Of a stretch of DNA of 64,000 bases, positions 1 to 64,000 are shown piece by piece (position 1 is the first letter of the stretch; each line of letters begins with the position of its first letter). This DNA comes from Bacteroidales bacterium (GTDB lineage: Bacteria; Bacteroidota; Bacteroidia; Bacteroidales; VadinHA17). The position numbers and the translations under genes are program-made. The stretch covers positions 8,011 to 72,010 of the forward strand of contig PLNF01000025.1 of the NCBI GenBank assembly GCA_003141715.1, in the 5' to 3' direction. The notes under the pieces were generated by a model. That model was not told the origin of the DNA. It worked only from the letters and a program-made list of their open reading frames with translations, and did no database searches.

Positions 1-1341
1 CTCCAGAACTGGTATTTCCACCTGGGGTTTCTGAACCGGAAGTGAAAGAGTCAGATCGTTTTTGGCCTCATCGCTCCCTGCTCTGAATCTTATTTCAGAT
101 GCATCATGCAGAAACTGCACATATTTAACCTTATCAGCCATGTTCGAAAGCACAAGACTGCCCATTGGATATGCCAGTAAATGAATATATAATCTTTTAG
201 TTACAGGATTATAAGTCAGAAGTGTATTAGGCGGCGCGGTAAAAACAGCGGGAGCTTCAGTACATCCATAAATCGACCGATTATTAAATTTCATCCACTC
301 CCCCATTGCTTTCAGCCTTTCCTGGGCCCTGGAGTCAAAAACACCACGTGCCGTGGGACCGACATTCAATAATAAATTACCTCCTTTACTAACAGATTCT
401 ATAAGAAGTTCAAGTAGTTGTGCCGGGCTTTTCCATGTATATTCATCGCGATAATAGCCCCACGAACCTGAGAATGTCTGGCATGTTTCCCACGGAACTT
501 TTTTGCCATTTACTTCCGGCCATTTTGAAACTTGAACCTGTTCAGGGGAGGTGAAATCCCATCCGCCTGCAACATTGTCAAGATCAAGACGATCGTCAAC
601 AATAATTCCGGGTTGAAGTGAACGGACCATCTTTAAGAGGTTTTCAGAATCCCAGTCATCATGGCCTTTGCCATTCTTGCCAGGAAAAGAAAAATCAAAC
701 CAGATTATACTGATCTCGCCATAGTTAGTAAGCAACTCCCTGACCTGATTTTTTATATACTCACGATATTTGCTCATGTCCCTGCCTTTATTCAGTCGTG
801 TATAAGCCGAATCAGATGTCTGACGCTGGGGATGATTACTGTCAATTGTATAATCCGGATGATGCCAGTCAAGAAGGGAGTAGTAGAACCCAACCTTTAA
901 TCCTTCAGCCCTGAATGCCTCAACATATTCTTTTACTATGTCTTTTCCAAAGGGAGTATTTGTTGCTTTATAGTCGGTAAATCTGGAGTCGAACATACAG
1001 AAACCCTCGTGATGTTTGGCGGTAAGCACCACATACTTCATTCCGGCAGCTTTCGCCGTTTTTGCCCATTCATGCGGATCCCACATGTCGGGGTTAAACA
1101 ATTCAAAATACTTCTGATACTGCTCGTTAGTCATTTTTTCGGCATTCTTTACCCATTCATGACGTGCCGGCAAAGCATATAAGCCCCAGTGAATGAACAT
1201 TCCGAAACGTGCATCGGTCCACCATTTCATCCGCTCAGTTTTTTGGGTTTCTGTTTCTTTAGGCAGTTGAGCTAATGAGAATTGGTTAATGAATAACATG
1301 GAAATTAATAAAAGAAATGTAAATAAGGTTTTTGTTTTCAT
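1..1341 (-). CDS. alpha-L-fucosidase, GH29 family (3' end beyond left window edge)
   Basis: Absent from the ORF track because no stop lies in the window. Reverse-strand reading from the ATG at 1339-1341 gives MKTKTLFTFLLLISMLFINQFSLAQ (signal peptide). It continues MKWWTDARFGMFIHWGLYALPARHEW, the typical N-terminal GH29 block. The frame reads open to position 1. Confidence 0.85.
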   Translation of the reverse strand, partial: MKTKTLFTFLLLISMLFINQFSLAQLPKETETQKTERMKWWTDARFGMFIHWGLYALPARHEWVKNAEKMTNEQYQKYFELFNPDMWDPHEWAKTAKAAGMKYVVLTAKHHEGFCMFDSRFTDYKATNTPFGKDIVKEYVEAFRAEGLKVGFYYSLLDWHHPDYTIDSNHPQRQTSDSAYTRLNKGRDMSKYREYIKNQVRELLTNYGEISIIWFDFSFPGKNGKGHDDWDSENLLKMVRSLQPGIIVDDRLDLDNVAGGWDFTSPEQVQVSKWPEVNGKKVPWETCQTFSGSWGYYRDEYTWKSPAQLLELLIESVSKGGNLLLNVGPTARGVFDSRAQERLKAMGEWMKFNNRSIYGCTEAPAVFTAPPNTLLTYNPVTKRLYIHLLAYPMGSLVLSNMADKVKYVQFLHDASEIRFRAGSDEAKNDLTLSLPVQKPQVEIPVLE

Positions 1342-1536
1342 AGCTGCTTGTATTTTTTAGTAAAGTTAAGCGATTAGACTTTATGTTCAAACTACGCATT
1401 ATATTGTCGAAAATTACACTTGTCACAAAAGTCTGAAAATCGTTTGCATTTCATGAATATTTGATATAAATTTATATTCGAAACAAATGAAAAGGGAACG
1501 TAGTTGTTGGTTTTATCTTTTGATTATTTGGAATTT

Positions 1537-2505
1537 ATGGACTTGAAATCTTTCATATCAGTTGCAAAAAAAGTATTCATCATCTTGATTTCTACTTTCT
1601 CCTTCAATCTGTCAAACGGACAACAGATGCCCTTTTATCCTATATCATACAGGATTTTCGATCCTTTCATCTTTAATCCGGCAATAGCCGGAAGCAAGGA
1701 TTTCTTCAATATTGACCTCCTTGAGAGTAATTATAACAAATCCAATTCCGAACTGGTTTGTGGAAACCTGAGGCTTTCAAAATCGCATCCTGATTATTTT
1801 TCATCACCGGATGCTCCCGAGTTCACGCATGTCGGTGTTGGAGGAGTAATATATAATGAATTGAACGGTTTATCTCATAATATAGGAATTAGCGGCTCAG
1901 TATCATATCATATACAGTTAGATAAAGATGCACTCTCATTTTTATCTTTCGGAATATCTGTCAAGGCAGTTTCAAATCATTATTCAGGAGATCCGGATTT
2001 TAGTAAACCAGCAAAAAATACTGTTTTTCCCAACTTTGATGCCGGAATATATTATTATAGCAAACATCTGTTTGTTGGGGTTTCAGCAACGAATATTCTT
2101 GGCAATCCGGAGGATCCCGACAGTCTTGGTTTTTACACAATACCTGTTTCGCATCAGCTGTTTTTCCAGATTGGTTACAAAGTGGTTCTTTCAAAGCCTC
2201 TCAATATTTTGCTTGAGCCTTCATTAATTGTAAATTCCGACGACTCATTTTCAGGGAAAATAACCGATATGCTTAAACCAATGCTAAAATTATATATCGG
2301 CAATATTTGCATTGGAACATATTTCAATGATTTTAATAAAACTTCGTTTTTCTTTCAATACAACTACCGGAGGTTTTATATTGGAACTTATTTTGAATTA
2401 CCGAAAGACTCACCTTTCTATAAAGAGCCAATCCTTACAGAATTCACTTTAGGTTTAAATATATCAGCCATTAAATCAGGAATATCCAGACGTAATCACT
2501 GGTAA
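1537..2505 (+). CDS. PorP/SprF-family type IX secretion membrane protein
   Basis: The N-terminal hydrophobic segment is followed by QQMPFYPISYRIFDPFIFNPAIAG and FDAGIYYYSKHLFVGVSATNIL blocks, typical of PorP/SprF. I prefer the ATG at 1537 over the track's TTG at 1504. Confidence 0.75.
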   Translation: MDLKSFISVAKKVFIILISTFSFNLSNGQQMPFYPISYRIFDPFIFNPAIAGSKDFFNIDLLESNYNKSNSELVCGNLRLSKSHPDYFSSPDAPEFTHVGVGGVIYNELNGLSHNIGISGSVSYHIQLDKDALSFLSFGISVKAVSNHYSGDPDFSKPAKNTVFPNFDAGIYYYSKHLFVGVSATNILGNPEDPDSLGFYTIPVSHQLFFQIGYKVVLSKPLNILLEPSLIVNSDDSFSGKITDMLKPMLKLYIGNICIGTYFNDFNKTSFFFQYNYRRFYIGTYFELPKDSPFYKEPILTEFTLGLNISAIKSGISRRNHW

Positions 2506-2526
2506 TCAGGATTTTTGATAAATTAT

Positions 2527-4374
2527 ATGAAAATGAGATCCAAAATAATAATATTTCTTTGGCTGACCCTGGGTCTGATGGCATCAGCTCCTTTTATGAA
2601 AGGAAAAGATGTAATCTGCCGTGATCAGCTTAATTCACTTAAATCTGATACTTCAATTATCAGCCGGTACATAAAAGTTGATTCTTTCAACCTGAGTATT
2701 CTTCCTCCGTCTTCCGGTGTTCAATTTTATAAAGACGGAATTGTATTTCTTTCATCGACAAAATCTGCAGGCAGCATGCTGCCCGGACATCTCTCGTTTG
2801 GAAAAATCAATGCCTTTTATTCTGTTTTGAAGGATTCAGTTCTAGAAAATCCTGAGGTTTTTTCACCTTCCTCATCGTTTCCCTACCCCTGCGAAGCCAT
2901 CACTTTCAGCAGCGACTCAAGTACAATGTATTTCACCAAATATTCCAAAACCGATGGCGTTGAAAAGATCTACAAGGCTAAATTTTCTGCAGAAAGCGGT
3001 AATAAAGGGGATTGGACTTTTGATACTGATCCTGTGAGTTTTTGTTCCGGCAAATCAACATATACTGATCCTGCCTTATCAATAGATGGCAGAATGATGA
3101 TCTTTTCTTCAAACCGGCCAGGTTCTGTAGGAGGGATGGATCTTTTCGTTTCTCTAGAGAAAAATGGAACATGGTCTGATCCGGTAAATCTTGGTAACGC
3201 TGTCAATTCAACATCCAATGAATTATATCCTTTTTTAGATTCGGAAAATAACCTGTATTTTTCATCTGACAACATTCAAGGTTATGGTGGTTATGATATA
3301 TACGTTTGTAAATTCAAAAGCAATACATGGGAAAAACCTATAAACCTATCAAGCCCGGTAAACACCAGATTTGATGATGTAGCATTTAAAGTTAACAGGA
3401 AAGATGAAAAATCGGCATTCTATACCATAAAACAAAATTCTGGTAAAAGATCCTCGCAATTGTATAGGGTAACAATGAAGAATAATAGGGAGGATACCTT
3501 GTTGACTCTATCACAATTTTATACGAGGCCCGACATTTCACATATGGTAATCCTGGCATTAGAACCAGCTGTACAGGCTACAGATAGGATAAGTGAGACT
3601 TCAGTACCAAAAAAATCAGGCCCCCGAGGGGAAAAGGATAATATAATTTTTAGGGTTCAGTTTTTGACCAGCTTTAATCCAAGAACCAGATCTCTGATTA
3701 CTGTAGACGGAAAGGATTACAACGTCTTCGAATATTTATATTCAGGAGCTTACAGATTATGCGTTGGTGAGTTCAGTACCCTCACTCCGGCGCTAGAGCT
3801 ACAAAATTTACTAATAAAAGCTGATTATCGAGCATCAGTTGTTGCCTTTAAGAATAATGTCATGTCTCTGGATCCTGAATTATTAAAAGATCAAGTTGTT
3901 TCAGGTTCCGTAGTTAATACAGAGCAAACCATGATTACTAAACCTGTAACTGAAGTTAAACCCAGGCAGGAGTATGTCACTCCGGAACCCGTGAAAGAAG
4001 TCAGGAAAGCTGAAACACTGGGTAAGAAGCTTATTATAACATCTCCAATCCAGGTCAAATCAAACTCAAAAATGGGACCTGAAAAAGCAACATCTTCCAA
4101 CACTCCCGGGAAAAAGGATATAGTGGTGTACAGGGTTCAGATCTTTTCAGGCGGCACAAAAGGCGGCAGTACAAAGATTAAAATTAATGATAAGATTTAT
4201 TACACCTATGAATATCCCTTTAATGGAGGATACCGTACATGCATAGGAGAATTCAAAACGCTTGCTCCTGCGAAGGATTTTCAGAATGTATGCAGAAAAT
4301 CGGGTTACCCCCAGGCTTTTGTTGTAGCGTTTAAAAATAATGTAAGGTCATTGGACCCTGCATTATTTAAATAA
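2527..4374 (+). CDS. PD40/TolB-like beta-propeller repeat protein with two C-terminal SPOR-like domains
   Basis: Signal peptide MKMRSKIIIFLWLTLGLMASA. PD40-like repeats (IFSSNRPGSVGGMDLFVS, LYFSSDNIQGYGGYDIYV). Two SPOR-like units lie at about 3643-3880 and 4117-4365 (F/YRVQ..., GxYR.C.GEF, VVAFKNN). Sits directly after PorP/SprF, a common pairing. Confidence 0.7.
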   Translation: MKMRSKIIIFLWLTLGLMASAPFMKGKDVICRDQLNSLKSDTSIISRYIKVDSFNLSILPPSSGVQFYKDGIVFLSSTKSAGSMLPGHLSFGKINAFYSVLKDSVLENPEVFSPSSSFPYPCEAITFSSDSSTMYFTKYSKTDGVEKIYKAKFSAESGNKGDWTFDTDPVSFCSGKSTYTDPALSIDGRMMIFSSNRPGSVGGMDLFVSLEKNGTWSDPVNLGNAVNSTSNELYPFLDSENNLYFSSDNIQGYGGYDIYVCKFKSNTWEKPINLSSPVNTRFDDVAFKVNRKDEKSAFYTIKQNSGKRSSQLYRVTMKNNREDTLLTLSQFYTRPDISHMVILALEPAVQATDRISETSVPKKSGPRGEKDNIIFRVQFLTSFNPRTRSLITVDGKDYNVFEYLYSGAYRLCVGEFSTLTPALELQNLLIKADYRASVVAFKNNVMSLDPELLKDQVVSGSVVNTEQTMITKPVTEVKPRQEYVTPEPVKEVRKAETLGKKLIITSPIQVKSNSKMGPEKATSSNTPGKKDIVVYRVQIFSGGTKGGSTKIKINDKIYYTYEYPFNGGYRTCIGEFKTLAPAKDFQNVCRKSGYPQAFVVAFKNNVRSLDPALFK

Positions 4375-4828
4375 ATACAGGGGTGTCTTTAATAATCTCA
4401 CCCGTGTCGTTAGTGCAATATAGTTTTATGCCAATACTTGGTGTTGCACCTTGAAAAATACCTGATATTGGAAGAAAAGCATCCGTAATATCCCCAAATT
4501 CTTTTATCTCATCAAATTCTTCAACAGGCAAATACAGGTTTATTATCAAGACAGAGTCAGGTCCGTTAATCCGGGCCAGAACCTTAAGAATTTTTGCCAG
4601 CCACAAAGAGGATGCAGTACTGAAATACTCCAAATCAAGCCGGATATTGGTTGTTGGTCTGGCATTTATTATATATTGTTCCACCCATTTTAATGCAGGT
4701 TCATATATTTTGGCAGCATTTTCAGGCATTGACTTGCCAGTAAAAAGAAGCTCCCCGGTTAATTGATTCATATCAATTTGTGGAGTCTTTGGAGAACCTT
4801 CAATAAATAAGTTCGATAATTCCATCAT
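4367..4828 (-). CDS. DUF1987 / SiaC-family protein
   Basis: 153 aa. EGSPKTPQIDMNQLTGELLFTGKSMPENAAKIYEPALKWVEQY matches the DUF1987 (SiaC) N-terminal signature. The 3' end overlaps the convergent upstream gene by 8 nt. Confidence 0.7.
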   Translation of the reverse strand: MMELSNLFIEGSPKTPQIDMNQLTGELLFTGKSMPENAAKIYEPALKWVEQYIINARPTTNIRLDLEYFSTASSLWLAKILKVLARINGPDSVLIINLYLPVEEFDEIKEFGDITDAFLPISGIFQGATPSIGIKLYCTNDTGEIIKDTPVFI

Positions 4829-5226
4829 TTTAGTCGTATCCAGGGAATTTTAGAAAATGTAAAACTCAGTTCTTATTAAACAAATATCAAATATCAAAAT
4901 TAAAATTTATTTCCATCAGGTTAAAAGTCTTTATCAAATTCTAAAGGCCAGTCATCAATTAAATTGATCTGTTCATAGAAATAAATAATTTTTATCACTT
5001 TTGCCACCAAAAACTTAATATTGTTCTTTGAAATCAAGATTGCATAGGGGTCGTAGAGCTTTTTAATTGGGTGTCGATTTGAAAAGGAATAACTATCATG
5101 GTTCTAATCAGACTTTAATTTATCAATTGGGGGTTGTTTAAAAAGTTAAATAATTGAGTGATTGTTTTATTTGTACAAGAGGTTTTTTAAAAATTATTAT
5201 AGCCACGAATGTGGCTAAATATGAAT

Positions 5227-5250
5227 AACCCCCGGCACCAGCCGGGGGTT
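5227..5250. repeat. REP-like hairpin, left copy (9-bp GC-rich stem, loop CACCAG)
   Basis: aacccccggcaccagccgggggtt. Preceded by atgaat, which is inverted (attcat) after the right copy. Confidence 0.8.
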
Positions 5251-5361
5251 GGCCAACACGATGATCAATAGCCCTGAAGGGGCGTAATATAGTTGGTAAT
5301 AATCAGATGTTTTTGTATTTTAGTACTATCTCGCTGTATTACTAATTTATTAATTCACAAA

Positions 5362-5808
5362 ATGTCAAGTTATCGTCAACATCTGTATCACCTTGTTTTC
5401 AGAACAAAGGACAGCCTTCCTGCTATTAAACAGGATCATGTCAATGAGCTATATGCCTATATTACAGGTATAGTAAAACATAAAAACAGTCACCTGTATC
5501 GTATAAATGGTATTGAAAATCACCTTCATATTCTTACGGATATGCATCCTTCAATTGCACCTGCGGATTTTATGCGAGAGGTCAAAGTATCATCTTCATT
5601 ATGGATGAAAAACAGTGGACTTTTTCCAACATTTAAAGGATGGGCAGTTGGGTATGGTTCTTTTACCTGCTCATATATGGATATGGATAGGTTGATAGAT
5701 TATGTTATGAATCAACAGGCCCATCACAAAAAATTAACATTTGAAGTGGAGTACAGGATTCTGCTGCAGGAGTATGGTATAATTCCAGATGAACGGTTTT
5801 TTCCTTAA
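5362..5808 (+). CDS. IS200/IS605-family Y1 (HUH) transposase, REP-associated tyrosine transposase (RAYT)-like
   Basis: YRQHLYHLVFRTKDSLP N-terminus, HUH motif in ENHLHILTD, and catalytic Tyr context DYVMNQQAHH (YxxxQ). ATG at 5362 preferred over the track start at 5293. Confidence 0.8.
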   Translation: MSSYRQHLYHLVFRTKDSLPAIKQDHVNELYAYITGIVKHKNSHLYRINGIENHLHILTDMHPSIAPADFMREVKVSSSLWMKNSGLFPTFKGWAVGYGSFTCSYMDMDRLIDYVMNQQAHHKKLTFEVEYRILLQEYGIIPDERFFP

Positions 5809-5856
5809 CTGTTATATTCAGCTCCTTCAGAGCTGCTGAAGGCTTGTTGTAGCTCC

Positions 5857-5880
5857 ACCCCCGGCACCAGCCGGGGGTTA
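5857..5880. repeat. REP-like hairpin, right copy
   Basis: acccccggcaccagccgggggtta. Same stem and same loop orientation as 5227-5250. Confidence 0.8.
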
Positions 5881-6656
5881 TTCATATCTGGCTCTTTCAG
5901 AGCCGTGATAAGTAATGTCATTTATTATTATGTTGTTATGCTACATTAGAATCTCTTTCTGAGTCGTTTTTTCAACCGAAAACATCTCATATCATATCAG
6001 TCCCATCTGCAAGGGTATTAATCCTTAATTTGTGGGCTAAAGTACATAAGTAAGTTATCTTAGTCCATTGGCCAAAGCCAATGGTAATTTAAAACTTACA
6101 AAAATCGATAAATTTCAATTACAGCGCCTTAAGTCGAAACTCCTTCAAAATAGCTACTTACAAATTACGCTTATACAAATGTTAAAGAATTAAAAAGAAT
6201 TAAATTGTATGAAGTCAAAATCAATTAAATGTAAATGGACACTAGTGATTCCCTTCCATAATCAAACTTTCAAGCGCCCTCAAAATTAAAAACCGGAAAG
6301 AGGAACTGAGTATTCCTGATTTCACCGGAATTTTCGTCCAAATATTTATGCCATTGGTCAAATAGTTGATAATTAAATTTCAGTACAATCCTTAGGTTTA
6401 TAACCTCTATATAAATCTAATTATATGAGCTTTATAATAATTGCACCAGCGGACTTTTTCAAACGTTCGATAATTGCTAATAAATTTCGTTCATTTTTGA
6501 CAAACGGAATAATTAGTATTATCAATAAATCTTTTTTATTGATTTACGCACAGTTTACATTGATTAACAATTAATGAAAACAGGCTGTTTTCAGGCTATA
6601 AGGGTTGCACCTATTGACTGAAAGCATCTTATTGCATAATTTTATTTTTGAAGAAT

Positions 6657-7301
6657 ATGACTTTAATCATGATTGACAGAAAAGCTGAGAACGAACCTAA
6701 TATCATTAATAATCAAGAGATTAACACATATTTTAATCTGTATCGTAATTCAGTTTATAAAAGTGAAAATAATCCTGTTTCTGAATTTCTGACTGCTGAA
6801 GGCTGTGATGACTTTTTAGATTATGTTGAATGGTTAGGTCTTGCAAATGATCCGAATCTCGTTGTTCTTCCTTCCATGCACCATTATTATTATGATGCTG
6901 AAGACATGAAGGATGTAAAAACCGTTATTAACCTTAAGGGCCTTAACCAGATAAAGCATGTTAAGAGCTTTCTTCATTCTATTTTCCATATTCTGCCACA
7001 AAACAGTTATTTTATCGGAAGCTTCGTTGACAATAAGAATGTTAGCGGGTATTTGTTGAGAAACCGTTTATACGATGTTAAGGATAACATAAGTCATGAT
7101 GCTGTTGAAAATGATATTATTTCGCGCATACCATTCTTTAACAGATTGTATGGTTTGATGGATTCAAGGACTAATAATTACATGTCAAAGACAAATGTTT
7201 CTTTACTTCTGAAAGATCATGGGTTTAAGATACTCGACATGACTGAAATAAACGGACTCACTTACTTTTGCGCCCAAAAACTCAGGACTGCTGATAATTA
7301 A
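6657..7301 (+). CDS. hypothetical protein (distant methyltransferase-fold-like C-terminus, no SAM motif seen)
   Basis: Clean ORF upstream of the initiating transferase. No motif I recognise. The C-terminal HGFKILDMTEINGLTYFCAQK resembles the end of class I MTases, but there is no GxGxG. Confidence 0.4.
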   Translation: MTLIMIDRKAENEPNIINNQEINTYFNLYRNSVYKSENNPVSEFLTAEGCDDFLDYVEWLGLANDPNLVVLPSMHHYYYDAEDMKDVKTVINLKGLNQIKHVKSFLHSIFHILPQNSYFIGSFVDNKNVSGYLLRNRLYDVKDNISHDAVENDIISRIPFFNRLYGLMDSRTNNYMSKTNVSLLLKDHGFKILDMTEINGLTYFCAQKLRTADN

Positions 7302-7373
7302 GAAAGTCTGAATCCGCTAAGCACGACTCCTCATCTTCTAATCAGAATTAATTTTTAATGAAGTTATTTAACA

Positions 7374-8825
7374 ATGGATTTCATTAGTTATCTGGATCGA
7401 CTCAAAATAGTTCCGTTTATAAAGAAATGGAATCTTCTAAATTTTATTCTGGGTACAATAGACATCCTGGCAATTTCACTTGCATTTCAATGCTCCTATT
7501 TTATAAACTATTTTCAAACCGGAGGTTTCTTTTTCTCCGAATCAAGATTCCTGGATCTTTTTCTTTTAATTACCCCTTTATGGCTGTTTATCTTATATTT
7601 AATAAAAATCACTGAGATCCCAAGGACTAAGAGGTACAGGGATCTGCTTATCGAATATCTCCGATCAACAATACTGATAATTATTCTTTTAGTGGTATTT
7701 TATTTTGTTTTTAAGCTGAATTTAATTTCCCGTATGTTCCTTATTGAGTTTACTGTTTTTGGTTTTCTTTTCTTATTTTTTGCCAGGTTGCTGGAGTATA
7801 AAGTATTTAAAATTTACAGGGCTAAGGGGTATAATTATAAAAATATTGTTTTAATAACAGATGAATCATCACTGTCATTTATTGAAAACCTTTTATTGTA
7901 TAAGGAGTGGGGATACAGGATAATTGCAATTTTTACCGGATCAGTTCAGCTCAGGGAAAAGTATGAAAAAACAATAATCCTGCTTCCTGAAGAATATATC
8001 AAGGTACTTAATGACCTGATGGAGGTTGATATTATTGATGAAGTTTTATATTTAAAAAAGAAGGTGATCCCTTCTGAAGTCAGAAACATAATCAGATCGT
8101 GTGAAGAATTAGGTGTTGTCTTCAGGCTTAGATATGAGGATGATAAGTTTAACCTTACCAGTGCCATAAAAACGAATCTTGCAGATGAAAAATTCCTGAA
8201 TTTTATCAATATACCTCATAACTTATATTCTCTTGCCATAAAAAAAATCATGGATATAACTATATCCCTTATTGTGATAATTTTATTATCTCCGTTTCTT
8301 TTAATTATTGCATTTCTGATAAAATTTTCATCAACCGGACCAGTAATATACAAGCAGACCAGGGTTGGATTAAGAGGACGGTTGTTTGATCTTTATAAAT
8401 TCAGGACTATGGTAGCCAATGCCGAAACACTGAAAAAGGATCTTGAGGAAGCAAATGAAATGGACGGCCCGGTATTCAAAATAAGAAACGATCCCCGCGT
8501 TATAAAGATCGGAAGATTTCTTCGCAAAACAGGATTGGATGAACTGCCTCAGCTTTTTAATATCCTGCAGGGCGAAATGTCATTAATCGGTCCGCGGCCT
8601 CCGATACCAGGCGAAATCCATCATTATAAACGATGGCAGCTCAGACGCCTTTCCGTTAAGCCCGGCCTCTCTTGTTTCTGGCAGATAAAACCCGACAGGA
8701 ACAGTATTAAGTTCGAAAAATGGATGGAACTGGATTTAGCCTATATTGATAACTGGTCTCTTCGATTGGATTTTGTCATTCTGCTTAAGACGATAAAAAC
8801 TGTTTTTCAGAGGACGGGATTGTAG
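7374..8825 (+). CDS. polyprenyl-phosphate sugar phosphotransferase (WbaP/EpsB-type initiating transferase)
   Basis: N-terminal TM bundle and a central Rossmann-like region. The C-terminal bacterial sugar transferase block reads GPVIYKQTRVGLRGRLFDLYKFRTM...DGPVFKIRNDPRV...GLDELPQLFNILQGEMSLIGPRPP. Confidence 0.9.
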   Translation: MDFISYLDRLKIVPFIKKWNLLNFILGTIDILAISLAFQCSYFINYFQTGGFFFSESRFLDLFLLITPLWLFILYLIKITEIPRTKRYRDLLIEYLRSTILIIILLVVFYFVFKLNLISRMFLIEFTVFGFLFLFFARLLEYKVFKIYRAKGYNYKNIVLITDESSLSFIENLLLYKEWGYRIIAIFTGSVQLREKYEKTIILLPEEYIKVLNDLMEVDIIDEVLYLKKKVIPSEVRNIIRSCEELGVVFRLRYEDDKFNLTSAIKTNLADEKFLNFINIPHNLYSLAIKKIMDITISLIVIILLSPFLLIIAFLIKFSSTGPVIYKQTRVGLRGRLFDLYKFRTMVANAETLKKDLEEANEMDGPVFKIRNDPRVIKIGRFLRKTGLDELPQLFNILQGEMSLIGPRPPIPGEIHHYKRWQLRRLSVKPGLSCFWQIKPDRNSIKFEKWMELDLAYIDNWSLRLDFVILLKTIKTVFQRTGL

Positions 8826-8838
8826 CAATGCCCGGAGC

Positions 8839-8875
8839 TTGGAACTTTGAACTTTGAACATGGAACTCCAGGCAC
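8839..8875 (+). repeat. heptamer array A (ttggaac tttgaac tttgaac atggaac + tccaggcac)
   Basis: Four tandem 7-nt units NTKGAAC followed by one 9-mer ending GGCAC. Lies in the 61-nt spacer between convergent genes. Confidence 0.85.
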
Positions 8876-8886
8876 TTCAATTCGGT

Positions 8887-10005
8887 TTATGTTTCTGAAA
8901 GCAAGTTAAACAAGTCAATATTAAGATAAATAGTTTCTTTCCCCACTTTCTTCGGAACCATAATTCCTAATTTCTCCATTTGTCCTAAATATTTCTTTGC
9001 TGTATTAATGCTCTTTATTCCCTGACCAATTAGTTTCTTTGGGCTTATATAAGGTTGTTCAAAGATCTTCTCAATAGTTTCTTTCCGGATATGCGGCAGT
9101 TTCAAGTTGATAAACTGGTTAGTCTTTTGAAACAAGTTGTCAATTTCATTTATTTTGTTTAAAGTGTAAATGGATGTTTCCTCAACAGCCTTTAGCATGT
9201 AAATGATCCAATCTTCCCATTTTCTTAAAGTAGTTACATTATTCAGTAAGGCATAGTAATCATCTTTGTTTTCAATTATGAATGCACTCAGGTAGAGAAT
9301 CGGTACATCTAACAGCTTTTTCTGAATCATTAGAAGAATGCTTAAAATTCTTCCTGATCGTCCATTGCCATCTCTGAAGGGGTGTATAGCTTCAAACTGG
9401 TAATGAGAAACTGCAAGTTTTATTAAAGGATCATATGAAAATTTAATGTCATTATTTAAGTAGTCAATAAGGTTATCTAATTTTTCCTGAATCACTTTTT
9501 CACCTCTTGGAGGAGTATATACCACTGTTCCTCCTAAAGTTCCTCTACCTCTTTTCTTAATAGTTGTTTCACTTTGGGCAGGACGGATCCCATCGTGTAT
9601 TTCTTTTATTTCCTGATAGATTTTTACCATTAATTCAATGTTAAAAATTCCCTTTTCAGTTATATCATTAAAGCCCTTCCATAATGCCTGGCGATATCTC
9701 AACACCTCCTTTGCATTCCCTTTTAATCCGGAATCATTTCCTGAAAGTGCTCTGTAAAGCTCATCATCGGTGGTGAAAATGTTTTCAATTTCAGTGCTGG
9801 CTTTTGCTTCCCTGAGCGAAATGGTATTTACTAACATTGACTGATTTGGAAGTCTTTTAGCCAGCCCTTTTAATTCTGCCAAAGCTCTGTTCGCTTTGTT
9901 TACTGCCTGTAATATTTCAATAGTGACAATTTTGTCATCAGGAGGCGGTAACAGGGGTAAATGATTGTAAGGTTCATTACGATCATATTGAATTTGATTT
10001 GACAT
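8887..10005 (-). CDS. Fic-family protein (class II, with internal inhibitory helix motif)
   Basis: Fic motif HPFRDGNGRSGR at 9349-9384. The upstream KASTEIENI fits the [ST]xxxE[GN] auto-inhibition motif. C-terminal winged-helix-like tail. Confidence 0.9.
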   Translation of the reverse strand: MSNQIQYDRNEPYNHLPLLPPPDDKIVTIEILQAVNKANRALAELKGLAKRLPNQSMLVNTISLREAKASTEIENIFTTDDELYRALSGNDSGLKGNAKEVLRYRQALWKGFNDITEKGIFNIELMVKIYQEIKEIHDGIRPAQSETTIKKRGRGTLGGTVVYTPPRGEKVIQEKLDNLIDYLNNDIKFSYDPLIKLAVSHYQFEAIHPFRDGNGRSGRILSILLMIQKKLLDVPILYLSAFIIENKDDYYALLNNVTTLRKWEDWIIYMLKAVEETSIYTLNKINEIDNLFQKTNQFINLKLPHIRKETIEKIFEQPYISPKKLIGQGIKSINTAKKYLGQMEKLGIMVPKKVGKETIYLNIDLFNLLSET

Positions 10006-10394
10006 GAAATTTCATTTTTGTCAAAAACTATATAATTATGACAAATATAGCTATATTATATCAAAATTCATTAATATTTGACATTTTGATGGAAATCCCG
10101 TCATACGTGACAGAACAAATGGCAATTGTCATATTATTGCATATTTTGACAGAAAAAAAATGATTATCAATAATTGAACCAAAGGCATGATAACTCAATT
10201 TAGTGTTAAAGTTGGCAAAAGGCGCCGGCCTTCGGTCGCCGAAGTCGACAGGCAAAGCCGACACTCAAAACCCGATGCCAATTGAAATTTACAGTCAGTT
10301 TGAAAGAAGTAATAATAAATCATAGTGGCAAATGATCATCCATGGTTACGGGAATTGAACAAAACTCGTATCTTTGACTTAACAATTTGTTGAT

Positions 10395-10709
10395 ATGAAA
10401 CGGACTTCAATTCTTGAAAATATTTCAAAGGCGATATACGAAAAAGATCCTGATGCAGAGGCTTTTCTTTTCGGATCACGAGCCCGTGGAGAAAATTATC
10501 CTGATTCAGATTGGGACATACTTATTCTAATAGATAATCTTGATATTACTAACGAGATTGAAGACAAATTCAGAGACGACCTTTATAATTTGGAACTTGA
10601 ATCAGGACAAATTATATCAACCTTTATATACTCAAAAGATTATTGGCAAAACTACCTGATCTTCTCCCCTCTTTATAAAAATGTTAAAAAGGAAGGTATC
10701 CGGCTATGA
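10395..10709 (+). CDS. MNT-type nucleotidyltransferase (antitoxin of a HEPN/MNT pair), copy 1
   Basis: FGSRARGENYPDSDWDILIL is the GSxxxG...DxD polymerase-beta-like NTase motif. ATGA overlap with the next ORF. Confidence 0.85.
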   Translation: MKRTSILENISKAIYEKDPDAEAFLFGSRARGENYPDSDWDILILIDNLDITNEIEDKFRDDLYNLELESGQIISTFIYSKDYWQNYLIFSPLYKNVKKEGIRL

Positions 10710-10891
10710 AGATTGAAAATAAAGACGAATATATCAAATATAGATTCCAAAGAGCGGAAGAATCGCTTGATGATGCTTTAATCGTGGGAGACTATGGAGA
10801 CCTTTTCGACTTTGATGACAAAATAGTTCTGCCACTTGTTGATCAAGTTAAAGATTTTGTAACAGAAATTAAAAAATTGATTGACCAATAA
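10706..10891 (+). CDS. HEPN-domain remnant (in-frame internal deletion of about 68 aa)
   Basis: 61 aa. Residues 1-25 align with residues 1-24 of the 129-aa HEPN at 11435-11824, and GDYGDLFDFDD... aligns with its residues 95 onward. The helical core between them is missing. Confidence 0.6.
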   Translation: MKIENKDEYIKYRFQRAEESLDDALIVGDYGDLFDFDDKIVLPLVDQVKDFVTEIKKLIDQ

Positions 10892-10933
10892 TAATAGCCG
10901 CTTAAGAGAATAAATGGCTGTACCGAGAAGAAG

Positions 10934-11062
10934 TTGGAAGTCCGAAGTCTGAAATTGGAAATCCCCAAGGTCAATGTTGTTCAGGCATTGTCCACATGGA
11001 ACATGGAACCTGGAACGTTGAACTTTGAACCTGGAACATTGAACTACTGGCACTTTAGGCAC
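10934..11062 (+). repeat. heptamer array B
   Basis: Degenerate units ttggaag tccgaag tctgaaa ttggaaa at 10934-10961. Core at 10996-11044: atggaac atggaac ctggaac gttgaac tttgaac ctggaac attgaac. Then the 9-mers tactggcac tttaggcac (11045-11062). Confidence 0.85.
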
Positions 11063-11114
11063 TTTAGTTCATTTTAGCCACTCCACACTTAGTTAAGTTT
11101 TATATATTTGCCAT

Positions 11115-11432
11115 ATGAAAACCAATAAATCAATAGTGCTTTCCAGGATCAAGACTATGGTCATGATAATTGATCCAACTGCAGAGGTTATTCTTTATGG
11201 TTCCAGAGCCAGAGGAGATGAGAATCCAGACTCAGACTGGGATATTTTAATACTCGTAAATTCCAAAACAGATTTAGATTATGAAAGGGTTTTCCGTCAT
11301 AGATTGTACGAAATTGAACTTGAATTAGATGAGGCCTTTTCAATTTATGTTTATAATAAAGATGAATGGAAATCAAAGTATTGGATGACTCCTCTTTATC
11401 AAAATATAGATAGTGAAGGATTAAGAATCTGA
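11115..11432 (+). CDS. MNT-type nucleotidyltransferase, copy 2
   Basis: YGSRARGDENPDSDWDILILV. A paralog of 10395-10709, with just under half the residues identical by eye. Confidence 0.85.
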   Translation: MKTNKSIVLSRIKTMVMIIDPTAEVILYGSRARGDENPDSDWDILILVNSKTDLDYERVFRHRLYEIELELDEAFSIYVYNKDEWKSKYWMTPLYQNIDSEGLRI

Positions 11433-11434
11433 CT

Positions 11435-11824
11435 ATGAAGACTACTCAAAACGATTATATAAAGTACAGATTTGATAGAGCATGGAAAACATTTGAGGAT
11501 GCAAAATCTCTTGCAATCCTTAAAAGCTGGAACTCATCAATGAATCGGTTGTACTATGCTTGCTTCTATGCTGTGCTAGCATTATTAACAAAAAATAATA
11601 TTAATAGCCACACTCACTCCGGTGCCAAGACTCAATTGTCTCTTCATTTTGTCAAGACGGGGAAGCTTGATAAGAAGTTTGGAATGCTATTTGGAGACTT
11701 GTTTGATCTCAGACAGAAAGGTGATTATGGTGACTTCTTTGACTTAAAAGAACTAGATATTATAACGTTGATTCCCAAAGTCGAAGATTTTTTGATGAAA
11801 ATTGAGACGTTAACTAAAGAATAA
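11435..11824 (+). CDS. HEPN-domain protein (putative toxin), full length
   Basis: 129 aa, helical. Carries the conserved LRQKGDYGDF segment. Starts 2 nt after the MNT stop. Confidence 0.8.
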   Translation: MKTTQNDYIKYRFDRAWKTFEDAKSLAILKSWNSSMNRLYYACFYAVLALLTKNNINSHTHSGAKTQLSLHFVKTGKLDKKFGMLFGDLFDLRQKGDYGDFFDLKELDIITLIPKVEDFLMKIETLTKE

Positions 11825-11861
11825 AAACACCTTTATCTTATCCTTTGTTAATTCTGCTGTC

Positions 11862-11921
11862 CCTGAACCAGGAACCAGGAACCTGGAACTTTGAACATGG
11901 AACACCAGTTACTTTATGCAC
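11862..11921 (+). repeat. heptamer array C
   Basis: cctgaac caggaac caggaac ctggaac tttgaac atggaac, then the 9-mers accagttac tttatgcac. Same orientation and same internal order as arrays A and B. Confidence 0.85.
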
Positions 11922-11938
11922 TCTGAAAATAAAAACTT

Positions 11939-14900
11939 TCATTTGTGAATCAGGAGTTTCTTTACTCCTATGATAATACCTTCTGAATACATTTCTACAA
12001 TATAAAATCCCGTCTTGAAGTTAACCGGAATCTGCAAATTATTGATACCGGCTGCAATAATATTATCATACATCAATTTCCCGGATTCATCTATGATCTT
12101 TACGCTGACAGGTTTAAGCAAAGGTTCCTCAAATGAAATATTAAAGAATGTCTGCGCCGGATTTGGGAACAGAATTATGTTAGTTTTACTGCTGCTCAGT
12201 TGTTTTTCCTGAGAATACCCATAAATTTTTAATTCTGAAATATGGTTCCATGTATCGGTTGCATTCCCATGACCTATTATTTTCACAAAGGAGTATTCAT
12301 TACCGGCAAATGAAGCAGGAAAATCAAATACCTGAAGATTACCGGAAAAAGAGCAGGATGCAGCATTTATCAGAACCGGATCCCATGTCAGACTATCCTT
12401 TGATGCATAAATATCAAAGACATCTCCGGTCTGATCATTCGGAAAAGATAACAGTAAATAACTTATTTTGAAAGGGCTGAAGAGACCGGATATTATCCAT
12501 TGGTCATCGCCTTTGGAAGACCATTGAGTTTCAGTCTTTCCATCAGCAATATTATTGGGATAATCCGGAGCAGAATAATTAACCGCTGCTATATTCACTA
12601 TTTTTGCTTCATCAAGTCCTGGTTTATATGGAAGAATAACTATCTGAATAGTTTTTGATTGAATTGCTATCCCGTCAGTAACTTTAACAATAAATTCTAT
12701 TGTATCTCTTGCGCTGACAACTGGTGCCAGAAATTGAATATCAGGATCAGTGACAGAAGAGATGGGCACGTTATCAGGAGAACTCCACTCGAAAATCAGA
12801 TTATCATTGTTTAAATCATATGTGCCTGAGGCATCTATTTCGCCAATAAATCCTGAATTACAGCTGGTTAAATAATTCAATACGATTACAGGAGGGTCAT
12901 TGGAATGACCTATATTATTTGTCACAGATTGAGCACTTATCGTTACTGCCTGGCCTCCGGAAGCTGTCTGTAACGGATTTGTGGCTGGTTTATTATAAGC
13001 GACGGTTACAACATCACCATTAACTGCCGGACTTGAAAGCGTCAACTGAACCTTTGTTCCGGAAATGGAAACTCCGGTAACGGTTCTGGCAACGGTATTT
13101 ACCCTGACTGTGAAAGCTGAAGCAGCAGGTACAATATTTGCAAGGCTCAGATTATATGTTATTGACAGCAATGTAGGAGTAGCATTCTGTACTACAGAAC
13201 TGGTATAAACCGGGTTTACAGAATTAACATTATTAGTCACTGCCTGAGCGCTGATTGTGGCTGCCTGTCCACCCGCAGGTGTCTGTAATGGATTACCTGC
13301 AGGCTTTGTATAAGCGACGGTTACAACATCACCATAAACTACAGGACTTGAAAGTGTCAACTGAACCTTTGTTCCGGAAATGGAAACTCCCGTAACGGTT
13401 CTGGCAACAGTATTTACCCGTACTGTGAAAGCTGAAGCTGCAGGTACAATATTTGCAAGGCTCAGATTATATGTTATTGACAGCAATGAAGGAGCAGCAT
13501 TTTCTATAACGGAACTGACATAAACCGGGTTGTTTGATATTACTAGAGTTGCATAACAACCAATATTTGGTGGATTAATAAAAGCTTTGCCCTCATAATC
13601 TGTTGTGATTCCGGGAATTGCGATACCTGCACCAATAGCAGGAGAACTTGTACTTAAATGTAAATCATTAGGTTCACTTATAAACTGAGGGTTAACAAGT
13701 CCGGGGTCATGTGTCTGCCATCCTAACGTAGATTTCATAGTAGCCCAACTAGCTCTCTTATAATTTGAGCCTGCATGTATTATATCTAAGTTATCATCGG
13801 CTTGATAAAATAAATTATAATCACAAAAAATCTCACTTAACGATTGCCCTCTACCCCCATCTGTCACAATAATTTCACATGCAGAATAATTCGCTGCATA
13901 AGAACATAACCCATAAAAAATATTGTTTTTTACAACAACACCAATACAACCATCAGATATATACAAGTGAGCATCTATTCCACCTGCTTCAGCAGATGTC
14001 AAAAGTGTATTCTGAGAATAGAATGTATTATTATAAACACTTACATTACTTGCATGGTCTAACCAAATACAGCTTTGTGATGAACCTGCCCATATATTAT
14101 CATAAATTTGAATATTATTTGTTGTACACCCCGAAGAATACGCTTTGACTGTACACATTTCATTAGCATCAAATCCATCAGCTACAGCATGTCTCGCAGG
14201 ATTGTCCCATATAAAATTTCTTCTTATAATAATATTATTAAAACTATTACCAGTTTCCGAATCATCGTTTACAATACCCACTCCTGATGAATGGTATCCA
14301 TCATGCAAATTATTATCCTCAAATATGATATTTGAAAATGTTAAATTATCAGTGCCCACTACATGGACTGAAGTATTTCTTCGTCCTCCATCATGAATTT
14401 CATTATTTTGAACGAGTAAATCATTTCTGCAGACTGCTAAATGATAACCTAATCCTTGTGCTCTACATCCCACATAACTTATATGACAATTTTTGATTGT
14501 TAATCCTGTCGTATTCTCCTGCGGATATTCAGTCCATACAGTTCGTGCTGAGGCAAATTGCATATCAATCCCATCTATTGTAATATATTGCTTATTATCA
14601 ATAAAGATGCAACTTGCCCTTGCAGGAACTTCAACAGAAGTATATCTTGAATTTGGGTCGGTAGGAGAATAGATATATATTTGGTTACTATTCCATGTCC
14701 AATTAAACTCTGCCGTCAAATTTGAAAAGTTAGATGTATATGTTTTCTTTGCTACCCCCCAAGTAACATTTCCGGGTGTTGTAACAAAAAATATCTCATA
14801 ACCATAAGTCGAGCCTCCACCATAAGGGAATGTCGGATTATATGGGTCAGTTACAGAAGTTGCAGAAACCCATATATTAGCATGCCCTTCGGCTGTCCAT

Positions 14901-15205
14901 GATACTGCTTGTGTTGAACCTAATATCAATGGATTAGAACTAGTTCCATAATTACCAAATGTAATGTAATTACCTGCTGCACCAGAAGAAGGGACTGTAA
15001 GTTGCTCTCTCCAAATACTGCCACGTTTAAAAAGGATAGAATCACCTGGTGAAAATGACCTTCCATTTATCTTAGATATGGTTGCCCAGGCAGTCAGATC
15101 TGTTAACCCATTTGCAGCATCACTTCCTCCGTTCTTAACATAATAGTTCGTGCCAGAAGCGATAGAACTAATCGTTAAAAACAGCATTACAAAAGCTTTA
15201 TTCAT
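11939..15205 (-). CDS. secreted right-handed beta-helix protein with 2 Ig-like repeats, PKD-like and F5/8-type-C-like domains and a T9SS C-terminal sorting domain
   Basis: Signal peptide. TNYYVKNGGSDAANGLT plus many N/D-rich beta-helix turns (NNIF.GN). Two 105-aa repeats. A discoidin-like NIADGKTETQWSS block. C-terminal ILFPNPAQTFFNISF...GFYIVEMYS...KKLLIHK is typical of the Por secretion tail. Confidence 0.8.
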   Translation of the reverse strand: MNKAFVMLFLTISSIASGTNYYVKNGGSDAANGLTDLTAWATISKINGRSFSPGDSILFKRGSIWREQLTVPSSGAAGNYITFGNYGTSSNPLILGSTQAVSWTAEGHANIWVSATSVTDPYNPTFPYGGGSTYGYEIFFVTTPGNVTWGVAKKTYTSNFSNLTAEFNWTWNSNQIYIYSPTDPNSRYTSVEVPARASCIFIDNKQYITIDGIDMQFASARTVWTEYPQENTTGLTIKNCHISYVGCRAQGLGYHLAVCRNDLLVQNNEIHDGGRRNTSVHVVGTDNLTFSNIIFEDNNLHDGYHSSGVGIVNDDSETGNSFNNIIIRRNFIWDNPARHAVADGFDANEMCTVKAYSSGCTTNNIQIYDNIWAGSSQSCIWLDHASNVSVYNNTFYSQNTLLTSAEAGGIDAHLYISDGCIGVVVKNNIFYGLCSYAANYSACEIIVTDGGRGQSLSEIFCDYNLFYQADDNLDIIHAGSNYKRASWATMKSTLGWQTHDPGLVNPQFISEPNDLHLSTSSPAIGAGIAIPGITTDYEGKAFINPPNIGCYATLVISNNPVYVSSVIENAAPSLLSITYNLSLANIVPAASAFTVRVNTVARTVTGVSISGTKVQLTLSSPVVYGDVVTVAYTKPAGNPLQTPAGGQAATISAQAVTNNVNSVNPVYTSSVVQNATPTLLSITYNLSLANIVPAASAFTVRVNTVARTVTGVSISGTKVQLTLSSPAVNGDVVTVAYNKPATNPLQTASGGQAVTISAQSVTNNIGHSNDPPVIVLNYLTSCNSGFIGEIDASGTYDLNNDNLIFEWSSPDNVPISSVTDPDIQFLAPVVSARDTIEFIVKVTDGIAIQSKTIQIVILPYKPGLDEAKIVNIAAVNYSAPDYPNNIADGKTETQWSSKGDDQWIISGLFSPFKISYLLLSFPNDQTGDVFDIYASKDSLTWDPVLINAASCSFSGNLQVFDFPASFAGNEYSFVKIIGHGNATDTWNHISELKIYGYSQEKQLSSSKTNIILFPNPAQTFFNISFEEPLLKPVSVKIIDESGKLMYDNIIAAGINNLQIPVNFKTGFYIVEMYSEGIIIGVKKLLIHK
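12902..13531 (-). repeat. two tandem 315-bp (105-aa) near-identical coding repeats
   Basis: The string gacggttaca recurs at 13001 and 13316 (period 315). Both peptide repeats read LLSITYNLSLANIVPAASAFTVRVNTVARTVTGVSISGTKVQLTLSSP... Confidence 0.9.
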
Positions 15206-15490
15206 GTGTACATTGTTTTGACAGACGTAATTTTTTCATTGACAAACACACGATATTAAACGACAATCCAGACTTTTTGTTACATTAATTTTCTTTAAAA
15301 TTATTGGCAATTTATGAATATAGTAAAAACCTCATTTAAAGACGAACCTATATGAAGGTAAACAGCAACTTTGAAATAATATTCAAGGATATAATATTCA
15401 TTTAGTTACTAAATAAAAACCCGGATAAAATTATCAGCGTTTAAAATTCAAGAGTAGATGAAAATCAGTTTCCCTGATAATACGAATTCT

Positions 15491-16387
15491 TCAAATTTTG
15501 ACCGCTTCCATATACATTACGAATTTATTGTCTTCATTATCAAAATAAGCTTCATTTCGCATTACAGGGGATGCACTTTGTTCCCTTGAAGAAAGATAAA
15601 TTGATTTAAATCCGGCAAGCCTCAGCATTCTCTCAAGCTTCTTTGCATTCCACCAGTTTATATGGTCCTGACGATGTTTTTTTTGTATTTCAACTGAACA
15701 TTTTGAGGTACAAAAATCTAATGCATCTTCCATCTTTTTAGTCTTTAAAAGATCCCGGAATTGTTCGTCAGTTATTCTTTCAGCTACACCATCGGGATGA
15801 ATTGAAGAAAGTTGCGATGCCACATGAAATAAAAAGGCTTGCTCTATAGAAACAGTTTTATCATTTTCAAACCAATAAAAAAAAGTCATATCATTATTAA
15901 AGTATGCTCTGTAATCAAGATCAATATTGGGTGTTGATATCCTGAATATTCCTCCGTTTTTAAGGATCCTGTGCACTTCACCGAACAGATATTGAGCAGC
16001 TGCATCAGTAATGGATGCAATTGTAAATCTTGTATGTACGAGTTCAGCTGCAGAAGTTTCAACAGGAAATGGCTCCATTGCAAGCATATCACAGAAAATA
16101 TCACGTTCCGGGTTATAGACAACTCCTTTTTCACCCAATTGAGCTTTATTCCATTGCCGGTCAACATCAATTTTGGTCCAGCAGGGATGATTCATTCCGC
16201 CTCCGAATCCCAGATATGAACCTGCTGAAATATTATAAAATCTTCTGTGTTTAACACTTTCTTCTCCATATAATTTTATGTATAATGGCAAATCATCATT
16301 TTTAATTACAACACGTTTAATAGTAAATCCAAAAAGACTGACTATTTTTTCTGCTATTTTTTTGACTGCATTCTTTATCTCTTTCAT
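15491..16387 (-). CDS. class I methyltransferase-fold protein, paralog 1
   Basis: FYNISAGSYLGFGGG...HPCWTKIDVD and EVHRILKNGGIFRISTPN resemble MTase motifs I and post-II. More than half the residues match the upstream paralog by eye. Confidence 0.5.
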   Translation of the reverse strand: MKEIKNAVKKIAEKIVSLFGFTIKRVVIKNDDLPLYIKLYGEESVKHRRFYNISAGSYLGFGGGMNHPCWTKIDVDRQWNKAQLGEKGVVYNPERDIFCDMLAMEPFPVETSAAELVHTRFTIASITDAAAQYLFGEVHRILKNGGIFRISTPNIDLDYRAYFNNDMTFFYWFENDKTVSIEQAFLFHVASQLSSIHPDGVAERITDEQFRDLLKTKKMEDALDFCTSKCSVEIQKKHRQDHINWWNAKKLERMLRLAGFKSIYLSSREQSASPVMRNEAYFDNEDNKFVMYMEAVKI

Positions 16388-16391
16388 AGCT

Positions 16392-17258
16392 TTAGTTTTT
16401 AACAGCTTCCATATACATCATAACCTTAATATGTTCATTATCGAAATAGTAATTATTCCTTAATACGGGTGAAGCACTCTGTTCCGGAGCTGAAAGGTAA
16501 ACTGTTTTAAATCCTGCAAGACTAAGCATCCTTTCATATTTTTTCTGGTTCCACCAGTTGAAATGATCATACCTGTTGTTTTTATGAATCTCTGGAGAAC
16601 ATCTGGAGACACAGTAATTTAAGGCATCTTCATAATTCATTGTTTTTAGAAGCTGCTTAAATTCTTCATCACTGATCTTTTCTGTAGAAGGGCCATTATA
16701 AAGAATAGAAACCTGAGTAACCACATGAAACAGGAAAGCCTGTTCTATTGAAATACTATCCTCCAGCCAGAAGAAATAATCTTTATCATTATTTTTATAT
16801 GCCCTGAAATCAAGATCCAGATTTGTGGATACTATTCTGAAAATGCCTCCTTTTTTAAGGATCCGGTGAACCTCATTGAAAAAATACTGAGCAGCCTCAT
16901 CGGTCAGACGATCAACTGTAAAGCGGGAATGGACCAACTCAGCTGTCGCAGTCTCAACAGGAATCGGTTTCATTGAAAGCAGATCGTGTGAAATATCAGA
17001 CTCCGCATTATATTCAACCCCTCCGGGGAAATATTTGTCATTTTTCCAGGGTTTATCAACATCTATATTGGTCCAGCAAGGATGGTTTATCCCCCCGCCA
17101 AAACCTTTAAAAGCGCCAGTTGAAATATTATAAAATTTGCTATTCTTAACACTTTCACTGCCATAAAGATCTATATATATGTCCGAATCATCTTGATTCG
17201 TGATTTTTTTAAGCTCAAATCCTAGATAACTGAGAAATTTTTTAAAGATTTTTTTCAT
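16392..17258 (-). CDS. class I methyltransferase-fold protein, paralog 2
   Basis: Collinear with paralog 1 (HPCWTNIDVD, EVHRILKKGGIFRIVSTN). Only 4 nt separate the two ORFs. Confidence 0.5.
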   Translation of the reverse strand: MKKIFKKFLSYLGFELKKITNQDDSDIYIDLYGSESVKNSKFYNISTGAFKGFGGGINHPCWTNIDVDKPWKNDKYFPGGVEYNAESDISHDLLSMKPIPVETATAELVHSRFTVDRLTDEAAQYFFNEVHRILKKGGIFRIVSTNLDLDFRAYKNNDKDYFFWLEDSISIEQAFLFHVVTQVSILYNGPSTEKISDEEFKQLLKTMNYEDALNYCVSRCSPEIHKNNRYDHFNWWNQKKYERMLSLAGFKTVYLSAPEQSASPVLRNNYYFDNEHIKVMMYMEAVKN

Positions 17259-17512
17259 AGACGTAATTGCAATTTGTTAATCTTCAGCATTAAAAGTTTT
17301 AAGGTCTTAAAATGCCTAATATATTCATTGTTACAGCCCGATATTCTATTTATTTATGAACTATCAACCAATAAATAAATGTTAATAGCTAATAATCAAT
17401 ATTTAAATTAGCAAAAAGATCAACTAACTAATTTAGAATTAATGAATCTTTGAAGTGTCCCATTGATGCCAAACAAAACTCTTGATTATTAGTCAGCCAA
17501 AGAAAATGAAAC

Positions 17513-18721
17513 CTAAAGATTATTGTTCATAAGTTTTCTATCTGAACAATGAGTCAATGGTTTAAAGATACGAAACAAGCAAAAGATTATTGAGAATGCA
17601 TTCACAATAAGTATTAATAATATAATTCCAAAACTAAAGTCGTTCCTGATATAATAGAGATAAATAAAAAGAGGCCCAGATAAAATAGCCAGCAAAATTA
17701 AAACCTGTTTAAGGCTTGGATGCAAAATCTTAATAGCATAAAAAACAAAATAATAGACGAATAGAAAACTAAGAAGATGCAGAAAAATGTTCCCAAAAAT
17801 TAAGAATTCTTTATTTTGATCATTTAATTCCTGTGACGAATAAACCCCATATCTATATATCTTCAATTTATTTAAGACTTTTTTTAATAAATTATACTTG
17901 AAAGAATTTGCCTGATAAAGAACTTTATTAAAGTTTTCTATTTTAGCCAGATCTGAAAAAGTATAAAAACTGATTTCTTGTTTCGTTATCGAATTAAGAA
18001 GAGAATCAAGGTAATTGAGGCTAATTCGAGGTGCTATAATATTTGGATATTTAAATGAGTTCTCAATAAAAGAATATGGGTGAAATAAGAAAACAATAGT
18101 AGCGTCATCATCTATATTTTTATCAATAATGTCGGCCAATTCAAAAAAATCTCCAAATGTTGCCGGTATGTATTTAATTTCTTCATAAGTACATCCACCA
18201 TACATATCACCTGAAATAATTTTGAAATTCAAATCTATTAATGCTTTCAAAGTATTGTTATCATAGGTATCGAAAGGAGGGACAAAAACATTTGTCTCAA
18301 TGTTAAACAGGCTATCCAATGCTTTTTTCCCTTTCGATAGCTTATCAAACTGTTTAAAATAGCTTAAAGAACCAAACTCGCTATAAGTCTTTTTATTCAG
18401 GAAATAAGGTCTTAAGATATTAATATGGTTAAAACCATGTAGGGCAACTTCAATTTCCTTCTTTTGAATTCTTGATCTTAAATCATTAATTTGTTCTTGA
18501 TTAAGTTTATTAATAATTAAATTAGTACTATCAAACGGAATTATCCCCAGACATAAAGGAATGTTGTTCTTATGGAAAATGTATAAAAGGGAATCGCAAA
18601 ATTTTGATGGAACTAAGATGTAATCATCATATCGAAATACAATTTTCATTTTCCCCCTTGCATTTGCGGAGAAAAAACTTAAAAAAACTAAAGAGACAAT
18701 AAAAAGAAGTTTGTTTTTCAT
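17513..18721 (-). CDS. polysaccharide-deacetylase-like (DUF2334/NodB-like) protein with C-terminal TM segments
   Basis: Signal peptide, then IVFRYDDY, ALHGFNH and VFVPPFDTYDNNT blocks. Three to four hydrophobic helices in the last 100 aa. Confidence 0.5.
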   Translation of the reverse strand: MKNKLLFIVSLVFLSFFSANARGKMKIVFRYDDYILVPSKFCDSLLYIFHKNNIPLCLGIIPFDSTNLIINKLNQEQINDLRSRIQKKEIEVALHGFNHINILRPYFLNKKTYSEFGSLSYFKQFDKLSKGKKALDSLFNIETNVFVPPFDTYDNNTLKALIDLNFKIISGDMYGGCTYEEIKYIPATFGDFFELADIIDKNIDDDATIVFLFHPYSFIENSFKYPNIIAPRISLNYLDSLLNSITKQEISFYTFSDLAKIENFNKVLYQANSFKYNLLKKVLNKLKIYRYGVYSSQELNDQNKEFLIFGNIFLHLLSFLFVYYFVFYAIKILHPSLKQVLILLAILSGPLFIYLYYIRNDFSFGIILLILIVNAFSIIFCLFRIFKPLTHCSDRKLMNNNL

Positions 18722-19076
18722 ATGTAGACTGATTAGTAACTTATATATAATCCAATGAAATTAATAAAAACTCTTATTTAAATTTAAATTATGCCTTCGC
18801 TTTGATTTGATCCAAAGATATAAATTGATTGAATATAAAAAAGGGTATTTGAACTTATGAAAATATCATGAATCAGACTCAGGAAATCAATTCACAGCAA
18901 TGATGGCTGTTGTAGAGTTCCACTAATTCATAAAAAATAATTACCAATTAATAAATGATTTATAATATTTTATAATTGGTACAATCAAGAGACCGAATAA
19001 CAGTATTTGACTTATAAATAAAATGTTTAAATTTATAGCAATCCAAATTATATAGAAAATCCGTAATCTAAAAAAA

Positions 19077-20519
19077 ATGAAAGAATTGGAATTTTTCAGG
19101 AGACAGTTTTTATTATCAGAATATGAGAATTTTAAGTTGCCTTGGAATAGAGAAAAGATACTAAATTATAACTTATTTTATCATCCTGACCTAGAATTCG
19201 AGCACGTTGCAAATGAAATGATTGATTTATATTTGCTAGGGTTTTTATTTGATTATGAGAATCCAGAATATTCAAACAAAAAGATTCTAGACTCTTTAAA
19301 AGGTTCATATTCTTTTGAACATTTTCTCGAAAATCTTACAAAGTATTCAGGGCATTATGTAATAATTTACAGATCTACTGAGAAGTTTATTCTGCTTAAT
19401 GATGCTTGTGCCCAGCATGAGGTTTATTATGATAATTTATTCTCCTCTTTTGCCACACAAATAAAATTGCTTGAGAAAGTTATTCCTATTGTGCCACATT
19501 CATCTGTCGATGCAATAAATTTTTTCTCCTCTCCTTCATTTATTTCACAAAAGATATTCATTGGAGAAACTACTCATGCAGAGAACATAAAGCATCTTCT
19601 TCCAAATCACTATATTGACATAGAACAAAAATCAATTATTCGTTTTTTCCCGAAAGACCAGTTGAAATCTAACACGATAAATGAGGCATCAATGGAAGCA
19701 TGCAAAATGTTAAAGGGCTATATAAAAGCTGCTTCTTTAAGGAATAAAATCTACATGGCTGTTACAGGTGGTTACGATAGTAGAGTTCTTTTTCTTGCCA
19801 GTCTTGATGTTGACTGTAAATACTATGTTTCAAGACTAAATAACATGGATAGCAGACATAACGATATAGTTATTCCACAAAAACTCGCAAAAATCTTTAA
19901 TAAGGAATTTAAGGTAATAGTGGAGAATCCTATGGATAAGAAAGAAAAACTAAAACAAGAAATTAGTATCGATTTTCCAAGAGAGCTTAAAATCCCAGGT
20001 GAAGAATATTATAAACACATTTTGATAAATGGCAACATTAGTGAAATAGCTCGTAATTATTATGGCTATTATCAGAATATTCTTCCCGGAGAATTAGCAA
20101 TTTTATATGGGCATAATGGCAATAGCTTTGTTTGCAAAGAGTATGAAAAATGGTTAAAAAGAAGCTCCTCAATGTTTTCAGAAAAGGGATATAACATATT
20201 AGATATGTTCTATTGGGAAGAAAAGATGGGGAATTGGGCTGCAAAAGCTAAAACAGAAATGAGTGCAATGGGAACTATAATATATTCTCCTTTTTGTTCA
20301 CACAAATTATTAACAATACTTCTATCGACACCACGCAATCATAGAGATGAATATTCTAATAATCTCTACGACATGATAATAAATAATTTTTCTAATGAAG
20401 TTTCCAAAATACCTATCAATCCTTCAACAAAAAAGAAGATTATTTTAATTTTGAAAAGATTTAAAATATTCAATTTAATTCAAATAATCAAACTAAAATT
20501 TAAGCTGTTAAAGATCTAA
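19077..20519 (+). CDS. hypothetical protein with PP-loop (asparagine-synthase-C-like) motif
   Basis: MAVTGGYDSRVLFLAS resembles the SGGxDS ATP-pyrophosphatase loop. Basic amphipathic C-terminal tail. No other motif recognised. Confidence 0.45.
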   Translation: MKELEFFRRQFLLSEYENFKLPWNREKILNYNLFYHPDLEFEHVANEMIDLYLLGFLFDYENPEYSNKKILDSLKGSYSFEHFLENLTKYSGHYVIIYRSTEKFILLNDACAQHEVYYDNLFSSFATQIKLLEKVIPIVPHSSVDAINFFSSPSFISQKIFIGETTHAENIKHLLPNHYIDIEQKSIIRFFPKDQLKSNTINEASMEACKMLKGYIKAASLRNKIYMAVTGGYDSRVLFLASLDVDCKYYVSRLNNMDSRHNDIVIPQKLAKIFNKEFKVIVENPMDKKEKLKQEISIDFPRELKIPGEEYYKHILINGNISEIARNYYGYYQNILPGELAILYGHNGNSFVCKEYEKWLKRSSSMFSEKGYNILDMFYWEEKMGNWAAKAKTEMSAMGTIIYSPFCSHKLLTILLSTPRNHRDEYSNNLYDMIINNFSNEVSKIPINPSTKKKIILILKRFKIFNLIQIIKLKFKLLKI

Positions 20520-20632
20520 TTAGTAGATATTTGAATTAATTTAATTCCAATTCAAAAAGTGCAATAAAAAATCACTAATACCTGATCAATAATTAAACCC
20601 AATTTTATAATATCTTTATTCTTTTCGAACCG

Positions 20633-22384
20633 CTAATTAAGAACTATCAATTTTTGAGTTGCAGCAGTTGAATTACCTGATACCAATTGCATTATATAAA
20701 CTCCGGGAATAATGTTAATCGGAATTTGAAAATCTTTGATTCCGGGAGGCAACTTTTCAATCTGAATAATTTTCCCGGCCATATTAATAAGCCTCACAGT
20801 ATGGTTGATAGTTGGTAGTTCACCTTCTAATGAAATATTTATTAATTTTCGGGTAGGATTTGGAAATATAAACATCATTGATTTAGTATTATTATTATTA
20901 TACCCATATTCATAAGCGCCAATATCAGGTTTATCAGCAACTGGATTTCCAGCATAATCTAATGTCAAACCAACGTCTATTCCCGAATTAATACAAGGGG
21001 AACTTGCCTGTAATGTCCAATCAAAACCTGCAACATCTGTCAATTTTGGATTACTAAATATTCCTGTTTCTTCAATACTTGCTGTATCTGTTCTGTAATA
21101 TTGAATGTACGGTGTCATATAAAAATAATAAATTAAATCCCCGACGGCACTTCTGTAGTATGAATTATAAGAATGGACCGTTGATCCCGAGACATCAATA
21201 TAACACAATCCCATTGAACCACTTGAGCCAGTATTTATCATAAGGTTGTTTTTTAAATCAACAACACCGTTATATTGTGTTAAATCTGCAAAACAAGAAC
21301 TTGCACCGGAACTTGAAACAATGGTATTATTATAAAATCGAATATCTGCTCCAGCATAAGTAAGAGCTGCATAATCTTTTTCAATTCGGATTACTCCATT
21401 TTTCGCAGTAGTGGAGGCTTTTTCTTGATAAAATTTGTTATAATAAAAAGTCAAAGACTGAGCCTGACAACCCTGTATATATACTGCCGGATAATCATAG
21501 GTTCTAATGTCATTATATCTTACAACTAGCCCTGTAGGATACCATCCTACCTGTCCTGCCCCATTATCGAATTCCCCAGACCCTACAACTATACCATTAG
21601 CATATTGGCCATACTCACCAACTGTTGAAGTGTTATGTTCAATTATCGCATTACTTACTCGGTTGTTAATACCAATACATTCAGCCGTTCCTGCTGTACT
21701 ATAATTCGTGATTGTATTATAACCTATGTAGCTATCATGTATTTCGGCAGGAGTTGCTCCCATTAATGTTCTGCCACAGTACAAAAATGCCGCACATCCA
21801 GCTATGTAATTAAATGAATTTCGCTGAATAATAATATTGTACATATCATTACGCCAAGTTTCAACATAAACTCCATGATAGTTTTCAGAGGCATCTCCAA
21901 TGTTATTAATAACACAATCTTGTATTGTGATGTAATGTTCATTATTTTGAAGATAATAACTACCAATTATAATTCCTTGAGTATCTGTCTTATTAGCATC
22001 AATCTTTAATTTCTCAATTGTGACATAGCTGCATCCTCCAATATTTATAACCCCAAGGCCCAATGCAGTTGTTGTCTGAATTATAGCATTGACTCCATCT
22101 CCCCAGAGCGATCCATCCCAAACAATAGAATGTCCAGATATTCCACCATGAGTAATATATAAGGTTTTTGTTAAAGTCCATTTATCTCCTTTTTTTAATG
22201 CAATAATATCACCTTGTGAAGTAGCATGAGATTCTGCATAAGCAAGCGTTGCCCAAGGAGTTGATTTGGTCAATCCATCGTATGAATCTTTTCCACTTGT
22301 ACTTACATAATAGGTCTTAGCTGATGCGATGGAACAAATAGCAAAAAAAAATATTATGAGTTTTAAAGTTCTTTCTTGAATCAT
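20633..22384 (-). CDS. secreted right-handed beta-helix protein with T9SS C-terminal sorting domain
   Basis: Signal peptide MIQERTLKLIIFFFAICSIASA. KTYYVSTSGKDSYDGLT plus beta-helix repeats. C-terminal FIFPNPTRKLINISL...GVYIMQLVS...KLIVLN. ATG at 22384 preferred over the track start at 22423. Confidence 0.75.
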   Translation of the reverse strand: MIQERTLKLIIFFFAICSIASAKTYYVSTSGKDSYDGLTKSTPWATLAYAESHATSQGDIIALKKGDKWTLTKTLYITHGGISGHSIVWDGSLWGDGVNAIIQTTTALGLGVINIGGCSYVTIEKLKIDANKTDTQGIIIGSYYLQNNEHYITIQDCVINNIGDASENYHGVYVETWRNDMYNIIIQRNSFNYIAGCAAFLYCGRTLMGATPAEIHDSYIGYNTITNYSTAGTAECIGINNRVSNAIIEHNTSTVGEYGQYANGIVVGSGEFDNGAGQVGWYPTGLVVRYNDIRTYDYPAVYIQGCQAQSLTFYYNKFYQEKASTTAKNGVIRIEKDYAALTYAGADIRFYNNTIVSSSGASSCFADLTQYNGVVDLKNNLMINTGSSGSMGLCYIDVSGSTVHSYNSYYRSAVGDLIYYFYMTPYIQYYRTDTASIEETGIFSNPKLTDVAGFDWTLQASSPCINSGIDVGLTLDYAGNPVADKPDIGAYEYGYNNNNTKSMMFIFPNPTRKLINISLEGELPTINHTVRLINMAGKIIQIEKLPPGIKDFQIPINIIPGVYIMQLVSGNSTAATQKLIVLN

Positions 22385-22633
22385 AAGCTTAAATATTATT
22401 CCTTTACACAAAATTAACAACAAATTTTGACAAGTATTCTGTTTAGAATGATTTGACTGATTATTTTAACATTTAATCATTTACTTTGTTAGAAAAAAAA
22501 TATTTACACTTATCCTTTGTTAAAATTCTGCGGAGATAATTGTTCGGGTCGCTTAGATTTTATATTTTTGTTAAAATCAAAAGAAAGTTTTTAAGAAAAT
22601 CAGATGTTGTAAATTGGTTTATTTAAATTTTAT

Positions 22634-23413
22634 ATGAGAGTAAATAAATTGGGTATCCAGAGGTTAATCTTTATTCTAGTAATGGTTATTATTGTTTCAT
22701 GTGTCCCAATTAAAAAGTTAACCTACTTTAATGACATTGATGAACTTAATGAACCAAGGGTTAATCCCAGGGAACAAAAATTGATTATGCCATTTGATAA
22801 ACTCTATATAAAAGTGTTAAGTATCGATGAAAAAACAAACCAGTTATTTAACTCCAGTGATAATATGTCGCTTAGTTCCGCAACTGGTATAATCGGAAAC
22901 CGTGTTGATGAATCAGGCAACATTAATTATCCGTTCATTGGAAAAATAAAAGTTGGAGGGCTTAAAACTGCCGAAGCAAGTTTAAAAATACAGGAAGCTT
23001 TAAACCAATATGTTTCTAATGCTGCGGTCGATATCAAATTCATCGATAATAATGTAACAATAATAGGGGATGTGCAACGCCAAGGATTGTACTCATTTAC
23101 TCAGGATAAATTAAACATATATGAAGCTCTGGCTCTTGGTGGTGGGATTTCTCAATATGGTGACCGGAAAAATGTAATTCTGATCCGGCAGGAAGGTGAC
23201 AAAATAATGCACCATAAACTTGATCTTTCAGATTCCAAAATAGCTGGAAAAGATTATTATTATATTCAAGCTAACGATGTTATCGTTGTGGAGCCTTTGA
23301 AATCAAGTTCTTGGTTTAATTTTAACAACACAACCTTCACGACATTTTTGACCTCTTTAACAACCTTACTTACAATTATTACCCTGTATTTAACAATAAA
23401 AAAAGGTTTATAA
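22634..23413 (+). CDS. wza: polysaccharide export protein (Wza-like: Poly_export + SLBB)
   Basis: GNINYPFIGKIKVGGLKTAEASLKIQEAL and NVTIIGDVQRQGLYSF blocks. Sits immediately upstream of the Wzc-like gene. Confidence 0.8.
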   Translation: MRVNKLGIQRLIFILVMVIIVSCVPIKKLTYFNDIDELNEPRVNPREQKLIMPFDKLYIKVLSIDEKTNQLFNSSDNMSLSSATGIIGNRVDESGNINYPFIGKIKVGGLKTAEASLKIQEALNQYVSNAAVDIKFIDNNVTIIGDVQRQGLYSFTQDKLNIYEALALGGGISQYGDRKNVILIRQEGDKIMHHKLDLSDSKIAGKDYYYIQANDVIVVEPLKSSSWFNFNNTTFTTFLTSLTTLLTIITLYLTIKKGL

Positions 23414-23420
23414 TATTTCT

Positions 23421-25796
23421 ATGATAATGAAAAATGAATCTGATTCATCCACCGTCTTTATTAAGCTTTTTTTGGAAAAAGTATTTGCTTTAAGGTATAT
23501 ATATCTCGCATTTATTGTCTTATTTTTAACCACTGCATTCTTATTAAATAAATATTCCTCAAAAGTATATGAAATTGAATCCACCATAGGTCCAGTTCAG
23601 GAAAATCGTTCTACTGTTCTTTCATCTAATCAAATGTTCAGAGGATTAGGTACTTATAATACAGGGAAGAATGTTGATGATGCAATTAACAGTCTTAATT
23701 CTTTTTCGCTTATTTCCTCAACAATTAGTAATCTGAACTTAGAAGTGGGATATTTTACTGAAAAAAATAGTCTTTTCAGGCAAACTATCGAGTTTTACAT
23801 GAATTCCCCCTACCGGGTTAATATTGATAAATCACATTTACAACCTATTAATACTAAGTTTTATATTACCATTCTAAATGATTCTACTTATAGGCTATCT
23901 GCAATAAATAAGGAAACTTCATTATATAATTATATTGATAATATTACTGTCAGCAGTGATGCAAATTTTACAATTGATACGATCAGTCAATTTAATAAAA
24001 CAATTACGGGAAGAAATTATAAATTTTCAATATCAAAAAATACAGAATTGCTACCTTCCAATAATAGTGAAAAAGCCCTGTTCTATTTTGAACTATTTCA
24101 TGTTGAGGAACTAGCAAAACTCTATCTAAATAATATAAAGATAGAGCCGGTATCGGTTCTTGCTTCAATCATTAATATTAAGTTCACAGGTAAAAACATT
24201 GAAAAATCCCTTGGTTTCCTCAATACTTATATCAACTATTTTCTTAATGATAATCTTGCAAAGAAGAACAAGATTGCCGTTAATACTATTAACTTTATTG
24301 ACTCCCAGATTTCCGAGATTTCTGATTCTCTTTCCAAATCTGAATCCAATCTCAGGAATTTCAGAACAACCAACCAGGTAACAACAGATCTTAGTTTCCA
24401 GGGCCAGCAGATTTACGGTCAGATGGCACAAATAGAAACCCAGCGGACAAGTCTCGAAGTTCAGAGTCGTTATTACAACTATGTAATTAACTTATTTAAA
24501 ACAAATCAGGATGTGTCAGGAGTTGTTCCTCCTGCTTCTGCAAATGTCACAGACCAGGTGATGAACAAACTTATTACAGATCTCTTAGCACTAAATTCTG
24601 AAAGGTCGGGTATTATTTCTAACAATAATAATGAAAAGAATCTATTCCTTGCCCAGATTGACAACAAGATTAAGAATCAGAAACAAGCAATTATCGAAAG
24701 TGTTACAAATAACTTGAATACCATTAATCTTACACTTAATGAACTTAATTACCGCTCTGATAAACTTTCAAAGGATATATCAAATCTTCCGAAAACAGAA
24801 ATGAATATGGTTAATATTCAGAGAAAATTTAACCTTAATGATGCGATATTTACATATTTACTACAAAAAAGATCTGAAGCTGCAATAAGCCTTGCTTCAA
24901 ATTATCCTGATTATGAAGTTTTAGAACCAGCCCGGGAAATCACTTCAAAAATTATCAAACCCAAGAAGATAATGAATTACCTTTTTTCTTTGTTTTTAGG
25001 GTTGTTATTCCCAACAATATTCTTAATTACAAGAGATTTCTTTAACGATAAAGTAAGCAGTATATATGATATTGAACACTTACTTGATCGACCAGTTTTT
25101 GGAATTATATACAATAACCCTAAAAAGTATGAAGCAGTTGTTGCTGAAGCTCCCAAATCTGCAATTTCAGAATCTTTCAGGAATCTCAGAGGCTCATTAT
25201 TTATTAAGCTTAAATCAGAGCAGTCAAAAGTTATTCTAATCACCTCCTCACAACCACAGGAAGGCAAGAGCTTTATTTCGTTTAACCTCGCAGCTTCAAT
25301 AGCTTCCGTGGGATTTAAAACAGTTATAATTGATTGTGATCTGCGACGTCCTACTCTCCATATAAAATTTAAGGAGAATAATTCATCCGGAATTTCCAAC
25401 TTTATGACAAGAAATGCGAATGAAGATGAAATTATTCATAAAACCTCAGTTGATAACCTCTCATTTATTCCGGCCGGGCCACTTTTACCAAACCCTTCGG
25501 AATTATTGGATTCTGGAATTCTCGATGATCTGATGGATTTGCTTAAATCCAGATTTGAATTTATAATTATTGATACACCGCCGGTTGGATTAGTTGCAGA
25601 CTCAATTCAGTTAATGAAATATGCGAACCAGATACTAGTAGTGTCCAGAAACAATGTTACTCGGAAGGAAATTCTTGTCAATGCATTAACTTCTCTCGAT
25701 TCAAATAAGATTGCCAATTATGAAGTTATTCTTAATGATCTGGATCTTAATAAAAGTCCATATTCAGGATATAAAAATTACTACCTGAAGGAATAA
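23421..25796 (+). CDS. wzc: polysaccharide co-polymerase / BY-tyrosine kinase (Wzc/GumC-like)
   Basis: Two TM segments flank a long coiled periplasmic region. Walker A SQPQEGKSF, A' IIDCDLRRP, B IIIDTPPVG. The tail is Tyr-rich: SPYSGYKNYYLKE. Confidence 0.9.
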   Translation: MIMKNESDSSTVFIKLFLEKVFALRYIYLAFIVLFLTTAFLLNKYSSKVYEIESTIGPVQENRSTVLSSNQMFRGLGTYNTGKNVDDAINSLNSFSLISSTISNLNLEVGYFTEKNSLFRQTIEFYMNSPYRVNIDKSHLQPINTKFYITILNDSTYRLSAINKETSLYNYIDNITVSSDANFTIDTISQFNKTITGRNYKFSISKNTELLPSNNSEKALFYFELFHVEELAKLYLNNIKIEPVSVLASIINIKFTGKNIEKSLGFLNTYINYFLNDNLAKKNKIAVNTINFIDSQISEISDSLSKSESNLRNFRTTNQVTTDLSFQGQQIYGQMAQIETQRTSLEVQSRYYNYVINLFKTNQDVSGVVPPASANVTDQVMNKLITDLLALNSERSGIISNNNNEKNLFLAQIDNKIKNQKQAIIESVTNNLNTINLTLNELNYRSDKLSKDISNLPKTEMNMVNIQRKFNLNDAIFTYLLQKRSEAAISLASNYPDYEVLEPAREITSKIIKPKKIMNYLFSLFLGLLFPTIFLITRDFFNDKVSSIYDIEHLLDRPVFGIIYNNPKKYEAVVAEAPKSAISESFRNLRGSLFIKLKSEQSKVILITSSQPQEGKSFISFNLAASIASVGFKTVIIDCDLRRPTLHIKFKENNSSGISNFMTRNANEDEIIHKTSVDNLSFIPAGPLLPNPSELLDSGILDDLMDLLKSRFEFIIIDTPPVGLVADSIQLMKYANQILVVSRNNVTRKEILVNALTSLDSNKIANYEVILNDLDLNKSPYSGYKNYYLKE

Positions 25797-25841
25797 AATC
25801 ATATTTAAATAGGTCTCCTTCATCTTCAACAAAGTAATCAT

Positions 25842-26603
25842 TTACTTTACATAGATTTTATGCTTCTGAGAGCCTTTTATTTTTTCTTTTAGCACAAGCC
25901 AAATAAATTTTGAATTTCCAATCAGATAGCGGCGCCACATGCGTCTTGGTTCCTGAAGAAAACGGAAAAACCATTCCATTCCAATACTTTGTATCCAATT
26001 AGGAGCACGTTTTGTAATCCCTGAAAGAATATCAAAATACCCACCTACGCCTAAAATGTATCTGGCATTAAGTTGATTTTTGTATTTTTCGACAAAAAAT
26101 TCTTTCTTAGGAGAAGGCAATCCTAAAAATAAAATATCTGGATTTACATTATTAATCATTTTCACAATTAGCTGCTCTTCATCACTATTATAATATCCGT
26201 TTCGATGACCTGAAAGTATAAGTCCCGGATATGATTTGGCCACTTTCCTAGCAGATAATGTCACACTTTCCTCCTTAGCTCCGAATAAAAAAACCCTATA
26301 ATTATTTTTATCAGCTATTTTTAAAATATCATCTGCTAAATCAGGACATGCAACTCTTTCAGGTACATCAATACCAAGAAATCGCAGCGCCCAAACTACT
26401 GACATTCCATCAATGTTAACCAAATTTGAATTATTGTAGGCCTGGATTAGTGCTTCATTATGAATAAGTTCAAGTATAGATGCTGCATTTATTCCACTTT
26501 GTACAATTTGATTACCTTTCTTTAAATTTGTCAGTACAATATCTAAAAATTCTGCTTTAAGTAAGGGATGAACTTTTATGTTAAAAATCCTAATTTCTTT
26601 CAT
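25842..26603 (-). CDS. WecB/TagA/CpsF-family glycosyltransferase
   Basis: VNIDGMSVVWALRFLG, VFLFGAKEE, ILFLGLPSPKKEFF and GVGGYFDILSG...RAPNWIQSIGMEWFFRFLQEPRRMWRRY. ATG at 26603. Confidence 0.85.
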   Translation of the reverse strand: MKEIRIFNIKVHPLLKAEFLDIVLTNLKKGNQIVQSGINAASILELIHNEALIQAYNNSNLVNIDGMSVVWALRFLGIDVPERVACPDLADDILKIADKNNYRVFLFGAKEESVTLSARKVAKSYPGLILSGHRNGYYNSDEEQLIVKMINNVNPDILFLGLPSPKKEFFVEKYKNQLNARYILGVGGYFDILSGITKRAPNWIQSIGMEWFFRFLQEPRRMWRRYLIGNSKFIWLVLKEKIKGSQKHKIYVK

Positions 26604-26679
26604 AAAGTTGGACAAGACACAAATAGATTATTGAAAATAGTAGCAAAAAAATTAGTCAAATAGTAACTAACTATTTTTC

Positions 26680-27813
26680 TCATTTATCTATCCCATGCCA
26701 TCTATTGCTTAGATATGTATTCCCCATCAATAGTTTTAAAACCCGCCATGAAGAATCACCAATCTGATACTCAGATGGAACTTGTTTAAACCGAATCAGA
26801 TTATGTTCATAAATACTTAACCCAACTGAGTCGAGAACAGCTTGAATTTCAAGACCAGATAAAATAATTGAACCTGTATCCTGGGCTTCGGGCCGTTCCA
26901 TAGATTGTCGTAAAGATATTGCAGCAAAGTCAAGTATCGAGGACTCTTCACTTATAGTACCACTATCAGATATTGTGCATAATGCGTTCTTCTGTAACCA
27001 TATGTAATCCAAAAATCCAAATGGTTTTAGAAAATTAAGTCGATTGTCCATTTTCTTATCAGAAATATTTTCCAGTCTCTTTCGAGTACGTGGATGTGTA
27101 GATATTATTACAGGAATATTGTACTCTGCAGCAAGTTTATTTAACACAATCAATATTTTAGTTAGATTCCCTTTATTATCAACGTTTTCCTCTCTATGAG
27201 TTGAAACCAAGAAATAATTCTGTGGCTGAAGGGACAGCGTTTCCAGTATTTTTGATGTTTTAATAGCCGGCATATAGTAATCCAATACTTCCTTCATAGG
27301 GGATCCTGTGAGATATATCCTGCGGTGAGGGAGTCCTTCTGAAAGCAGATGTCTTCGGGCATGTTCCGTATAAACAAGATTGAAATCGGCAATATGGTCT
27401 ATTATCCGGCGGTTAAGCTCTTCCGGTACATTAAAATCGAAGCTTCGATTGCCAGCTTCCATATGAAAAACAGGTATATGCATCCGTTTTGCAATATATG
27501 CTGAAAGACAGGAGTTAGTGTCACCTAGGACTAATAAAGCATTTGGATGTTCCTGCTTAAGAGTTTCTTCAGTTTTCTTAAATATATCTCCAATTACTGA
27601 ACCAAGGGAACTTGTGTTAACATTCAAAAAATAGTCAGGTTTACGGAGTTCCATCCCATCCCAGAAAATCTCATTCAGTTCGTAATCGTAGTTTTGTCCT
27701 GTGTGAACGATTATATGATTTACATATTCATCCAAAAGTGCCATTGTACGAGACAATCTGATTATTTCGGGACGTGTGCCTACAATTGTCATTACCTTTA
27801 ATAATGCTTTCAT
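26680..27813 (-). CDS. fnlC: UDP-2-acetamido-2,6-dideoxy-L-talose 2-epimerase (non-hydrolysing UDP-GlcNAc 2-epimerase family; FnlC/Cap5G type)
   Basis: VMTIVGTRPEIIRL, HTGQNYD and GDTNS blocks of the 2-epimerase family. Follows FnlA- and FnlB-type genes. Confidence 0.8.
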   Translation of the reverse strand: MKALLKVMTIVGTRPEIIRLSRTMALLDEYVNHIIVHTGQNYDYELNEIFWDGMELRKPDYFLNVNTSSLGSVIGDIFKKTEETLKQEHPNALLVLGDTNSCLSAYIAKRMHIPVFHMEAGNRSFDFNVPEELNRRIIDHIADFNLVYTEHARRHLLSEGLPHRRIYLTGSPMKEVLDYYMPAIKTSKILETLSLQPQNYFLVSTHREENVDNKGNLTKILIVLNKLAAEYNIPVIISTHPRTRKRLENISDKKMDNRLNFLKPFGFLDYIWLQKNALCTISDSGTISEESSILDFAAISLRQSMERPEAQDTGSIILSGLEIQAVLDSVGLSIYEHNLIRFKQVPSEYQIGDSSWRVLKLLMGNTYLSNRWHGIDK

Positions 27814-27909
27814 GTTTTTGCCATATTTACTGAGTTTTACCAAACTTCATTACTATCATATTATGTATTCTTTGGGGAAATTTAATACTTTAACCCCATA
27901 GAATCTGGT

Positions 27910-29034
27910 CTATACCATCTCCATAAAAGTATCAGGATTTTCTGGTCTGTATGGCTCATTAATCCAAAACAGGGTGTATAAAGTATCATCGCCTATATTA
28001 GTAATATTATGAGTATACCAGACAGGCATATCAACATAGGATGGTTGAGAACCATCTAATTCAAAATTTAGCACTTCAGTTGTTCCGATTCTTTTAAGCT
28101 GGATCCTGGCCTTGCCCTTAATCACAATAAAGCGTTCTGCCTTCTGTGTGTGAAAATGATTCCCACGTGTAATACCAGGTTTTGTAGTCGAAAAAGAAAC
28201 CTGCCCTCCGCTATTGAGCTTAATGGTCTCAACAAAGGATCCCCTATTATCCACTTTTTGATTAAGTCTAACCGGAAAATAATTCTTAATATCGATGTAG
28301 GTTATAAATGTATTGAATAAGTCAAGTCCAAATCGGTCATCGAGATTTGGCAAGATTCCGTTTTCGAAATATAAGGATTTATAGTTTTTACACATATCTA
28401 GAATTCCTGACACTTTGATTTCGGTGGTGTTTTTTACTCTGATTAACGATAAAGCATCCTTCGGTTTTTTAATTATTAAATAATATATCTCTTCGATCAA
28501 TTCATTTACATAAATCAATTTCATAAGCCCATCTATTTCAATATGGGGTTCAATTGAATGGGTAAGCTGATAGCAGAATGTTGCAATCACCGAATTATAA
28601 AATGGATTGCCAAAGGGGCCAAAAACATTCGGAATGATCAGTCCTGTGAATTGTGCGTTATTTCTTCTTGCCCATTCTTCCAATAAAATTCTTCCTTCAT
28701 ATTTAGATTTACCATACGGATTATCGTGTTCTTCCTGGGTTGATGAAGAAAAGATTACATGGACTTTGCTCCTTGCCTGTTCAAGAGCGCCAATCAACTT
28801 TTTTACCAGACCTATATTCGTATTGTAAATTATATCAGGATTATTGTGACGGTTCATTGCTGCCAGATGAACAATTGTATCGCAATGACTTACAAAATCC
28901 ATTAATTGTTCTGAATTACTGAAATATTCATCTTTATAAGGGATCATTTGAATTTCCGTTTTTCTCAAATTCAGATAATTATACAGGTGAGTTCCTATAA
29001 AACCAGACTGACCTGTTATTCCGACTCTTAACAT
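27910..29034 (-). CDS. fnlB: FnlB/Cap5F-type reductase (SDR N-domain + cupin-like C-domain)
   Basis: VGITGQSGFIGTHL Rossmann motif, PYGKSK, and a C-terminal cupin block RGNHFHTQKAERFIVIKG. Confidence 0.75.
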   Translation of the reverse strand: MLRVGITGQSGFIGTHLYNYLNLRKTEIQMIPYKDEYFSNSEQLMDFVSHCDTIVHLAAMNRHNNPDIIYNTNIGLVKKLIGALEQARSKVHVIFSSSTQEEHDNPYGKSKYEGRILLEEWARRNNAQFTGLIIPNVFGPFGNPFYNSVIATFCYQLTHSIEPHIEIDGLMKLIYVNELIEEIYYLIIKKPKDALSLIRVKNTTEIKVSGILDMCKNYKSLYFENGILPNLDDRFGLDLFNTFITYIDIKNYFPVRLNQKVDNRGSFVETIKLNSGGQVSFSTTKPGITRGNHFHTQKAERFIVIKGKARIQLKRIGTTEVLNFELDGSQPSYVDMPVWYTHNITNIGDDTLYTLFWINEPYRPENPDTFMEMV

Positions 29035-29122
29035 ATTTAAATTAATATTTCATAATTTTGATGACCAAATAAAGAATTAAAATATTTGAAAATAAAGATA
29101 AATTATGTTCATCTCCCGTAGA

Positions 29123-30139
29123 TTAATGTCCGGCAAAATCCGCAGTAACAAGATCCAATTTAAGTAAGAGCTTTTTCATCCCTTCTATATCCAGTCGTTC
29201 TGTATTATGGGAGGTATAATCATCATACGAATTAACTTCCGGCGTTCCCTGACTGAAGTATTTTGCATAATTTAAATCCCGTGTGTCAGCACTGACACGA
29301 AAATAATTGCCCATGTCTTCTGCCCTTACCATTTCTTCACGGTTTACAAGGGTTTCATACAGTTTTTCACCGTGCCTAGTACCAATAATCTTTATTTCGG
29401 ATTTTGAATTATATAAGTCTTTCAATGCCAGGGCCACTGTTTCTATTGTAGCTGCCGGGGCCTTTTGAACAAAAATATCACCCTGCTTACCATTTTCATA
29501 AGCATATAATACCAGATCGACAGCATCATCAAGAGTCATCATGAAGCGGGTCATACCCGGGTCAGTAATAGTCAGAGGTTTCCCTGATTTAATCTGATCG
29601 ATAAATAATGGAATCACAGAACCTCTTGATGCCATAACATTCCCATAACGTGTACCACAAAGCACGGAATCTGTCATTTTAAGATTCCTTGATTTGGCGA
29701 CCATCACCTTTTCCATCAGAGCTTTTGAAAGGCCCATTGCATTGATCGGATATACTGCTTTATCAGTACTTAGCACAATCACCCGTGCAACTTTATTGGC
29801 TATGGCAGCATCAAGTACATTATTAGCGCCAATGACATTTGTCTTTACTGCTTCCATAGGGAAGAATTCACAGGAAGGAACCTGTTTAAGGGCAGCAGCA
29901 TGAAATACGTAATCGATACCCTTCATACACCCCTGAATACTATTTGGATCCCGTACATCACCAATATAGAATTTTAATTTATCTGATTTAATGGCATTCC
30001 GCATATCATCCTGCTTTTTCTCATCACGACTGAAAATACGGATCTCTTTAATATCAGAGTTGAGGAATCTCTTTAAAACGGCATTCCCGAAAGAACCAGT
30101 ACCACCAGTTATTAATAGGGTTGAATTTGATAATTTCAT
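29123..30139 (-). CDS. fnlA: UDP-GlcNAc 4,6-dehydratase/5-epimerase (FnlA/Cap5E type)
   Basis: LLITGGTGSFGNAVLKRFL, STDKAV and GTRYGNVMASRGSVIP are typical of the CapE/FnlA extended SDRs. Confidence 0.85.
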   Translation of the reverse strand: MKLSNSTLLITGGTGSFGNAVLKRFLNSDIKEIRIFSRDEKKQDDMRNAIKSDKLKFYIGDVRDPNSIQGCMKGIDYVFHAAALKQVPSCEFFPMEAVKTNVIGANNVLDAAIANKVARVIVLSTDKAVYPINAMGLSKALMEKVMVAKSRNLKMTDSVLCGTRYGNVMASRGSVIPLFIDQIKSGKPLTITDPGMTRFMMTLDDAVDLVLYAYENGKQGDIFVQKAPAATIETVALALKDLYNSKSEIKIIGTRHGEKLYETLVNREEMVRAEDMGNYFRVSADTRDLNYAKYFSQGTPEVNSYDDYTSHNTERLDIEGMKKLLLKLDLVTADFAGH

Positions 30140-30241
30140 TTCAGACTATAATTATGAACCTAAATGTGATTTATTGCTTACAATATATACGTTTCTTTAT
30201 TTTATAGGATAATAACTTTTCAAGGAAATTCCATGGATTGT

Positions 30242-30799
30242 TTACAGAACCGATTTTCCTGCAGAATAATTTAAATTATATAACCGAATATGTTCCTTGA
30301 GGTCATTTTCATTCTCAAATCTGTTCCCAATTCTTTTTGCCGGTACACCTCCTGCAATAGTGTAGGGCTCTATGTCCGCTGTCACCACTGAACCAGCCGC
30401 AATTATACTGCCCTTCCCGATCTTTACACCACTAAGGATAATTGATCCATATCCTACCCATACGTCATCTTCAATAATTACTTTGGAGTCGAGTCCTTTC
30501 CATCTATAACCATTTTGTCTGATTGACGAAGCCAGACGAATCGGAGCTCCAACCTGTTGATAATTATGGTCATATCTGCCAATAAGAGCTACATTGTTGG
30601 CAATTATTACATTATGTCCAATAACTGCATCACATTCAATCTGTGAATATCTGCCAATATAAAAATTATTTCCAATTTCCAGACAGTTTTTTGCCCAAAG
30701 GATTACAGATCTTCCGCAATAAAAATTCTTACCAATACGATATCTTCTCCATAAAATTTTAACAAGAAGTAAAAATCTTATTTTTCTTAACAGATTCAT
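30242..30799 (-). CDS. hexapeptide-repeat (LbH) O-acetyltransferase
   Basis: Repeated [LIV]G-x4 hexapeptides (IGHNVIIANNVALIG, IEDDVWVGYGSIILSGVKIGKGSIIAAGSVV). Confidence 0.8.
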   Translation of the reverse strand: MNLLRKIRFLLLVKILWRRYRIGKNFYCGRSVILWAKNCLEIGNNFYIGRYSQIECDAVIGHNVIIANNVALIGRYDHNYQQVGAPIRLASSIRQNGYRWKGLDSKVIIEDDVWVGYGSIILSGVKIGKGSIIAAGSVVTADIEPYTIAGGVPAKRIGNRFENENDLKEHIRLYNLNYSAGKSVL

Positions 30800-30849
30800 T
30801 ATAAAATAATTATTTAATTTAGGATTAGAAAGTATATCAGTTCTCCTGA

Positions 30850-31947
30850 CTAAATCTCAGTATAATAAATTAATTTATTCATCATTGATTCGACACTATG
30901 ATTTGTAAAAAGAAATGATTCTGCTTTACCTCCCATTTCTTTCCAATCCTGGGGGGATTTTGAGATTATATAACTATGAGCATCATTTAACTCAGTATAA
31001 ATATACCCTGTTTCATCCTTAATTATCAGATCCTTTTCCGCTCCATCAGCCCTACTGCAGATAACAGGTACACCAAATGCCATAGATTGGTTAATAGAGA
31101 GCCCCCCTAATCCCGGCAAAATTGAAAATGAAGCTAGATTATAGTAATGATTCAGCTGTTCCATTTTCTTATATCCTACAAATATATGATTAGTTCCTTC
31201 AAATGTTTGTTCCAATTCAGCTTTGTACTGTGGTGTCCCATCGCCAACAATTATCAGATAATACTTGTCGCCCAGCATTCTTAACAAAGTTGCCATTGAT
31301 TCAATTTTTTTACTCCTGAGCAAAGAGCCGACAAAAATCAGGAAGATGTAATCTCCCTTTGATTGTTCGATAAGTTCCTGAGGAATTGTAGGATCAACCT
31401 CAGATCTTAAATTTCTGATTTTTCTTGTATCAATGGTATTGTTCAGAATAATCAGTTTACTCTCCTCTATTCCAAGGTTTTTAAAATAAACCTGACTCTG
31501 AGAATTATATCCATAAATATATAAAGAGTGTTTCAGGAGAAGTTTATAAATATTCATATAAACTTTTCTGAAGAATGAATTTCCAAAGTTGGCATATTCT
31601 TTACCCAGATCCCAGATTATGTATTTTCGTTTAAAAATCTTACAGTACAGGTATACCTGAAAATTATTAACAGTGTTTTGACCACCCTCTGTCACTATTA
31701 TTCTTGGATTAATACGAATAAGGCTGAAAAATAAAAACGGAAAGATCACATAATTCTCCCCGATAAAAAAGTAAAATATCTTCTCGATAAATGATTTGTT
31801 TTTTGCTTCATCATGTACTTTTACCCGTCCAAGTGAAGAAGTCGAATTGATGAGCTTAAAATCACACTTAATATCAGACAAATAATCGAAAAAACCTTCC
31901 CTGAAATTGTAATAGAATCGCTGTATTATTAATAGCCTTTTCCCCAT
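30850..31947 (-). CDS. glycosyltransferase, GT4-like (GT-B fold)
   Basis: C-terminal GLGGLSINQSMAFGVPVICSRADGAEKDLI block is typical of GT1/GT4 retaining transferases. Confidence 0.7.
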   Translation of the reverse strand: MGKRLLIIQRFYYNFREGFFDYLSDIKCDFKLINSTSSLGRVKVHDEAKNKSFIEKIFYFFIGENYVIFPFLFFSLIRINPRIIVTEGGQNTVNNFQVYLYCKIFKRKYIIWDLGKEYANFGNSFFRKVYMNIYKLLLKHSLYIYGYNSQSQVYFKNLGIEESKLIILNNTIDTRKIRNLRSEVDPTIPQELIEQSKGDYIFLIFVGSLLRSKKIESMATLLRMLGDKYYLIIVGDGTPQYKAELEQTFEGTNHIFVGYKKMEQLNHYYNLASFSILPGLGGLSINQSMAFGVPVICSRADGAEKDLIIKDETGYIYTELNDAHSYIISKSPQDWKEMGGKAESFLFTNHSVESMMNKLIYYTEI

Positions 31948-32016
31948 AGTCTGATCATTTAACTTAAATAGAAATAAAATTTGAATCCTTTATTCAAGAA
32001 ATATTTTGCAGGAATA

Positions 32017-33006
32017 TCAACTAATGAGCAAATCAGATAGATTTCCAGAATTTAATGTAATATACTTCTGAGTAACTAACAAAAGATTAATCAATGCCTG
32101 TCGCGATAAAGTCTTCGGATGTGAGATTATCACAAGTATATAATGATCAGCAAAATGAAATTTTAATAAATACTTAAAGAATCTACTATTTGTATTATCA
32201 ATGGTCAGGAAGGCTTTTGAAACAGCTATTCTCCTGGATAATGATCTCAGAAAAAAGTGTGATTTTTCCTGAATGCCCTTTCCATCCCCAAATATTTTAT
32301 CTTTATTGAGTTTTAAAAGTAGTTTATTCGTCAGACGGTAGAAAGGATTATTCTGATATATACTCAATGGTATTTCAATAAAGTTGCCCTTAGGGTCGGG
32401 TTTTTTTATATCATTTTGAAAATGATAAAATGGAATATCCTGAACATCAGAGAAGTCAAAATCATATTCATTACCTCCTCTTAGGAACATTCCCGGAACA
32501 ACTGAAAAATCGTACTTTATTCCAGTAATCTCAAAGGCTCTTTTAACCTGTTCAAAAGGTTCTATACAGAAACCACCTGCCCTGAAACATTGGATTTTTT
32601 GTAAGGTTATGCTCTCAAGAAGCTCAATAGACTTATTGAAAAGATCAACAATATTATCCTGACTCAAAGAATGTAATCGATAGTTTTCATCTGATCCAAA
32701 TACTATTTTATCTCCTTTTCGATAAGCCTTTAACCACTGTGGATGCAAATGCAGTTCAACGGAGGACCCTGATTCAATGATATCTTTCAATTGTAGGGAA
32801 ACAAGTTTAAAATCCTCATAAAAATTCCCCTTCAGAAAAAGAAGCCAAGTTGTATCGACAAAAAAAATCGCCCTGGCATTGTTCTGTTTCAGAACTCTCA
32901 ATATCTGGTCTGTAGGTCTTATTACACTTTTAACAATATTCCCAGTTTGTTGACCCAAGAATACCTCATAGTCAAATGTAAGAATTAAATTCTTTACCTT
33001 TCGCAC
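32017..33006 (-). CDS. polysaccharide-deacetylase-like protein
   Basis: LILTFDYEVFLG, RAIFFVD and ELHLHPQW blocks resemble NodB-homology/CE4-related proteins. Weak call. Confidence 0.45.
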   Translation of the reverse strand: MRKVKNLILTFDYEVFLGQQTGNIVKSVIRPTDQILRVLKQNNARAIFFVDTTWLLFLKGNFYEDFKLVSLQLKDIIESGSSVELHLHPQWLKAYRKGDKIVFGSDENYRLHSLSQDNIVDLFNKSIELLESITLQKIQCFRAGGFCIEPFEQVKRAFEITGIKYDFSVVPGMFLRGGNEYDFDFSDVQDIPFYHFQNDIKKPDPKGNFIEIPLSIYQNNPFYRLTNKLLLKLNKDKIFGDGKGIQEKSHFFLRSLSRRIAVSKAFLTIDNTNSRFFKYLLKFHFADHYILVIISHPKTLSRQALINLLLVTQKYITLNSGNLSDLLIS

Positions 33007-33076
33007 GTCTATTATCCTATAAATTCCTTATTATTTAGTAATTAAACAAAGCAAAAGAATTATGAATTAAGATTGG

Positions 33077-33997
33077 TTATTTATATTCATAATACTTAAT
33101 ATTGAACAATCCTGCAAATCCGCCAACCCCCTCAGACGCTTTTATGAGACCCCAGTATCTCCTTTTAAAAGGGAAAGGGATAAATGAAAATGCAAGTAAC
33201 CCTACTATTAAGTATAGAGTGCTTACGGCTATTTTCTTACTTAATTTAAGGTATTCCTTTTCTAACTTTAACATGTATGTATACGTAATAGCACTATTAT
33301 AAGTTCTCAACATCAGCCATCTCAGAGTTGTCCTGTTCCCAGGAATAGATTCATAGGCTACAGACTTATCAGACCAGTATATAACAGATCCCTTTTTAAT
33401 CATCTGTATGCCGAAATATGAATCCTCAAAACCAGTCAAATTGAATCTGTTATCAAACCAGATGTTGTATTTTTTTAATGATGTTACCCTTAGAATAAGG
33501 TTACCTGTTGTAAAGGAGTAAATCCGTGAACCATCTGGGTAACTCTCACGGGAGAACCAGCACCAGATCCGATCAGGACATTTTTCTTCAGCAATTGCCA
33601 CTACAGGGCCACGTGCTGCATCAGCATTATTGTTAATTATGGTCTCAACGAGAGAGCTTATCCATTCTTTTGTCACATATTCATCATCATCAATGAATAC
33701 CAAAAAATCAGGATTCAATAGAAGACCCCTTCTTATCAATTCATTCCTGACATTTGAAAGTCCCTTTACAGTATACTCATAATAGTAGATTTCAAATACA
33801 CCACTAAATTCTGCTATAAGTTTATCAGCAGTAGATCTTGCACTAAAATTGGTATCATTATCTACAATCAAAATATTCACTTTCTTTATCAGCGAGATAT
33901 CAAATCTGCATTGACCGATACTTCGAATGAGTCTATTCAGAGATAATGGCCTCTTGTAGGTAGGTATACATATCGTCAGGTCATACATTTGGATCAA
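33077..33997 (-). CDS. glycosyltransferase family 2
   Basis: LTICIPTYKRPLSL, ILIVDND and VFIDDDEY (DxD) motifs. C-terminal TM helix. Confidence 0.85.
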   Translation of the reverse strand: MIQMYDLTICIPTYKRPLSLNRLIRSIGQCRFDISLIKKVNILIVDNDTNFSARSTADKLIAEFSGVFEIYYYEYTVKGLSNVRNELIRRGLLLNPDFLVFIDDDEYVTKEWISSLVETIINNNADAARGPVVAIAEEKCPDRIWCWFSRESYPDGSRIYSFTTGNLILRVTSLKKYNIWFDNRFNLTGFEDSYFGIQMIKKGSVIYWSDKSVAYESIPGNRTTLRWLMLRTYNSAITYTYMLKLEKEYLKLSKKIAVSTLYLIVGLLAFSFIPFPFKRRYWGLIKASEGVGGFAGLFNIKYYEYK

Positions 33998-34005
33998 AAA
34001 ATTTA

Positions 34006-35097
34006 CTATAATTCATTTATTAACTCATTGAACTTTCCAAGTGTTGCCTGAAAAGAATACTTTTCAAGAAACATTTGGCGGCTGTAAGCATTGAACCTTT
34101 TTATGATCCTGTAACATTTTGAATTTATAAAATTAATAAACTCGTCCTTATTGTTGCAAACGGCACCAACTCTTTCAAACTCTAGTTCATATCCGGAGAA
34201 GGCTTCCCTAGTACCAATGATGTTTTTACCGTACATTAATGATTCACAGATCTTTACCTTCATGCCACTCCCTTTGAATATTGGAGAAATGACATAATCA
34301 GCAGCAAAAAGAACAATTGAAAGATCAGGCACAAATCCAAGGAACTCTATTTTAGGATGAATGAAGTTTTTCCTTAAAGGTTCCATATCTGATCCTACAA
34401 TCTGAAGTTTAATGTCTACATAATCCAGTACGTTATTTATGAACCATTTCAATCCGTGAATATTGGCATACCAGTTATTACCGATAAAAATAAAAGTAGG
34501 TGGTTGTGAGGTCATATTAGATTCATGCTCCCTTAACAATTCAAATACTTTATCAGGAAGACTTATGGGTATTATCTTAACAGAATCGACCCCATACAAT
34601 CTTTCTAGGGAAATGTTATCTCGTTTGTTTAATGCAACCAACCTGTCAGAGTAGCTGCAGGCTTTCTTTTCGTTATAATGAAGAAGTAATATTTTGTAAA
34701 AGTTTAACGGATTACTTCTGGTTTTCTGGCATTGTATGATATATTCTATATTGTGGAAATGACAAATAATTCTACCCGAGTACCCTGATTTCTTCAGGTA
34801 ATATGCAATAACACCATAACTTGAAGTATCAATAAATATGTAATCATACTGTCTTGCAATACCAATAATATACTTAACTTTCTGGTAAGATAAGCCCCAA
34901 TAAAATCCTACAAACTGATTGAGTCTCCTTATGATTCTCTTCTTTAGAGACAGTTTCTCTTCATAAGACAGATTTATAACATCTACATGCCCCACACCCA
35001 GCAATTCACAAAATGAAAGATAGTTTCGATTCGTGCATTGTGAACCTCCGTTATCATTCTTTCGTACATCCCTTGAACTAATAAACAGCAACTTCAT
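34006..35097 (-). CDS. glycosyltransferase, GT4-like
   Basis: GT-B fold layout. C-terminal SPIFKGSGMKVKICESLMYGKNIIGT block. Overlaps the wzy 3' end by 20 nt. Confidence 0.65.
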   Translation of the reverse strand: MKLLFISSRDVRKNDNGGSQCTNRNYLSFCELLGVGHVDVINLSYEEKLSLKKRIIRRLNQFVGFYWGLSYQKVKYIIGIARQYDYIFIDTSSYGVIAYYLKKSGYSGRIICHFHNIEYIIQCQKTRSNPLNFYKILLLHYNEKKACSYSDRLVALNKRDNISLERLYGVDSVKIIPISLPDKVFELLREHESNMTSQPPTFIFIGNNWYANIHGLKWFINNVLDYVDIKLQIVGSDMEPLRKNFIHPKIEFLGFVPDLSIVLFAADYVISPIFKGSGMKVKICESLMYGKNIIGTREAFSGYELEFERVGAVCNNKDEFINFINSKCYRIIKRFNAYSRQMFLEKYSFQATLGKFNELINEL

Positions 35098-36271
35098 CTT
35101 CAGAAATTTGATTATTGTAATTCTCCTTTACAACCTTATCAATTAAATACAACCCTATTGCTTGAACAACGAAAATACCTTCCCTGAAGATTTCCATTGT
35201 AGTAAAAGAGACAAGGAACAGATAGGCAAAGTAGAGATTAAGATAAAGTTTATCCTTTGGTAATTTAATAAACATCGCTTTTATGGTATACCAAAGTATT
35301 CCAGCAACTGCAACAGGACCAATCATTATGTAAAGTCCAAGTAATCCAATGTCTGACCAATAATATCCATAGTTCCACCCAAAAGATTCTACAAGTGCGT
35401 AATATTGACTATAACCTCCAGGCAGTCCGCTCCCAAGAAAAAACACTGAACCATTTTTTGGGAATTTATTAAAGAAAAAGTCTAATTGAAGAATACGAAC
35501 ATACTTATCTCCCTGTTCGAAAATTTCTTCCGTTGAAGTGACCATCCCTTTTAAAATATTAGAAATCCCCTCGACTTGAGACAAACCAACGAAAAGTAAA
35601 GCCAGAAAAACAAAAACGGAATAATCTCTTATGTTAAAAGAGACCAATCTGATAAACATTATTACAGATAGAAAGAGAGCAACAAAAGTTAGGGTACGAA
35701 AACCTCCCATCAACAATATTACGAAAAATCCTAACGAAGTTATTAAATATATAAATTTCCGAGATAGAAAAAATCGATTTAGCAATAAAAAGTAAGCCAA
35801 AACTAAAAAGCCATTCCCCTCTATTCTAAGACGAATTGTTCCGCGATCTGCATACAATGAGCTATTAATTATTTGATAAGGATCTACCAAAACCTGAATA
35901 ATATAAAGCAGAGAGTATATAACAGCAAATAGAATAATAATATTTTCAAGATATTTTATGCTGATTTCCATCTTATGCAGAAAGAAATAGAATAGAATAA
36001 AATAGTAAGTAGAAAATGCAAGCAGAGTAGCTATTGGGCTTTGCCCCTGGTTTATGTAAGCAGAAAACGCATTTAAAATTATCCCAACAAAGAATAGCAA
36101 AATAGCACTTCTAAAATTTAATCCCTTTGCTTTAATTACAAGTAAAAAGCATACTCCCATGATAAACCATGAGAGAAAGTTTTCAGTATTAAATTTTTGA
36201 GGTATGAAATTAATCCCCCAGAAGTGGATTGAAAATATTAGTATAATGATAAAAAGTGATTTTTTTAACAC
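35078..36271 (-). CDS. wzy: O-antigen/EPS repeat-unit polymerase (Wzy-like)
   Basis: About 10-11 predicted TM helices with one larger loop. Position within a Wzx/GT cluster. No strong motif, which is expected for Wzy. Apparent GTG start. Confidence 0.6.
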   Translation of the reverse strand: MLKKSLFIIILIFSIHFWGINFIPQKFNTENFLSWFIMGVCFLLVIKAKGLNFRSAILLFFVGIILNAFSAYINQGQSPIATLLAFSTYYFILFYFFLHKMEISIKYLENIIILFAVIYSLLYIIQVLVDPYQIINSSLYADRGTIRLRIEGNGFLVLAYFLLLNRFFLSRKFIYLITSLGFFVILLMGGFRTLTFVALFLSVIMFIRLVSFNIRDYSVFVFLALLFVGLSQVEGISNILKGMVTSTEEIFEQGDKYVRILQLDFFFNKFPKNGSVFFLGSGLPGGYSQYYALVESFGWNYGYYWSDIGLLGLYIMIGPVAVAGILWYTIKAMFIKLPKDKLYLNLYFAYLFLVSFTTMEIFREGIFVVQAIGLYLIDKVVKENYNNQISEDEVAVY

Positions 36272-36291
36272 GTTACAAAAATAATATTAAC

Positions 36292-36981
36292 TTATCTGAA
36301 TAATGAATAGTAAAGAAGTTTCCCTCTAAGCTTATTAAAACCAGTGAATTGGAGTTTTCCTTCATTTATCCATCCGACAATGTCAAATTGTTTCATACAT
36401 GCTCTGAACATAAAAACACCATTTTCAACAAAATTATTTATTTTTATACAGCTTTTAGAGTCAGAGTATGAAGTTTTGCTGAAGCAAATTTTTCTCAAAT
36501 AAGGAAGACTATCAAAGTCCTTTAAATGATCCTCCGTAGCATAATCTTTGTCTAATGTGAACTTTACATAAAGGTTATCCCAGTTAATCCTTATTCTTCG
36601 CCGGTTCCATTTTTCTAAAGCTTCTTCTTCCGAGTTGTAATGCAGGAAATGTACCTCAATGTCCAATAACCTACCTATTGGGAATAGCCCTGCACTTTCC
36701 CGTAATTCATTTACCAGTTGATAACTTGATTCAGAAGTAAATTCTAATTTTGCTTCAATATATTTGTGAGGGTTTTTCAGAAATTTCAAATAACAGGGAG
36801 CCATCAACATCAATCCGATAAATGGCGTATTATATGGTAATTGCATCCTTCTGTATAGTTCGCCTCCCCAGCAATCATTTGAAAAAATACAAAAATTTTT
36901 CTGTTTTATGGATAAATGAAAAAACCATTTATTAAATTGATCGAGTGCTATCTGAAGTATCTTTTTAAGAATGCGTATCAT
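36292..36981 (-). CDS. DUF1919-family protein
   Basis: IFSNDCWGGELYRRMQLPYNTPFIGLMLMAPCYLKFLKN matches the DUF1919 N-terminal signature common in EPS loci. Confidence 0.7.
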   Translation of the reverse strand: MIRILKKILQIALDQFNKWFFHLSIKQKNFCIFSNDCWGGELYRRMQLPYNTPFIGLMLMAPCYLKFLKNPHKYIEAKLEFTSESSYQLVNELRESAGLFPIGRLLDIEVHFLHYNSEEEALEKWNRRRIRINWDNLYVKFTLDKDYATEDHLKDFDSLPYLRKICFSKTSYSDSKSCIKINNFVENGVFMFRACMKQFDIVGWINEGKLQFTGFNKLRGKLLYYSLFR

Positions 36982-37051
36982 GGTATATTTATTACTTAAT
37001 ATTTAAATAATAAATTGTATAAAAGAGGAACATGAAAAGTGAATCATAATT

Positions 37052-38278
37052 TTAATCAGCTCTGAAATGAGATTCTGTGACACTTTTCATCATACTATTA
37101 TACCTTTCCAGTTGATTGATCCTGAAAAGATTACATTTTGAAAGATCAAACTCACTGATTTTCTGAAATACTACTTCAGGACTGGGACATCTTGTACCTT
37201 TTCCTAGCATGTTGATAGAGTTTTTCAAAAAACCAGCAAAGGATAAAATGTCATGGATTTTACTTGAACCTAAATTTACAAAATACTTAAACCTTACAAT
37301 TCCATAATAATCAAATGAATAAAAAGGTATTTTGTTATGTAAGGCAATTATAATAGGATGCATCTGTTCGCCGATATATGCCGAGGAATATTTGATTAAT
37401 CCATACCATTCCTGGGGCTTTAATGGTGACTTTACAGTTAACGAAAAAGGGTGATCAAATAAAATTCCACCAGGCCCCGTTAACGCGACACAGGATAATT
37501 TATTCTTTTCAGCAAGTAGCTGAAATGAATTCAGCCATTCTCTTGAGACGACATTTGGTCCCCTGAAACTAAAGAGTATATAATTCTCAGGAAGATTAAA
37601 AATTTTTAAAATTTCATCTTTGGAATACTGCTCTTTTATATTCTGGTTGTATGCAAAAACCGGATCAGGTGTTATTTGTGGAACAATTTCTCCTTCAGTC
37701 AAATACTTAATCATTTCTCTTGTCCAGCTATCCCGAACTGAAATAGAAGTAAACTTATGAAGTGATTTTTTCATTTGTTTCCTTAATCTGCCTTTGATGA
37801 AATAGAATTCCGTATTTTGCGTTGAAGCTGACATAATTACGATTGGAATTTTCCTATTTAGACCACTAATAAAGCTCCCCCAAAAAGGATTTGGGAATAA
37901 AACATCAGTTCCTGGATTTTTTCCAATTGTTATACCTTTTTTTGAAAGATTAATTCTGGATAAGAATGTTTTATGCTGTAAGATAGCATCGCTCCCATTT
38001 ATGATTACTTGTATGTCTTCATTTTCAATGACTTTAATGATATCTGAATCTGTTCTGCAAATCTCAGTACAAGGGAGATAGTTCTTTACAAACTTATTAT
38101 GAGCATCTGCTTGTATTGGTGATACAATGCGATTAGATCGGGCTTCCAAATCTGCTGGCATCCAGTTTATAACAATCGGATCAAATCCATTATTCTTTAA
38201 ATACCCGACTGTCGAATAAACCTGCAAGTTGGCTCCAAAGTTATAAACTGAATGATAAGTAAGTATCCCTATTTTCAT
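37052..38278 (-). CDS. polysaccharide pyruvyl transferase family protein
   Basis: MKIGILTYHSVYNFGANLQVYSTVGYLKNNGF N-terminus and overall length are typical of the CsaB/WcaK-like family. Confidence 0.75.
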   Translation of the reverse strand: MKIGILTYHSVYNFGANLQVYSTVGYLKNNGFDPIVINWMPADLEARSNRIVSPIQADAHNKFVKNYLPCTEICRTDSDIIKVIENEDIQVIINGSDAILQHKTFLSRINLSKKGITIGKNPGTDVLFPNPFWGSFISGLNRKIPIVIMSASTQNTEFYFIKGRLRKQMKKSLHKFTSISVRDSWTREMIKYLTEGEIVPQITPDPVFAYNQNIKEQYSKDEILKIFNLPENYILFSFRGPNVVSREWLNSFQLLAEKNKLSCVALTGPGGILFDHPFSLTVKSPLKPQEWYGLIKYSSAYIGEQMHPIIIALHNKIPFYSFDYYGIVRFKYFVNLGSSKIHDILSFAGFLKNSINMLGKGTRCPSPEVVFQKISEFDLSKCNLFRINQLERYNSMMKSVTESHFRAD

Positions 38279-38329
38279 ATCTGATTGATTTGATTTATTT
38301 TTTTAGGATAAAACAGAAACGTAAAAATT

Positions 38330-39319
38330 TTAGATTATTTCATGAGTGATTTCAATTGCCCCTAATTTTGGAGAAATTGCGATTTTGAATTCATCAGGCA
38401 GATAACCGCAAGCGATCAAAACAGCTATTTGCTCATTATCAGGAATCTGAAGCAAGGTTCTCAGCTTGTTATCATTTGAATTAGAAGCAGCCCAATTAAG
38501 AAGACAAGCTCCAATCTTATGAAAGTGTAAAGCATAAAGCAAAGTCATACTGAACAAACCTGCATTCAGAAATGGCTCATTTCTCTCATTACCTTGGAAT
38601 AACGATATGTCTGAAGTAATAACCAGCAATGTGTTGGTCAAATGGCCGAATCCTCTATTACCATTCTGAAGTTCAAATACTTGAAGCATTCTCTCCTTGT
38701 TTTTAATTAGATATACTCGCGAAGGTTGTCTGTTGCAGTCTGAAGGCGATCTGTTTGCCAATTCAATACACTGATAAATTGTTTCTATCGGTATTCTTTC
38801 CTTAGAGAAATTTCTTGAACTGTGTCTAGATTTGCAAAATTCTATGAAAGATGATTGATGGTACTTAAAAAACATACTGTTTGAGAAATGGTACTGAGAG
38901 GAACAGGTATCGATTCCGGCTATTGAGGAAATTGTTTTAATCCCTTCGAGTATGTCAGCATCCAAAGAAAAATTATTCAGTTCATGATACTTCAGATATT
39001 CATTAAGAACCTCTACTGAGTGTATGAATATCTGATCTTTGGTATCAAAACCATTTTGTAAATAGAACCTGCATAAGTCAGTTAATTCGTGAATGATTTT
39101 TATTCCAAATCCTAATCTAGTTTCAGGCATTGTAAGTCCTTTTTCAATAATATGATAAAGAATAGTTAAATGTCCTTTTATCTTACCCGGATTATTAAAT
39201 TTATAGTAGGTGTTAGAGTGCAATGTAAATCGTTTAATATCACACCAGAAAGCCAAATTTGATTGTGTAAGAAAAATAACTTTTGCTGGAATAATAAGTT
39301 TTACTAATTTCTTAATCAT
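38330..39319 (-). CDS. nitroreductase-family protein with about 150-aa N-terminal extension
   Basis: RHSSRNFSKERIPIETIYQCIELANRSPSDCNRQPSRVYLI is the nitroreductase FMN-binding N-terminal block. Confidence 0.75.
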   Translation of the reverse strand: MIKKLVKLIIPAKVIFLTQSNLAFWCDIKRFTLHSNTYYKFNNPGKIKGHLTILYHIIEKGLTMPETRLGFGIKIIHELTDLCRFYLQNGFDTKDQIFIHSVEVLNEYLKYHELNNFSLDADILEGIKTISSIAGIDTCSSQYHFSNSMFFKYHQSSFIEFCKSRHSSRNFSKERIPIETIYQCIELANRSPSDCNRQPSRVYLIKNKERMLQVFELQNGNRGFGHLTNTLLVITSDISLFQGNERNEPFLNAGLFSMTLLYALHFHKIGACLLNWAASNSNDNKLRTLLQIPDNEQIAVLIACGYLPDEFKIAISPKLGAIEITHEII

Positions 39320-39326
39320 TTCTTTT

Positions 39327-40865
39327 TCAAATAATCTGGTTTCTAAATTTTAAAACAAAGGTAAAAAAAAGTTCACTAATTCTCTTTTTTTCAACTGATG
39401 TGAACGCAATTAATATCCCAAAAAACGAAAGTGAAATAATACTTATCAAAATCACCAGAGCTGCTCTTGGAATACTATCATCTAATAATAATATGGGAAT
39501 GCATGCAAAGAGCGTAGCCAGGACAGAAGAAATTATAGATCGAAACAAAATTTTAAATATAAAACCTGTGATATTCAATCCTGCAATCTTATGGGTCAGC
39601 CATATTCTTGAACATAATGCAATAAATTCAATGAAGAAAGCACTTATTAAAACAGAATAGGGAGGAAATCCTAATTTTATTAAACAATACGCCAACGGTA
39701 AATTTAAGATAAGCAAAGATCCCATAACTATTTGATAAACTTTAACTTTACCAACTGAGTTTATAGCTACCATCAACCCCGCCGTTAATTGTTGCACTAA
39801 GCTCAAGGAAAGTATCAAGCGGCAAAAGATAACAGAATTCTCGGGGACAGTTTTTAACCATATTTTGAGTATTAAAGGCATCTCAATTATAAATGGAATT
39901 GCAAAGAATGCTAACAAGAAAAATGACAGTTTACATCCTAGCATGGCCAGACGGAGCATTCTTTCACGGTCTCCACTCCCTTCACTTTTTACAATCTGAG
40001 GGTTTAATGCTCTCATCATATTTGACGAAAAAGCACTTAATTGAGCATTGACCTGATTGGCAATTCCATAAGCTGCATTAACTAAGACGCTGAAAGATAG
40101 ATTCAATAGGATCGCCAGACCTTGAGAACTAATCAGATAGCAGAATGAACCATATAAATTCCATCCTGCAAATGCAAACAATTCTTTCAACAAAACAATA
40201 TTGATATCTTTTGTAGAAGGAACCCTGCATTCTTCATATTTTCGAAAACAATAAATACTTTTTATAAAACGGACAAGAATGGTTAGCATTGCTATAAGTA
40301 ATCCATACAGAATTAAATTGTCCACTTTTGTATAGACTACCCATACAGCGATTCCTAACTTCATTAAAGATTCGAAAATTCCTGATAATGCATCAAACAA
40401 CATGTTTTCGTGAGCATTTATTGCAGCGTCGAAAGGAACTGCATTGACTGTAAAGAAGGTGCTTATCACCATAAAATGGAAAACAATTTTTGCAGCGGCG
40501 ATTCGGTTAATAGGAATATTTAGAACCCCATGAAAGAGAAAGATTCCACCAAGTTCCAGTGAAAGTACAATAACTAAACCAATGACCAGATGAAGTAATA
40601 CACTTGAACCGAAAAGGGATTTCAATTTCTGATTGTCGCCTGCTCCCATATAATAGGACAAATACCTTTGAGTTGAAATAGACATTGCACTATTCAGAAA
40701 GGATAGCATCGCTATTACACCAGCGACCAAATTGAAAATCCCATAATCCACAGCTCCAAGAGAATTAAGCACAAGACGAACAGAGAACAATGAAATAATC
40801 ATTGTAATTAACATCTTAACATAAAGAAATCCAGTATTTGTAAAGACTCGTTTTGCGTGTTGCAT
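39327..40865 (-). CDS. wzx: Wzx-type flippase (MOP superfamily polysaccharide biosynthesis protein)
   Basis: About 14 TM helices. Typical length and position. The start lies 6 nt after the PPTase stop. Confidence 0.8.
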   Translation of the reverse strand: MQHAKRVFTNTGFLYVKMLITMIISLFSVRLVLNSLGAVDYGIFNLVAGVIAMLSFLNSAMSISTQRYLSYYMGAGDNQKLKSLFGSSVLLHLVIGLVIVLSLELGGIFLFHGVLNIPINRIAAAKIVFHFMVISTFFTVNAVPFDAAINAHENMLFDALSGIFESLMKLGIAVWVVYTKVDNLILYGLLIAMLTILVRFIKSIYCFRKYEECRVPSTKDINIVLLKELFAFAGWNLYGSFCYLISSQGLAILLNLSFSVLVNAAYGIANQVNAQLSAFSSNMMRALNPQIVKSEGSGDRERMLRLAMLGCKLSFFLLAFFAIPFIIEMPLILKIWLKTVPENSVIFCRLILSLSLVQQLTAGLMVAINSVGKVKVYQIVMGSLLILNLPLAYCLIKLGFPPYSVLISAFFIEFIALCSRIWLTHKIAGLNITGFIFKILFRSIISSVLATLFACIPILLLDDSIPRAALVILISIISLSFFGILIAFTSVEKKRISELFFTFVLKFRNQII

Positions 40866-40871
40866 CAGAAA

Positions 40872-41645
40872 CTATTGATTTATGTATAGATTAATAATCT
40901 CATTATTTATTTGATACAACAGAACTTTTCCTCTTTGCGGTATTGCTACACTCAAGAAATGATTCGACAGGTTGGTCGAATAAATAAAATGGTCATCGAA
41001 TAAACAATCAGCAATCAGATTATCAAACACTTCCCTTCTAATAATATTTTCCAGTACCTCAACTTGCTTTAGATTGTCTATTATTCCAGTTCCAAGAGCC
41101 TTCAATAGAGCTTCTTTTCGTGTCCATAGAAGGAAAAACCTGTCTAAAGCCTCAGCTTTCGATTCTAAAATATACTCTCGCTCACAGGAACTGAAATATG
41201 TTTCTATTATAGAAGTGAAATCAATTATTTTACTTACTTTTTCTAGATCAATTCCTACATAATGGTTATTGGAAACCACAAATGCAAATGCCCCCTTAGT
41301 ATGAGAAATATTAAAGTATAAAGGATTACCCAACAAAGCTGGTTTGTTGTACAATTCGTTAAAGAATCTGACTTCCAAAGGTTCTTTATTTAGCGTCTTT
41401 GAAAGAACCAAACGAAGTAAAGCATGACAGGATATATAAGTCTCCATATCTTCTTCAAAATGAAATCTTTCTGCTCTTAATTGTTCCTCTTTAGTGATAT
41501 AATTTTTAAAATCGGGATATCTTGAATTAAGGTCTTTAGTTTTGGCATAAAACACCTCAACTATATTGGAGTCATCCTCTGAAATCATCTTATATCCTGA
41601 ATCAAAATAATAACGACTACAACTTGATCCTGAAATTATTTGCAT
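40872..41645 (-). CDS. Sfp-type 4'-phosphopantetheinyl transferase
   Basis: FNISHTKG, GIDLEK and FFLLWTRKEALLKALGTG (WxxKEAxxK) motifs. Confidence 0.85.
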   Translation of the reverse strand: MQIISGSSCSRYYFDSGYKMISEDDSNIVEVFYAKTKDLNSRYPDFKNYITKEEQLRAERFHFEEDMETYISCHALLRLVLSKTLNKEPLEVRFFNELYNKPALLGNPLYFNISHTKGAFAFVVSNNHYVGIDLEKVSKIIDFTSIIETYFSSCEREYILESKAEALDRFFLLWTRKEALLKALGTGIIDNLKQVEVLENIIRREVFDNLIADCLFDDHFIYSTNLSNHFLSVAIPQRGKVLLYQINNEIINLYINQ

Positions 41646-41657
41646 TACAAAATGTAA

Positions 41658-42584
41658 TTACTCTCTGTATGATTTATTAATATGATTTAAGAGTTTTTCC
41701 AGTTCTATCTGAAGAACGTCAATACTCTTCTTATTTTTAAAAATTGTAAGATGACCCGCTTCAAGAGTAAACATCTTTATCTCATCCGCAAGGGTCTCCC
41801 ATCCCAGGTATTCAAAAGTGGATGTATTCTCTGAAGTTTTAAACAGTAATATATCACCCTTAAATTTATCAGGTTTATATTTTTTTGAAAGCATTTTATA
41901 TGTTTCCCACCTATAAAACTGGTGCCATTTAACCGGAATAGGTTGATTGAATAAAAAACATAATTTACAAATTGATAATTTCACATGCAATTCTATTTTT
42001 ATTTTAATAGGAGATAAAATATTACTTCTTATCAGTTTAAAAAAATTGCTGTTCCATTTTATTGATTCATGAGCCAATGGACTAATGGCATCAATCAGAA
42101 CAAGAAATGGTACATCTTGGCCTAATTTCTGTAATTGAACTGCCATTTCAAAAGCCAATACACCTCCAAAGGAAAAACCACTTAAATAATAAGGTCCCGA
42201 AGGTCTGAGAGATAGTATTTGATTTAAATATGCATTTGCCATTTCTTTAATGTTTTTATAAATAATCTTGCCCCCATTGGAGCCAGGGTGAAAAAAACCA
42301 TATACAGGCTGATCTGAACCGAAGTAATCGCTAATAGTATAATTCCCATGATCGCTATGAACAAGAAATAATGGTATCTTGTTTCCTTCTGTATTAATGG
42401 GCATCATATTAGAATATTCTTTAGGCCAAAAGTGCTTCAATAATCTCCCTTTGTACTTCTTCAAATTATCAATCAGTTCAGGAGTTATATACTCCTCCGG
42501 ACCACTATATCTTAGCTTGCCCATAGAAAAAGAAATTTCAATCTTCTTTTGTATAAGCTCTTCAATAAATTCATTAATTGTCAT
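41658..42584 (-). CDS. thioesterase (alpha/beta hydrolase) with N-terminal TubC-type docking domain
   Basis: GFSFGGVLAFEMA nucleophile elbow (Ser at 42171-42173). C-terminal EAGHLTIF. The first 55 aa or so, INEFIEELIQKKIEISFSMGKLRYSGPEEYITPELIDNLKKYKGRLLKHF, look like a TubC_N docking domain. Confidence 0.85.
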   Translation of the reverse strand: MTINEFIEELIQKKIEISFSMGKLRYSGPEEYITPELIDNLKKYKGRLLKHFWPKEYSNMMPINTEGNKIPLFLVHSDHGNYTISDYFGSDQPVYGFFHPGSNGGKIIYKNIKEMANAYLNQILSLRPSGPYYLSGFSFGGVLAFEMAVQLQKLGQDVPFLVLIDAISPLAHESIKWNSNFFKLIRSNILSPIKIKIELHVKLSICKLCFLFNQPIPVKWHQFYRWETYKMLSKKYKPDKFKGDILLFKTSENTSTFEYLGWETLADEIKMFTLEAGHLTIFKNKKSIDVLQIELEKLLNHINKSYRE

Positions 42585-42956
42585 AGTTCACTTATAAAAA
42601 TATTTGAAGAATTATACCTTCTTTGTTAACATGAATAATTTTACTCGATTTCAATATAGTAATATCAAATATTTCATCCAATTGTTAAGTTTGATTATTT
42701 TTGTCCTTATATACCATACTTTTTTTTCTGAAATAATCGTTATTTCTTTCAAGGATTAATAGTTATTTTTTTTCTGAAGAGATCTTTATAGGATTATCAG
42801 AATTGAGTTTGAGTTTTATAAATTCATCAACTGTTTTCCTATCTTTTTCTAAAAAGGATTGCTCTTATACAGATTCTCAACCATATTTTGCAATAAATGA
42901 CGCTAATTATTTCTTTATCAATTGTCCCATTTCCAAAACAATACATGTTTTATGAA

Positions 42957-45900
42957 TTATAGTTCTCCTGTGACGATTTTAGTATCAGTTTTGTTTTCTT
43001 TATTAACGGATTTGTTTTCAATAGAATTTTTGATATAAATATCTATAGTTTCAGCCAGATCTTTAATCCTAGGGTTGTCAAAGAAAATTCTAAGTCCCAG
43101 TTCAACATTTAATGCTGACTTAATCTTAGAAAAAACCGAAATAGCAAGAAGTGAATTGCCTCCGATGTCAAAAAAATTATCTGTTACTGAGAAATCGTCT
43201 GTTTTTAAAACCTCGTTCCAAATTTTAAAAACTCTATATTCAGTCTGGCTAAGTGTCTTTATTTCCTCATTTTTTCTACTTTCCAGATCCTTTAAATCGA
43301 AAATAAGGGCATTTCTGTCAATCTTACCGTTGATTGTCTTAGGGAATCCATGCATGTATTTATATGCCAACGGCACCATATATGGAGGGAGCTTGTCTCT
43401 TACCCTTTTGATTATCTCTTTTGTTCCCATTTTAAATGATTCAGGCACATTTAAAAAAGCAATCAGCCTGTAATCTCCTTCTTCAACTTTTACAGATTTA
43501 ATAACTGTTTCTATTACCCCGTCTATCTCCGATATGACAGATTCTATCTCCTCCAGCTCTACCCGGAAGCCCCTTATTTTCAATTGATTGTCAATCCTTC
43601 CATGAAACTCAATGTTACCATCCGGAAGCCATTTCGCATAGTCGCCAGTCCGGTAAAGTCTTTCTCCCGGTAATTGCGGATGATCTATGAAACTCTTCTT
43701 ATTCAGGTCATCTCTGTTTATGTATCCTTTTGATAAACCATCGCCTCCGATATATAATTCCCCTATAACTCCAATGGGCTGATAATTCATATTATTATCA
43801 AAAATATAACACGTGGAATTGCTTATGGGTCTACCGATCGGAATATTGTGATCTAAATCTTTTTCAATCAGGTAGGCTGTTGAGAAGGTTGTGTTTTCGG
43901 TAGGCCCGTAACCGTTGATAACCTTCAACCCCGGATTAGCCTTCCTGACTTTGTTTATATGAGGGGCAGATAAAACATCTCCGCCTACAAGCAAATACTT
44001 CAAGTTGCCAAATATATCAGTTCCCGACTCTGCCAGGTGCGTAAATAGAGCAGATGTCAGCCAAAGGATTGTAATATCATTTTTTACAAGCGCTTCTCCT
44101 AATGCTCCCGGATTAAGAATAGTCTCTTTTTCAGCCATAAATAATGACCCTCCATTTAAAAGCGCTCCCCAAATCTCAAATGTCGATGCATCAAATACTA
44201 TTGCACTTGTCAACAAAATTTTATCCTCCGGAGTAATGTCAATATAGTTAGTATTTCGTACAAGCCTGACAATACTATGCTGGCATATCATGCTCCCTTT
44301 TGGATTTCCGGTAGTTCCTGATGTGTACATTATATATCCCAGATCTGATGACCTGTTGATATTCCCGGGGTTTGATACCTCTTCAGTATCAGAACCCGCA
44401 TCGTTCAGGCTTAATTTCGTAACACCATCTAAACAAATGCCAATGCATTTGTCCTGGGCGAGCAGTACTTTACATCCCGAATCCTTAATAATGAAATTGA
44501 TTCTCAGTGAAGGATAATCAGGATCAATAGGCACATAAACTCCTCCGGCTTTCAGAATGCCAAGGATACCCACTATTACATCCAAAGACTTTTCTGCGAG
44601 AATCCCTACCGGTGTATTCCTTCCGACTCCAACCTTCATCAGATTAAGGGCCAATTGATTTGCTTTATAATTTAATTGTTTATAGGTCAGCAATTCTTCT
44701 TTAAAGACCACTGCTGTCTTATCAGGAAATTCATCAACCTGCTCTTCGAACAGCTGGATAATTGTTTTATCTTTTGGATAGGCTGTATGTGTATTGTTAA
44801 AACCATCGATTATAAATTTCTCTCCATCAGAAATCAGAGGAAGTGATTCAATAGCGACATCATAATTTTCGAAAATGTTACGAATAAGAGTAAGAAAGTT
44901 TTCTTTCAGCCTGATTATTGTTTCCGGTTTTAAAATATCAATATTAAATTTAATCTCACCTTGAATTTTATCCCCGCTTTCCCACATATAGAAAATAATA
45001 TCAAAGGGAGTAACATCGTCAGCCAAAGTAATTCTTTCACCTTTAATGTTTCCGAAATCTATTGGTATAATCATATCGTTAAGCCATGACAATGAGACCT
45101 GAAAAATAGGATTTATACCGGAAATCCGATCAGGATTTACAACCTCAACAATTCTCTCAAAAGGGAGTTTTGAATTTAATATTGTATTTCTTACAACATT
45201 CTTTGTATAATTAACATGATCTTTAAACTTATTTTTGGTTTCAATCTTTAATCTGACCACTGCAGTGTTTAAAAATAAGCCAAATATTTTATCAAGGGAA
45301 GGATGAGTTCGACGGTTTGAAACAGGGATACCAATACAAATATCATTCTCCCCGGAATATTTCTGTAACAATACCCCCACTAAAGATACCATAGTGCTAA
45401 AAAGCGTAGAACCCTGGTTTTTACTAAGTTCTTTTAGTTTGAGAGTGTATTCCTTCGAAATTTCAAAAGATTGCCGGAATCCAAACCCTGTTGGATCGTT
45501 TTTCCTGTGATAATCGTAGGGAAATTTTAATTCCGGCTGACACCCTTTCAAATTATCTTTCCAGAATTCAATCAGCTCTTTTTCGTTTTCGTCAGAAAAT
45601 GATCTGTTTTCTACCTGTGCATAATTGTAACTATGAAACTTCAGTGGTTCAGGCTTATAATCAGCATTCAGAATCAGATTATTATATATTGTGCTTAATT
45701 CCTGCACGAAAACCCGGATTGACCATCCATCAAATATTATATGATGAATTGTTGCATGAAAATAATAGTTTGTTTCATCATCCTTTAATAAGTAAAGACG
45801 ATAGAGCGGACCATTTTCAACATCAAAACATCTTCTTGAATCTTTTCCTGCAAAGGAAAGAATCGCCTCTCTTCTTAAATTAACCGGGAAACCGGAAAAA

Positions 45901-46175
45901 TCAATTAATTCAACGGTTACAGGTCCGGGAATTATATCAATATATGGCTCTCCCTCTTTCTGTCTGAATACCGAAAACATAGTATGTTGCCTGTTAAATA
46001 AAAGGCTCATGCTCTTTTCAAAAATATCCAAATTAATTTCGATCTTAAAATGATACGTCAATACCATATTATAGGCAGGATTTGTATTATCCAGCTGTGA
46101 TATTATCCATAACTTTTTTTGATTTGCCATCAATGGCAAACCTCGTTGAACCGATGGATGCGTTTTTTTATTCAT
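42957..46175 (-). CDS. NRPS module C-A-T (A-domain code DAFWLGGTFK, Val-like)
   Basis: C: LPLMANQKKLW and HHIIFDGWS. A: YTSGTTGNPKG, FDAS, NGYGPTENT, YRTGDYAKW, KIRGFRVELEEIE, PKTINGKIDR. T: FFDIGGNSLLAI (Ser at 43152-43154). Approximate domains: C 44860-46130, A 43300-44800, T 43040-43250. Confidence 0.95.
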   Translation of the reverse strand: MNKKTHPSVQRGLPLMANQKKLWIISQLDNTNPAYNMVLTYHFKIEINLDIFEKSMSLLFNRQHTMFSVFRQKEGEPYIDIIPGPVTVELIDFSGFPVNLRREAILSFAGKDSRRCFDVENGPLYRLYLLKDDETNYYFHATIHHIIFDGWSIRVFVQELSTIYNNLILNADYKPEPLKFHSYNYAQVENRSFSDENEKELIEFWKDNLKGCQPELKFPYDYHRKNDPTGFGFRQSFEISKEYTLKLKELSKNQGSTLFSTMVSLVGVLLQKYSGENDICIGIPVSNRRTHPSLDKIFGLFLNTAVVRLKIETKNKFKDHVNYTKNVVRNTILNSKLPFERIVEVVNPDRISGINPIFQVSLSWLNDMIIPIDFGNIKGERITLADDVTPFDIIFYMWESGDKIQGEIKFNIDILKPETIIRLKENFLTLIRNIFENYDVAIESLPLISDGEKFIIDGFNNTHTAYPKDKTIIQLFEEQVDEFPDKTAVVFKEELLTYKQLNYKANQLALNLMKVGVGRNTPVGILAEKSLDVIVGILGILKAGGVYVPIDPDYPSLRINFIIKDSGCKVLLAQDKCIGICLDGVTKLSLNDAGSDTEEVSNPGNINRSSDLGYIMYTSGTTGNPKGSMICQHSIVRLVRNTNYIDITPEDKILLTSAIVFDASTFEIWGALLNGGSLFMAEKETILNPGALGEALVKNDITILWLTSALFTHLAESGTDIFGNLKYLLVGGDVLSAPHINKVRKANPGLKVINGYGPTENTTFSTAYLIEKDLDHNIPIGRPISNSTCYIFDNNMNYQPIGVIGELYIGGDGLSKGYINRDDLNKKSFIDHPQLPGERLYRTGDYAKWLPDGNIEFHGRIDNQLKIRGFRVELEEIESVISEIDGVIETVIKSVKVEEGDYRLIAFLNVPESFKMGTKEIIKRVRDKLPPYMVPLAYKYMHGFPKTINGKIDRNALIFDLKDLESRKNEEIKTLSQTEYRVFKIWNEVLKTDDFSVTDNFFDIGGNSLLAISVFSKIKSALNVELGLRIFFDNPRIKDLAETIDIYIKNSIENKSVNKENKTDTKIVTGEL

Positions 46176-46201
46176 CTCCTCTCAAATTGCAATTTATCGT
46201 G

Positions 46202-49200
46202 CTAAATCTCGCCTATAACTAATTTAGACTCTGGTTTAGTTGGTTTATCCACAGATTTCTGTTTTACAGATTTCTTTACTGAAATATCAATGGCCTCAGC
46301 AAGATCCTTTATCCTCGGGCTGTCAAAGAAAACTCTTAGTCCCAAATCAATATTAAATGCAGATTCAATCTTTGAAAATACAGCTATTGCCAGAAGCGAA
46401 TTGCCACCACTCTCAAAAAAATTGTCTGTAACTGTAATATCTTCAGTCTTTAGTGTTTCGCTCCATATTTTAAAAATTACCTTTTCTGTGGGTGTCAAAG
46501 CTTCTATTTCATCACTTCCTGTTTTTCCCAATTCATTAATTTGAAAAATAAGAGATTTCCTGTCAATTTTTCCGTTACTTGTTTTTGGGAACTCCTTCAT
46601 TATGTTATAAAATGTTGGGATCATATATGAAGGTAGTTTTTCCTTCAGGCGCCTGTTGAGCTCTTTTGTATCGATATTGAAATCATCTGATACGTTAAGA
46701 AATGCCACCAACCGGTGATCATTCTCATCAAATTTATGAACTATTACCACAGCTTCTTTAACATCCTGGACCTGAGTCAGCAAACTTTCAATTTCCCCTG
46801 GTTCTATCCTGAATCCTCTTAACTTGATCTGATTGTCGCTCCTGCCAAAAAGCTCTACATTCCCGTCAATCAGAAATCTACCCAGGTCACCGGTCTTGTA
46901 GATAATCTGTTTATTTTCGAGTGTGATGAATTTTTCTGCAGTCAGATCCGGTCGGTTAATATAACCCTTTGTCACACCCAGACCTCCGATACAGACCTCT
47001 CCAATAACACCAACAGGAAGTTGATTATTATTTTTATCCAGGATATAAATGGAAGTATTATTAACCGGTCTTCCGATAAGAATTGGTGCATCAGGATCTA
47101 TGACCTTAGTATATACAGAATAGACAGTTGTCTCAGTAGGTCCATAGCAATTCCAGAATTCATTAACCTTTGGAAGTATCTGTCGTACAAGAACTGATGT
47201 CAATGCTTCTCCCCCGCACAACGCTTTAAGGTCATCTTTGCCCTGCCATCCGCCTGAAAGCAGAATATTCCAGAATGAAGGAGTTGCCTGAATGACTGTA
47301 ATATTATGCTTTTTAATCAGGTCAGTTAAGGCTGGACCATCTGTTGTCTCGCCGGACTTTGCAATGACTATTGTTGCTCCTGCTGACAAAGGAACAAAAA
47401 GTTCAAAAACAGACATGTCGAAAGATAAAGTTACAACTGCCAGAAGTATGTCATTCTCTTTTATACCAGGCTCCTTCAACATGCTTTCAATCAGGTTTAC
47501 AACTGCAGCGTGATGAACTTTAACTCCTTTAGGTTTACCTGTTGAACCCGATGTGTAAATAGTATATGCATTGGATTTCGGACTCAGAATAAGCTCAGGT
47601 TTCACAGTACTATATTTCCTGATTTTCCCCCGATCTGTATCTATAAAGACAATTGGCGTTTTAAACATTCGGGTTTTCTCCATCAGCGAACTCTGTGTAA
47701 TCAGAGCTCTGGCTCCCGAATCTTCAAACATAAAAGTTATTCTGTCATCAGGAAATGAAGGATCCATGGGCAGATAGCTGCATCCTGCTTTTAATACGCC
47801 AAGTACAGAAATTACCATTTCAACTGAACGTTCAATACATATCCCTATGATGTCTCCCTCAGTTGCCCCGAGTGAGATCAGATAACCGGCAAGCTGATTA
47901 GCCTGATCATTCAACTCTTTGTAAGTCAGACTTGAATCGCCGGATATAACTGCCTTCTTTGATGGGTGAATTACCGACTGCTGCTCAAAGAAACTCTGGA
48001 CCAGACAATCAGTAACCGGTACATTGGTTCTGTTAAATTCTTCAAGTTTAGTTCTATCATTATCTGAGATTATTGATATTTCAGATATTCTCTGGTCAGG
48101 GTTTTCTATTACACTTTTCAACAGGAAGACAAAATTTTCTTTTAACCGGATTATGAATTCCCGATCAAATAAATCTGAATTAAATTCCAGCTCACCCTCA
48201 ACGATTCCATCATTGTCCCATGCATAAAAAGTCATATCAAATGGAGCAACTGTATCTTTAATAAGTATTCTTTCAGGCATTATTCCCTCTAAATTAAGAG
48301 GAGGGCGCGGTGTATTCTGATAGGCAAAAAGAATCTGGGAAATCGGATTCACATTAATTTTTCGTTCAGGCTGCAGGGTTTCAACCAGCTTCTCAAATGG
48401 CAGATCCTGGTGAGCAAGACCCTCAATTGTTATATTCCTTGTATAATGCAAGAGCTCTTTAAAAGTCAGGGAATTATCAAAACGCAAACGTAGGATTATT
48501 GTGTTTACGAATAATCCTATAATCTCTTCTGTATCAGAATTGACCCTGTTGGCAGTTGGAATGCCAATACAAATATCGTTATCACCGGAATATTTATTCA
48601 GAAGCAAGCTAAAACCGGCTAATAATGTCATAAAAACTGTCGAGTTCTCTCTTTGACTTATCTCTCTGATTTTACCAGAGAAATCTAAGGTCATCCTCAA
48701 AGGTTCTCTGCTTCCAAAACCGGTGGGTCTTTTGGTTCTTGAATAACTGAATGGAAAATTAATTTCTGCAGGATGATCTTTAAGTTGTTTCTTCCAGTAA
48801 TCAATTGAAGTTTTGAAAGAATCTTCGGTAATATTTGATTCCTGCCAGTTAGCTATATCATAATATTGATATTTAAGAGGTATAAGGTCAATTTCACGGT
48901 TGTTAAGCAGGTCATTATATATCTGACGTAATTCGCCGGCAAAGATACCCCACGACCACCCGTCAAAAACCATATGCTGAACAGTCATATGAAAAACAGA
49001 CTCATTATCACTGATTTTTACCAGGTAGAAGCGGAACAAAGGACCATTTTCTATGTCAAAGATATTTCTTGATTCGCCTGTAAAAAAATCCTGTATTTTT
49101 TGTTCGACTTCTTCAGAAGCATAAGAGCTATAGTCCAGAAAAGTAATAGGCAAGGTTTCAAAATTATTAATCAGACAATATGGTTCTCCTTCATGTGATT

Positions 49201-52200
49201 GAATTGAGCTTTTCAGGATGGTTTGTCTGTCTAATAAAAGTTTCAGGCTCTTTATAAAAATCTCAACATTAAGGTTACCTTTTAATCGGTATGTAAATGG
49301 AATGTTATATGCCGGATTATTCCTGTCAATCTGATTCAGGATCCATAACCGTTTCTGATCAAAGCTTACAGGTAACCGGCCGTCAGGCGACATAGATATG
49401 ATATCCGGGGTATCCTGTTTTACCGGCTTTTCTGATTCAATTTTCCTGATCAATCCACTTATTGTGGAAGATTCAAATAAAGATTCAAGAGGTAAACGGA
49501 CATGAAATTTTTCGCTGATACGGGTTATTATCTGTGAAGCCAATAATGAATGACCACCCAGATAGAAAAAATCATCATTGATGCCAATTCCTTTTATGCC
49601 AAGAAGATTCTCCCATATTCCTGCTATCGATTTTTCAATATCTGTTTTGGGTTCAACGTATTCTTCGTCCATAGAAGGCCGGTCGTGAAATGAGAGATAC
49701 TTCCCATCATATTTTTGTTCATCAGAGTCTGTACCTGATAAAACTGGTTTTATTTCCTGTATTCTTTCGGAGGATTCATTGAAATAATTAAAGGGAGTTT
49801 CAGGATCGATCCAGTGTCTTTTTCTTTCGAACGGATAAGAAGGTAATGGTACCCGGTATCTTTTTTCACCTTTATAATAATTATCCCAGTTGATATTTAC
49901 ACCGGAAATCCAGGCTTGTCCCAGAGCTTTTAGAAATACCGGTATATCATTCAGTTTCTTTTTCGGATGGCGTGTGGTTGATGAAATATTAATCCTTTTT
50001 CCGGAAGTATCATATTGAGATAAAAGAGTTGCAAGCATGTTTCCGGGGCCCACCTCGATAAAATAGACATTGGCTTCTTTAAGGAGTTCCTGAATCCCAT
50101 CAACGAAATTGACGGTTGCTCTGATCTGATCAGTCCAATACTGAGCATTTGAGAGTTCTCCGTTCACTGCCCATGTTCCAGTTAAATTTGAAATAAAGGG
50201 TATTCTGCTTTCGCCAAATTTAATCTTCTTAAGAATTTCACTAAAGGGTCCTAATACAGGTTCCATCATATAACTATGGAATGCATGAGAGGTTTTAAGC
50301 CTTGATAAATGAATATCAGGATATTGAGCAATTATCTTTTTTTCTGCCTCTTCAATATCCTGAAATTCACCTGATAATACATTAAGATCAGGAGCATTCT
50401 TTAATGATAGATTAACTTTTTCAGAAACAAAAGGGGATAATTCATTGCATGATAACTGAACGGAAAGCATTGCTCCCGGCTTTTGTTCCTGCATTAATTT
50501 CCCCCTGTGGGCAACAAGGGTCAATGCGTCTTCAAAATCAAAGATCTCCGAAATACATGCGGCAGCGTATTCCCCAATACTGTGGCCAATCAATACATCA
50601 GGCTTCAGACCAAATTCTTCCAGTAACCTGGCAATGGCATACTGGACCGTAAACAATAAAGGCTGTGCAACAGATGTCTGATTTATTTCGTTTTGTAAAG
50701 AATCATCATTATCCTGAAGAATATACTTTAAAATTTCAATACTAAAATTCGCTTTAAGAAAGACATCGGCTTTGTCTATAATGTCCCTGAATAAAGAAAA
50801 TTCATTATATAAATCTCTTGTCATTCCGATATACTGGGAACCCTGCCCTGTAAACATAAAGACTACCCTTGGATTGAATAATTCCCGGATACCGGTGATC
50901 TCAGTATCTTTCATCAAAAGGGGAATACTTTTATCAGATTCCGTTTTGCAGATCAGAAGAGAACGATGTTTGTAATGGCTTCTGCCTTGTTGAAGTGTAA
51001 AAGAAATATCTGCAATATCCTGATCAGTATCCAAAACATGGTGATAAATGCTCTGCTTAAGATTTTTTAAAGCATCAGGGGTTTTAGCCGTGACAGGCAG
51101 AAGATGATATTTTTTTCCTGAAGCCTCTTTAACTCTTACCGGAGCTTCCTCAAGTATGCAATGAGCATTTGTACCTCCAATACCAAAGGAGCTGATCCCT
51201 GCACGTCTGGGACCCCGGGTTGTGGTCCATTCGCTAAGTGATGTATTTAAATAGAAAGGAGTATCATTCAGTGGAAGTTCAGGATTAGGCTTTTTAAAAT
51301 TCAGGAGTGGTACGAGCTTCTTGTTGTTAAGCATCAGTACAACCTTTATCACTCCGGCAACACCTGCGGCAGCATCGAGATGGCCGATATTTGCCTTAAC
51401 GCTTCCAAGTGCACAATAATTTCGCCGGGCAGAAGCATTTCTAAAGACAGAATTCAGAGCATTGACTTCGATAGGGTCTCCCAGTTTAGTACCTGTTCCA
51501 TGTGTTTCGATATAAGAAATTGTGTCAGGTGCAATATTAGCTACGGCAATTGCTTTCCGGACGACAGCAGCCTGTCCGTTTATGGAAGGCGCCATATAAC
51601 CAACTTTATTTGATCCATCATTATTAATGGCAGTACCTTTTATCACACCCAATATTGTGTCACAATCACTGACAGCATCTTCCAGTCTTTTAAGAACAAC
51701 TACCCCTGATCCTTCACCGAATAAGGTACCATTCGCCTCACTGTCAAATGGTTTACAATGTCCGTCAGGAGAAAATATCCCTCCCGCCTCATACATATAA
51801 CCCTCAGCATGAGGTATTTGAATAAAAACACCGCCGGCCAAAGCCATATCACATGAACGGGAGATAAGGTTCTGACAGGCAATGTGAATAGCTACCAGAG
51901 AGGTCGAACATGCAGTCTGAATATCAATACTTGGACCGGTCAGGTTCAGCTTATAGGAAACCCTGGTGGTCAGATAATCGCTGTTGTTATTTATTATGGT
52001 CTGGAACTCACCAATTGATCTTAATGACTCAGGATGCTGGAAAAGATTCTTTGCCAGGTAATTATTCATACCGCAACCGGCAAAAACTCCAATTTCACCC
52101 GGATATTTCTCTGATGTGTAACCTGCATTCTCCAGAGCTTCATAGCACGATTCAAGAAATACACGATGCTGAGGGTCCATGAAATCGGCTTCCCTTGGGG

Positions 52201-55200
52201 TTACACCAAAAAAAGATGAATCAAACTGATCGGCATTCTCTAAATTGCCATTGGCTAATACATAATTATCATTTTCGAGCAGAGCTTTATCGACACCCTT
52301 CTTTAACAATTCCTCCTTCGTGTAATATGTTATTGCCTCTTTCCCTGAAGAAATAATTTTCCAGTAATCTTCAGTGCTCTTTACTCCTGAAAACCTCCCG
52401 GTCATCCCTATAATTGCGATATCTTTTACCGCACGTCTGTTATCATCTGAATTTGTACTGATATCAGGAACAGGTTTTTCAGTTTTACTTTCGCCATCGA
52501 TAAAAGCCGCTAATTCTCTGACTGTTGGAAACTGGAAGATATCAACAATATTTATCTGAATATTAAACTGTCTGAAAAGTTTGATCACAATTTGGGGAAT
52601 CAACACAGAATGGCCCCCAATGTCGAAGAAGTTGTCAGTATTATTGAAATTGTCACTTTTTAATATTTGCTGCCAGACTGACATAACATTCTTTTCTGTC
52701 TGCTTATATCTTTGGTCAGGTACCAGATCAGATGCAGACCTTATCACAAGATTTTTATTCAGCTCAGCGATAATTTTATCAAGAGTAAGAAATTTTTCAA
52801 GTATCAGATAATAAAAGTCATTCCTGTTCTGATTTTTTGTGAGTCCGACTGAATCTTTTGTTTTTTCATCTTCAGAAAATTCCTGATTTGAAATATTACT
52901 ATCCGGATCAAAAGTAAATCCGATTGCTCTTTCTACCGGAATATTAAAAATCTGAATCTCATTGCTATAGTGACCAAAATCACCAAAATTTGAATTAATA
53001 AAATTCTCTGCCGGAGTATTTTTATCAGTTTTTCTGAAACTAACTGTCAGGTAAACTGAATTATTCAGTCTGGCCTTTTCACCCAGGAAGGATATAAGAA
53101 AATGTTCCACTCCTTTTCCCAGTACACGGCAACTTAGCAGGAATGTCTCAACTGAATATCCAGATGATTTATTGACAATTATCACACCGGTAAGACCATA
53201 ATCTCCAAACCGGTCAGAAAGGGTAACCTGAAAACAATCAACATTTTTGTCAAATGAGAGATTCTTAATCTCACTTTCGCTTTTCCTTAAAGTTGTAAAA
53301 TTGAATTGATTTGTTCTGTATGTTAACTGAGATATTCGGGATATATTTCCATCCTGAAATGGCTTTATTTCTACCTTTAAATTTAATCCTGTAATAAAAT
53401 CTTTATATGTTTTAAATGAGGATCTGAAGTTTATGCGTACAGCTTCTTCCCTGTACTTCTCCGATCTTTTCCTGTCCTCATCGGTAATTCTCAGCTTATC
53501 GAAAATCCAGGAATTGTTTAGCTGCTTTATATTAATCCCATCTTCGGGTAACTGTATTGTAAGAACTTCTGGCGTATTGTTCCTCACCTCTGCACATTCC
53601 ATCGGATTGTCATCAATGAAGACAAAACTATCAAGGCCGATATTAATGTCTTTAGCCAGCTGAATAAGGTTTTCAGATTTTGGATTCCAGTTAATTTTAT
53701 AAAAAGACAGATGTTCTCTTTTCAAAACCATCTGATCATTCTTATCAAATACTTCAAATACATCCTCTTCCCTGTTTTTACTGCACAGACATATCAGTAT
53801 CCCGGATTTATTTTGTTCAATCAGAAATTCCTGTAAAGCCTTCTCTCCCGGACCAACCTTAACTCCTGTTGGTCCTTCTTCTGCAACAACACCTTTCCAA
53901 AGAGTATTATCGCAATCAACTGCAATCGCTTTGAAAGGTAAACTAAAAGAAAGATGAATTTTCCTTGCTATAATTGTTGAGAGTGATATGAAAAAATTAT
54001 CTGAGAAGGGTATATGTCCTATCTCTTCCCCCAATTCCTCATAATAATCATGAATATCATAAGTATCTAGGAGCTCACCCGAATTTAACACCAGGATATT
54101 TGATTTTGATTTTAGAATTGACGTTAACCTGTTCTCAGCTTCAGCAATAATTTCAGATAAGATTGGATTCTTCAGAATTCCCGGTGACGGAGGACAAAAT
54201 GCCAGAATGTACTTTCCTTGTGTATTTAGCTGAATAGCCACAGAAAAAGCATCTTCAATCTCATCAACCTTTTTACTAAAATCTGAAATGGAACCCTCGG
54301 AATTTTTATCTTTTATCCAATCTTCAAACCGAATGAGAAGGATATTGTATCCACTGATATTTGAATTAAATTCACTTCCCGGATTCAGCAATTGAGAGAA
54401 GACCTGGTTGTATCCAGGAAAAGTTATTAAGGGAGTAACACCAAATTTCTTAAGCCAGAATTCTAAATATGGTTCTACAGGTTCTACAGTGAAGGTTCCT
54501 GTAATATTGATATTAAGCAACGGTTTTTCCGGCTTCAACGGGTTCTCATCTGATAACCAGGATGGTTTAAAGCTGAGATCGTTAATAATCAGATCAAGAA
54601 TCCTTAAAAACTCATCTTTAAAGAGATTAATGCTATCATTATCAAAGAGATCACTATTAAATTTTAAAGCACATAAAAGTTTACTCTCATCATCGACTAT
54701 TTCCAGTGTCAGGTCTACTTGTCCCTCCTGATCAAAAATCTTATAAGGTTTAATAAAAACTGAACCCCATGATGAATATTCTGTGGTCTCAGAATCACCC
54801 AGAAAATGCAACAGACAACCAAGAGATTTTTTATTTAAGTAATTAAAGATTACCTGGAAAATTGGTGTCCGTGAAAGATCTCTTTTAGGAGAAATCTTCT
54901 CCACAATAATCGGGAATGGAATATCCTGATTTTCAAGACTTTCATAAAGCCGGATTTTGTTTTCATTCAAAAAATCAATAAATGATTCCTGGCTTCTAAT
55001 GGAGCACGCTAAGGGAAGCATGTTAATTAAATACCCAAATATATCTTCGAAGATTTTGTTTGTCCTTGCCGCTGCAGGTAATCCAACGCAGAAATCTCCC
55101 TGTCCGGATATTTTAGATATAAAAAACTCAAATGCTGAAAACAGGAGTACATTAAATGTAACGTTATTATTTTTTGCTATCGACCACAGATTATGAAACA

Positions 55201-56068
55201 TCTCACCTTCGATTTTAAACAGGAGAGTACTTCCGTTAAACTGATGTACTGAAGGTCTTTTAAACTTAGCAGGCAGATTAAGGGTATGAGATCTGCCATG
55301 AAGTTGGTTCACCCAGTAATCTATCTGACTTTCCCCTTTTTCACTATTTAAGAATTCTATCTGATCGAAAATAAAATTGTTATAGTCTGAGGCAGGAGAG
55401 ATTTTTAAAATATTTGTGTTTTGAATTAAAGAATCATAAATATTTATAAACTCATTCAACAAATTCCGCAGTGAAATTGCATCACAGGTAATATGGTGAA
55501 AATTGAAACTCAGGATAGCTGAATCGGATTTATTGACAATAGTTAATCTTAAGAGAGGGCCATTCTCAAGGTCAAATGGCAGCCTATATTTCTTATTTAA
55601 CAAGATCTTTATTTGCTCATCACTAAGTTTTAATCCATCGATCTGTTCGATAGCCGGACTAATTTTGTCTAAAACTATCTGACAAACAGTATTATCGATT
55701 CCCGGAAGAACAGCAAATATTGTCCTTAAAGACTGGTGTTGTTCTATGAGAGATGAAAGAGTAATCCTCAAGGCATCAATATTTAAAGTACCCTGTACCT
55801 CTGCTGCCAATGAAATATTATATGAAACATTTGAGGGATTTACAGCCCCGATAAACCATATTGCTTTTTGATTATGTGCAAGAGGCAATACTTTAATCTT
55901 TTTTGACTTAGTATTCCTTAAAATCTCTTTGAAAAAGTCCTTGTTTGACTTTAAAAAATCAGTTTTTGAGGAATCCAGTTCTTTCTCCTCAACTCTGTAC
56001 TTTAATACATCATCATCTATCCAGAGCTCTAAGTGCTTTGGAAAGAAAGAATCAAAATCTTTTTTCAT
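46202..56068 (-). CDS. hybrid NRPS-PKS megasynthase: dock-C-FkbH-T-KS-AT-T-C-A-T
   Basis: See the domain features below. The ATG at 56066-56068 forms an ATGA overlap with the stop of the upstream MT-ACP gene. The track's TTG at 56086 is less likely. Confidence 0.95.
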   Translation of the reverse strand: MKKDFDSFFPKHLELWIDDDVLKYRVEEKELDSSKTDFLKSNKDFFKEILRNTKSKKIKVLPLAHNQKAIWFIGAVNPSNVSYNISLAAEVQGTLNIDALRITLSSLIEQHQSLRTIFAVLPGIDNTVCQIVLDKISPAIEQIDGLKLSDEQIKILLNKKYRLPFDLENGPLLRLTIVNKSDSAILSFNFHHITCDAISLRNLLNEFINIYDSLIQNTNILKISPASDYNNFIFDQIEFLNSEKGESQIDYWVNQLHGRSHTLNLPAKFKRPSVHQFNGSTLLFKIEGEMFHNLWSIAKNNNVTFNVLLFSAFEFFISKISGQGDFCVGLPAAARTNKIFEDIFGYLINMLPLACSIRSQESFIDFLNENKIRLYESLENQDIPFPIIVEKISPKRDLSRTPIFQVIFNYLNKKSLGCLLHFLGDSETTEYSSWGSVFIKPYKIFDQEGQVDLTLEIVDDESKLLCALKFNSDLFDNDSINLFKDEFLRILDLIINDLSFKPSWLSDENPLKPEKPLLNINITGTFTVEPVEPYLEFWLKKFGVTPLITFPGYNQVFSQLLNPGSEFNSNISGYNILLIRFEDWIKDKNSEGSISDFSKKVDEIEDAFSVAIQLNTQGKYILAFCPPSPGILKNPILSEIIAEAENRLTSILKSKSNILVLNSGELLDTYDIHDYYEELGEEIGHIPFSDNFFISLSTIIARKIHLSFSLPFKAIAVDCDNTLWKGVVAEEGPTGVKVGPGEKALQEFLIEQNKSGILICLCSKNREEDVFEVFDKNDQMVLKREHLSFYKINWNPKSENLIQLAKDINIGLDSFVFIDDNPMECAEVRNNTPEVLTIQLPEDGINIKQLNNSWIFDKLRITDEDRKRSEKYREEAVRINFRSSFKTYKDFITGLNLKVEIKPFQDGNISRISQLTYRTNQFNFTTLRKSESEIKNLSFDKNVDCFQVTLSDRFGDYGLTGVIIVNKSSGYSVETFLLSCRVLGKGVEHFLISFLGEKARLNNSVYLTVSFRKTDKNTPAENFINSNFGDFGHYSNEIQIFNIPVERAIGFTFDPDSNISNQEFSEDEKTKDSVGLTKNQNRNDFYYLILEKFLTLDKIIAELNKNLVIRSASDLVPDQRYKQTEKNVMSVWQQILKSDNFNNTDNFFDIGGHSVLIPQIVIKLFRQFNIQINIVDIFQFPTVRELAAFIDGESKTEKPVPDISTNSDDNRRAVKDIAIIGMTGRFSGVKSTEDYWKIISSGKEAITYYTKEELLKKGVDKALLENDNYVLANGNLENADQFDSSFFGVTPREADFMDPQHRVFLESCYEALENAGYTSEKYPGEIGVFAGCGMNNYLAKNLFQHPESLRSIGEFQTIINNNSDYLTTRVSYKLNLTGPSIDIQTACSTSLVAIHIACQNLISRSCDMALAGGVFIQIPHAEGYMYEAGGIFSPDGHCKPFDSEANGTLFGEGSGVVVLKRLEDAVSDCDTILGVIKGTAINNDGSNKVGYMAPSINGQAAVVRKAIAVANIAPDTISYIETHGTGTKLGDPIEVNALNSVFRNASARRNYCALGSVKANIGHLDAAAGVAGVIKVVLMLNNKKLVPLLNFKKPNPELPLNDTPFYLNTSLSEWTTTRGPRRAGISSFGIGGTNAHCILEEAPVRVKEASGKKYHLLPVTAKTPDALKNLKQSIYHHVLDTDQDIADISFTLQQGRSHYKHRSLLICKTESDKSIPLLMKDTEITGIRELFNPRVVFMFTGQGSQYIGMTRDLYNEFSLFRDIIDKADVFLKANFSIEILKYILQDNDDSLQNEINQTSVAQPLLFTVQYAIARLLEEFGLKPDVLIGHSIGEYAAACISEIFDFEDALTLVAHRGKLMQEQKPGAMLSVQLSCNELSPFVSEKVNLSLKNAPDLNVLSGEFQDIEEAEKKIIAQYPDIHLSRLKTSHAFHSYMMEPVLGPFSEILKKIKFGESRIPFISNLTGTWAVNGELSNAQYWTDQIRATVNFVDGIQELLKEANVYFIEVGPGNMLATLLSQYDTSGKRINISSTTRHPKKKLNDIPVFLKALGQAWISGVNINWDNYYKGEKRYRVPLPSYPFERKRHWIDPETPFNYFNESSERIQEIKPVLSGTDSDEQKYDGKYLSFHDRPSMDEEYVEPKTDIEKSIAGIWENLLGIKGIGINDDFFYLGGHSLLASQIITRISEKFHVRLPLESLFESSTISGLIRKIESEKPVKQDTPDIISMSPDGRLPVSFDQKRLWILNQIDRNNPAYNIPFTYRLKGNLNVEIFIKSLKLLLDRQTILKSSIQSHEGEPYCLINNFETLPITFLDYSSYASEEVEQKIQDFFTGESRNIFDIENGPLFRFYLVKISDNESVFHMTVQHMVFDGWSWGIFAGELRQIYNDLLNNREIDLIPLKYQYYDIANWQESNITEDSFKTSIDYWKKQLKDHPAEINFPFSYSRTKRPTGFGSREPLRMTLDFSGKIREISQRENSTVFMTLLAGFSLLLNKYSGDNDICIGIPTANRVNSDTEEIIGLFVNTIILRLRFDNSLTFKELLHYTRNITIEGLAHQDLPFEKLVETLQPERKINVNPISQILFAYQNTPRPPLNLEGIMPERILIKDTVAPFDMTFYAWDNDGIVEGELEFNSDLFDREFIIRLKENFVFLLKSVIENPDQRISEISIISDNDRTKLEEFNRTNVPVTDCLVQSFFEQQSVIHPSKKAVISGDSSLTYKELNDQANQLAGYLISLGATEGDIIGICIERSVEMVISVLGVLKAGCSYLPMDPSFPDDRITFMFEDSGARALITQSSLMEKTRMFKTPIVFIDTDRGKIRKYSTVKPELILSPKSNAYTIYTSGSTGKPKGVKVHHAAVVNLIESMLKEPGIKENDILLAVVTLSFDMSVFELFVPLSAGATIVIAKSGETTDGPALTDLIKKHNITVIQATPSFWNILLSGGWQGKDDLKALCGGEALTSVLVRQILPKVNEFWNCYGPTETTVYSVYTKVIDPDAPILIGRPVNNTSIYILDKNNNQLPVGVIGEVCIGGLGVTKGYINRPDLTAEKFITLENKQIIYKTGDLGRFLIDGNVELFGRSDNQIKLRGFRIEPGEIESLLTQVQDVKEAVVIVHKFDENDHRLVAFLNVSDDFNIDTKELNRRLKEKLPSYMIPTFYNIMKEFPKTSNGKIDRKSLIFQINELGKTGSDEIEALTPTEKVIFKIWSETLKTEDITVTDNFFESGGNSLLAIAVFSKIESAFNIDLGLRVFFDSPRIKDLAEAIDISVKKSVKQKSVDKPTKPESKLVIGEI
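46290..46500 (-). other. megasynthase carrier domain T3
   Basis: FFESGGNSLLAI, Ser at 46397-46399. Confidence 0.85.
46560..48040 (-). other. megasynthase adenylation domain (code DMFQLGCVYK by hand alignment)
   Basis: YTSGSTGKPKG, FDMSVFE, NCYGPTETT, YKTGDLGRF, KLRGFRIEPGEIE, PKTSNGKIDR. Confidence 0.9.
48060..49380 (-). other. megasynthase domain C2 (LCL-like condensation)
   Basis: LPVSFDQKRLWILNQ and QHMVFDGWSWG. Confidence 0.85.
49440..49640 (-). other. megasynthase carrier domain T2
   Basis: FFYLGGHSLLAS, Ser at 49547-49549. Follows the AT directly, with no KR/DH/ER between. Confidence 0.85.
50000..50870 (-). other. megasynthase acyltransferase (AT), malonyl-type motifs
   Basis: FMFTGQGSQY. 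GHSIGEYAA (Ser at 50579-50581). SHAFHS (HAFH, not YASH). Confidence 0.9.
51141..52423 (-). other. megasynthase ketosynthase (KS), catalytic C-H-H intact
   Basis: DIAIIGMTGRF. DIQTACSTSL (Cys at 51908-51910). ETHGTGTKLGDPIE. KANIGHLDAAAG. GGTNAHCILEE. Confidence 0.95.
52500..52700 (-). other. megasynthase carrier domain T1
   Basis: FFDIGGHSVL, Ser codon at 52607-52609. Confidence 0.85.
52980..54515 (-). other. megasynthase FkbH-like domain (HAD-IIIC phosphatase + glyceryl-S-Cys transfer region)
   Basis: DxDxT motif AVDCDNTLWKG (DCDNT at 53903-53917). LLSCRVLGKGVEHF with Cys at 53129-53131. Collinear with the stand-alone FkbH at 58835-60577. Confidence 0.85.
54590..55895 (-). other. megasynthase domain C1 (condensation, variant active site HHITCDAIS)
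   Basis: KVLPLAHNQKAIWF at about 55857-55895. HHITCD at 55481-55498 (Ala replaces the usual Gly of HHxxxDG). Confidence 0.8.
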
Positions 56069-57300
56069 AGTTTGCCCTCTAACCAATGACTGCCTGAATT
56101 ATTATCCGGACTTTTAGTCATATCTGTAGAGTTGGTGTTAAGTTTTTCTAAAATGAGTTTTATGATATCATTTATTGAAAATTTCTGCAGAATATCTGAA
56201 ATACTTATACCGGTTTGAAAATCAGATTTGACAATACTGCTTAACTCTGCAGCCGCAATAGAATCAATATCAAATAAATTTAGCTTTGTATCCGGGTTTA
56301 AATCCAAATTTTTCTGTTCCAATATCGAACTGACTCTTTTAATAAAATATGAGCTTAATTTAGCTTCCTGTTCTGAAGAAGTCAGTGACTTTATATCATC
56401 AATGTTCAGAGACAGGGTGTTTAATATTTGTAAATCATTTTCATCTACCTTAATATTTTCAACCACCGGGTTAAGACTCTTCATGCCACTAATCACAAAA
56501 AGTTGTCTGAAAATAACATGATCAGGCTGCTGAAACAATTTATACCAATTCTCAATTAAAGATTCGAGCGTTTCCTTTTTTAAGAATCCTTCTTTGACAA
56601 GGCTCTTGGATATATTGACATTTTCTGCTTTTACAAATGCTTTGTCACCTTCAAGGCCACTATGTACGCAAATGATTTCAATGTTTATGTTATCGAATTT
56701 TTCTTTTTTCAGAAGTCCCGGCAATTGTCTGCCGATTAATGGATTGCCTCCCTCACTAAATCTGGAATTGATATAAGCTGTGTACATCTCATCCAATTCC
56801 GGAATAGCCGGATAAGTTAATAAGTGGTAAGCAAAATCATTACTTATCAGGACAAATTTCCCTCCTGGTTTGAGAATCCTTCTGACTTCAGCTATTGCTT
56901 TGGCAGGTTCCTTAAGATGCTCAAAGACGAGGCGGGCAATAGCAAAATCATAATAATTTTCGGCCAATTCAGTCTCATATATTGAAGCATGTTTTACTTC
57001 AAACAGCTTTTTACCATTAATTGTAGAATTTTCCTTAAGTACCTCAACCAAAAAAGGATTTATCTCAAGGGCAGTAGCCGTACAATTGGGCAAATCTCTT
57101 ACAATATTGCTTATCAGAAATCCTGGTCCGCTGCCACATTCGACAATTTTCATCCCATCTTTTAGTCCAATCTTTTTATAAAGCTCCAATTCCCTTTGAT
57201 AAAAAAGCTCAACCTGATATTTTAACCGGGTTACTTCGGAGTCCTTATTTTCAGAAAAACTTTCTAAAATATAAGATCCATCTATTTTGTTCAAATTCAT
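56065..57300 (-). CDS. class I SAM-dependent methyltransferase fused to a C-terminal carrier (ACP-like) domain
   Basis: Motif I is IVECGSGPGFL, followed by RILKPGGKFVLIS. The C-terminal 80 aa carry LNLFDIDSIAAAEL (Ser at 56260-56262). Confidence 0.75.
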   Translation of the reverse strand: MNLNKIDGSYILESFSENKDSEVTRLKYQVELFYQRELELYKKIGLKDGMKIVECGSGPGFLISNIVRDLPNCTATALEINPFLVEVLKENSTINGKKLFEVKHASIYETELAENYYDFAIARLVFEHLKEPAKAIAEVRRILKPGGKFVLISNDFAYHLLTYPAIPELDEMYTAYINSRFSEGGNPLIGRQLPGLLKKEKFDNINIEIICVHSGLEGDKAFVKAENVNISKSLVKEGFLKKETLESLIENWYKLFQQPDHVIFRQLFVISGMKSLNPVVENIKVDENDLQILNTLSLNIDDIKSLTSSEQEAKLSSYFIKRVSSILEQKNLDLNPDTKLNLFDIDSIAAAELSSIVKSDFQTGISISDILQKFSINDIIKLILEKLNTNSTDMTKSPDNNSGSHWLEGKL

Positions 57301-57350
57301 TTCCTGCTTAAATCAATGTATATTTATAATCAATAATTAACAATTGCTTC

Positions 57351-58172
57351 TCAATTATGTTTTTTTTTGGACTTTGAAAATAACCATGAGAATACATCAG
57401 GATCAGTATAAACATTTTTTTCAATATCGTGCCCTCCACCTTTTATGACAGTGAATTTTACTTCACCCCCGCATTTTGCAAGACTATCGGTCATTTCCTG
57501 TGTTTCTTTGTAACTATAGATCGGATCATTTTCTCCACTGAATGCCCAGATGTGGATATCTTTAACAAGATATGCATGAGACGGGTCAGAAGCGGCACAA
57601 ATCGGAATTGCCACTGTAAACAAGTCTGGGTTTCTGAGTATCAATTCCCATAATCCTGTTCCACCCATTGAATGCCCGATTATATAAATACGATCAGTAT
57701 CAATAGAATTTTCGCTTATAATCTTTTTTATTAAATCGCGGACAATTTCAAGAACCGGACTTGACGGTATTGAGTCCAGCGAAAAGTTATTAAAAGGTCT
57801 TTTGGGATTGATAGTCCATATTCTGTCTGAAGGACACTGTGGTATAAGAATAAAAGGAGAGTATTGTTTTCTTAACATTTGGATGAATTTCGCCTTTGTG
57901 TAATCGATATCGCTGATATTATCAGATCCTCTTCCTCCGGCTCCATGAAGTATTACTACCAGTGGTGCTTTTAAATTGTTTGCTGACTTAAATAACCTGT
58001 ACTTTACTGTTATCTCCTTTTTTTTAAACTCACCTTGCTCTGACTGGCTAACAATATGACCTATTCGAATTCTATTTATTCCAGATTTAAAAATAGGTTT
58101 CCCTTTGATTAAGAAATAGCAGCCCAGCACAATAACAATACATAAAATAATATATGAGATTTTAATTTGCAT
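57351..58172 (-). CDS. exported alpha/beta-hydrolase (esterase/lipase-like), signal-anchor or lipoprotein-like N-terminus
   Basis: MQIKISYIILCIVIVLGCY N-terminus. HGAGGRGSDN. Nucleophile elbow IIGHSMGGTG. C-terminal GGGHD. Confidence 0.7.
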   Translation of the reverse strand: MQIKISYIILCIVIVLGCYFLIKGKPIFKSGINRIRIGHIVSQSEQGEFKKKEITVKYRLFKSANNLKAPLVVILHGAGGRGSDNISDIDYTKAKFIQMLRKQYSPFILIPQCPSDRIWTINPKRPFNNFSLDSIPSSPVLEIVRDLIKKIISENSIDTDRIYIIGHSMGGTGLWELILRNPDLFTVAIPICAASDPSHAYLVKDIHIWAFSGENDPIYSYKETQEMTDSLAKCGGEVKFTVIKGGGHDIEKNVYTDPDVFSWLFSKSKKKHN

Positions 58173-58204
58173 GGAAAATTAATTTATATACCTGATCCAA
58201 ATAC

Positions 58205-58588
58205 TTATTTCCTGGAACTTAAAATTTCAATTATTCCATAAGAGACCATTAAAAAAGCAACCTTTCTGTTATTGAATAAAATAGCAAGTTTTGGAGGAGT
58301 AATCAGGATGGCGCCATCCTTTTCAAGTCTATCTAATTCTGCCCCAAAATCATCAACTTCATAACAAAGGTGATAATAACTGATTCTCTTCTTTAATATC
58401 GATTCAACCTGTTTACCTGAGATTAATTCCATTTTTAATCCCTCGTCAATTGTCAGTAAGCATAATTCAGCGTTTTGTTCCTGATCAAAAACAACAGGGC
58501 TCTGATCTAAAATCCTGTGAATTTTAGCTATTTCGGCTATTTCCTCAATAATATTCCGACATGCAATTCCAATGTGGTGAAACCTCAT
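58205..58588 (-). CDS. VOC-family protein (glyoxalase/methylmalonyl-CoA-epimerase-like)
   Basis: MRFHHIGIACRNI N-terminus and a second half-site, HLCYEVDD. 127 aa. Confidence 0.7.
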   Translation of the reverse strand: MRFHHIGIACRNIIEEIAEIAKIHRILDQSPVVFDQEQNAELCLLTIDEGLKMELISGKQVESILKKRISYYHLCYEVDDFGAELDRLEKDGAILITPPKLAILFNNRKVAFLMVSYGIIEILSSRK

Positions 58589-58605
58589 CTCCGGGTTTTA
58601 AAATA

Positions 58606-58854
58606 TTATAGTAATCTCGATAAAACTGAATTTATAATTTCTCCTGCATTGGTCCAGCTTTGGATCTCTTTTGATGTAAATCTAATTTTATAGTGCTTTT
58701 CTAATGCTACCACAAGATGAATGTGAATTAATGAATCCCAACCCTCCACATCGTTTTGAGTCGTTTTTTCATCTATACGGATTTCTTCATTATCAAGTAA
58801 CTCCACAAAGATTTTATTAAGTTGTTCCAATATATCAATTCTGTTCAAATCCAT
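58606..58854 (-). CDS. discrete acyl carrier protein
   Basis: 82 aa. DVEGWDSLIHIHLV with Ser at 58732-58734. The start overlaps the FkbH 3' end by 20 nt. Confidence 0.75.
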   Translation of the reverse strand: MDLNRIDILEQLNKIFVELLDNEEIRIDEKTTQNDVEGWDSLIHIHLVVALEKHYKIRFTSKEIQSWTNAGEIINSVLSRLL

Positions 58855-60577
58855 TTTCTTTACTATTAATAAAGCACTTCTTATTCTTCAAATCTGTCAC
58901 ATTTAATATCCACAATTTATCTTTCTGTTTAAAGCCAAGATTCAGATAATGATCTTTTACCATCTCATTTTTACCTGTTTTTATGAATTCACCAATTAAA
59001 TTGGTAAAACCTTTTTCCCTGGCGAATTGTCCAATAGTGTTTAATACAAAGTTCTCCACACCCCTGTTAATTACTCTGCAACTCATAAGCCAGGTATCAA
59101 TAAACAAATTGATTTCATCCATTTCTCTAAGAATGATAATGCAAATCAGTCCGTTATCTCCAAACTTATCTTCAAGAGTGAATGAAAAAGAGTAGAATTC
59201 TTTTGAGAGGGAAATCGATTCAATTTCTTTTTCGGTGTATCTAATGGTACGTAAGTTGAATTGATTTGAACGTTGTGTCAATTGTGCAACACGGGGCGCG
59301 TTAAATTTATTAAATGGCAGGACCAGGGACATCATTTTTAAACTCTTTAAAAACTCATCTTCATTTATGAAACTCTTTTTTATTTCTGTACGCAGGGTCT
59401 CAAGCTGATATTGTTTTGTTCTGTCAGTATCTTCATTGGAAATTGAAGCAATTTCAAAAAGATTTAAAGCATACAAATATTCCAGATAATCGGCAGGATC
59501 TTCTGGTAAATCAGGTACAACAATCTCAGGAATGTTTTCCTTAACCAGGTTTCGTTCAGAAGGGTTATCATCCAGGAATACCATCGAATCAAAACCAATG
59601 TTAAGGATACTCTGTATTTGCCTTATATTATGGACTTTATTTTCCCAATTGGCCATAAAGACAGCAAAATCATCAATGTGAAGCACCATCTCAGGATGTT
59701 TTTCAAATGGTTCTTTTGCAACCGACTCTTTGTTTTTACTGCAAACAGCCAGAATTATGCCCCTGTTTTTCAGTTTTTTTATCCAGTATTGAAATTCGGT
59801 AAAAGCTTTCCCAATTCCTAAATTTCCAATTTCAATGTTTTCTATACCATCATCACCAATAATTCCTCCCCAGATGGTATTATCTAAATCGAGAATCAAA
59901 CATTTTTTAAACTTTCCATACAATGCGGAGATGAGCTCAAGATTCCGGGAAGCAATATATGGCAGAATGTCAATACTTAGAACTATCTCAGAGTTGATAT
60001 ATATAGAGGGTTGGAACATGGTGGATTTACCTGCCTGATTTTGAATTGATGAAATATCGCAGAGATAGAAATCAGTGTGTTTGCTGGCGTATTGCATCAC
60101 TTCATAATTCAGCTTACGCAGTTGAAATAAAAAAGATGAATCAGTTTTGTTGGCAAAGTTGCCAAATACAGAATCATTTACTTCAGGGTAGTTATAAAAA
60201 ATAATTTTAGTTTTAAGGTCTCTAATTAATGCCTGATATATATTATCAATCAACTTTAACTGGTTATCAGCTAATGTATTGTATTGCTTAATCTCAAGTT
60301 TATTAAATTTATTTAATAGTTTGTGGGTAGACTGAAAAATAATAACAACTTCAGGATTAAACTTATATAATTCAGATGCAGTATCAAAAACCTGACGTTC
60401 AATCTGGTCAAAATCCGCTTCAAAAATTATCAGATCAAATCCAAAATCGAAACCTGTTCCTCGCAATGCCTGCACAAGAAACTGAGTTGCAGTATCTCCC
60501 AGAACAGCCATTCTGACAGATTTCAAATTTGTGAAATCACATTTTAAATTCTTCTTTAATTGCAAAAAAGACTTCAT
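58835..60577 (-). CDS. stand-alone FkbH-like protein (HAD-IIIC family)
   Basis: LILDLDNTIWGG (DLDNT at 59876-59890). MSCRVINRGVENF (Cys at 59078-59080). I prefer the ATG at 60577: the track's 60727 start would overlap the upstream NRPS by 89 nt. Confidence 0.85.
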   Translation of the reverse strand: MKSFLQLKKNLKCDFTNLKSVRMAVLGDTATQFLVQALRGTGFDFGFDLIIFEADFDQIERQVFDTASELYKFNPEVVIIFQSTHKLLNKFNKLEIKQYNTLADNQLKLIDNIYQALIRDLKTKIIFYNYPEVNDSVFGNFANKTDSSFLFQLRKLNYEVMQYASKHTDFYLCDISSIQNQAGKSTMFQPSIYINSEIVLSIDILPYIASRNLELISALYGKFKKCLILDLDNTIWGGIIGDDGIENIEIGNLGIGKAFTEFQYWIKKLKNRGIILAVCSKNKESVAKEPFEKHPEMVLHIDDFAVFMANWENKVHNIRQIQSILNIGFDSMVFLDDNPSERNLVKENIPEIVVPDLPEDPADYLEYLYALNLFEIASISNEDTDRTKQYQLETLRTEIKKSFINEDEFLKSLKMMSLVLPFNKFNAPRVAQLTQRSNQFNLRTIRYTEKEIESISLSKEFYSFSFTLEDKFGDNGLICIIILREMDEINLFIDTWLMSCRVINRGVENFVLNTIGQFAREKGFTNLIGEFIKTGKNEMVKDHYLNLGFKQKDKLWILNVTDLKNKKCFINSKENGFEQN

Positions 60578-60638
60578 ATAAATATGCAAAAAGATAATTT
60601 GATCTCCTCTCTGACAATCCTTAACAACATTTGTCTCT

Positions 60639-63600
60639 TTAAATTTCTCCTTCAATAATTTTAGGATTTGACAGAGTTGTTTTATTTGCAGAAATATTTT
60701 TGACTTTATTCTGACGTGCAATATCAATTGCCTCAGCTAAATCCTTTATTCTTGGACTATCAAAGAAAACTCTTAATCCCCACTCAAGATTAAATGCAGA
60801 TTCTATCTTTGAAAAGACTGATATAGCTAAAAGAGAATTTCCTCCTATTTCAAAGAAATTATCTGTTATTGATATTTCTTCAGTCTTTAGAGCTTCACTC
60901 CAGAATTTATGAATTATATTTTCTGTAGGTGTAAGAGTTTTACTTTCAACAATTTTCCTGAATTCCGGCTCTTTTACATCAAAAATACGTGATTTCCTGT
61001 CAATTTTCCCGTTAATAGTTTTAGGGAACCCGTGCATGAATTTGTATGCTGATGGCACCATATAAGAAGGCAATTTTGCTTTTATAAGTCTGCCAATTTC
61101 TTTTGGATCCATATAAGATGATTCCGGAACATTCAAAAAAGCTACCAGCATATAATCTCCAACTTCAACTTTTGCGGGCTTGACTACTGTTTCTATAATA
61201 CCATCTATCTCTGAGATGACTGATTCAATCTCCTCCAACTCAACCCTGAATCCTCTTATTTTAAATTGATTATCAACCCTGCCATGAAATTCGATGTTTC
61301 CGTCCGGTAACCACTTAGCGCGATCACCTGTCCTGTAGAGTCTTTCTGCAGGATTATGAGGATTAGCTATATAACTAGTTTTATTTAAATCTTCTCTGTT
61401 CAAATATCCCATTGAAAGACCATCGCCTCCAACGTATAACTCCCCGATAACTCCTATCGGCTGATAATTCATGTTACTATCAAAAATATAGGCAGTGGAA
61501 TTGCTTACTGGTTTGCCAATTGGAATGTTATTCTCAAAATCTCGGTCAATCAAATAGGTTGTTGAAAATGTTGTATTCTCTGTAGGTCCGTAGCCGTTTA
61601 TAACTTTCAGCTTTGGATTATCTTTCCGCACCCTATTTATGTGAGAGGTTGACAGAACGTCCCCTCCTACAAGCAAATACTTTAGTTTGCTGAATATATC
61701 TGCGTGTGACTCTGAAATCTGCGTGAATAACGATGATGACAACCAAAGAATGGTAATATTATTCTTATGAAGTTCTTCACCCAGGGTTTTCGGATCGAGA
61801 ATAGTCTCCTTCTCTTCAAGATACAGGGTACCTCCGTTCAACAGAGCACCCCATATTTCAAAAGTTGTTGCATCAAATACTATTGCCCCTGTAAGGAGTA
61901 TTCTATCGGCCGATGTAATTTCAATATAGTTTGTATTCCGAACAAGTCTGACTACACCGTACTGAGGTATCAAACTCCCCTTGGGAACTCCTGTAGTCCC
62001 TGACGTGTACATGATATAGGCAAGATCTGAAGACTTGTTTCTCGTCTTAGGGTTTGATTTTTCTTCAGCATAAGAACCAGGATTGTTCAGGTTTAATCTA
62101 GTAACATTATCTAAATATATGCTCATGCTTTTGTCCTGAACGAGGAGTACTTTACATCCTGAGTCCTTAATAATGAAATTGATTCTCATTGAAGGGTAAT
62201 CTGGATCAATGGGCACATAAACTCCGCCTGCTTTTAGAATACCAAGGATCCCCACTATCACAGCTAAAGACTTTTCTGCCAGAATTCCCACAGGTGTATT
62301 TCTTCCGACTCCAATCTTAATTAGATTATTGGCTAATTGATTTGCTTTATAATTTAATTGTTTATAGGTCAATGATTCTTCTTTAAAAACCAAGGCTGTT
62401 TTATCCGGATAAATAGAAACCTGCTCTTCGAATAACTGGATAATTGTTTTATCTTTTGGATAGTCAATATGAGTATTGTTAAAACCATCGATCTTTACTT
62501 TCTCCTCATCAGTAATTAAAGGAAGCGATTCAAGAGCAGCATCAGATTTTTCAACCAGATTATTTACTAAACTCAAGAAGTTGTTCCTAAACTGGAGTAT
62601 AGTTTCATGTTTCAATAAATCGGTAGAATATTCAATCTCACCTTCAATTATTCCTTCACTTTCCCAGAGATATATTGTAATATCAAATGGAGTAGTTCTA
62701 AGTTTTTCAGATACCTTAATGCTTCTGATACAGTCCAGCTTCAATGGAACGTTCAGATTATTCTGCCAGACAAAACCTATCTGAAATATTGGATTAACGC
62801 TGGGAAAACGTTCCGGATTCACAATTTCCACGATAGTTTCAAACGGGAGTTCCTTATGAGCTATTGCATTTAAAGCAACTTGATCAGTTTGGTGAATTAG
62901 TTTTCTAAATGTAAGCTCTTTGTTGAATTTAAGCCGTACAACTATCGTATTGACAAACATTCCAAAAACATTCTCAAGTTTTGAATGAGAACGGGAAGCC
63001 ACCGGTAATCCAATGTTAATATCAACTTCGCCTGAATATTTATGTATCTGAATCCCAAATGTGCTCAACATTGTGGAAAACAGTGAAATACCCTCTTCCT
63101 TACTTATTTCTCTGAGTTTATCTGATAATTCCTGTGAAAATCTAATGACTTCGTAACCACCTTTTCCTGTCGGCTGACTCCTTCGTTGAAAATCATATGG
63201 AAAATTAAGAATCGGGGACGCCTCTTTTAAATTGTCTTTCCAGAATTCAATTAATTCATTCTCAACACTAAAATTTGAATAGCTATTTTCCCAATGAGCA
63301 TAATCATATTGTTGAAATTCAACTTTTTCCAGATCGATCTCTTTCCTTTCTAACAAATTGTTATAGATTTTATTAAGATCCTTAACAAATACACCCCATG
63401 ACCAACCATCAAAAATTATATGATGAATACTAAAATGGAAATAATATTCATTGATACTAGTCATAATAAGGTACAAACGATACAATGGACCATTTCTCAG
63501 ATCGAAGGCCTTTTCAGAATCTGCATTAAGGATCTCATTTACTTTCTTTTCTTTCTCATTTTCTGGCAGTCCTGAATAATCAATAAATTCAAGATTAACT

Positions 63601-64000
63601 TCTGATAGAACTATATCACAATAAGGTTCTCCATCAATTTCCTTAATTACAGAAAATACGATGTGATGCCGCTGGAATAAAATCTCCAAACTCTTTTTAA
63701 ATACTTCACGATCAAGATAACCAACAAGATGATAAGTAAACGAGATAATGTATGACGGTATAGCAGGCTGTAATTTTGAAATAACCCATAACCTTTTCTG
63801 ATTTTTTGTAAGGGGTAAATTCGTTGTTTCAGTCAAATGGATCAATTCAATTGCTTTTTCTGAGCTTCCGGCTCGATTTTCAATTAAGACACTTAATTGT
63901 TTTATTGTAGAATTAGCAATTAATGCTCCAAAGGTCAAAGAAAATCCAAGCTCTTCCCTTATTTTATTAATGAGTCTGATTGCCAATAACGAATTGGCTC
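60639..64000 (-). CDS. NRPS, partial: ...T-C-A-T (5' end beyond right window edge; A code DAFWLGGTFK, Val-like)
   Basis: The frame stays open to the window edge and reads ...ANSLLAIRLINKI (a T-domain motif). C: LPLTKNQKRLW and HHIIFDGWS. A: YTSGTTGVPKG, FDAT, NGYGPTENT, PKTINGKIDR. T: FFEIGGNSLLAI (Ser at 60834-60836). Confidence 0.95.
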   Translation of the reverse strand, partial: ANSLLAIRLINKIREELGFSLTFGALIANSTIKQLSVLIENRAGSSEKAIELIHLTETTNLPLTKNQKRLWVISKLQPAIPSYIISFTYHLVGYLDREVFKKSLEILFQRHHIVFSVIKEIDGEPYCDIVLSEVNLEFIDYSGLPENEKEKKVNEILNADSEKAFDLRNGPLYRLYLIMTSINEYYFHFSIHHIIFDGWSWGVFVKDLNKIYNNLLERKEIDLEKVEFQQYDYAHWENSYSNFSVENELIEFWKDNLKEASPILNFPYDFQRRSQPTGKGGYEVIRFSQELSDKLREISKEEGISLFSTMLSTFGIQIHKYSGEVDINIGLPVASRSHSKLENVFGMFVNTIVVRLKFNKELTFRKLIHQTDQVALNAIAHKELPFETIVEIVNPERFPSVNPIFQIGFVWQNNLNVPLKLDCIRSIKVSEKLRTTPFDITIYLWESEGIIEGEIEYSTDLLKHETILQFRNNFLSLVNNLVEKSDAALESLPLITDEEKVKIDGFNNTHIDYPKDKTIIQLFEEQVSIYPDKTALVFKEESLTYKQLNYKANQLANNLIKIGVGRNTPVGILAEKSLAVIVGILGILKAGGVYVPIDPDYPSMRINFIIKDSGCKVLLVQDKSMSIYLDNVTRLNLNNPGSYAEEKSNPKTRNKSSDLAYIMYTSGTTGVPKGSLIPQYGVVRLVRNTNYIEITSADRILLTGAIVFDATTFEIWGALLNGGTLYLEEKETILDPKTLGEELHKNNITILWLSSSLFTQISESHADIFSKLKYLLVGGDVLSTSHINRVRKDNPKLKVINGYGPTENTTFSTTYLIDRDFENNIPIGKPVSNSTAYIFDSNMNYQPIGVIGELYVGGDGLSMGYLNREDLNKTSYIANPHNPAERLYRTGDRAKWLPDGNIEFHGRVDNQFKIRGFRVELEEIESVISEIDGIIETVVKPAKVEVGDYMLVAFLNVPESSYMDPKEIGRLIKAKLPSYMVPSAYKFMHGFPKTINGKIDRKSRIFDVKEPEFRKIVESKTLTPTENIIHKFWSEALKTEEISITDNFFEIGGNSLLAISVFSKIESAFNLEWGLRVFFDSPRIKDLAEAIDIARQNKVKNISANKTTLSNPKIIEGEI

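Follow-up and report, generated by a model that had tools for sequence, protein, structure and literature searches.

Composite heptanucleotide repeat modules at the joints of a toxin-antitoxin-type cassette island in a Bacteroidales genome

Repeat arrays and cassettes of the island

In the window, i.e. the whole 64-kb stretch of DNA analysed here, three arrays of a TKGAAC-type heptanucleotide are located at the joints of an inserted island of 3.1 kb. The island comprises three cassettes (Fic; MNT with a deleted HEPN; MNT with HEPN) and separates a sugar-transferase gene from a gene encoding a T9SS protein. In the closest relative, the same two genes flank an empty site with one array. The arrays are heptanucleotide simple-sequence repeats. 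They make up the period-7 component of composite extragenic repeat modules, the other components being 9-mers of the TAGGCACTT family and flanking inverted arms, together with a GC-rich hairpin at one joint. The modules are located immediately past gene ends, and one is present at every cassette boundary of the island, counting a probable decayed copy. We tentatively regard them as slippage-maintained extragenic repeat modules serving as joints for cassette gain or loss, an explanation that is quite possible but falls short of being probable.

Table 1. Features of the cassette island and its flanks, in positions of the window
Feature	Position	Strand	Description or basis
Sugar-transferase gene (CoA_binding_3 + Bac_transf)	7374–8825	+	ORF; left anchor of the island
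Left stem arm enclosing array A, AATGCCCGGAGCT	8827–8839	+	Fold prediction
Array A	8839–8866	+	Sequence reading; four NTKGAAC units: TTGGAAC TTTGAAC TTTGAAC ATGGAAC
Right stem arm, AACTCCAGGCACT, containing the cap TCCAGGCAC	8864–8876	+	Fold prediction
Array A cap, TCCAGGCAC	8867–8875	+	Single unit of the 9-mer family, directly 3' of array A
Cassette 1: Fic gene (Fic_N, Fic, SoFic-like_C)	8887–10005	−	ORF, Pfam gene table
GC-rich hairpin element, AAGGCGCCGGCCTTCGGTCGCCGAAGTCGACAGGCAAAGC	10219–10258	+	Aligned with the L130 homologue
Candidate decayed fourth array (CGACACT CAAAACC CGATGCC AATTGAA ...)	~10259–10300	+	Position behind the hairpin, alignment
Cassette 2: MNT1 (10395–10709) and internally deleted HEPN (10706–10891)	10395–10891	+	ORFs, Pfam gene table
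Degenerate block 5' of array B	10933–10990	+	Four AGTYNGA units (10933–10960) and cap-like TTCAGGCATTG (10980–10990)
Array B	10996–11044	+	Sequence reading; seven clean NTKGAAC units
9-mer block 3' of array B	11045–~11090	+	TACTGGCAC TTTAGGCAC (11045–11062), then TTTAGTTCA TTTTAGCCAC ...
Cassette 3: MNT2 (11115–11432) and intact HEPN2 (11435–11824)	11115–11824	+	ORFs, Pfam gene table
Array C	11862–11903	+	Six units: CCTGAAC CAGGAAC CAGGAAC CTGGAAC TTTGAAC ATGGAAC
Array C caps, ACCAGTTAC TTTATGCAC	11904–11921	+	Directly 3' of array C
Right flank, from the array C caps up to the T9SS gene stop	11904–11938	+	Collinear with the right flank of the L130 array
T9SS-tailed surface protein gene (SWM_repeat, Por_Secre_tail)	11939–15205	−	Right anchor of the island

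Reading of the sequence and Tandem Repeats Finder, which reports a period of 7 at all three array sites and a period of 9 for GGCACTTTA, confirmed the coordinates and the tandem units of the original prediction (Table 1). The arrays share the same orientation, as had been stated, all three being on the + strand, and the stops of the upstream + strand ORFs were found where they had been placed, at 8825, 10891 and 11824. All three arrays are intergenic, between called genes, and arrays A and C lie between convergent genes. We then searched the 64-kb window for the motif. The three-unit pattern with at most two mismatches and the exact two-unit pattern TKGAACNTKGAAC each gave 11 matches, against 0.04 expected, and in both searches all 11 were inside the three arrays; no two-unit TKGAAC match was found in the 64 kb outside arrays A, B and C.

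Including their caps, the three arrays are 81% identical over 47 nt. The common ending tttgaac (a/c)tggaac that had been attributed to all of them is found in arrays A and C, but array B has one unit extra and ends with TTTGAAC CTGGAAC ATTGAAC. Likewise, the GGCAC-type caps are indeed present after the arrays, but they belong to a tandem-repeat family of their own (the TAGGCACTT family), also found in relatives. Behind array B, two or three further decaying 9-mers follow TACTGGCAC TTTAGGCAC and reach ~11090. The degenerate block on its 5' side resembles an older array followed by its cap, or else a run of reverse-type units, judging from a comparison with the reverse-type units AGTTTGG and AGTGCCTAG of relatives. 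Units of different kinds (AGTYNGA, NTKGAAC and 9-mers) therefore adjoin in the array B block, as they do in many public loci.

The island cassettes are of a selfish, toxin-antitoxin type; the Pfam families of the island genes were taken from the gene table of a 100% identical contig (L001). The Fic gene converges on the sugar-transferase gene, the stop of the latter being 13 nt before array A and that of the former 20 nt beyond it. The HEPN of cassette 2 is an internally deleted copy of 61 aa, and the homologues of cassette 3 are 63–84% identical and belong mostly to Bacteroidota. MNT1 and MNT2 share 43% identity, in agreement with the earlier statement that the two MNT/HEPN pairs had diverged to under half identity, and they are less alike than the array copies (81% over 47 nt). 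The island is 100% identical in nine contigs from independent samples, among which neither length variation of the arrays nor any recombination intermediate or polymorphism was seen. The genes within 10 kb on either side include no recombinase family, the sole mobile-DNA gene being Y1_Tnp.

Hairpins and 9-mers around the arrays

Array A is the loop of a predicted 13-bp stem (8827–8839 / 8864–8876; z −2.35 on the − strand), and a similar but weaker stem encloses array C. The folds of the array B and C regions were no better than those of shuffled sequences (z +0.4 to −0.6), that of array A being marginal. The arrays had been described as having no obvious terminator hairpins; no terminator-like site was predicted at any of them, but dyad symmetry does exist, in the form of the stems around arrays A and C. 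No clear U tract follows the stem around array A, and no array combines a G+C-rich stem-loop with a U tract, as an intrinsic terminator would. A covariance-model search against Rfam 15 likewise gave no curated RNA family, with no gathering-score match in the window and only chance-level matches (E above 1) for positions 8700–12100.

The left stem arm, AATGCCCGGAGCT, is orthologous to a 9-mer in reverse orientation, AAGTGCCTGGAGTT, located behind the stop of the same gene in two relatives (L131 and L196). This 9-mer part is kept behind the sugar-transferase stop in relatives whose gene is only 72–78% identical, and in relatives the repeats trail this stop only where the usual operon partner does not directly follow. 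As for the GC-rich hairpin element, its homologue in the closest relative (L130) directly precedes the single array of that genome. A candidate fourth array sits behind the hairpin of the window, at the place of the single array in L130, and alignment extends over the first ~20 nt. Positions ~10259–10300 are thus probably a decayed fourth array, which would be the joint between the Fic cassette and MNT1, although this evidence is weak on its own.

Empty site in the closest relative

The sugar transferase of L130 is 88% identical to that of the window at the amino acid level (87.6% at the nucleotide level), and its T9SS gene shows 94% amino acid identity (best tblastn segment). In this relative the two genes are adjacent, with no Fic, MNT or HEPN gene between them, and their 126-nt spacer consists of the hairpin, one array and its cap. 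The spacer is collinear with positions 8726–8866 of the window joined to positions 11904–12040, the only gap in the alignment being the 45-nt hairpin, which is found in the window at 10219–10258. The L130 array matches array A at 26 of 27 positions, and its right flank matches that of array C. L130 is therefore an empty site with a single array and without cassettes, and the comparison backs one of the roles originally proposed for the arrays, that of cassette boundary or recombination site. The direction (gain or loss) cannot be told from this single pair of an empty and a filled site. Moreover, the L130 array (26/27) is better kept than the adjoining gene (87.6%), which could indicate constraint rather than turnover.

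Arrays and cassettes in other genomes and phages

Arrays of four TKGAAC units were found in more than 120 species genomes from about 16 phyla, and in more than 120 viral contigs. They usually abut gene ends, often as inverted pairs: 40 of 120 genome arrays lie at most 40 nt from a stop, 27 of these 40 being within 9 nt, and 43 of 120 have an inverted partner within 150 nt. In many phyla the modules begin 0–10 nt past stop codons. In phage contigs, a Shine-Dalgarno site and start codon often follow an array at a distance of 10–30 nt. The arrays border the neighbouring gene with their GAAC-3' end. Relative to co-directional neighbours, there is no clear strand bias (32 vs. 25). Similar arrays are also commonly formed by permuted control heptamers, which indicates that period 7 is the general feature, rather than the TKGAAC sequence. 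The TKGAAC arrays are more often heterogeneous at their free positions (54% vs. 19–38% in the controls), T and GAAC being kept while N and K vary, a core conservation that is partly forced by the search pattern.

The original prediction had the arrays maintained by selection. This was not demonstrated, the arrays of phage contigs varying in copy number, presence and heptamer. Copy number, which is constant in the nine identical contigs and about four units in L130 as in array A, differs between related phage contigs, with 11 vs. 2 units (L269 vs. L329). A whole module of 57 nt is present in one and absent from the other of two contigs that are 99.6% identical (L222 vs. L287). At an orthologous phage site, a different heptamer is found with the inverted-pair layout retained (L290 vs. 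L270), and elsewhere the array is swapped for unrelated DNA at a mosaic junction (L318 vs. L281). Mixed pairs with non-complementary arms also occur (L241). Given this turnover, clean arrays next to genes that have diverged can be explained by slippage, homogenisation or a recent common origin. When related phage loci are compared, homology breakpoints lie near arrays in 23 of 140 cases vs. 3.0 expected, but on inspection many of these only reflect an alignment that breaks at arrays of variable length, and duplicate contigs of a single phage account for several.

We also looked at the cassettes in other contexts. Another polysaccharide locus (L522–L525) contains tandem MNT-HEPN cassettes, with a HEPN 84% identical to HEPN2 and with arrays of 7–8 nt units, including TGGAACT x3, at every gene junction. 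This locus is an independent replicate of cassettes with arrays at their joints. It is the one context with arrays out of seven independent contexts of close HEPN homologues; the other six are array-free, and cassettes therefore also move without arrays. Conversely, 1.86 Mb of array-bearing loci yielded no homologue of MNT, HEPN or Fic; arrays do not regularly accompany MNT/HEPN cassettes. Close HEPN homologues adjoin tRNA genes or integrases, which is other evidence that the cassettes are mobile. One copy (L529) lies between 45-nt imperfect direct repeats, these being local sequence, namely a terminator hairpin beside a tRNA gene.

Origin and role of the arrays

If the modules are joints, replication slippage, possibly with gene conversion between copies, would create the arrays and keep their units uniform, which would explain clean arrays beside cassette genes only 43% identical. 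The repeated copies would then supply a register-tolerant homology of ~47 nt at 81% identity. A cassette could be gained when a circular or linear donor recombines at the resident array, and lost by recombination between flanking direct copies, leaving one array. Such a scheme would require no conserved sequence-specific binding protein. Further points argue against it: 47 nt at 81% identity is a poor RecA substrate, and a 3'-end element travelling with its gene would also mark every cassette boundary.

It is possible, but rather unlikely, that the arrays are non-causal, i.e. passive slippage scars or a pre-existing target, the cassettes having been inserted by an unrelated route (an integrase in trans or illegitimate recombination) that duplicated or carried local sequence. 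Heptamer arrays of arbitrary sequence are indeed common, with a quick turnover, and the L529 cassette shows that the same family can be flanked by direct repeats of local sequence. Heptamers have moreover been reported as the most abundant class of longer simple-sequence repeats, which was ascribed to polymerase slippage (Mrazek 2007, as reported in PMC4679880). However, a module of the same family at each of four joints is more than a single target duplication yields, and the motif is absent from the rest of the 64 kb. The arrays also lie much closer to gene ends than would be expected of random intergenic sequence, and the retention of the 9-mer part behind the same stop codon in relatives with a diverged gene does not fit passive scars either. 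This proximity to stops, with the frequent inverted partners, would fit 3'-end or intercistronic elements acting at the RNA level, with one copy per cassette: an imperfect long hairpin or an unstructured spacer after the stop would stabilise or terminate the upstream transcript, or would space or insulate the next start. The stem around array A, the inverted-pair layout retained despite a different heptamer, the position of phage arrays upstream of Shine-Dalgarno sites, and the dependence of the relatives' repeats on the absence of a directly following operon partner all point the same way. We nevertheless consider such a role unlikely in view of the absence of predicted terminator-like sites and of Rfam matches, the shuffle-like folds of arrays B and C and the only marginal one of array A, the lack of a clear strand bias and the mixed pairs whose arms are not complementary.

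Explanations based on the sequence of the unit are weaker still. The TKGAAC core could be bound by an iteron-like protein, a regulator or a nucleoid protein, or represent tandem ECF-sigma-type −35 boxes (GGAAC/TGAAC); the constancy of T and GAAC in heterogeneous arrays is consistent with it, and the core presumably resembles the ECF −35 motif. Binding of this kind is very unlikely, as successive sites spaced by 7 bp do not share one face of the duplex, unrelated heptamers build the same layout at orthologous sites and permuted cores are common, while part of the apparent conservation comes from the search pattern. In addition, arrays A and C need no promoter between convergent genes, and no −10-like partner was read at a fixed spacing. 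The iteron-like role initially put forward is thus not supported, permuted heptamers forming similar arrays. IS91-family elements are reported to target GAAC/CAAG, and the repeated GAAC (and CTTG in CTTGAAC units) might be an insertion site for HUH-type transposases, IS91-like or IS200/IS605-like, with mobile DNA joining immediately 3' of the array. The GAAC-3' end abutting the neighbouring gene and a Y1 transposase gene 3 kb upstream would fit, but this last explanation is highly improbable: the local Y1 gene has GC-rich hairpins of its own on its flanks, unrelated to the arrays, the cassettes lack hairpins of their own at the left and right ends (the only one also occurs at the empty site of L130), no IS91-type gene is located within 10 kb, and heptamers without GAAC behave alike.

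Returning to the modules as joints, a broader version would make 7–9 nt tandem-repeat modules a general cross-phylum signature and the working part of cassette joints in bacteria and phages, either as register-tolerant recombination linkers which move small selfish cassettes between array-bearing sites, or as templated-synthesis scars of the break repair that joined the cassettes. This generalisation is doubtful, but if true it would give a mechanistic meaning to the unexplained excess of heptamers in prokaryotes. The locus offers a clean natural comparison, three cassettes with a module at every joint vs. an empty site with one in a relative, and the scans of public data show TKGAAC arrays in many phyla and phages which hug gene ends and change by gain or loss of whole modules, copy number and unit swap. 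Both ideas, recombination joints and 3'-end modules, are now directly testable; if neither holds, a striking and apparently conserved repeat beside toxin cassettes would be ordinary microsatellite-type DNA.

Relation to known repeat families

The element had been called unrecognised. Its class is known (PMC4679880, PMC4692102, PMC2700814): the arrays belong to the intergenic heptanucleotide tandem repeats (LSSR or STRR type), with head-to-tail 7-nt units (4, 7 and 6), above chance, outside coding sequence and with adjoining blocks of different units. For the TKGAAC unit itself, we found no description in the literature on heptanucleotide repeats. An excess of period-7 repeats in the intergenic DNA of prokaryotes has been on record for decades (STRR), and a survey of LSSRs confirmed it in 2007 (Mrazek 2007, as reported in PMC4679880 and PMC4692102); it still has no accepted function or cause. 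As far as these papers describe them, the cyanobacterial STRRs and period-7 LSSRs are likewise intergenic head-to-tail heptamers of a few to a dozen units, with families side by side and a scattered phylogeny; they are dispersed, whereas the TKGAAC-N unit is rare here, with three arrays in 64 kb, all at a single cassette island.

The GGGAATC repeats of Xanthomonas and GGGGAYT repeats of Nostoc (Rehm et al. 2015, PMC4692102) mostly have about four units, form many convergent inverted pairs and are intergenic, 0–50 bp from start or stop codons. They are not kept at the same genes between close species, and the TKGAAC arrays of public loci behave alike; however, their G-rich units form G-quadruplexes, which TKGAAC cannot. 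The TAACTGA direct repeats of Beggiatoaceae, Cyanobacteria and some Bacteroidetes (MacGregor 2015, PMC4679880) also occur in distant phyla, often just upstream of starts, are mixed with other heptamers in Bacteroidetes spacers and are missing from the orthologous spacer of close relatives. Besides their different unit, they show a strong same-strand bias upstream of starts, with a proposed translational role, whereas arrays A and C are flanked by convergent genes. That the TAACTGA repeats may take part in gene rearrangement has also been suggested (PMC4679880).

Other systems were rejected. Iterons are repeats of ~17–22 bp by a rep gene or origin, while the present unit is 7 nt and unspaced, with no rep gene nearby. 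Phase-variation contingency repeats sit within a reading frame or amid the promoter elements of a gene and vary in length in the population, which does not fit the location of arrays A and C between convergent gene ends, nor the constant length in the nine contigs. Enterobacterial REP/BIME elements are also composite modules of short repeats, in alternating orientation and just after stop codons, but with 35-nt palindromic units instead of tandem 7- and 9-mers. BIMEs have been linked to mRNA 3'-end protection and to rearrangements. A REP/REPIN system with a RAYT, whose palindromic units of 20–40 nt would also surround the RAYT gene, was discarded: the RAYT-like Y1_Tnp gene (5293–5808) has ACCCCCGGCACCAGCCGGGGGTT on its flanks, a sequence without relation to the arrays. 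As regards integrons, the arrays contain no R''-L''/L'-R' imperfect palindrome of attC, their reverse-strand unit is GTTCMAN and not GTTRRRY, there are only short stems around arrays A and C, and the genes up to 10 kb away on both sides include no integron integrase. Like integron attC arrays, the island nevertheless consists of small, promoter-poor cassettes, typically of toxin-antitoxin genes, with a repeated site at the boundaries of each and one left at the empty position; in the island these sites are tandem repeats, and one cassette is inverted relative to the others.

Heptamer arrays in the cassette island

The original prediction announced three arrays of the heptamer NTKGAAC around the Fic and MNT/HEPN cassettes. 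Sequence reading, Tandem Repeats Finder and pattern counts against shuffles confirmed them with small corrections. Tandem Repeats Finder reported a period of 7 at all three arrays and a period of 9 (GGCACTTTA) 3' of array B. Every NTKGAAC run is directly followed on its 3' side by 9-mers of type TCCAGGCAC, TTTAGGCAC or TTTATGCAC (the caps), and the three arrays with their caps share 81% identity across 47 nt. On the 5' side of the clean part of array B, four AGTYNGA units and a cap-like TTCAGGCATTG were also found. Searches with three units (at most two mismatches allowed) and with two exact units each gave 11 matches in 64 kb, where 0.04 were expected from dinucleotide-preserving shuffles. 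In both searches all 11 matches fell within the arrays and none elsewhere in the window.

Genes, arrays and repeat elements (window coordinates unless a contig is named; arrays from sequence reading of 8400-12400)
Feature	Position	Strand	Context or content
Sugar transferase gene	7374-8825	+	5' of array A
Array A	8839-8866	+	4 NTKGAAC units
Fic gene	8887-10005	-	between array A and MNT1
GC-rich hairpin element	10219-10258		between Fic and MNT1
MNT1 + 61-aa HEPN	10395-10891	+	between Fic and array B
Array B, clean part	10996-11044	+	7 NTKGAAC units
MNT2 + HEPN2	11115-11824	+	between arrays B and C
Array C	11862-11903	+	6 NTKGAAC units
T9SS-tailed protein gene	11939-15205	-	3' of array C
AAGTGCCTA / TAGGCACTT tandem 9-mers	L131 1590-1760		
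AAGTGCCTA / TAGGCACTT tandem 9-mers	L158 5195-5350		
AAGTGCCTA / TAGGCACTT tandem 9-mers	L173 9450-9520		
AAGTGCCTA / TAGGCACTT tandem 9-mers	L196 7298-7560		
AAGTGCCTA / TAGGCACTT tandem 9-mers	L208 8895-8945		
57-nt module site	L222 5100-5175 vs L287 1600-1640		GTTCTAT x2, GTTCAAC / GTTGAAC, CTTGAAC ...

The MNT/HEPN pairs have diverged to less than half identity, as initially noticed, with 43% identity between MNT1 and MNT2. In alignment, the 61-aa HEPN that partners MNT1 (10706-10891) covers only residues 4-23 and 96-129 of the intact HEPN2. It is an internally deleted copy and probably a dead toxin. T9SS components and the source names of the HEPN homologues both point to Bacteroidota. 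Within the 200 nt 5' of the Fic start codon (10015-10165), we observed six TGACA/TGTCA motifs together with the region's best sigma-70-like promoter matches; these motifs may be operators through which the Fic cassette regulates itself.

Occupied and empty sites

A scan of metagenome contigs with the sugar-transferase protein yielded 80 related loci. The sugar-transferase gene of the closest one (L130) shows 88% amino acid and 87.6% nucleotide identity to that of the window, and for the T9SS gene amino acid identity reaches 94% in the best segment. In this locus the two genes are direct neighbours, separated by a spacer of 126 nt with no Fic, MNT or HEPN gene. The spacer contains the GC-rich hairpin known from the window, a single array (CTGAAAC TTTGAAC TTTGAAC ATGGAAC) and one cap, and it aligns collinearly with window 8726-8866 fused to 11904-12040. 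Its array is identical to array A at 26 of 27 positions, while its right flank matches the right flank of array C. Only the 45-nt hairpin leaves a gap in this alignment; in the window, this hairpin precedes a stretch that looks like a decayed fourth array. The window therefore displays three cassettes and four modules (heptamer array, 9-mers and flanking inverted arms, with a hairpin at one joint), against zero cassettes and one module in L130. Modules serving as joints of cassette gain or loss would produce such a pattern. Every cassette joint has one module and the empty site of the close relative retains one, in support of the cassette-boundary role suggested in the original prediction.

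TKGAAC arrays and the Fic and MNT/HEPN cassettes are all absent from the remaining 79 relatives (67-78% identical). Nine contigs with the same HEPN were all 100% identical, hence uninformative on strain variation, and contig L001 is likewise 100% identical to the window. Samples that contain this strain include ENA ERZ28656106 and JGI 3300036885 and 3300038461. In about 35 relatives, genes encoding a Wza-like (256 aa) and a Wzc-like (789 aa) protein begin about 20 nt past the sugar-transferase gene; this arrangement, without repeats, is that of most relatives. In the window these two genes are found at 22634-25796; a block of about 13.8 kb is therefore specific to the window lineage and L130. 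This block (8826-22633) includes the cassette island and the T9SS-protein genes.

The caps are a repeat family separate from the heptamers. In five relatives whose sugar-transferase gene has another 3' neighbour than the Wza-like and Wzc-like genes (L131, L158, L173, L196 and L208), runs of AAGTGCCTA (reverse complement: TAGGCACTT, as in the window) begin 3-10 nt past the sugar-transferase stop. Forward copies lie 100-190 nt beyond the reverse runs in L131, L158 and L196, forming an inverted 9-mer pair around 100-190 nt of non-coding DNA. Moreover, the window stretch just past the sugar-transferase stop (AATGCCCGGAGCTTGG) is orthologous to AAGTGCCTGGAGTTTGG of L131 and L196. This orthology and the post-stop 9-mers of the relatives indicate that the 9-mer part has been kept here across substantial divergence. 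Made from short tandem units, the junction modules show a rough dyad layout.

TKGAAC arrays in public genomes and viral contigs

According to the summaries in two papers, heptanucleotide tandem repeats are the commonest longer simple-sequence repeats of prokaryotes, with the STRR in cyanobacteria (PMC4679880, PMC4692102). TAACTGA repeats occur in Beggiatoaceae, Cyanobacteria and Bacteroidetes, and a role in gene rearrangement has been suggested in some Bacteroidetes (PMC4679880). In Xanthomonas, the GGGAATC repeats, mostly of four units, are found no more than 50 bp from gene ends, frequently as inverted pairs, and lack conservation between close species (PMC4692102). Several heptanucleotide families are also present in Geobacter metallireducens (PMC2700814). 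Literature searches for TKGAAC repeat strings matched only unrelated primer sequences, and those for phage or gene-boundary repeats matched only organelle papers. The TKGAAC arrays are apparently a new unit, itself not described, within this known but unexplained class.

Scanning one genome per species with a four-unit TKGAAC pattern (GAACNTKGAACNTKGAACNTKGAAC), we found at least 120 stretches; for 596 Gb of uniform sequence, our own arithmetic gives an expectation of about 0.5 matches. Among the matches listed, 80 titles represent about 16 phylum-level groups, e.g. Acidobacteriota, Verrucomicrobiota, Cyanobacteria and Patescibacteria. Viral contigs also contained at least 120 stretches; in the same contigs, three control patterns obtained by permuting the four fixed letters matched 86, 67 and 42 stretches. 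Arrays of many heptamers are therefore common, and TKGAAC is among the commonest. Heterogeneity at the free positions concerns 54% of the TKGAAC arrays vs 19-38% of the controls. Public arrays mostly have about 4 units and sharp edges; as they end abruptly after about 4.5 units, they offer no unbiased sample outside the seed for comparing conservation of N and of the core.

Among the 120 usable listed genome arrays, 40 have the stop of an opposite-strand ORF (at least 100 codons) within 40 nt of their GAAC-3' end, at 9 nt or less for 27 of them. Only 15 follow a same-strand stop within 40 nt upstream, and 43 have an inverted partner within 150 nt. In phage contigs, arrays also precede a Shine-Dalgarno site and start codon by 10-30 nt. 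No clear strand bias was found between co-directional neighbours (32 vs 25, from crude ORF calls).

We then looked for a general link between the arrays and the cassettes. With tblastn, no homologue of MNT, HEPN or Fic was detected in 1.86 Mb from 240 array-bearing loci, and only one of seven contexts of close HEPN2 homologues (63-84% identical) has arrays; both a general association and a common travel with the MNT-HEPN cassette were thus rejected. In the array-bearing context (L522-L525), MNT-HEPN cassettes stand in tandem within a different polysaccharide locus, and each junction has 7-8-nt arrays, including TGGAACT x3, AGTTTCAG and AACCCTGA x25. The six other contexts have no arrays and are found beside tRNA genes, integrases or further toxin genes. 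Imperfect 45-nt direct repeats of a local hairpin flank the cassette of L529. The cassettes are thus mobile by several routes, and the arrays belong to certain recipient lineages or loci rather than to the cassette.

In the Bacteroidota polysaccharide locus of L522 (1535-4650), 7-8-nt tandem arrays occupy all gene junctions, and the cassettes comprise the tandem MNT-HEPN pairs and also 23S_rRNA_IVP fragments interrupted by a GIY-YIG gene. At 2378-2580, where the 25 copies of AACCCTGA are found, the gene caller annotated an opposite-strand 105-aa ORF.

Array turnover in phage contigs

Related phage contigs differ in copy number (11 vs 2 units in L269 and L329). A 57-nt palindromic module is exactly present or absent between L222 and L287, which are 99.6% identical. 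L290 and L270 carry inverted pairs of different heptamers at an orthologous site, 5' of the same gene. Between L318 and L281, an array is exchanged for 150 nt of unrelated DNA at a mosaic junction. In related array-bearing loci, 23 of 140 homology breakpoints were near arrays vs 3.0 expected; as a more sensitive alignment attributed many of them to breaks at length-variable arrays or to duplicate contigs, this enrichment was discarded as evidence of recombination.

The 57-nt module of L222/L287 is bordered by TTATAT and TTTTAT, resembling a short target duplication. In viral contigs L223, L228, L231, L241 and L290, a conserved motif (CTCTYTTYCCCAAC) lies between the arms of heptamer pairs. In L241 the arms differ and are non-complementary (GCATAGA vs YTTGAAC), and the central motif may be the functional element there.

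Possible roles of the modules

The arrays are period-7 simple-sequence repeats inside composite extragenic modules. Slippage, perhaps with conversion between copies, would keep them uniform, and the repeated copies would have served as the substrate for cassette gain or loss; a conserved sequence-specific reader would not be needed. Maintenance by selection, as initially proposed, was not demonstrated. As main alternatives, the arrays could be passive scars, or the modules could work at the RNA level, as 3'-end or intercistronic elements. The RNA role agrees with the placement of modules just past stop codons and with a dyad layout that is conserved while its sequence changes, but folding statistics at the window arrays are poor. 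Array A is the loop of a 13-bp stem with arms AATGCCCGGAGCT (8827-8839) and AACTCCAGGCACT (8864-8876), whose fold on the minus strand has a z-score of -2.35; the equivalent stem of array C is weaker, and array B does not fold better than shuffles. The lack of terminator features also weakens this RNA role, no terminator-like site being predicted at A, B or C. In Rfam, no match reached the gathering score, with only chance-level matches at E up to 10.

On the evidence so far, arrays acting as sequence-specific binding sites are unlikely, and so are arrays acting as targets of an HUH transposase. The reading as ECF-sigma -35 boxes was rejected: no consistent -10 partner was found, and A and C face gene ends. 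The array sequence does not fit the layout of integron attC sites, iterons or CRISPR, and these were ruled out. So was a REP/RAYT link, since the Y1 transposase of the window has its own hairpins, unrelated to the arrays. Together, the comparison of occupied and empty sites and the wide distribution of the family open the long-standing question of heptamer repeats to testing.

The Y1 transposase gene (PF01797; ORF 5293-5808; region 5214-5892) is located between identical GC-rich hairpins ACCCCCGGCACCAGCCGGGGGTT (5228-5250 and 5857-5879), inside a 45-nt inverted repeat. The corresponding L130 spacer has no ORF of at least 90 aa. Gene and hairpins look like a RAYT gene with REP elements. Finally, a low-GC Bacteroidetes contig has a GC-rich stretch of about 170 nt (L526 1490-1660) 5' of an MNT-HEPN pair; this stretch resembles a structured RNA or the remnant of a mobile element.

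Follow-up and report, generated by a model that had tools for sequence, protein, structure and literature searches.

The window, i.e. the whole 64,000-nucleotide stretch of Bacteroidales DNA analyzed here, contains an NRPS-PKS assembly line that runs directly into the genes of a Wzx/Wzy-type glycan locus. From the right edge of the window downwards, the first part of this array consists of the following features.

60639-64000, minus strand: 3' part of NRPS1, a T1 tail followed by C-A-T (Pfam)
58835-60577, minus strand: free-standing FkbH, glyceryl-carrier loading enzyme, 580 aa (FkbH_N, 4e-72; exact gene call)
58606-58854, minus strand: free-standing carrier protein (ACP), 82 aa (ORF and sequence; called as a gene on four contigs)
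58205-58588, minus strand: glyoxalase/VOC-fold protein, 127 aa (Glyoxalase_4, 8e-13)
57351-58172, minus strand: alpha/beta hydrolase, DLH/esterase-like, 273 aa (several alpha/beta-hydrolase Pfam families)
56065-57300, minus strand: methyltransferase-ACP (MT-ACP) didomain, 411 aa (Pfam)
46202-56068, minus strand: hybrid megasynthase, 3288 aa, C / FkbH-like HAD core / T / KS / AT / T / C / A / T (domain search)
42957-46175, minus strand: NRPS module C-A-T, 1072 aa (Pfam)
42585-42956, no strand: AT-rich spacer of 372 nt, the only long gap of the array
41658-42584, minus strand: free-standing thioesterase (TE) with N-terminal TubC-type docking domain, 308 aa (TubC_N and Thioesterase)
40872-41645, minus strand: Sfp-type 4'-phosphopantetheinyl transferase (PPTase), 257 aa (ACPS and AASDHPPT_N)
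39327-40865, minus strand: Wzx-type flippase of the MOP superfamily, 512 aa (weak MatE match; many hydrophobic segments)

The glycan genes follow without a change of strand; the last two entries lie outside the array.

38330-39319, minus strand: nitroreductase-family protein (Pfam)
37052-38278, minus strand: polysaccharide pyruvyl transferase (PS_pyruv_trans, 7e-31)
36292-36981, minus strand: DUF1919 protein (Pfam)
35078-36271, minus strand: candidate Wzy polymerase, polytopic, 397 aa (no Pfam match; TM segments)
34006-35097, minus strand: GT4-family glycosyltransferase (Pfam)
33077-33997, minus strand: GT2-family glycosyltransferase (Pfam)
32017-33006, minus strand: CE4-fold, polysaccharide-deacetylase-like protein, 329 aa (weak PF01522 match; model)
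30850-31947, minus strand: GT1 glycosyltransferase (Glycos_transf_1; Pfam)
30242-30799, minus strand: hexapeptide-repeat acetyltransferase, 185 aa (Pfam)
26680-30139, minus strand: FnlA, FnlB and FnlC-type enzymes of the UDP-L-FucNAc pathway (Polysacc_synt_2 and Polysacc_syn_2C; Epimerase and Polysacc_synt_C; Epimerase_2)
25842-26615, minus strand: WecG/TagA-family glycosyltransferase, final gene of the array (Glyco_tran_WecG, 1e-57)
22634-25796, plus strand: export pair Wza (OPX) and Wzc (PCP tyrosine-kinase type), convergent with the array
7374-8825, plus strand: WbaP-like phosphoglycosyl transferase (Bac_transf; five TM-like segments)

According to the ORF list and Pfam, all family-supported ORFs of at least 100 aa between 25842 and 64000 lie on the minus strand; the few ORFs of this interval that read the other way are nested within larger genes and lack family support. 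The sequence-only reading had placed every gene from 25842 to the right edge on the minus strand, and this is borne out. Its gene order is that of the Pfam assignments listed above, apart from the domains of the megasynthase, the CE4-like deacetylase gene, which had been omitted, and the length of the array, which is greater than proposed. Re-measurement of the junction spacers returned the same values (TE-PPTase 12 nt, PPTase-wzx 6 nt, wzx-nitroreductase 7 nt), and the 372-nt spacer is indeed the only one in the array longer than 102 nt. No terminator-like hairpin is present in any intergenic spacer of the array; the 372-nt spacer contains neither such a hairpin nor a TAnnTTTG motif, and the Bacteroidetes-type -7 motif is absent both there and at the PPTase-wzx junction. 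At the position of this spacer, relatives possess a T9SS-CTD protein cassette or a Fib_succ_major protein, and a search of the spacer for the cassette or a Fib_succ_major remnant found none.

On the source contig the array extends ~6 kb past the window, to a co-directional total of ~44 kb. The complete NRPS1 (2119 aa, C-A-T-C-A-T; gene call on its own contig, L081/L177) crosses the window edge to about window-equivalent position 66998. Upstream of it, on the same strand, lie a 48-aa ORF, a polytopic membrane protein of 506 aa with ~13 TM segments, and an ArnC/DPMS-like GT2, and the order on the contig is GT2 (ArnC-like) / 13-TM protein / NRPS ... wzx ... tagA. The NRPS is embedded among glycan-type genes, which flank it on both sides.

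Within the assembly line, the A-domain codes of NRPS1 suggest approximately Ser (A1) and Val (A2, DAFWLGGTFK), and its C motifs are HHIIIDL and HHIIFDG. The free-standing FkbH carries the DxDxT HAD motif at residue 230 and is 35% identical to the FkbH-like HAD core of the megasynthase. Its stop is overlapped by 20 nt by the 82-aa ACP, which shares 30% identity with the 79-aa ACP of the related locus L173. The MT-ACP didomain, probably a loading unit, overlaps the start of the megasynthase by 4 nt, and in the relative L007 it is fused to the next C domain. The megasynthase shows the KS motifs TACS, HGTGT and NIGH, AT motifs of malonyl type (GHSIG, HAFH) and a Gly-like A code (DMFQLGCV.K); KR, DH and ER domains are absent from its 3288 aa. 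For the 1072-aa C-A-T module the A code is again DAFWLGGTFK (~Val), with an HHIIFDG motif, and its C-terminus ...KIVTGEL resembles those of NRPS1 and the megasynthase; all three synthetases share near-identical terminal ...GE[IL] tails, and the array contains two possible starter carriers. A lipo-initiation starter role of the first C domain is disfavoured, since this domain is closer to ordinary elongation C domains, and the lipopeptide part of the glycosylated lipopeptide proposed earlier is thus not indicated. In the docking-domain TE, Ser138 of GxSxG, Asp165 and His278 are invariant across 28 homologues. Its closest solved structures are the TE domains of NRPSs, Pks13 and EntF, and, judged by its sequence, it would pass for an ordinary type I TE.

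In the glycan block, the nitroreductase slot before the pyruvyl transferase is occupied by FrhB-like proteins in relatives. The GT2 at 33077-33997 is a conserved core gene of NRPS-linked loci, with orthologues of 46-60% identity in L001, L002, L086, L168, L171, L175 and L176; GT1 has orthologues of 59-82% identity in L003, L171 and L175. The deacetylase-like protein is predicted to adopt a CE4-like fold in a confident AlphaFold model (pLDDT 88.7), for which Foldseek returns CE4 deacetylases including ArnD (TM ~0.5). D12, E14, H86, H88, R142 and H296 are invariant in this protein, and orthologues occur in L003, L085, L166, L168 and L171. The hexapeptide transferase resembles acetyl-CoA enzymes; an assignment to the PglD type was rejected, the closest solved structures being of DapH, Vat, CatB and LacA type instead. 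The WbaP-like protein may be an initiating enzyme, but its gene is 17 kb away from the array.

The arrangement NRPS/PKS-(TE)-PPTase-Wzx-glycan is conserved in at least 12 distinct loci of uncultured Bacteroidota, and in nearly all related loci the next gene after the Sfp-type PPTase encodes a Wzx. A synteny check found the TE-PPTase-wzx junction conserved in many divergent genomes. Among loci with a TE at least 50% identical to that of the window (observed 52-58%) and enough downstream sequence, TE-PPTase is directly followed by Wzx in eight out of eight (L001, L002, L003, L085, L086, L166, L168, L176). Conversely, when six Wzx homologues were selected without reference to the TE list, five of them proved to adjoin NRPS/PKS genes (L171, L173, L174, L175, L176). 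At least 31 of the 68 TE matches on contigs of at least 4 kb share the exact contig size with one of the best 120 Wzx matches. As a baseline, no Wzx match occurs among ~62 distant loci that are anchored on a TE and span at least 15 kb; two of these loci have a weak Wzc match. Hence, the adjacency of NRPS and glycan genes is not due to chance.

Because all relatives are uncultured Bacteroidota, part of the synteny could be inherited and not selected. One explanation along these lines is that the locus specifies two independent products, a free NRPS-PKS metabolite and an ordinary capsule or O-antigen, and that their proximity reflects a tendency of the NRPS-TE-PPTase cassette to be located at, or to insert into, the 5' end of polysaccharide operons, with a promoter or antitermination system perhaps shared there, or that the layout was inherited in one lineage. 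Each block on its own looks complete, the glycan block as a Wzx/Wzy set and the NRPS block as a line including TE and PPTase, and the blocks are also found apart: L172 has glycan genes only, while L169/L170 and L008 have only the NRPS side. The more distant TE-PPTase pairs of L005 and L169/L170 are without glycan genes, and L008 possesses an NRPS-TE and no Wzx. Furthermore, no enzyme joining peptide and sugar was identified in the window, and the long single-strand polysaccharide operons of Bacteroidales often collect accessory genes. We nevertheless consider two separate products rather unlikely. The junction is kept although pairwise identity among the Wzx proteins of NRPS-linked loci is only 50-75%, which indicates loci from different taxa, and although the glycan genes behind it vary among loci like serotypes. 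It is kept even where a non-homologous Wzx has taken over, i.e. in two or three loci: L168 and L007 contain in the same slot a Wzx without detectable similarity to that of the window, and L090, with a match to the L007-type Wzx (46%) on its short stretch after the PPTase, may be a third case. In nine of 11 relatives PPTase and wzx overlap or are at most 25 nt apart (~155 nt in the other two). TE-PPTase still accompanies wzx in L168, which has no NRPS within 10 kb upstream, and in L006 the TE homologue follows glycan-acylation genes (GT1-MBOAT-SGNH-TE). The position of the NRPS between glycan-type genes and the lack of such an association in distant NRPS TE neighbourhoods point in the same direction. 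The earlier view of the two blocks as a unit thus finds support in the conserved junction, the short or overlapping PPTase-wzx spacing, the swapped glycan genes, and the lack of terminator-like hairpins in the spacers and of a -7 motif at the junction; the co-transcription and the two alternative products proposed with it, a decorated glycan or an exported glycolipopeptide, are hypothetical.

As to the nature of a joint product, a deacetylase, MBOATs of the DltB type and proteins of type IX secretion (T9SS) are recurrent in related loci. A CE4 or YdjC deacetylase is present in nine of 12 NRPS-linked loci and is fused to Wzx in L085; L001 has a DltB-like MBOAT (PDB 6bug, 1e-27) and a partner protein between TE and PPTase, and in L173 and L174 an MBOAT is accompanied by an ACP and by two AMP-binding genes. 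With L006, these loci make glycan modification by carrier-protein chemistry a repeated theme of the family. The most constant NRPS partners are Wzx, one or two GT2s, GT1 and the deacetylase, while Wzy, pyruvyl transferase and sugar-nucleotide genes are variable or undetected in L001-L003, L085 and L166. Such a set could also make a glycosylated small molecule: the TE-released NRPS-PKS product would be glycosylated by the GT2, a second GT2 and GT1, the deacetylase would trim GlcNAc, and the MOP-family 'Wzx' would act as exporter, leaving Wzy, Fnl, pyruvyl transferase and Wza/Wzc to a separate adjacent capsule pathway. Glycosyltransferase and deacetylase act together on a non-lipid aglycone in bacillithiol and mycothiol synthesis (BshA/BshB, MshA/MshB), and the window GT1 weakly matches BshA and GlcN-PG-synthase. 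Glycerate hydroxyls would be natural sites for glycosylation, and the only Pfam match of the Wzx is the weak one to MatE. A small molecule of this kind is unlikely in our view. JGI names the homologues of the window Wzx O-antigen/teichoic acid export proteins. The closest homologue outside NRPS-linked loci, from Marinifilum (L172; 54% identity), is the sole flippase of a canonical, NRPS-free Wzx/Wzy locus, and by identity it is no outgroup to the NRPS-linked Wzx proteins; the window flippase is therefore not obviously specialised. In addition, orthologues of the Wzy candidate (45-68% identity) are present in L171 and L173-L176, and the unit has Wzc/Wza as immediate neighbours in the window, in L006, with the same convergent TE | Wzc-Wza | T9SS-protein arrangement, and in L007, where the NRPS comes right after Wzc (order wzc / NRPS / PPTase / wzx ... 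wecA-like). The WecA-like initiating transferase at the end of L007 implies a polyprenyl-linked glycan, and the DltB-type MBOATs of the relatives point to extracytoplasmic polymer acylation.

Dlt-type carrier-protein acylation of glycopolymers is a conceptual precedent for a joint product. The nearest one is the Wzx/Wzy O-antigen locus of Flavobacterium psychrophilum, from the same phylum, which contains fnl genes as well as an O-PS-specific ACP, KAS and KR, with a predicted ACP-made N-acyl group on an amino sugar (PMC6519341). PKS genes of the WcbR/RkpA type occur in capsule loci (PMC3908369). We found no description in the literature of a modular NRPS-PKS version of a carrier-acylated Wzx/Wzy glycan. 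The sequence-only reading, which knew of no described pathway with this layout, therefore holds for the modular NRPS-PKS but overlooked the Flavobacterium, WcbR/RkpA and Dlt precedents.

We hypothesize that the array works as a single biosynthetic unit that makes a surface glycoconjugate, in which a Wzx/Wzy/Wza-Wzc polysaccharide, with L-FucNAc, a ManNAc-type sugar and pyruvate ketals as its predicted constituents, would be combined with a short glycerate-containing peptide-polyketide assembled on carrier proteins. The Sfp-type PPTase would prime the eight carrier domains, and, judging from their family, the free-standing FkbH and the FkbH-like domain of the megasynthase would load glyceryl units. 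NRPS1, MT-ACP, megasynthase and C-A-T module, perhaps in this order, would assemble a chain of ~Ser, Val, one or two glycerates, one malonyl-derived beta-keto C2, Gly and Val. The docking-domain TE with its intact Ser-Asp-His triad may then off-load the chain not onto water but onto a sugar nucleophile of the lipid-linked glycan, most likely an amine that the CE4 or YdjC deacetylase conserved alongside would have freed, by a logic like that of NodB/NodA, LpxC/LpxD and ArnD. As a variant, the upstream pair of ArnC-like GT2 and 13-TM protein could be responsible both for making a decorated polyprenyl-phosphate sugar and for its transfer at the outer face of the membrane. Finally, Wzx would flip the decorated unit, Wzy polymerise it, and Wzc/Wza export the polymer. 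Our preferred reading of the product, a Wzx/Wzy polysaccharide that bears a glycerate-peptide-polyketide built on carrier proteins as decoration or cap, has, in our estimate, about an even chance of being right, with gene neighbourhood providing all of its links. More generally, the recurrence of the junction in many related uncultured genomes suggests that assembly line and glycan cluster probably make one undescribed sugar-peptide surface molecule.

Every supported gene from 25842 to the right edge of the window lies on the minus strand, just as the sequence-only reading had it, and Pfam agrees with the genes which that reading listed. The spacers it quoted are exact, with 12 nt between the docking-domain thioesterase (TE, 41658-42584) and the PPTase (40872-41645), 6 nt between PPTase and wzx (39327-40865) and 7 nt between wzx and the nitroreductase gene, and the array contains a single long gap of 372 nt at 42585-42956. 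Four amendments are needed. A CE4-like deacetylase gene (32017-33006) had been omitted; the first NRPS (NRPS1) is in full a 2119-aa C-A-T-C-A-T synthetase extending beyond the window; the megasynthase contains an embedded FkbH-like part, described below; and the Wza and Wzc genes converge on the array from the plus strand. If the genes of the same contig beyond the right edge are counted, the co-directional array comes to about 44 kb. The G+C content of the window is about 33%. The neighbouring genes that matter for the interpretation are these:

Upstream of NRPS1 on the window's own contig, same strand as NRPS1: a 48-aa ORF (gene call).
Within L177:779-3447 (L177 is the window's own contig; window-equivalent about 67131-69799), same strand as NRPS1: a 506-aa protein with about 13 hydrophobic or TM segments.
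Within the same interval, L177:779-3447 (window-equivalent about 67131-69799), same strand: a GT2 of 351 aa with two C-terminal TM segments, ArnC/DPMS/GtrB-like.
22634-25796, plus strand, convergent with the array: Wza (Poly_export and SLBB) and Wzc (GNVR and P-loop kinase domain).
7374-8825, strand opposite to the array: a WbaP-like gene.

To the left of Wza and Wzc, 15491-18721 (minus strand) encodes three proteins: one that is DUF2334/deacetylase-like, one of 288 aa without a Pfam match, and a methyltransferase. In a homologous locus, L008, in a MAG labelled Bacteroides fragilis, the C-A-T-TE synthetase gene is directly followed by one for a methyltransferase (L008:10805-11668) with 40% identity to the 288-aa protein. 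The stretch 4367-11824, between T9SS genes and the glycan region, is occupied by mobile and defence-like genes, including those for a SiaC-family protein, an IS200-like transposase (5293-5808), a Fic protein (8887-10005) and two nucleotidyltransferases (10395-10709 and 11115-11432), the second directly followed by a HEPN gene (11435-11824).

No minus-strand terminator-like hairpins were found in the intergenic spacers of the array. Counts of sigma-70-type promoters and of terminators equal those of shuffled sequence or fall within about two standard deviations of them, and are uninformative for Bacteroidota. Across the 1241 nt that separate the genes, the -7 motif of Bacteroidetes, TAnnTTTG, has a single occurrence, which precedes the Wzy candidate (35078-36271); it is found neither at the PPTase-wzx junction nor in the 372-nt spacer. 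These signal scans are consistent with co-transcription of the array, without proving it.

In total, the assembly line comprises four A domains, two FkbH units, one KS-AT, the docking-domain TE and an Sfp-type PPTase (ACPS and AASDHPPT_N); the carriers in the strand-continuous array of wzx are an 82-aa ACP, an MT-ACP and six T domains. The megasynthase, at 3288 aa, reads C / FkbH-like HAD core / T / KS / AT / T / C / A / T. Pfam identifies the C, A, T, KS and AT domains, whose catalytic motifs are intact: the catalytic His is kept in all five C domains (HHIIIDL, HHIIFDG, HHITCDA, QHMVFDG, HHIIFDG), the KS retains the TACS Cys, HGTGT and NIGH, and the AT motifs GHSIG and HAFH are of the malonyl type. 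The NRPS/PKS genes of the window encode no KR, DH, ER or E domain. A-domain codes were read against a GrsA-PheA segment, with an alignment that reproduces DAWTIAAIC; they are approximately DVWHFSLV.K (Ser-like), DAFWLGGTFK (Val-like, twice) and DMFQLGCV.K (Gly-like), and the substrate calls are approximate as well.

The start of the line was considered with respect to the lipopeptide product that the sequence-only reading had offered as one possibility. The best PDB relatives of the first C domain of NRPS1 are elongation-type C domains (Txo1/Txo2, TycC), and these score far higher than the RzmA-type starter C, which speaks against the domain being a lipo-initiation starter. Because it resembles elongation domains, a lipo-initiated lipopeptide is not indicated. 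Two proteins are candidate starter carriers, the 82-aa ACP and the MT-ACP; in the related locus L007 the latter forms one protein with the C domain that follows it, and would for this reason be a loading unit. The free-standing FkbH protein (FkbH_N, 4e-72; HAD motif DxDxT as DLDNT) is followed by the 82-aa ACP. Its embedded counterpart, at about residues 650-1100 of the megasynthase in a C-FkbH-T module, carries DxDxT as DCDNT and is 35% identical to the free-standing protein over 325 residues, with no FkbH_N match in Pfam. Judged by its family, FkbH is a predicted glyceryl loader acting on a carrier; to our knowledge, no characterised assembly line has two glyceryl-loading units.

The three synthetases end in near-identical C-termini, ...KIIEGEI in NRPS1 (60639-60662), ...KLVIGEI in the megasynthase (46202-46225) and ...KIVTGEL in the C-A-T protein (42957-42980), which are probably docking peptides for the TubC-type docking domain of the TE. 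If all three tails dock there, docking alone leaves the order of the subunits unfixed. By sequence the TE is an ordinary type I enzyme, whose Ser138-Asp165-His278 triad is invariant in 28 homologues and whose nearest solved relatives are the TE domains of NRPSs, Pks13 and EntF; the likeness to the Pks13 TE, which covers about 100 residues at E about 1e-12, is that of a generic fold. It has more than 240 homologues, nearly all from uncultured Bacteroidota. In two homologous loci, at L174:349-6494 and L169:3634-10004, the NRPS/PKS genes are split into several short ORFs, either pseudogenes or frameshift errors; one of the two comes from a contig-named assembly that is possibly long-read based.

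That this assembly line is fused head-to-tail with a Wzx/Wzy glycan locus was the central claim of the earlier reading, and the synteny search upholds it: the TE-PPTase-wzx junction is conserved in divergent loci of uncultured Bacteroidota. For a TE-anchored test, window proteins were mapped onto homologous loci (those with L numbers), some taken from a collection of genomes and others reached by looking up exact proteins. The order NRPS/PKS, TE, PPTase, Wzx recurs in L001, L002, L003, L085, L086, L166 and L176, and the order TE, PPTase, Wzx in L168; PPTase is followed by Wzx in all eight loci that have a TE 52-58% identical to that of the window and enough downstream sequence. PPTase and wzx overlap or lie no more than 25 nt apart in 9 of 11 relatives. 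A Wzx-anchored test used six Wzx homologues picked independently of the TE list, and NRPS/PKS genes adjoin five of them (L171, L173, L174, L175, L176). The exception, L172 from Marinifilum, with the lowest of the best 120 Wzx matches listed (54% identical), is an ordinary NRPS-free Wzx/Wzy locus that begins with a NusG-like gene. By a same-contig proxy, at least 31 of the 68 TE matches on contigs of at least 4 kb share the exact longest-contig size with one of the best 120 Wzx matches.

Of the 80 loci from the scan of genome contigs, about 8 are close relatives and the others provide a baseline; among the matches listed for metagenome contigs, L086 and L090 are close loci and the others reflect general TE motifs. 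In the baseline of about 62 distant TE loci (at least 15 kb, other phyla, TE at most 36% identical), there is no Wzx match, and a weak Wzc match occurs in two. The Wzx proteins of the related loci are 50-75% identical to one another. In L168 and L007, the gene after PPTase encodes a Wzx of the PF01943 type without detectable similarity to that of the window, and in L090 the little sequence that remains beyond PPTase gives a 46% match to the L007-type Wzx. Wzx identity, tried as a marker of NRPS linkage, fails to separate NRPS-linked from NRPS-free loci.

At TE identities of 38-45% the association is weaker. TE and PPTase occur without glycan genes in L169/L170 and L005, and L008 combines NRPS-TE with a methyltransferase and a GT2, without Wzx; in L006 and L007 the NRPS or TE is still surrounded by Wzc/Wza or by an entire Wzx/Wzy locus. 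TE-PPTase-Wzx heads a glycan operon in L168 (1-13157), with no NRPS within 10 kb upstream; genes for T9SS CHU_C, PorP, OmpA, a 2-epimerase and a Fib_succ_major protein are found there instead, and the synthetase may lie elsewhere on the 158-kb contig. At the level of sequence, the coupling of the NRPS and glycan blocks is well supported by synteny, and to this extent the earlier proposal that the two blocks may cooperate is partly supported. The loci that lack glycan genes, on the one hand, and the conserved junction, on the other, bear on a reading in which the blocks make two independent products and are adjacent through operon architecture or ancestry; we consider it somewhat unlikely.

Behind the junction lie candidate genes of a Wzx/Wzy-dependent polysaccharide locus. 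The Wzx protein (512 aa, many hydrophobic segments) matches Pfam weakly (MatE, 8.5e-4), its homologues are named O-antigen/teichoic acid export proteins, and the 54% identical homologue is the sole flippase of the canonical locus L172. The Wzy candidate is a 397-aa polytopic protein without a Pfam or NCBIfam match, whose orthologues occupy the same position in related loci. The window also has the Wza/Wzc-type (OPX/PCP) export pair. Another alternative is that a small glycosylated metabolite is exported by the MOP protein; the weak MatE match speaks for it, the flippase homologue in L172, the polymerase candidate and the export pair against it, and we regard it as unlikely. There is no initiating phosphoglycosyl transferase within the array; the WbaP-like gene at 7374-8825 lies outside it. 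The TagA/WecG enzyme implies a GlcNAc-primed lipid supplied by a WecA-type enzyme; none was seen in the window, and a WecA-like gene stands at the end of the L007 locus.

The glycan genes behind Wzx differ between loci in a serotype-like manner. The order in L171 is almost that of the window, with genes 55-92% identical for nitroreductase, pyruvyl transferase, Wzy candidate, GT4, GT2, deacetylase, GT1, acetyltransferase, FnlA and FnlB. Elsewhere the sets differ and include Ugd, YdjC, FrhB together with a pyruvyl transferase, GH88-like proteins, GFO/ADH fusions, AsnB, DUF354, and a GHMP kinase with a nucleotidyl transferase. A GT2 orthologous to 33077-33997 is a recurrent partner of the NRPS (46-60% identical in seven loci), as are a second GT2 and a GT1.

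The deacetylase at 32017-33006 is matched weakly by PF01522 and has nothing significant in a PDB sequence search. A confident AlphaFold model based on 41 homologues (pLDDT 88.7, pTM 0.90) finds CE4 deacetylases in Foldseek at TM about 0.5, among them a mycobacterial polysaccharide deacetylase, ArnD and HP0310, and D12, E14, H86, H88, R142 and H296 are invariant. Model and residues are compatible with a metal-dependent deacetylase, a predicted activity. A sugar deacetylase, CE4 or YdjC, is present in 9 of 12 NRPS-linked loci. L085:11719-14139, in a 4.38-Mb MAG, encodes an 806-aa fusion of Wzx with a YdjC-type deacetylase, which hints at a deacetylase working at the membrane, on the substrate of the flippase.

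The hexapeptide transferase (30242-30799) is closest to acetyltransferases of the DapH, Vat, CatB and LacA type and, not being PglD-like, is a weak candidate for a chain-transfer enzyme. Some relatives possess additional acylation genes: in L001 (11335-13859), a DltB-like MBOAT (PDB 6bug, 1e-27) and a partner protein lie between TE and PPTase; L006 (1028-3465) has the order GT1-MBOAT-SGNH-TE; and two AMP-binding genes, a 79-aa ACP and an MBOAT are found at L173:15520-21275 and L174:15519-20604. The DltB-like MBOATs of the relatives are paired with SGNH/DltD-like partners. With these sets, the locus family would have another way of acylating glycans by means of carrier proteins. The window contains neither a DltB MBOAT nor a DltD-like partner.

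Starting from gene content, intact motifs and conserved linkage, which are observed directly, we propose, as the reading with the best support, a single pathway in which a glycerate-peptide-polyketide built on carrier proteins becomes part of a Wzx/Wzy polysaccharide, and we rate its chances as even. Judging from protein families, FkbH would load the glyceryl units, FnlABC would make L-FucNAc, the glycan would be pyruvylated, and the product would be flipped by Wzx, polymerised by Wzy and exported by Wzc/Wza. For the joining step we favour aminolysis catalysed by the TE, with a sugar amine that the deacetylase would expose, in a conjectural step that would follow the logic of NodB/NodA, LpxC/LpxD and ArnD. 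The Pks13 TE, which off-loads its chain onto a sugar hydroxyl, is a precedent for TE transfer to a sugar.

An alternative route would involve the genes upstream of NRPS1. The closest solved structures of the 351-aa GT2 are dolichol-P-mannose synthase (PDB 5mlz, 1.6e-19) and then ArnC entries (about 1e-12); its 506-aa neighbour has nothing significant in a PDB sequence search and no Pfam match beyond a weak Glyco_transf_22 (0.004). The two may constitute a GT2/GT-C periplasmic glycosylation system. On this route, the ArnC-like GT2 and the 13-TM protein would make a decorated polyprenyl-phosphate sugar, and transfer would take place outside the cytoplasm.

T9SS genes cluster around these loci, and the T9SS markers of the window show that its organism belongs to Bacteroidota. 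In the relatives, the interval from NRPS to TE/PPTase/Wzx holds one of two conserved cassettes, either a T9SS C-terminal-domain protein with a partner or a Fib_succ_major protein. The T9SS cassette consists of a 162-aa Por_Secre_tail protein and a partner of 540-726 aa, and is placed between NRPS and TE or PPTase in four relatives; its proteins are 67-70% identical across the three loci compared. The positions are as follows:

L001:7210-9885: T9SS cassette.
L166:7557-9676: T9SS cassette.
L173:6585-8690: T9SS cassette.
L174:6686-8785: T9SS cassette.
Window 1504-2505: PorP/SprF, which with a PD40/OmpA-like protein spans 1504-4374 at the left end.
Window 11939-15205 and 20633-22423, beside Wza/Wzc: Por_Secre_tail (T9SS C-terminal-domain) proteins.

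The PorP/SprF and PD40/OmpA-like pair also lies upstream of TE-PPTase-wzx in L168. The 372-nt spacer was considered as a decayed cassette, and neither the T9SS nor the Fib_succ_major type was found in it. In the A-LPS of Porphyromonas, a seryl linking sugar supplies the amine for anchoring T9SS cargo. More speculatively, and by analogy, such an amine might come from the peptide arm, given that proteins with a T9SS C-terminal domain are found repeatedly within and next to these loci.

In a full-text library that lacks most subscription journals, no paper was found that describes a Wzx/Wzy locus containing a modular NRPS-PKS, nor any publication on the locus family. A genome-mining survey of Bacteroidetes mentions no saccharide-linked NRPS (PMC9248904), and a paper on 28 loci of B. 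fragilis mentions no NRPS, PKS or carrier protein (PMC3090145). The sequence-only reading, which knew of no described pathway with this layout, is right as far as modular NRPS-PKS systems go, but an ACP-dependent analogue exists in the O-antigen of Flavobacterium psychrophilum. Its Wzx/Wzy locus (wfpC-wfpG) encodes an ACP specific to the O-PS along with two KAS, one KR and a transferase resembling PglD, and the 3,5-dihydroxyhexanoyl group that they are predicted to make would be placed on the Qui2NAc4N of the repeat unit (PMC6519341). This closest documented system shares with the window the phylum, Wzx/Wzy dependence, fnl genes for L-FucNAc, and a carrier and ketosynthases encoded in the locus. 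However, its FAS-like enzymes are separate type II proteins, and its PglD-like acyltransferase uses a UDP-4-amino sugar as substrate, whereas the line described here is multi-modular and of type I; the window contains the deacetylase, and a search of it for a PglE/F-type aminotransferase or dehydratase found none. Because type II enzymes, a PglD-like transferase and PglE/F are absent, the locus would at most work like the F. psychrophilum system and is not a member of it.

Other systems resemble the locus in part. D-alanylation by DltABCD likewise uses an adenylating enzyme and a carrier protein to supply an aminoacyl group for a surface glycopolymer; it handles a single amino acid, in contrast to a multi-residue peptide-polyketide on a carrier, and in the window transfer would need a pre-flipping step or another route. 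The wcb/rkp capsule systems are dependent on ABC transporters, and the proposed product of their PKS is a lipid moiety. The window, with export genes of the Wzx/Wzy/Wza/Wzc type, yielded none of the KpsM/T type. The type I PKS genes of those Burkholderia and Sinorhizobium clusters encode WcbR/RkpA (PMC3908369), single-module, PKS/FAS-like proteins of Proteobacteria, unlike the hybrid NRPS-PKS without reducing domains found here in a Wzx/Wzy system. With the Arn pathway (ArnC, ArnD, ArnE/F, ArnT) the locus has in common an ArnC/DPMS-like GT2, an adjoining polytopic protein and a CE4 model matching ArnD, among others; for the 506-aa protein, sequence searches gave no match that would place it in the pathway. 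The logic shared with Arn and NodB/NodA would be that a sugar, possibly lipid-linked as in Arn, is de-N-acylated and its free amine then used; we know of no precedent in the Arn/Nod pathways for N-acylation by an NRPS TE. Mycobacterial glycopeptidolipids, finally, also join NRPS/PKS products to sugars in the cell envelope; these small lipids receive their sugars once released, and MmpL proteins export them, without Wzx, Wzy or Wza/Wzc.

We see the locus as a case of carrier-protein-dependent decoration of surface glycans, a known principle, on an unusual scale. Its family is apparently both undescribed and common in uncultured Bacteroidota from several metagenomic sources. Genome-mining tools would probably divide such a locus into an NRPS cluster and a saccharide cluster, and the docking-TE/PPTase pair beside wzx could serve as a marker for finding a culturable carrier. 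Going further, we tentatively propose, as a possibility about which we remain doubtful, a widespread uncharacterised class of Bacteroidales surface glycoconjugates, in which the TE would transfer an NRPS-PKS-made glycerate-peptide-polyketide to a de-N-acetylated lipid-linked sugar before flipping. If both blocks contribute to a single product, a modular NRPS-PKS would deliver its chemistry straight to a Wzx/Wzy polysaccharide pathway, and the TE, or another enzyme of the locus, would be revealed as coupling a chain on a carrier protein to a sugar on a lipid. Such a substituent or cap would be the first that an assembly line makes for a Wzx/Wzy polysaccharide, and the chemistry of capsules and O-antigens would reach well past the known acetyl, pyruvyl, aminoacyl and short acyl groups.

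Follow-up and report, generated by a model that had tools for sequence, protein, structure and literature searches.

Predicted docking of a stand-alone thioesterase on carrier tails in a lipopeptide/polyketide gene cluster of an uncultured Bacteroidota

Introduction

Pairs formed by a short C-terminal carrier tail (SLiM) and an N-terminal βHD docking domain have been described for TubB-TubC, for EpoA-EpoB and, in the release of enacyloxin, for Bamb_5917-Bamb_5915 (Richter 2008; Dowling 2016; Kosol 2019; reviewed in PMC9113145). According to that review, the 2019 survey of Kosol et al. lists βHD domains on thioesterase (TE) domains and records that one SLiM recruits more than one partner.

Docking in the rhabdopeptide/xenortide system Kj12ABC (Hacker et al. 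2018, PMC6195595; PDB 6EWS, 6EWT, 6EWU and 6EWV) is promiscuous, and the numbers of tails and βHDs are unequal. Here, residues R24, Y27 and E28 of Kj12C contact E1567, G1566 and R1565, respectively, of the Kj12B tail LRGEI (PMC6195595).

The βHD-TE design is common in Bacteroidota, and the type of docking system to which it belongs has been described previously. A preliminary description of the locus considered here accordingly overstated its novelty, for βHDs on TE domains (PMC9113145), unequal numbers of tails and βHDs, and the promiscuity of rhabdopeptide tails (PMC6195595) were all on record. The literature that we searched yielded no experimentally characterized βHD-TE. Here we analyse a stretch of 64,000 nucleotides, referred to throughout as the window, in which a gene for such a protein accompanies several tail-bearing synthetase subunits.

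Results

Architecture of the cluster

The host cluster is a lipopeptide/polyketide gene cluster from an uncultured Bacteroidota, and its features are collected in Table 1. The four sequence observations of the preliminary description all hold at the positions it gave. NRPS1, which the window truncates, is a protein of 2119 aa at full length with the domain order C-A-T-C-A-T; it starts directly with its C domain and carries no N-terminal docking domain. The megasynthase comprises, by Pfam and fold, a βHD-like domain followed by C, FkbH-like, T, KS, AT, T, C, A and T domains and a tail. NRPS3 begins 10 residues ahead of its C domain and leaves no in-frame space for a docking domain, in agreement with the preliminary description. 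From end to end, tail included, NRPS3 and module 2 of NRPS1 share 62% identity (blastp), and the NRPS3 C domain, of the elongation type, is a paralog of the second C domain of NRPS1. A spacer of 372 nt separates the NRPS3 and TE genes, in a position where the carrier and TE genes of several other loci overlap; a scan of this spacer for promoters and terminators gave no signal over shuffled expectation, and the spacer had no plasmid match.

Table 1. Features of the cluster, with positions in the window
Feature	Positions	Strand	Basis
4'-Phosphopantetheinyl transferase (PPTase), downstream of βHD-TE	40872..41645	-	Pfam ACPS + AASDHPPT_N
Stand-alone TE gene, βHD + type I-like TE, 308 aa	41658..42584	-	Pfam, ORF, AF2, Foldseek
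TE βHD (TubC_N), aa 1-55; predicted contacts K23, Y26, S27	42420..42584	-	Pfam PF18563, PDB sequence matches
NRPS3, single C-A-T module, no N-terminal docking domain	42957..46175	-	Pfam, N-terminus, blastp
NRPS3 C-terminal tail (SLiM) KIVTGEL-COOH, TE-type	42960..42980	-	Sequence; pattern as upstream of other βHD-TE genes
Megasynthase, 3288 aa from ATG at 56068	46202..56068	-	Pfam, gene call
Megasynthase C-terminal tail KLVIGEI-COOH, TE-type	46205..46225	-	Sequence; L091 megasynthase tail adjoins βHD-TE
Divergent βHD-like domain, megasynthase aa 1-56, short α1	55901..56068	-	Profile comparison + fold prediction
Methyltransferase-ACP protein (MT-ACP), 411 aa	56065..57300	-	Pfam methyltransferase + PP-binding
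MT-ACP tail HWLEGKL-COOH, fourth donor, megasynthase-type	56068..56088	-	Sequence; orthologs
NRPS1, C-terminal 1115 aa, cut by window end	60639..64000	-	Pfam, gene call
NRPS1 C-terminal tail KIIEGEI-COOH, TE-type	60642..60662	-	Sequence; L025 KLIEGEI shares E at -4

A TubC-type docking domain on the thioesterase

Residues 3-52 of the TE match the Pfam family TubC_N (PF18563) with 35.2 bits (E 1.3e-8, whole protein) against a curated cut-off of 26 bits, and the N-terminal 69 aa searched alone reach 38.9 bits. Judged by its sequence, the N-terminus is a genuine TubC-type βHD docking domain, as had been proposed from the letters that the preliminary description quoted. Searches of the PDB returned the βHD of AerJ as the best match (8aqq, E 6e-4), together with Kj12B-NDD. 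The AF2 model of the protein (pLDDT 92.3; 87-95 within the docking region) predicts an α-β-β-α-α topology, with DSSP assigning helices at 3-12, 35-43 and 45-51 and strands at 16-20 and 23-27. Through the alignment with Kj12B-NDD, K23, Y26 and S27 of the TE align with R24, Y27 and E28 of Kj12C, and across 44 homologs K23, Y26, G28 and P29 are nearly invariant.

A nearly invariant linker of ~8 aa (WPxE..MPIN) joins the docking domain to the TE core, where residues 95-169 match the Pfam Thioesterase family (PF00975, E 7e-17). The nucleophile motif, GFSFGG, is of the GxSxG type, and the catalytic triad S138, D165 and H278 is invariant in the 44 homologs. Relatives of the protein form 246 protein clusters at E<=1e-5, and PF18563 and PF00975 occur together in nearly all of the 120 listed. 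Within the window there is no third βHD beyond that of the TE and the divergent domain of the megasynthase.

A conserved carrier-plus-tail cassette

The tails of NRPS1, the megasynthase and NRPS3 follow the pattern Φ-x-G-E-Φ. All three had been noted before, with the sequences given in Table 1; a fourth tail, that of MT-ACP, had been missed, and tails and βHDs in the cluster stand at 4 to 2. An ending of the form G[EQK][ILV] is confined to carriers: it is found in 4 of the 92 window ORFs (six-frame, at least 80 aa), all four of them carrier ends, and in 17 of 865 ORFs from 24 related loci, where again 17/17 are carrier ends.

The similarity extends into the carrier. Terminal carrier-plus-tail cassettes of the window share 62-68% identity with one another and 36-68%, mostly 50-68%, with terminal cassettes of related βHD-TE loci, most of which are TE-adjacent; compared with internal carriers of the same proteins, identity is only 31-40%. 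From these comparisons the three NRPS tails are assigned to one conserved carrier-plus-tail cassette. The glutamate at -4 raised the option that the NRPS1 tail is of the megasynthase type, which we ruled out: the TE-adjacent tail KLIEGEI of L025 has the same glutamate, and the carrier cassette of NRPS1, being TE-type, also opposes it.

βHD-TE loci in other genomes

The same cassette lies just 5' of the βHD-TE gene in other Bacteroidota genomes. Every carrier directly upstream of a βHD-TE in the related loci has a tail of the Φ-x-G-E-[IL] type (RVTGEI, KIITGEL, NIVSGEL, RMVDGEI, NLVSGEI, VIIKGEI, KIIIGEL, KIIKGEL, KVIKGEI, KIITGEI, KLIEGEI and IIKGEI), one being listed as IISGDI. When tail position -4 is set against βHD position 27 in 13 pairs, a single K/E combination is complementary and no two like charges face each other, a covariation signal too faint to call. 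The proposal that the TE is recruited in trans through its βHD and a carrier tail is strongly supported by these tail-bearing, TE-adjacent carriers and by the near-invariance of K23 and Y26.

Gene order varies around this core. In L091, MT-ACP (LLEGEL) is followed by the megasynthase (KIIKGEI), whose tail is encoded directly upstream of the βHD-TE gene, and donors and acceptors are one-to-one. Relative to this simpler orthologous cluster, the window has two extra NRPS subunits that bear tails and lack a βHD. In L022 and L096 a βHD-less C-A-T subunit comes after a tail-bearing one and before the βHD-TE, giving the same excess of tails over βHDs as in the window.

A PPTase gene follows the βHD-TE gene in L005-L008, most of L010-L025 and L094-L096. 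In six related loci the βHD-TE and PPTase genes are paired, yet no carrier with a tail lies within 10 kb; if the TE were a hub, such 'orphan' pairs would hint at partners encoded elsewhere in the genome.

A putative divergent docking domain on the megasynthase

The preliminary description had also placed a relative of the TE docking domain at the megasynthase N-terminus. The sequence in question, MKKDFDSFFPKHLELWIDDDVLKYRVEEKELDSSKTDFLKSNKDFFKEIL, is present in the ORF, but it resembles TubC_N far less closely than was implied. No Pfam family, TubC_N included, matches this N-terminus even at E<=10, nor does an HMM built from 44 TE-type βHDs (--max), and the assignment depends instead on profile comparison and fold prediction. 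A word-indexed protein search with the 84-aa N-terminus found 2 proteins only, and an exhaustive phmmer search with megasynthase aa 1-520 returned mostly giant multi-C-domain NRPSs, with P0125 as the one useful true ortholog representative. A profile of 7 orthologous sequences has the AerJ βHD as its best PDB match (8aqq, E 0.02), and hhalign places the N-terminus in register with the TE βHD profile (E 9e-4, probability 23%).

The AF2 model, built from a 3-sequence alignment (mean pLDDT 61, ~70-78 in residues 11-60), predicts strands at 13-18 and 21-26 and helices at 33-41 and 43-53, with α1 vestigial. Its best Foldseek match is again AerJ (probability 0.99, rmsd 1.2 Å), followed among the top matches by Kj12A/B/C, Bamb_5915 and EpoB, with E-values that are weak throughout (at least 0.2). 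Contact positions predicted for this domain are V21, Y24 and R25.

The gene immediately upstream encodes MT-ACP, and its last 4 nt are also the first 4 nt of the megasynthase gene (gene calls in L001, 11555-12790 and 12787 onward). MT-ACP orthologs end in WLEGEV, WLEGEL, LLEGEL, FLEGEL or WLEGQL and are always encoded directly upstream of the megasynthase; the tail and the βHD-like N-terminus are conserved together in five orthologous loci (L089-L093). Both the glutamate at -4 of the MT-ACP tail and a K/R at position 25 of the megasynthase domain are invariant. The MT-ACP tail is thus most likely the partner of the divergent megasynthase βHD, a pairing suggested by the 4-nt gene overlap and by the conservation of both elements in the five loci. 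If the two are dedicated to one another, the imbalance described earlier as three donors against two acceptors changes its form: donors are indeed in excess, with four in all, and the real mismatch is that of three TE-type tails facing a single TE acceptor.

Discussion

A model for docking and release

Our preferred explanation, to which we give a probability of about 0.75, is that the βHD of the TE docks on a carrier tail for release, and that MT-ACP and the megasynthase form a separate, second pair. The βHD at the TE N-terminus would bind the extreme C-terminal tail of the carrier, basic-Φ-Φ-x-G-E-Φ-COOH, which lies beyond the carrier domain and a disordered linker of ~25 aa. By analogy with the solved complex of Kj12C and Kj12B, the five C-terminal residues of the tail would add a strand beside β2 of the βHD, with E(-2) pairing with K23 of the TE, G(-3) packing on Y26 and both hydrophobic tail residues becoming buried. 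Docking of this kind would keep the phosphopantetheine arm of the carrier close to Ser138, from which the product could then be off-loaded. In the second pair, the MT-ACP tail (Φ-L-E-G-x-L) is predicted to dock on the divergent megasynthase βHD, where the K/R at position 25 would face E(-4) of the tail. A note of caution comes from depsipeptide HDAC-inhibitor systems, which can do without the SLiM in vivo and whose βHD grips the carrier domain itself (PMC13324335); given this precedent, the carrier tail may count for less than we assume. Also weighing against the model are the 372-nt spacer between the NRPS3 and TE genes, the six loci whose βHD-TE and PPTase pair lacks a nearby tail-bearing carrier, the faint covariation of tail and βHD, and the failure of Pfam and of the TE-type HMM to match the megasynthase domain.

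Since the TE-type cassette is common to NRPS1, the megasynthase and NRPS3, and two of these, NRPS1 and NRPS3, lack a βHD, docking would fix two junctions only, namely the start of the line, from MT-ACP to the megasynthase, and the release step. Handover from the megasynthase or NRPS1 to the βHD-less NRPS3 would lie outside the βHD docking scheme. The default partner of the TE would be NRPS3, the last-encoded module; the TE can probably dock on the tails of NRPS1 and the megasynthase as well, and off-loading from several carriers is plausible.

Alternative readings

A stand-alone thioesterase might also be a type II editing enzyme, encoded beside the PPTase and recruited by the tails to clear mis-primed or stalled carriers and not to release a product. 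The protein is a separate ORF without the covalent carrier fusion of canonical type I TEs, a PPTase gene adjoins it almost always, and some loci hold the TE-PPTase pair with no synthetase nearby, all of which such a function could accommodate. The fold and nearest relatives point elsewhere. The best 50 structural matches found by Foldseek are all chain-terminating TE domains acting in cis (AB3403, Pks13, NocB, EntF, fengycin and surfactin), with no type II TE among these 50 PDB matches, and the next-closest sequence relatives outside the family (<=38% identity) are TE domains that act in cis and form the C-terminal end of synthetases of 1260-3600 aa. Moreover, Pfam searches found no other release domain in the cluster, and tails are present on terminal carriers only, whereas editing would need to reach internal carriers too. 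We reject an editing function on the fold and the nearest relatives and regard it as very improbable; most likely, the TE is a type I-like release enzyme that has been split off and finds its carriers through their tails. How many carriers such an enzyme serves is a separate matter. It may use the NRPS3 tail only, at the end of a linear line that runs from MT-ACP through the megasynthase and NRPS3 to the TE, with NRPS1 feeding in somewhere. The NRPS1 and megasynthase tails would then be relics with no present docking role, inherited from the duplication of a C-A-T-tail unit and from an ancestral megasynthase-to-TE junction. The end-to-end identity of NRPS3 and NRPS1 module 2 fits a duplication, the L091 megasynthase tail faces the TE directly, so that its counterpart in the window could be a leftover after insertion of NRPS3, and NRPS3 is last in gene order. 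Against decay, the non-terminal tails retain the full Φ-x-G-E-Φ-COOH pattern together with a conserved carrier cassette, and recurrence of the arrangement in L022 and L096 argues for retention. We consider a strictly linear line possible, with the odds against it.

The retained tails would be explained differently if one βHD-TE acted as a hub that docks on, and off-loads, all three TE-type tails. Several product lengths could result, or parallel lines (NRPS1 alone; MT-ACP with the megasynthase; the latter with NRPS3), with tail affinities governing the product ratios, as they do for rhabdopeptides. All three tails and their cassettes are of the kind that immediately precedes βHD-TE genes elsewhere, the window offers no third βHD to receive them, and NRPS1 and NRPS3 have none of their own; tail promiscuity with unequal numbers of tails and βHDs is documented for Kj12ABC (PMC6195595), and recruitment of several partners by one SLiM is reported from the 2019 survey (PMC9113145). 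On the other hand, the elongation-type C domain of NRPS3 needs an upstream donor, which favours a connected line, and early release would waste intermediates. We put this forward tentatively, at less than even odds. It is tempting to extend the idea to the whole family: the cassette would end every synthetase subunit, with the single docking TE as its sole partner and a shared hub, maybe also for synthetases elsewhere in the genome; products would vary in length at ratios set by tail affinity, and the order among βHD-less modules would be set by means other than βHD docking. This broader generalization strikes us as rather unlikely.

Significance

If docking works as our preferred model supposes, a 55-aa domain and a tag of 5-7 residues have in nature turned a release TE into a portable unit, a type of part that is sought in synthetic biology for the re-wiring of NRPS/PKS lines. 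With hundreds of members, the βHD-TE family of Bacteroidota spans one-to-one versions through to versions with extra tail-bearing, βHD-less modules; these variants are directly comparable and provide material on the control of release and of subunit order. Annotation of the cluster also gains a fourth docking donor, on MT-ACP, and a putative divergent βHD that Pfam misses.

Comparison with known systems

The TE shares with cis-acting type I TEs (AB3403, EntF, SrfA-C, fengycin, NocB and Pks13) the α/β-hydrolase fold with a lid, the GxSxG nucleophile and the Ser-Asp-His triad, and its nearest relatives outside the βHD-TE family are cis TE domains from Bacteroidota and other phyla. The difference lies in the connection to the carrier, where a predicted noncovalent pair of tail and βHD replaces the covalent carrier-to-TE linker. 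In common with the described SLiM/βHD pairs, a docking domain of ~55 aa lies N-terminal to a catalytic domain and has as its predicted ligand a short tail at the carrier C-terminus, although the linker of ~8 aa is shorter than the flexible one of ~20 aa in βHD-C and βHD-Cy proteins (PMC9113145). The parallel with enacyloxin is that a βHD would bring a separately encoded release enzyme to a terminal carrier; there, the docked enzyme is a condensation domain, whereas here it is a Ser-Asp-His thioesterase.

The halogenase AerJ (PDB 8AQQ/8AQR) likewise bears its βHD on a trans-acting enzyme, not on an elongation module, and both the docking domain of the TE, by PDB sequence match, and the putative one of the megasynthase, by profile and predicted structure, resemble it most, albeit with low identity; for the megasynthase model this is 24% across 41 aligned columns. 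AerJ differs in being a tailoring enzyme of a cyanobacterial pathway and not a release enzyme.

A further parallel is with Kj12ABC. The tail pattern is the same, L-R-G-E-I in Kj12B and I-E-G-E-I, V-I-G-E-I and V-T-G-E-L here, and so are the β2 contact positions, R24/Y27/E28 there and K23/Y26/S27 in the TE. Both systems have unequal numbers of tails and βHDs, 2 against 3 in Kj12ABC and 4 against 2 here, with the excess in our case on the donor side. In Kj12ABC, however, every subunit has a βHD and the modules are iterative, whereas two subunits of this cluster start with a C domain and have no βHD. The TE, which has S27 in place of E28, lacks the second salt bridge, from E28 to the arginine at -4; in the megasynthase βHD this bridge appears reversed, with K/R25 predicted to face the glutamate at -4 of the MT-ACP tail.

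A stand-alone thioesterase with a docking domain

The preliminary description assigned a TubC-type N-terminal docking domain to the 308-aa thioesterase (TE), and this assignment is upheld. The ORF translation agrees exactly with the sequence quoted, residues 3-52 score 35.2 bits with Pfam TubC_N (PF18563; beta-hairpin docking domain, bHD; cut-off 26 bits), and the remainder matches the thioesterase family. The linker between bHD and TE core (window 42390-42440, TE aa ~49-65) comprises ~8 residues, is nearly invariant (W53, P54, E56, M61, P62, I63, N64) and is modelled at high confidence; the bHD may be held rigidly on the TE. Linkers in bHD-C and bHD-Cy proteins are ~20 aa long and flexible (PMC9113145).

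The combination of TubC_N and Thioesterase is common: 246 protein clusters match at an E-value of 1e-5 or below, and both domains are present in nearly every one of the 120 listed; the few of these with a named source are Bacteroidota or Bacteroidales MAGs. A genome scan recovered 457 relatives; among the best, ~20 are full-length bHD-TEs in Bacteroidales/Bacteroidota MAGs, with one more in a Fibrobacteres MAG. Synthetases encoded just 5' of a bHD-TE always end Phi-x-G-E-[IL] (G-D-I in one locus), the two genes overlap in several loci, and a 4'-phosphopantetheinyl transferase (PPTase) gene lies directly 3' of the TE in nearly all. Six related loci (L007, L008/L016, L015, L020, L024 and L026) have a bHD-TE, mostly with an adjoining PPTase, and no tail-bearing carrier within 10 kb either side; for these, the partner synthetases may lie at other sites in the genome. 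In two further loci (L095, 7226-9511; L096, 7557-9676), the interval from the last synthetase gene to the bHD-TE gene encodes two additional proteins: a small one bearing a T9SS Por_Secre_tail domain, and another of 541-596 aa that is unannotated.

Organization of the cluster

All cluster genes lie on the minus strand. A 128-kb ENA metagenome scaffold is identical to the window, with 0 mismatches over 15.4 kb.

Features of the cluster in transcription order
Feature	Position	Strand	Content
NRPS1	60639 to beyond 64000	-	C-A-T-C-A-T; 2119 aa full length; C domain right at N-terminus
FkbH	58835-60727	-
ACP	58606-58854	-	carrier protein
glyoxalase-like	58205-58588	-
alpha/beta hydrolase	57351-58172	-
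MT-ACP	56065-57300	-	methyltransferase + carrier
megasynthase	46202-56068	-	bHD-like, C, FkbH-like, T, KS, AT, T, C, A, T
NRPS3	42957-46175	-	C-A-T
NRPS3/TE spacer	42585-42956		372 nt, AT-rich, non-coding
TE	41658-42584	-	bHD + TE
PPTase	40872-41645	-
polysaccharide locus	downstream of PPTase

The NRPS1 frame runs past the window edge, and its opening residues (…NSLLAIRLINKIRE…) close an internal carrier domain; a TTG at 63986, given as its start in the ORF listing (63986-64000), was rejected as a window-edge artefact since the frame continues beyond. The spacer before the TE contrasts with several related loci, where the last synthetase gene overlaps the TE start; its promoter and terminator signals did not exceed shuffled expectation in a scan that did not include Bacteroidota promoters.

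The stretch between the first C domain and first carrier of the megasynthase (aa ~500-1120; 52709-54568) is HAD/NIF-phosphatase-like and contains a DxDxT motif (AVDCDNTLW), which suggests an FkbH-like glyceryl-loading domain replacing the adenylation domain. The first module would then read bHD, C, FkbH-like, T, pointing to a glycerate-derived unit that is esterified or amidated. The alpha/beta hydrolase is DLH/Abhydrolase_2/Peptidase_S9-like with a hydrophobic N-terminal segment, and a similar hydrolase lies directly 5' of the MT-ACP gene in orthologous loci L090 and L092.

The polysaccharide-biosynthesis locus downstream of the TE-PPTase pair (window 26680-41645) includes genes for flippase-like, nitroreductase, pyruvyl transferase, DUF1919, GT1/GT2/GT4, deacetylase and FnlA-like proteins and epimerases. 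This synteny is similar in other Bacteroidales genomes (L005, L007, L094-L096). The product of the NRPS/PKS line may be made together with a surface polysaccharide or be linked to one.

Four donor tails and a putative divergent acceptor

Three donor tails had been set against two acceptors. The tails of NRPS1, megasynthase and NRPS3 are indeed present, and NRPS3 lacks an N-terminal docking domain, its gene leaving no room for one; the excess of donors stands, and the count must be raised by a fourth donor, MT-ACP, which ends HWLEGKL and whose gene shares 4 nt, at its stop, with the start of the megasynthase gene. Endings of the form G[EQK][ILV] mark 4 of the window's 92 six-frame ORFs and 17 of the 865 from 24 related loci, and all are carrier-domain ends. 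Five metagenomic MT-ACP orthologs (WLEGEV, WLEGEL, LLEGEL, FLEGEL, WLEGQL) each lie directly 5' of a megasynthase sharing the conserved N-terminus. From sequence and gene order, the MT-ACP tail is the likely binding partner for the docking domain of the megasynthase.

That domain is less readily recognized than the one on the TE. Neither Pfam, even at E<=10, nor an HMM derived from 44 docking domains of the TE type matched the megasynthase N-terminus. A profile of seven orthologous N-termini had the AerJ bHD (8aqq) as best PDB match (E 0.02), and hhalign aligned the N-terminus in register with the TE bHD (E 9e-4, probability 23%). In the AlphaFold2 model a hairpin precedes two helices, and the best Foldseek matches are docking domains (AerJ, Kj12A/B/C, Bamb_5915, EpoB). 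The earlier claim of kinship is kept with moderate confidence: the N-terminus would be a divergent docking domain whose first helix is shortened.

Contact positions were taken from alignment to Kj12B-NDD and the published Kj12C/Kj12B complex (PMC6195595). At Kj12C R24, predicted to face tail position -2 (E in TE-type tails, save one with D), the TE has nearly invariant K23 and megasynthases V, I or K at 21. Nearly invariant TE Y26 and invariant megasynthase Y24 occupy the Y27 position, predicted to face the invariant G at -3. At E28, predicted to face -4, the TE has variable S27 and megasynthases an invariant K or R at 25; MT-ACP tails have an invariant E at -4. The tails would accordingly fall into two classes, TE-type and MT-ACP type. 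Taken together, the docking interpretation holds in part: as corrected, a single TE faces three TE-type donors, and MT-ACP and the megasynthase form a separate, probably dedicated pair.

Origin of the donor excess

A simple ortholog, L091, comprises MT-ACP (LLEGEL), megasynthase (KIIKGEI) and bHD-TE, with two donors and two acceptors paired one-to-one. Relative to it, the window additionally has NRPS1 (with FkbH, ACP and glyoxalase) and NRPS3, both added subunits lacking a docking domain; a mixed docking-domain HMM matched only the TE and megasynthase in the window. From end to end, tail included, NRPS3 shares 62% identity with NRPS1 module 2. The excess of TE-type tails recurs in L022, where the first of two consecutive NRPSs ends KVVKGEI and the second, which begins right at its C domain, ends KVIKGEI, and in L096, where a 4189-aa PKS-NRPS ends FVSGEI and a bHD-less C-A-T subunit IISGDI. 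NRPS1 and the stand-alone FkbH, ACP and glyoxalase-like genes (58205-60727, 60639-64000) are also absent from L090, which like L091 has T9SS/OmpA-type genes 5' of the hydrolase or MT-ACP; by this comparison, that part looks like a later addition.

Proposed mechanism of chain release

The best-supported mechanism, by analogy, is that the TE hairpin domain would dock on a carrier C-terminal tail, with chain release following at Ser138. An editing (type II) role for this stand-alone protein is unlikely. The TE's AlphaFold model (pLDDT 92.3) best matches cis chain-terminating TE domains, with no type II TE among its top 50 Foldseek matches; distant relatives (<=38% identity) are cis TE domains at synthetase ends, and domain searches of the cluster revealed no second release domain. 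We therefore read the TE as a type I-like release enzyme, split from its carrier and re-attached non-covalently.

Which tails would be served can be viewed in two ways. The line may be linear, the TE using the NRPS3 tail alone and the others being relics; this reading is possible, if doubtful. The TE might instead be a hub using all three tails to give several products, an equally tentative proposal. The three tails belong to one carrier-plus-tail cassette with 62-68% mutual identity, 36-68% (mostly 50-68%) identity to terminal cassettes of related bHD-TE loci, the majority of them directly 5' of a bHD-TE, and only 31-40% to internal carriers of the same proteins. A 2026 study (PMC13324335) shows that certain systems can dispense with the tail, their docking domain gripping the carrier directly; by analogy, the conserved cassette may therefore matter as much as the tail.

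Comparison with known systems

The survey of Kosol et al. 2019, as summarised in PMC9113145, found >1400 tail/docking-domain pairs and includes cases of a single tail recruiting more than one partner; bHDs on TE domains are among those the review lists. In the rhabdopeptide system two tails and three docking domains bind promiscuously (PMC6195595). The docking type is therefore a known one, and the novelty of the window's uncharacterised bHD-TE system is modest. What is particular to it is that the docked release enzyme is a Ser-Asp-His TE, that the bHD-TE linker is short and nearly invariant, that the excess lies on the donor side with bHD-less subunits, and that the TE-PPTase gene pair is conserved.
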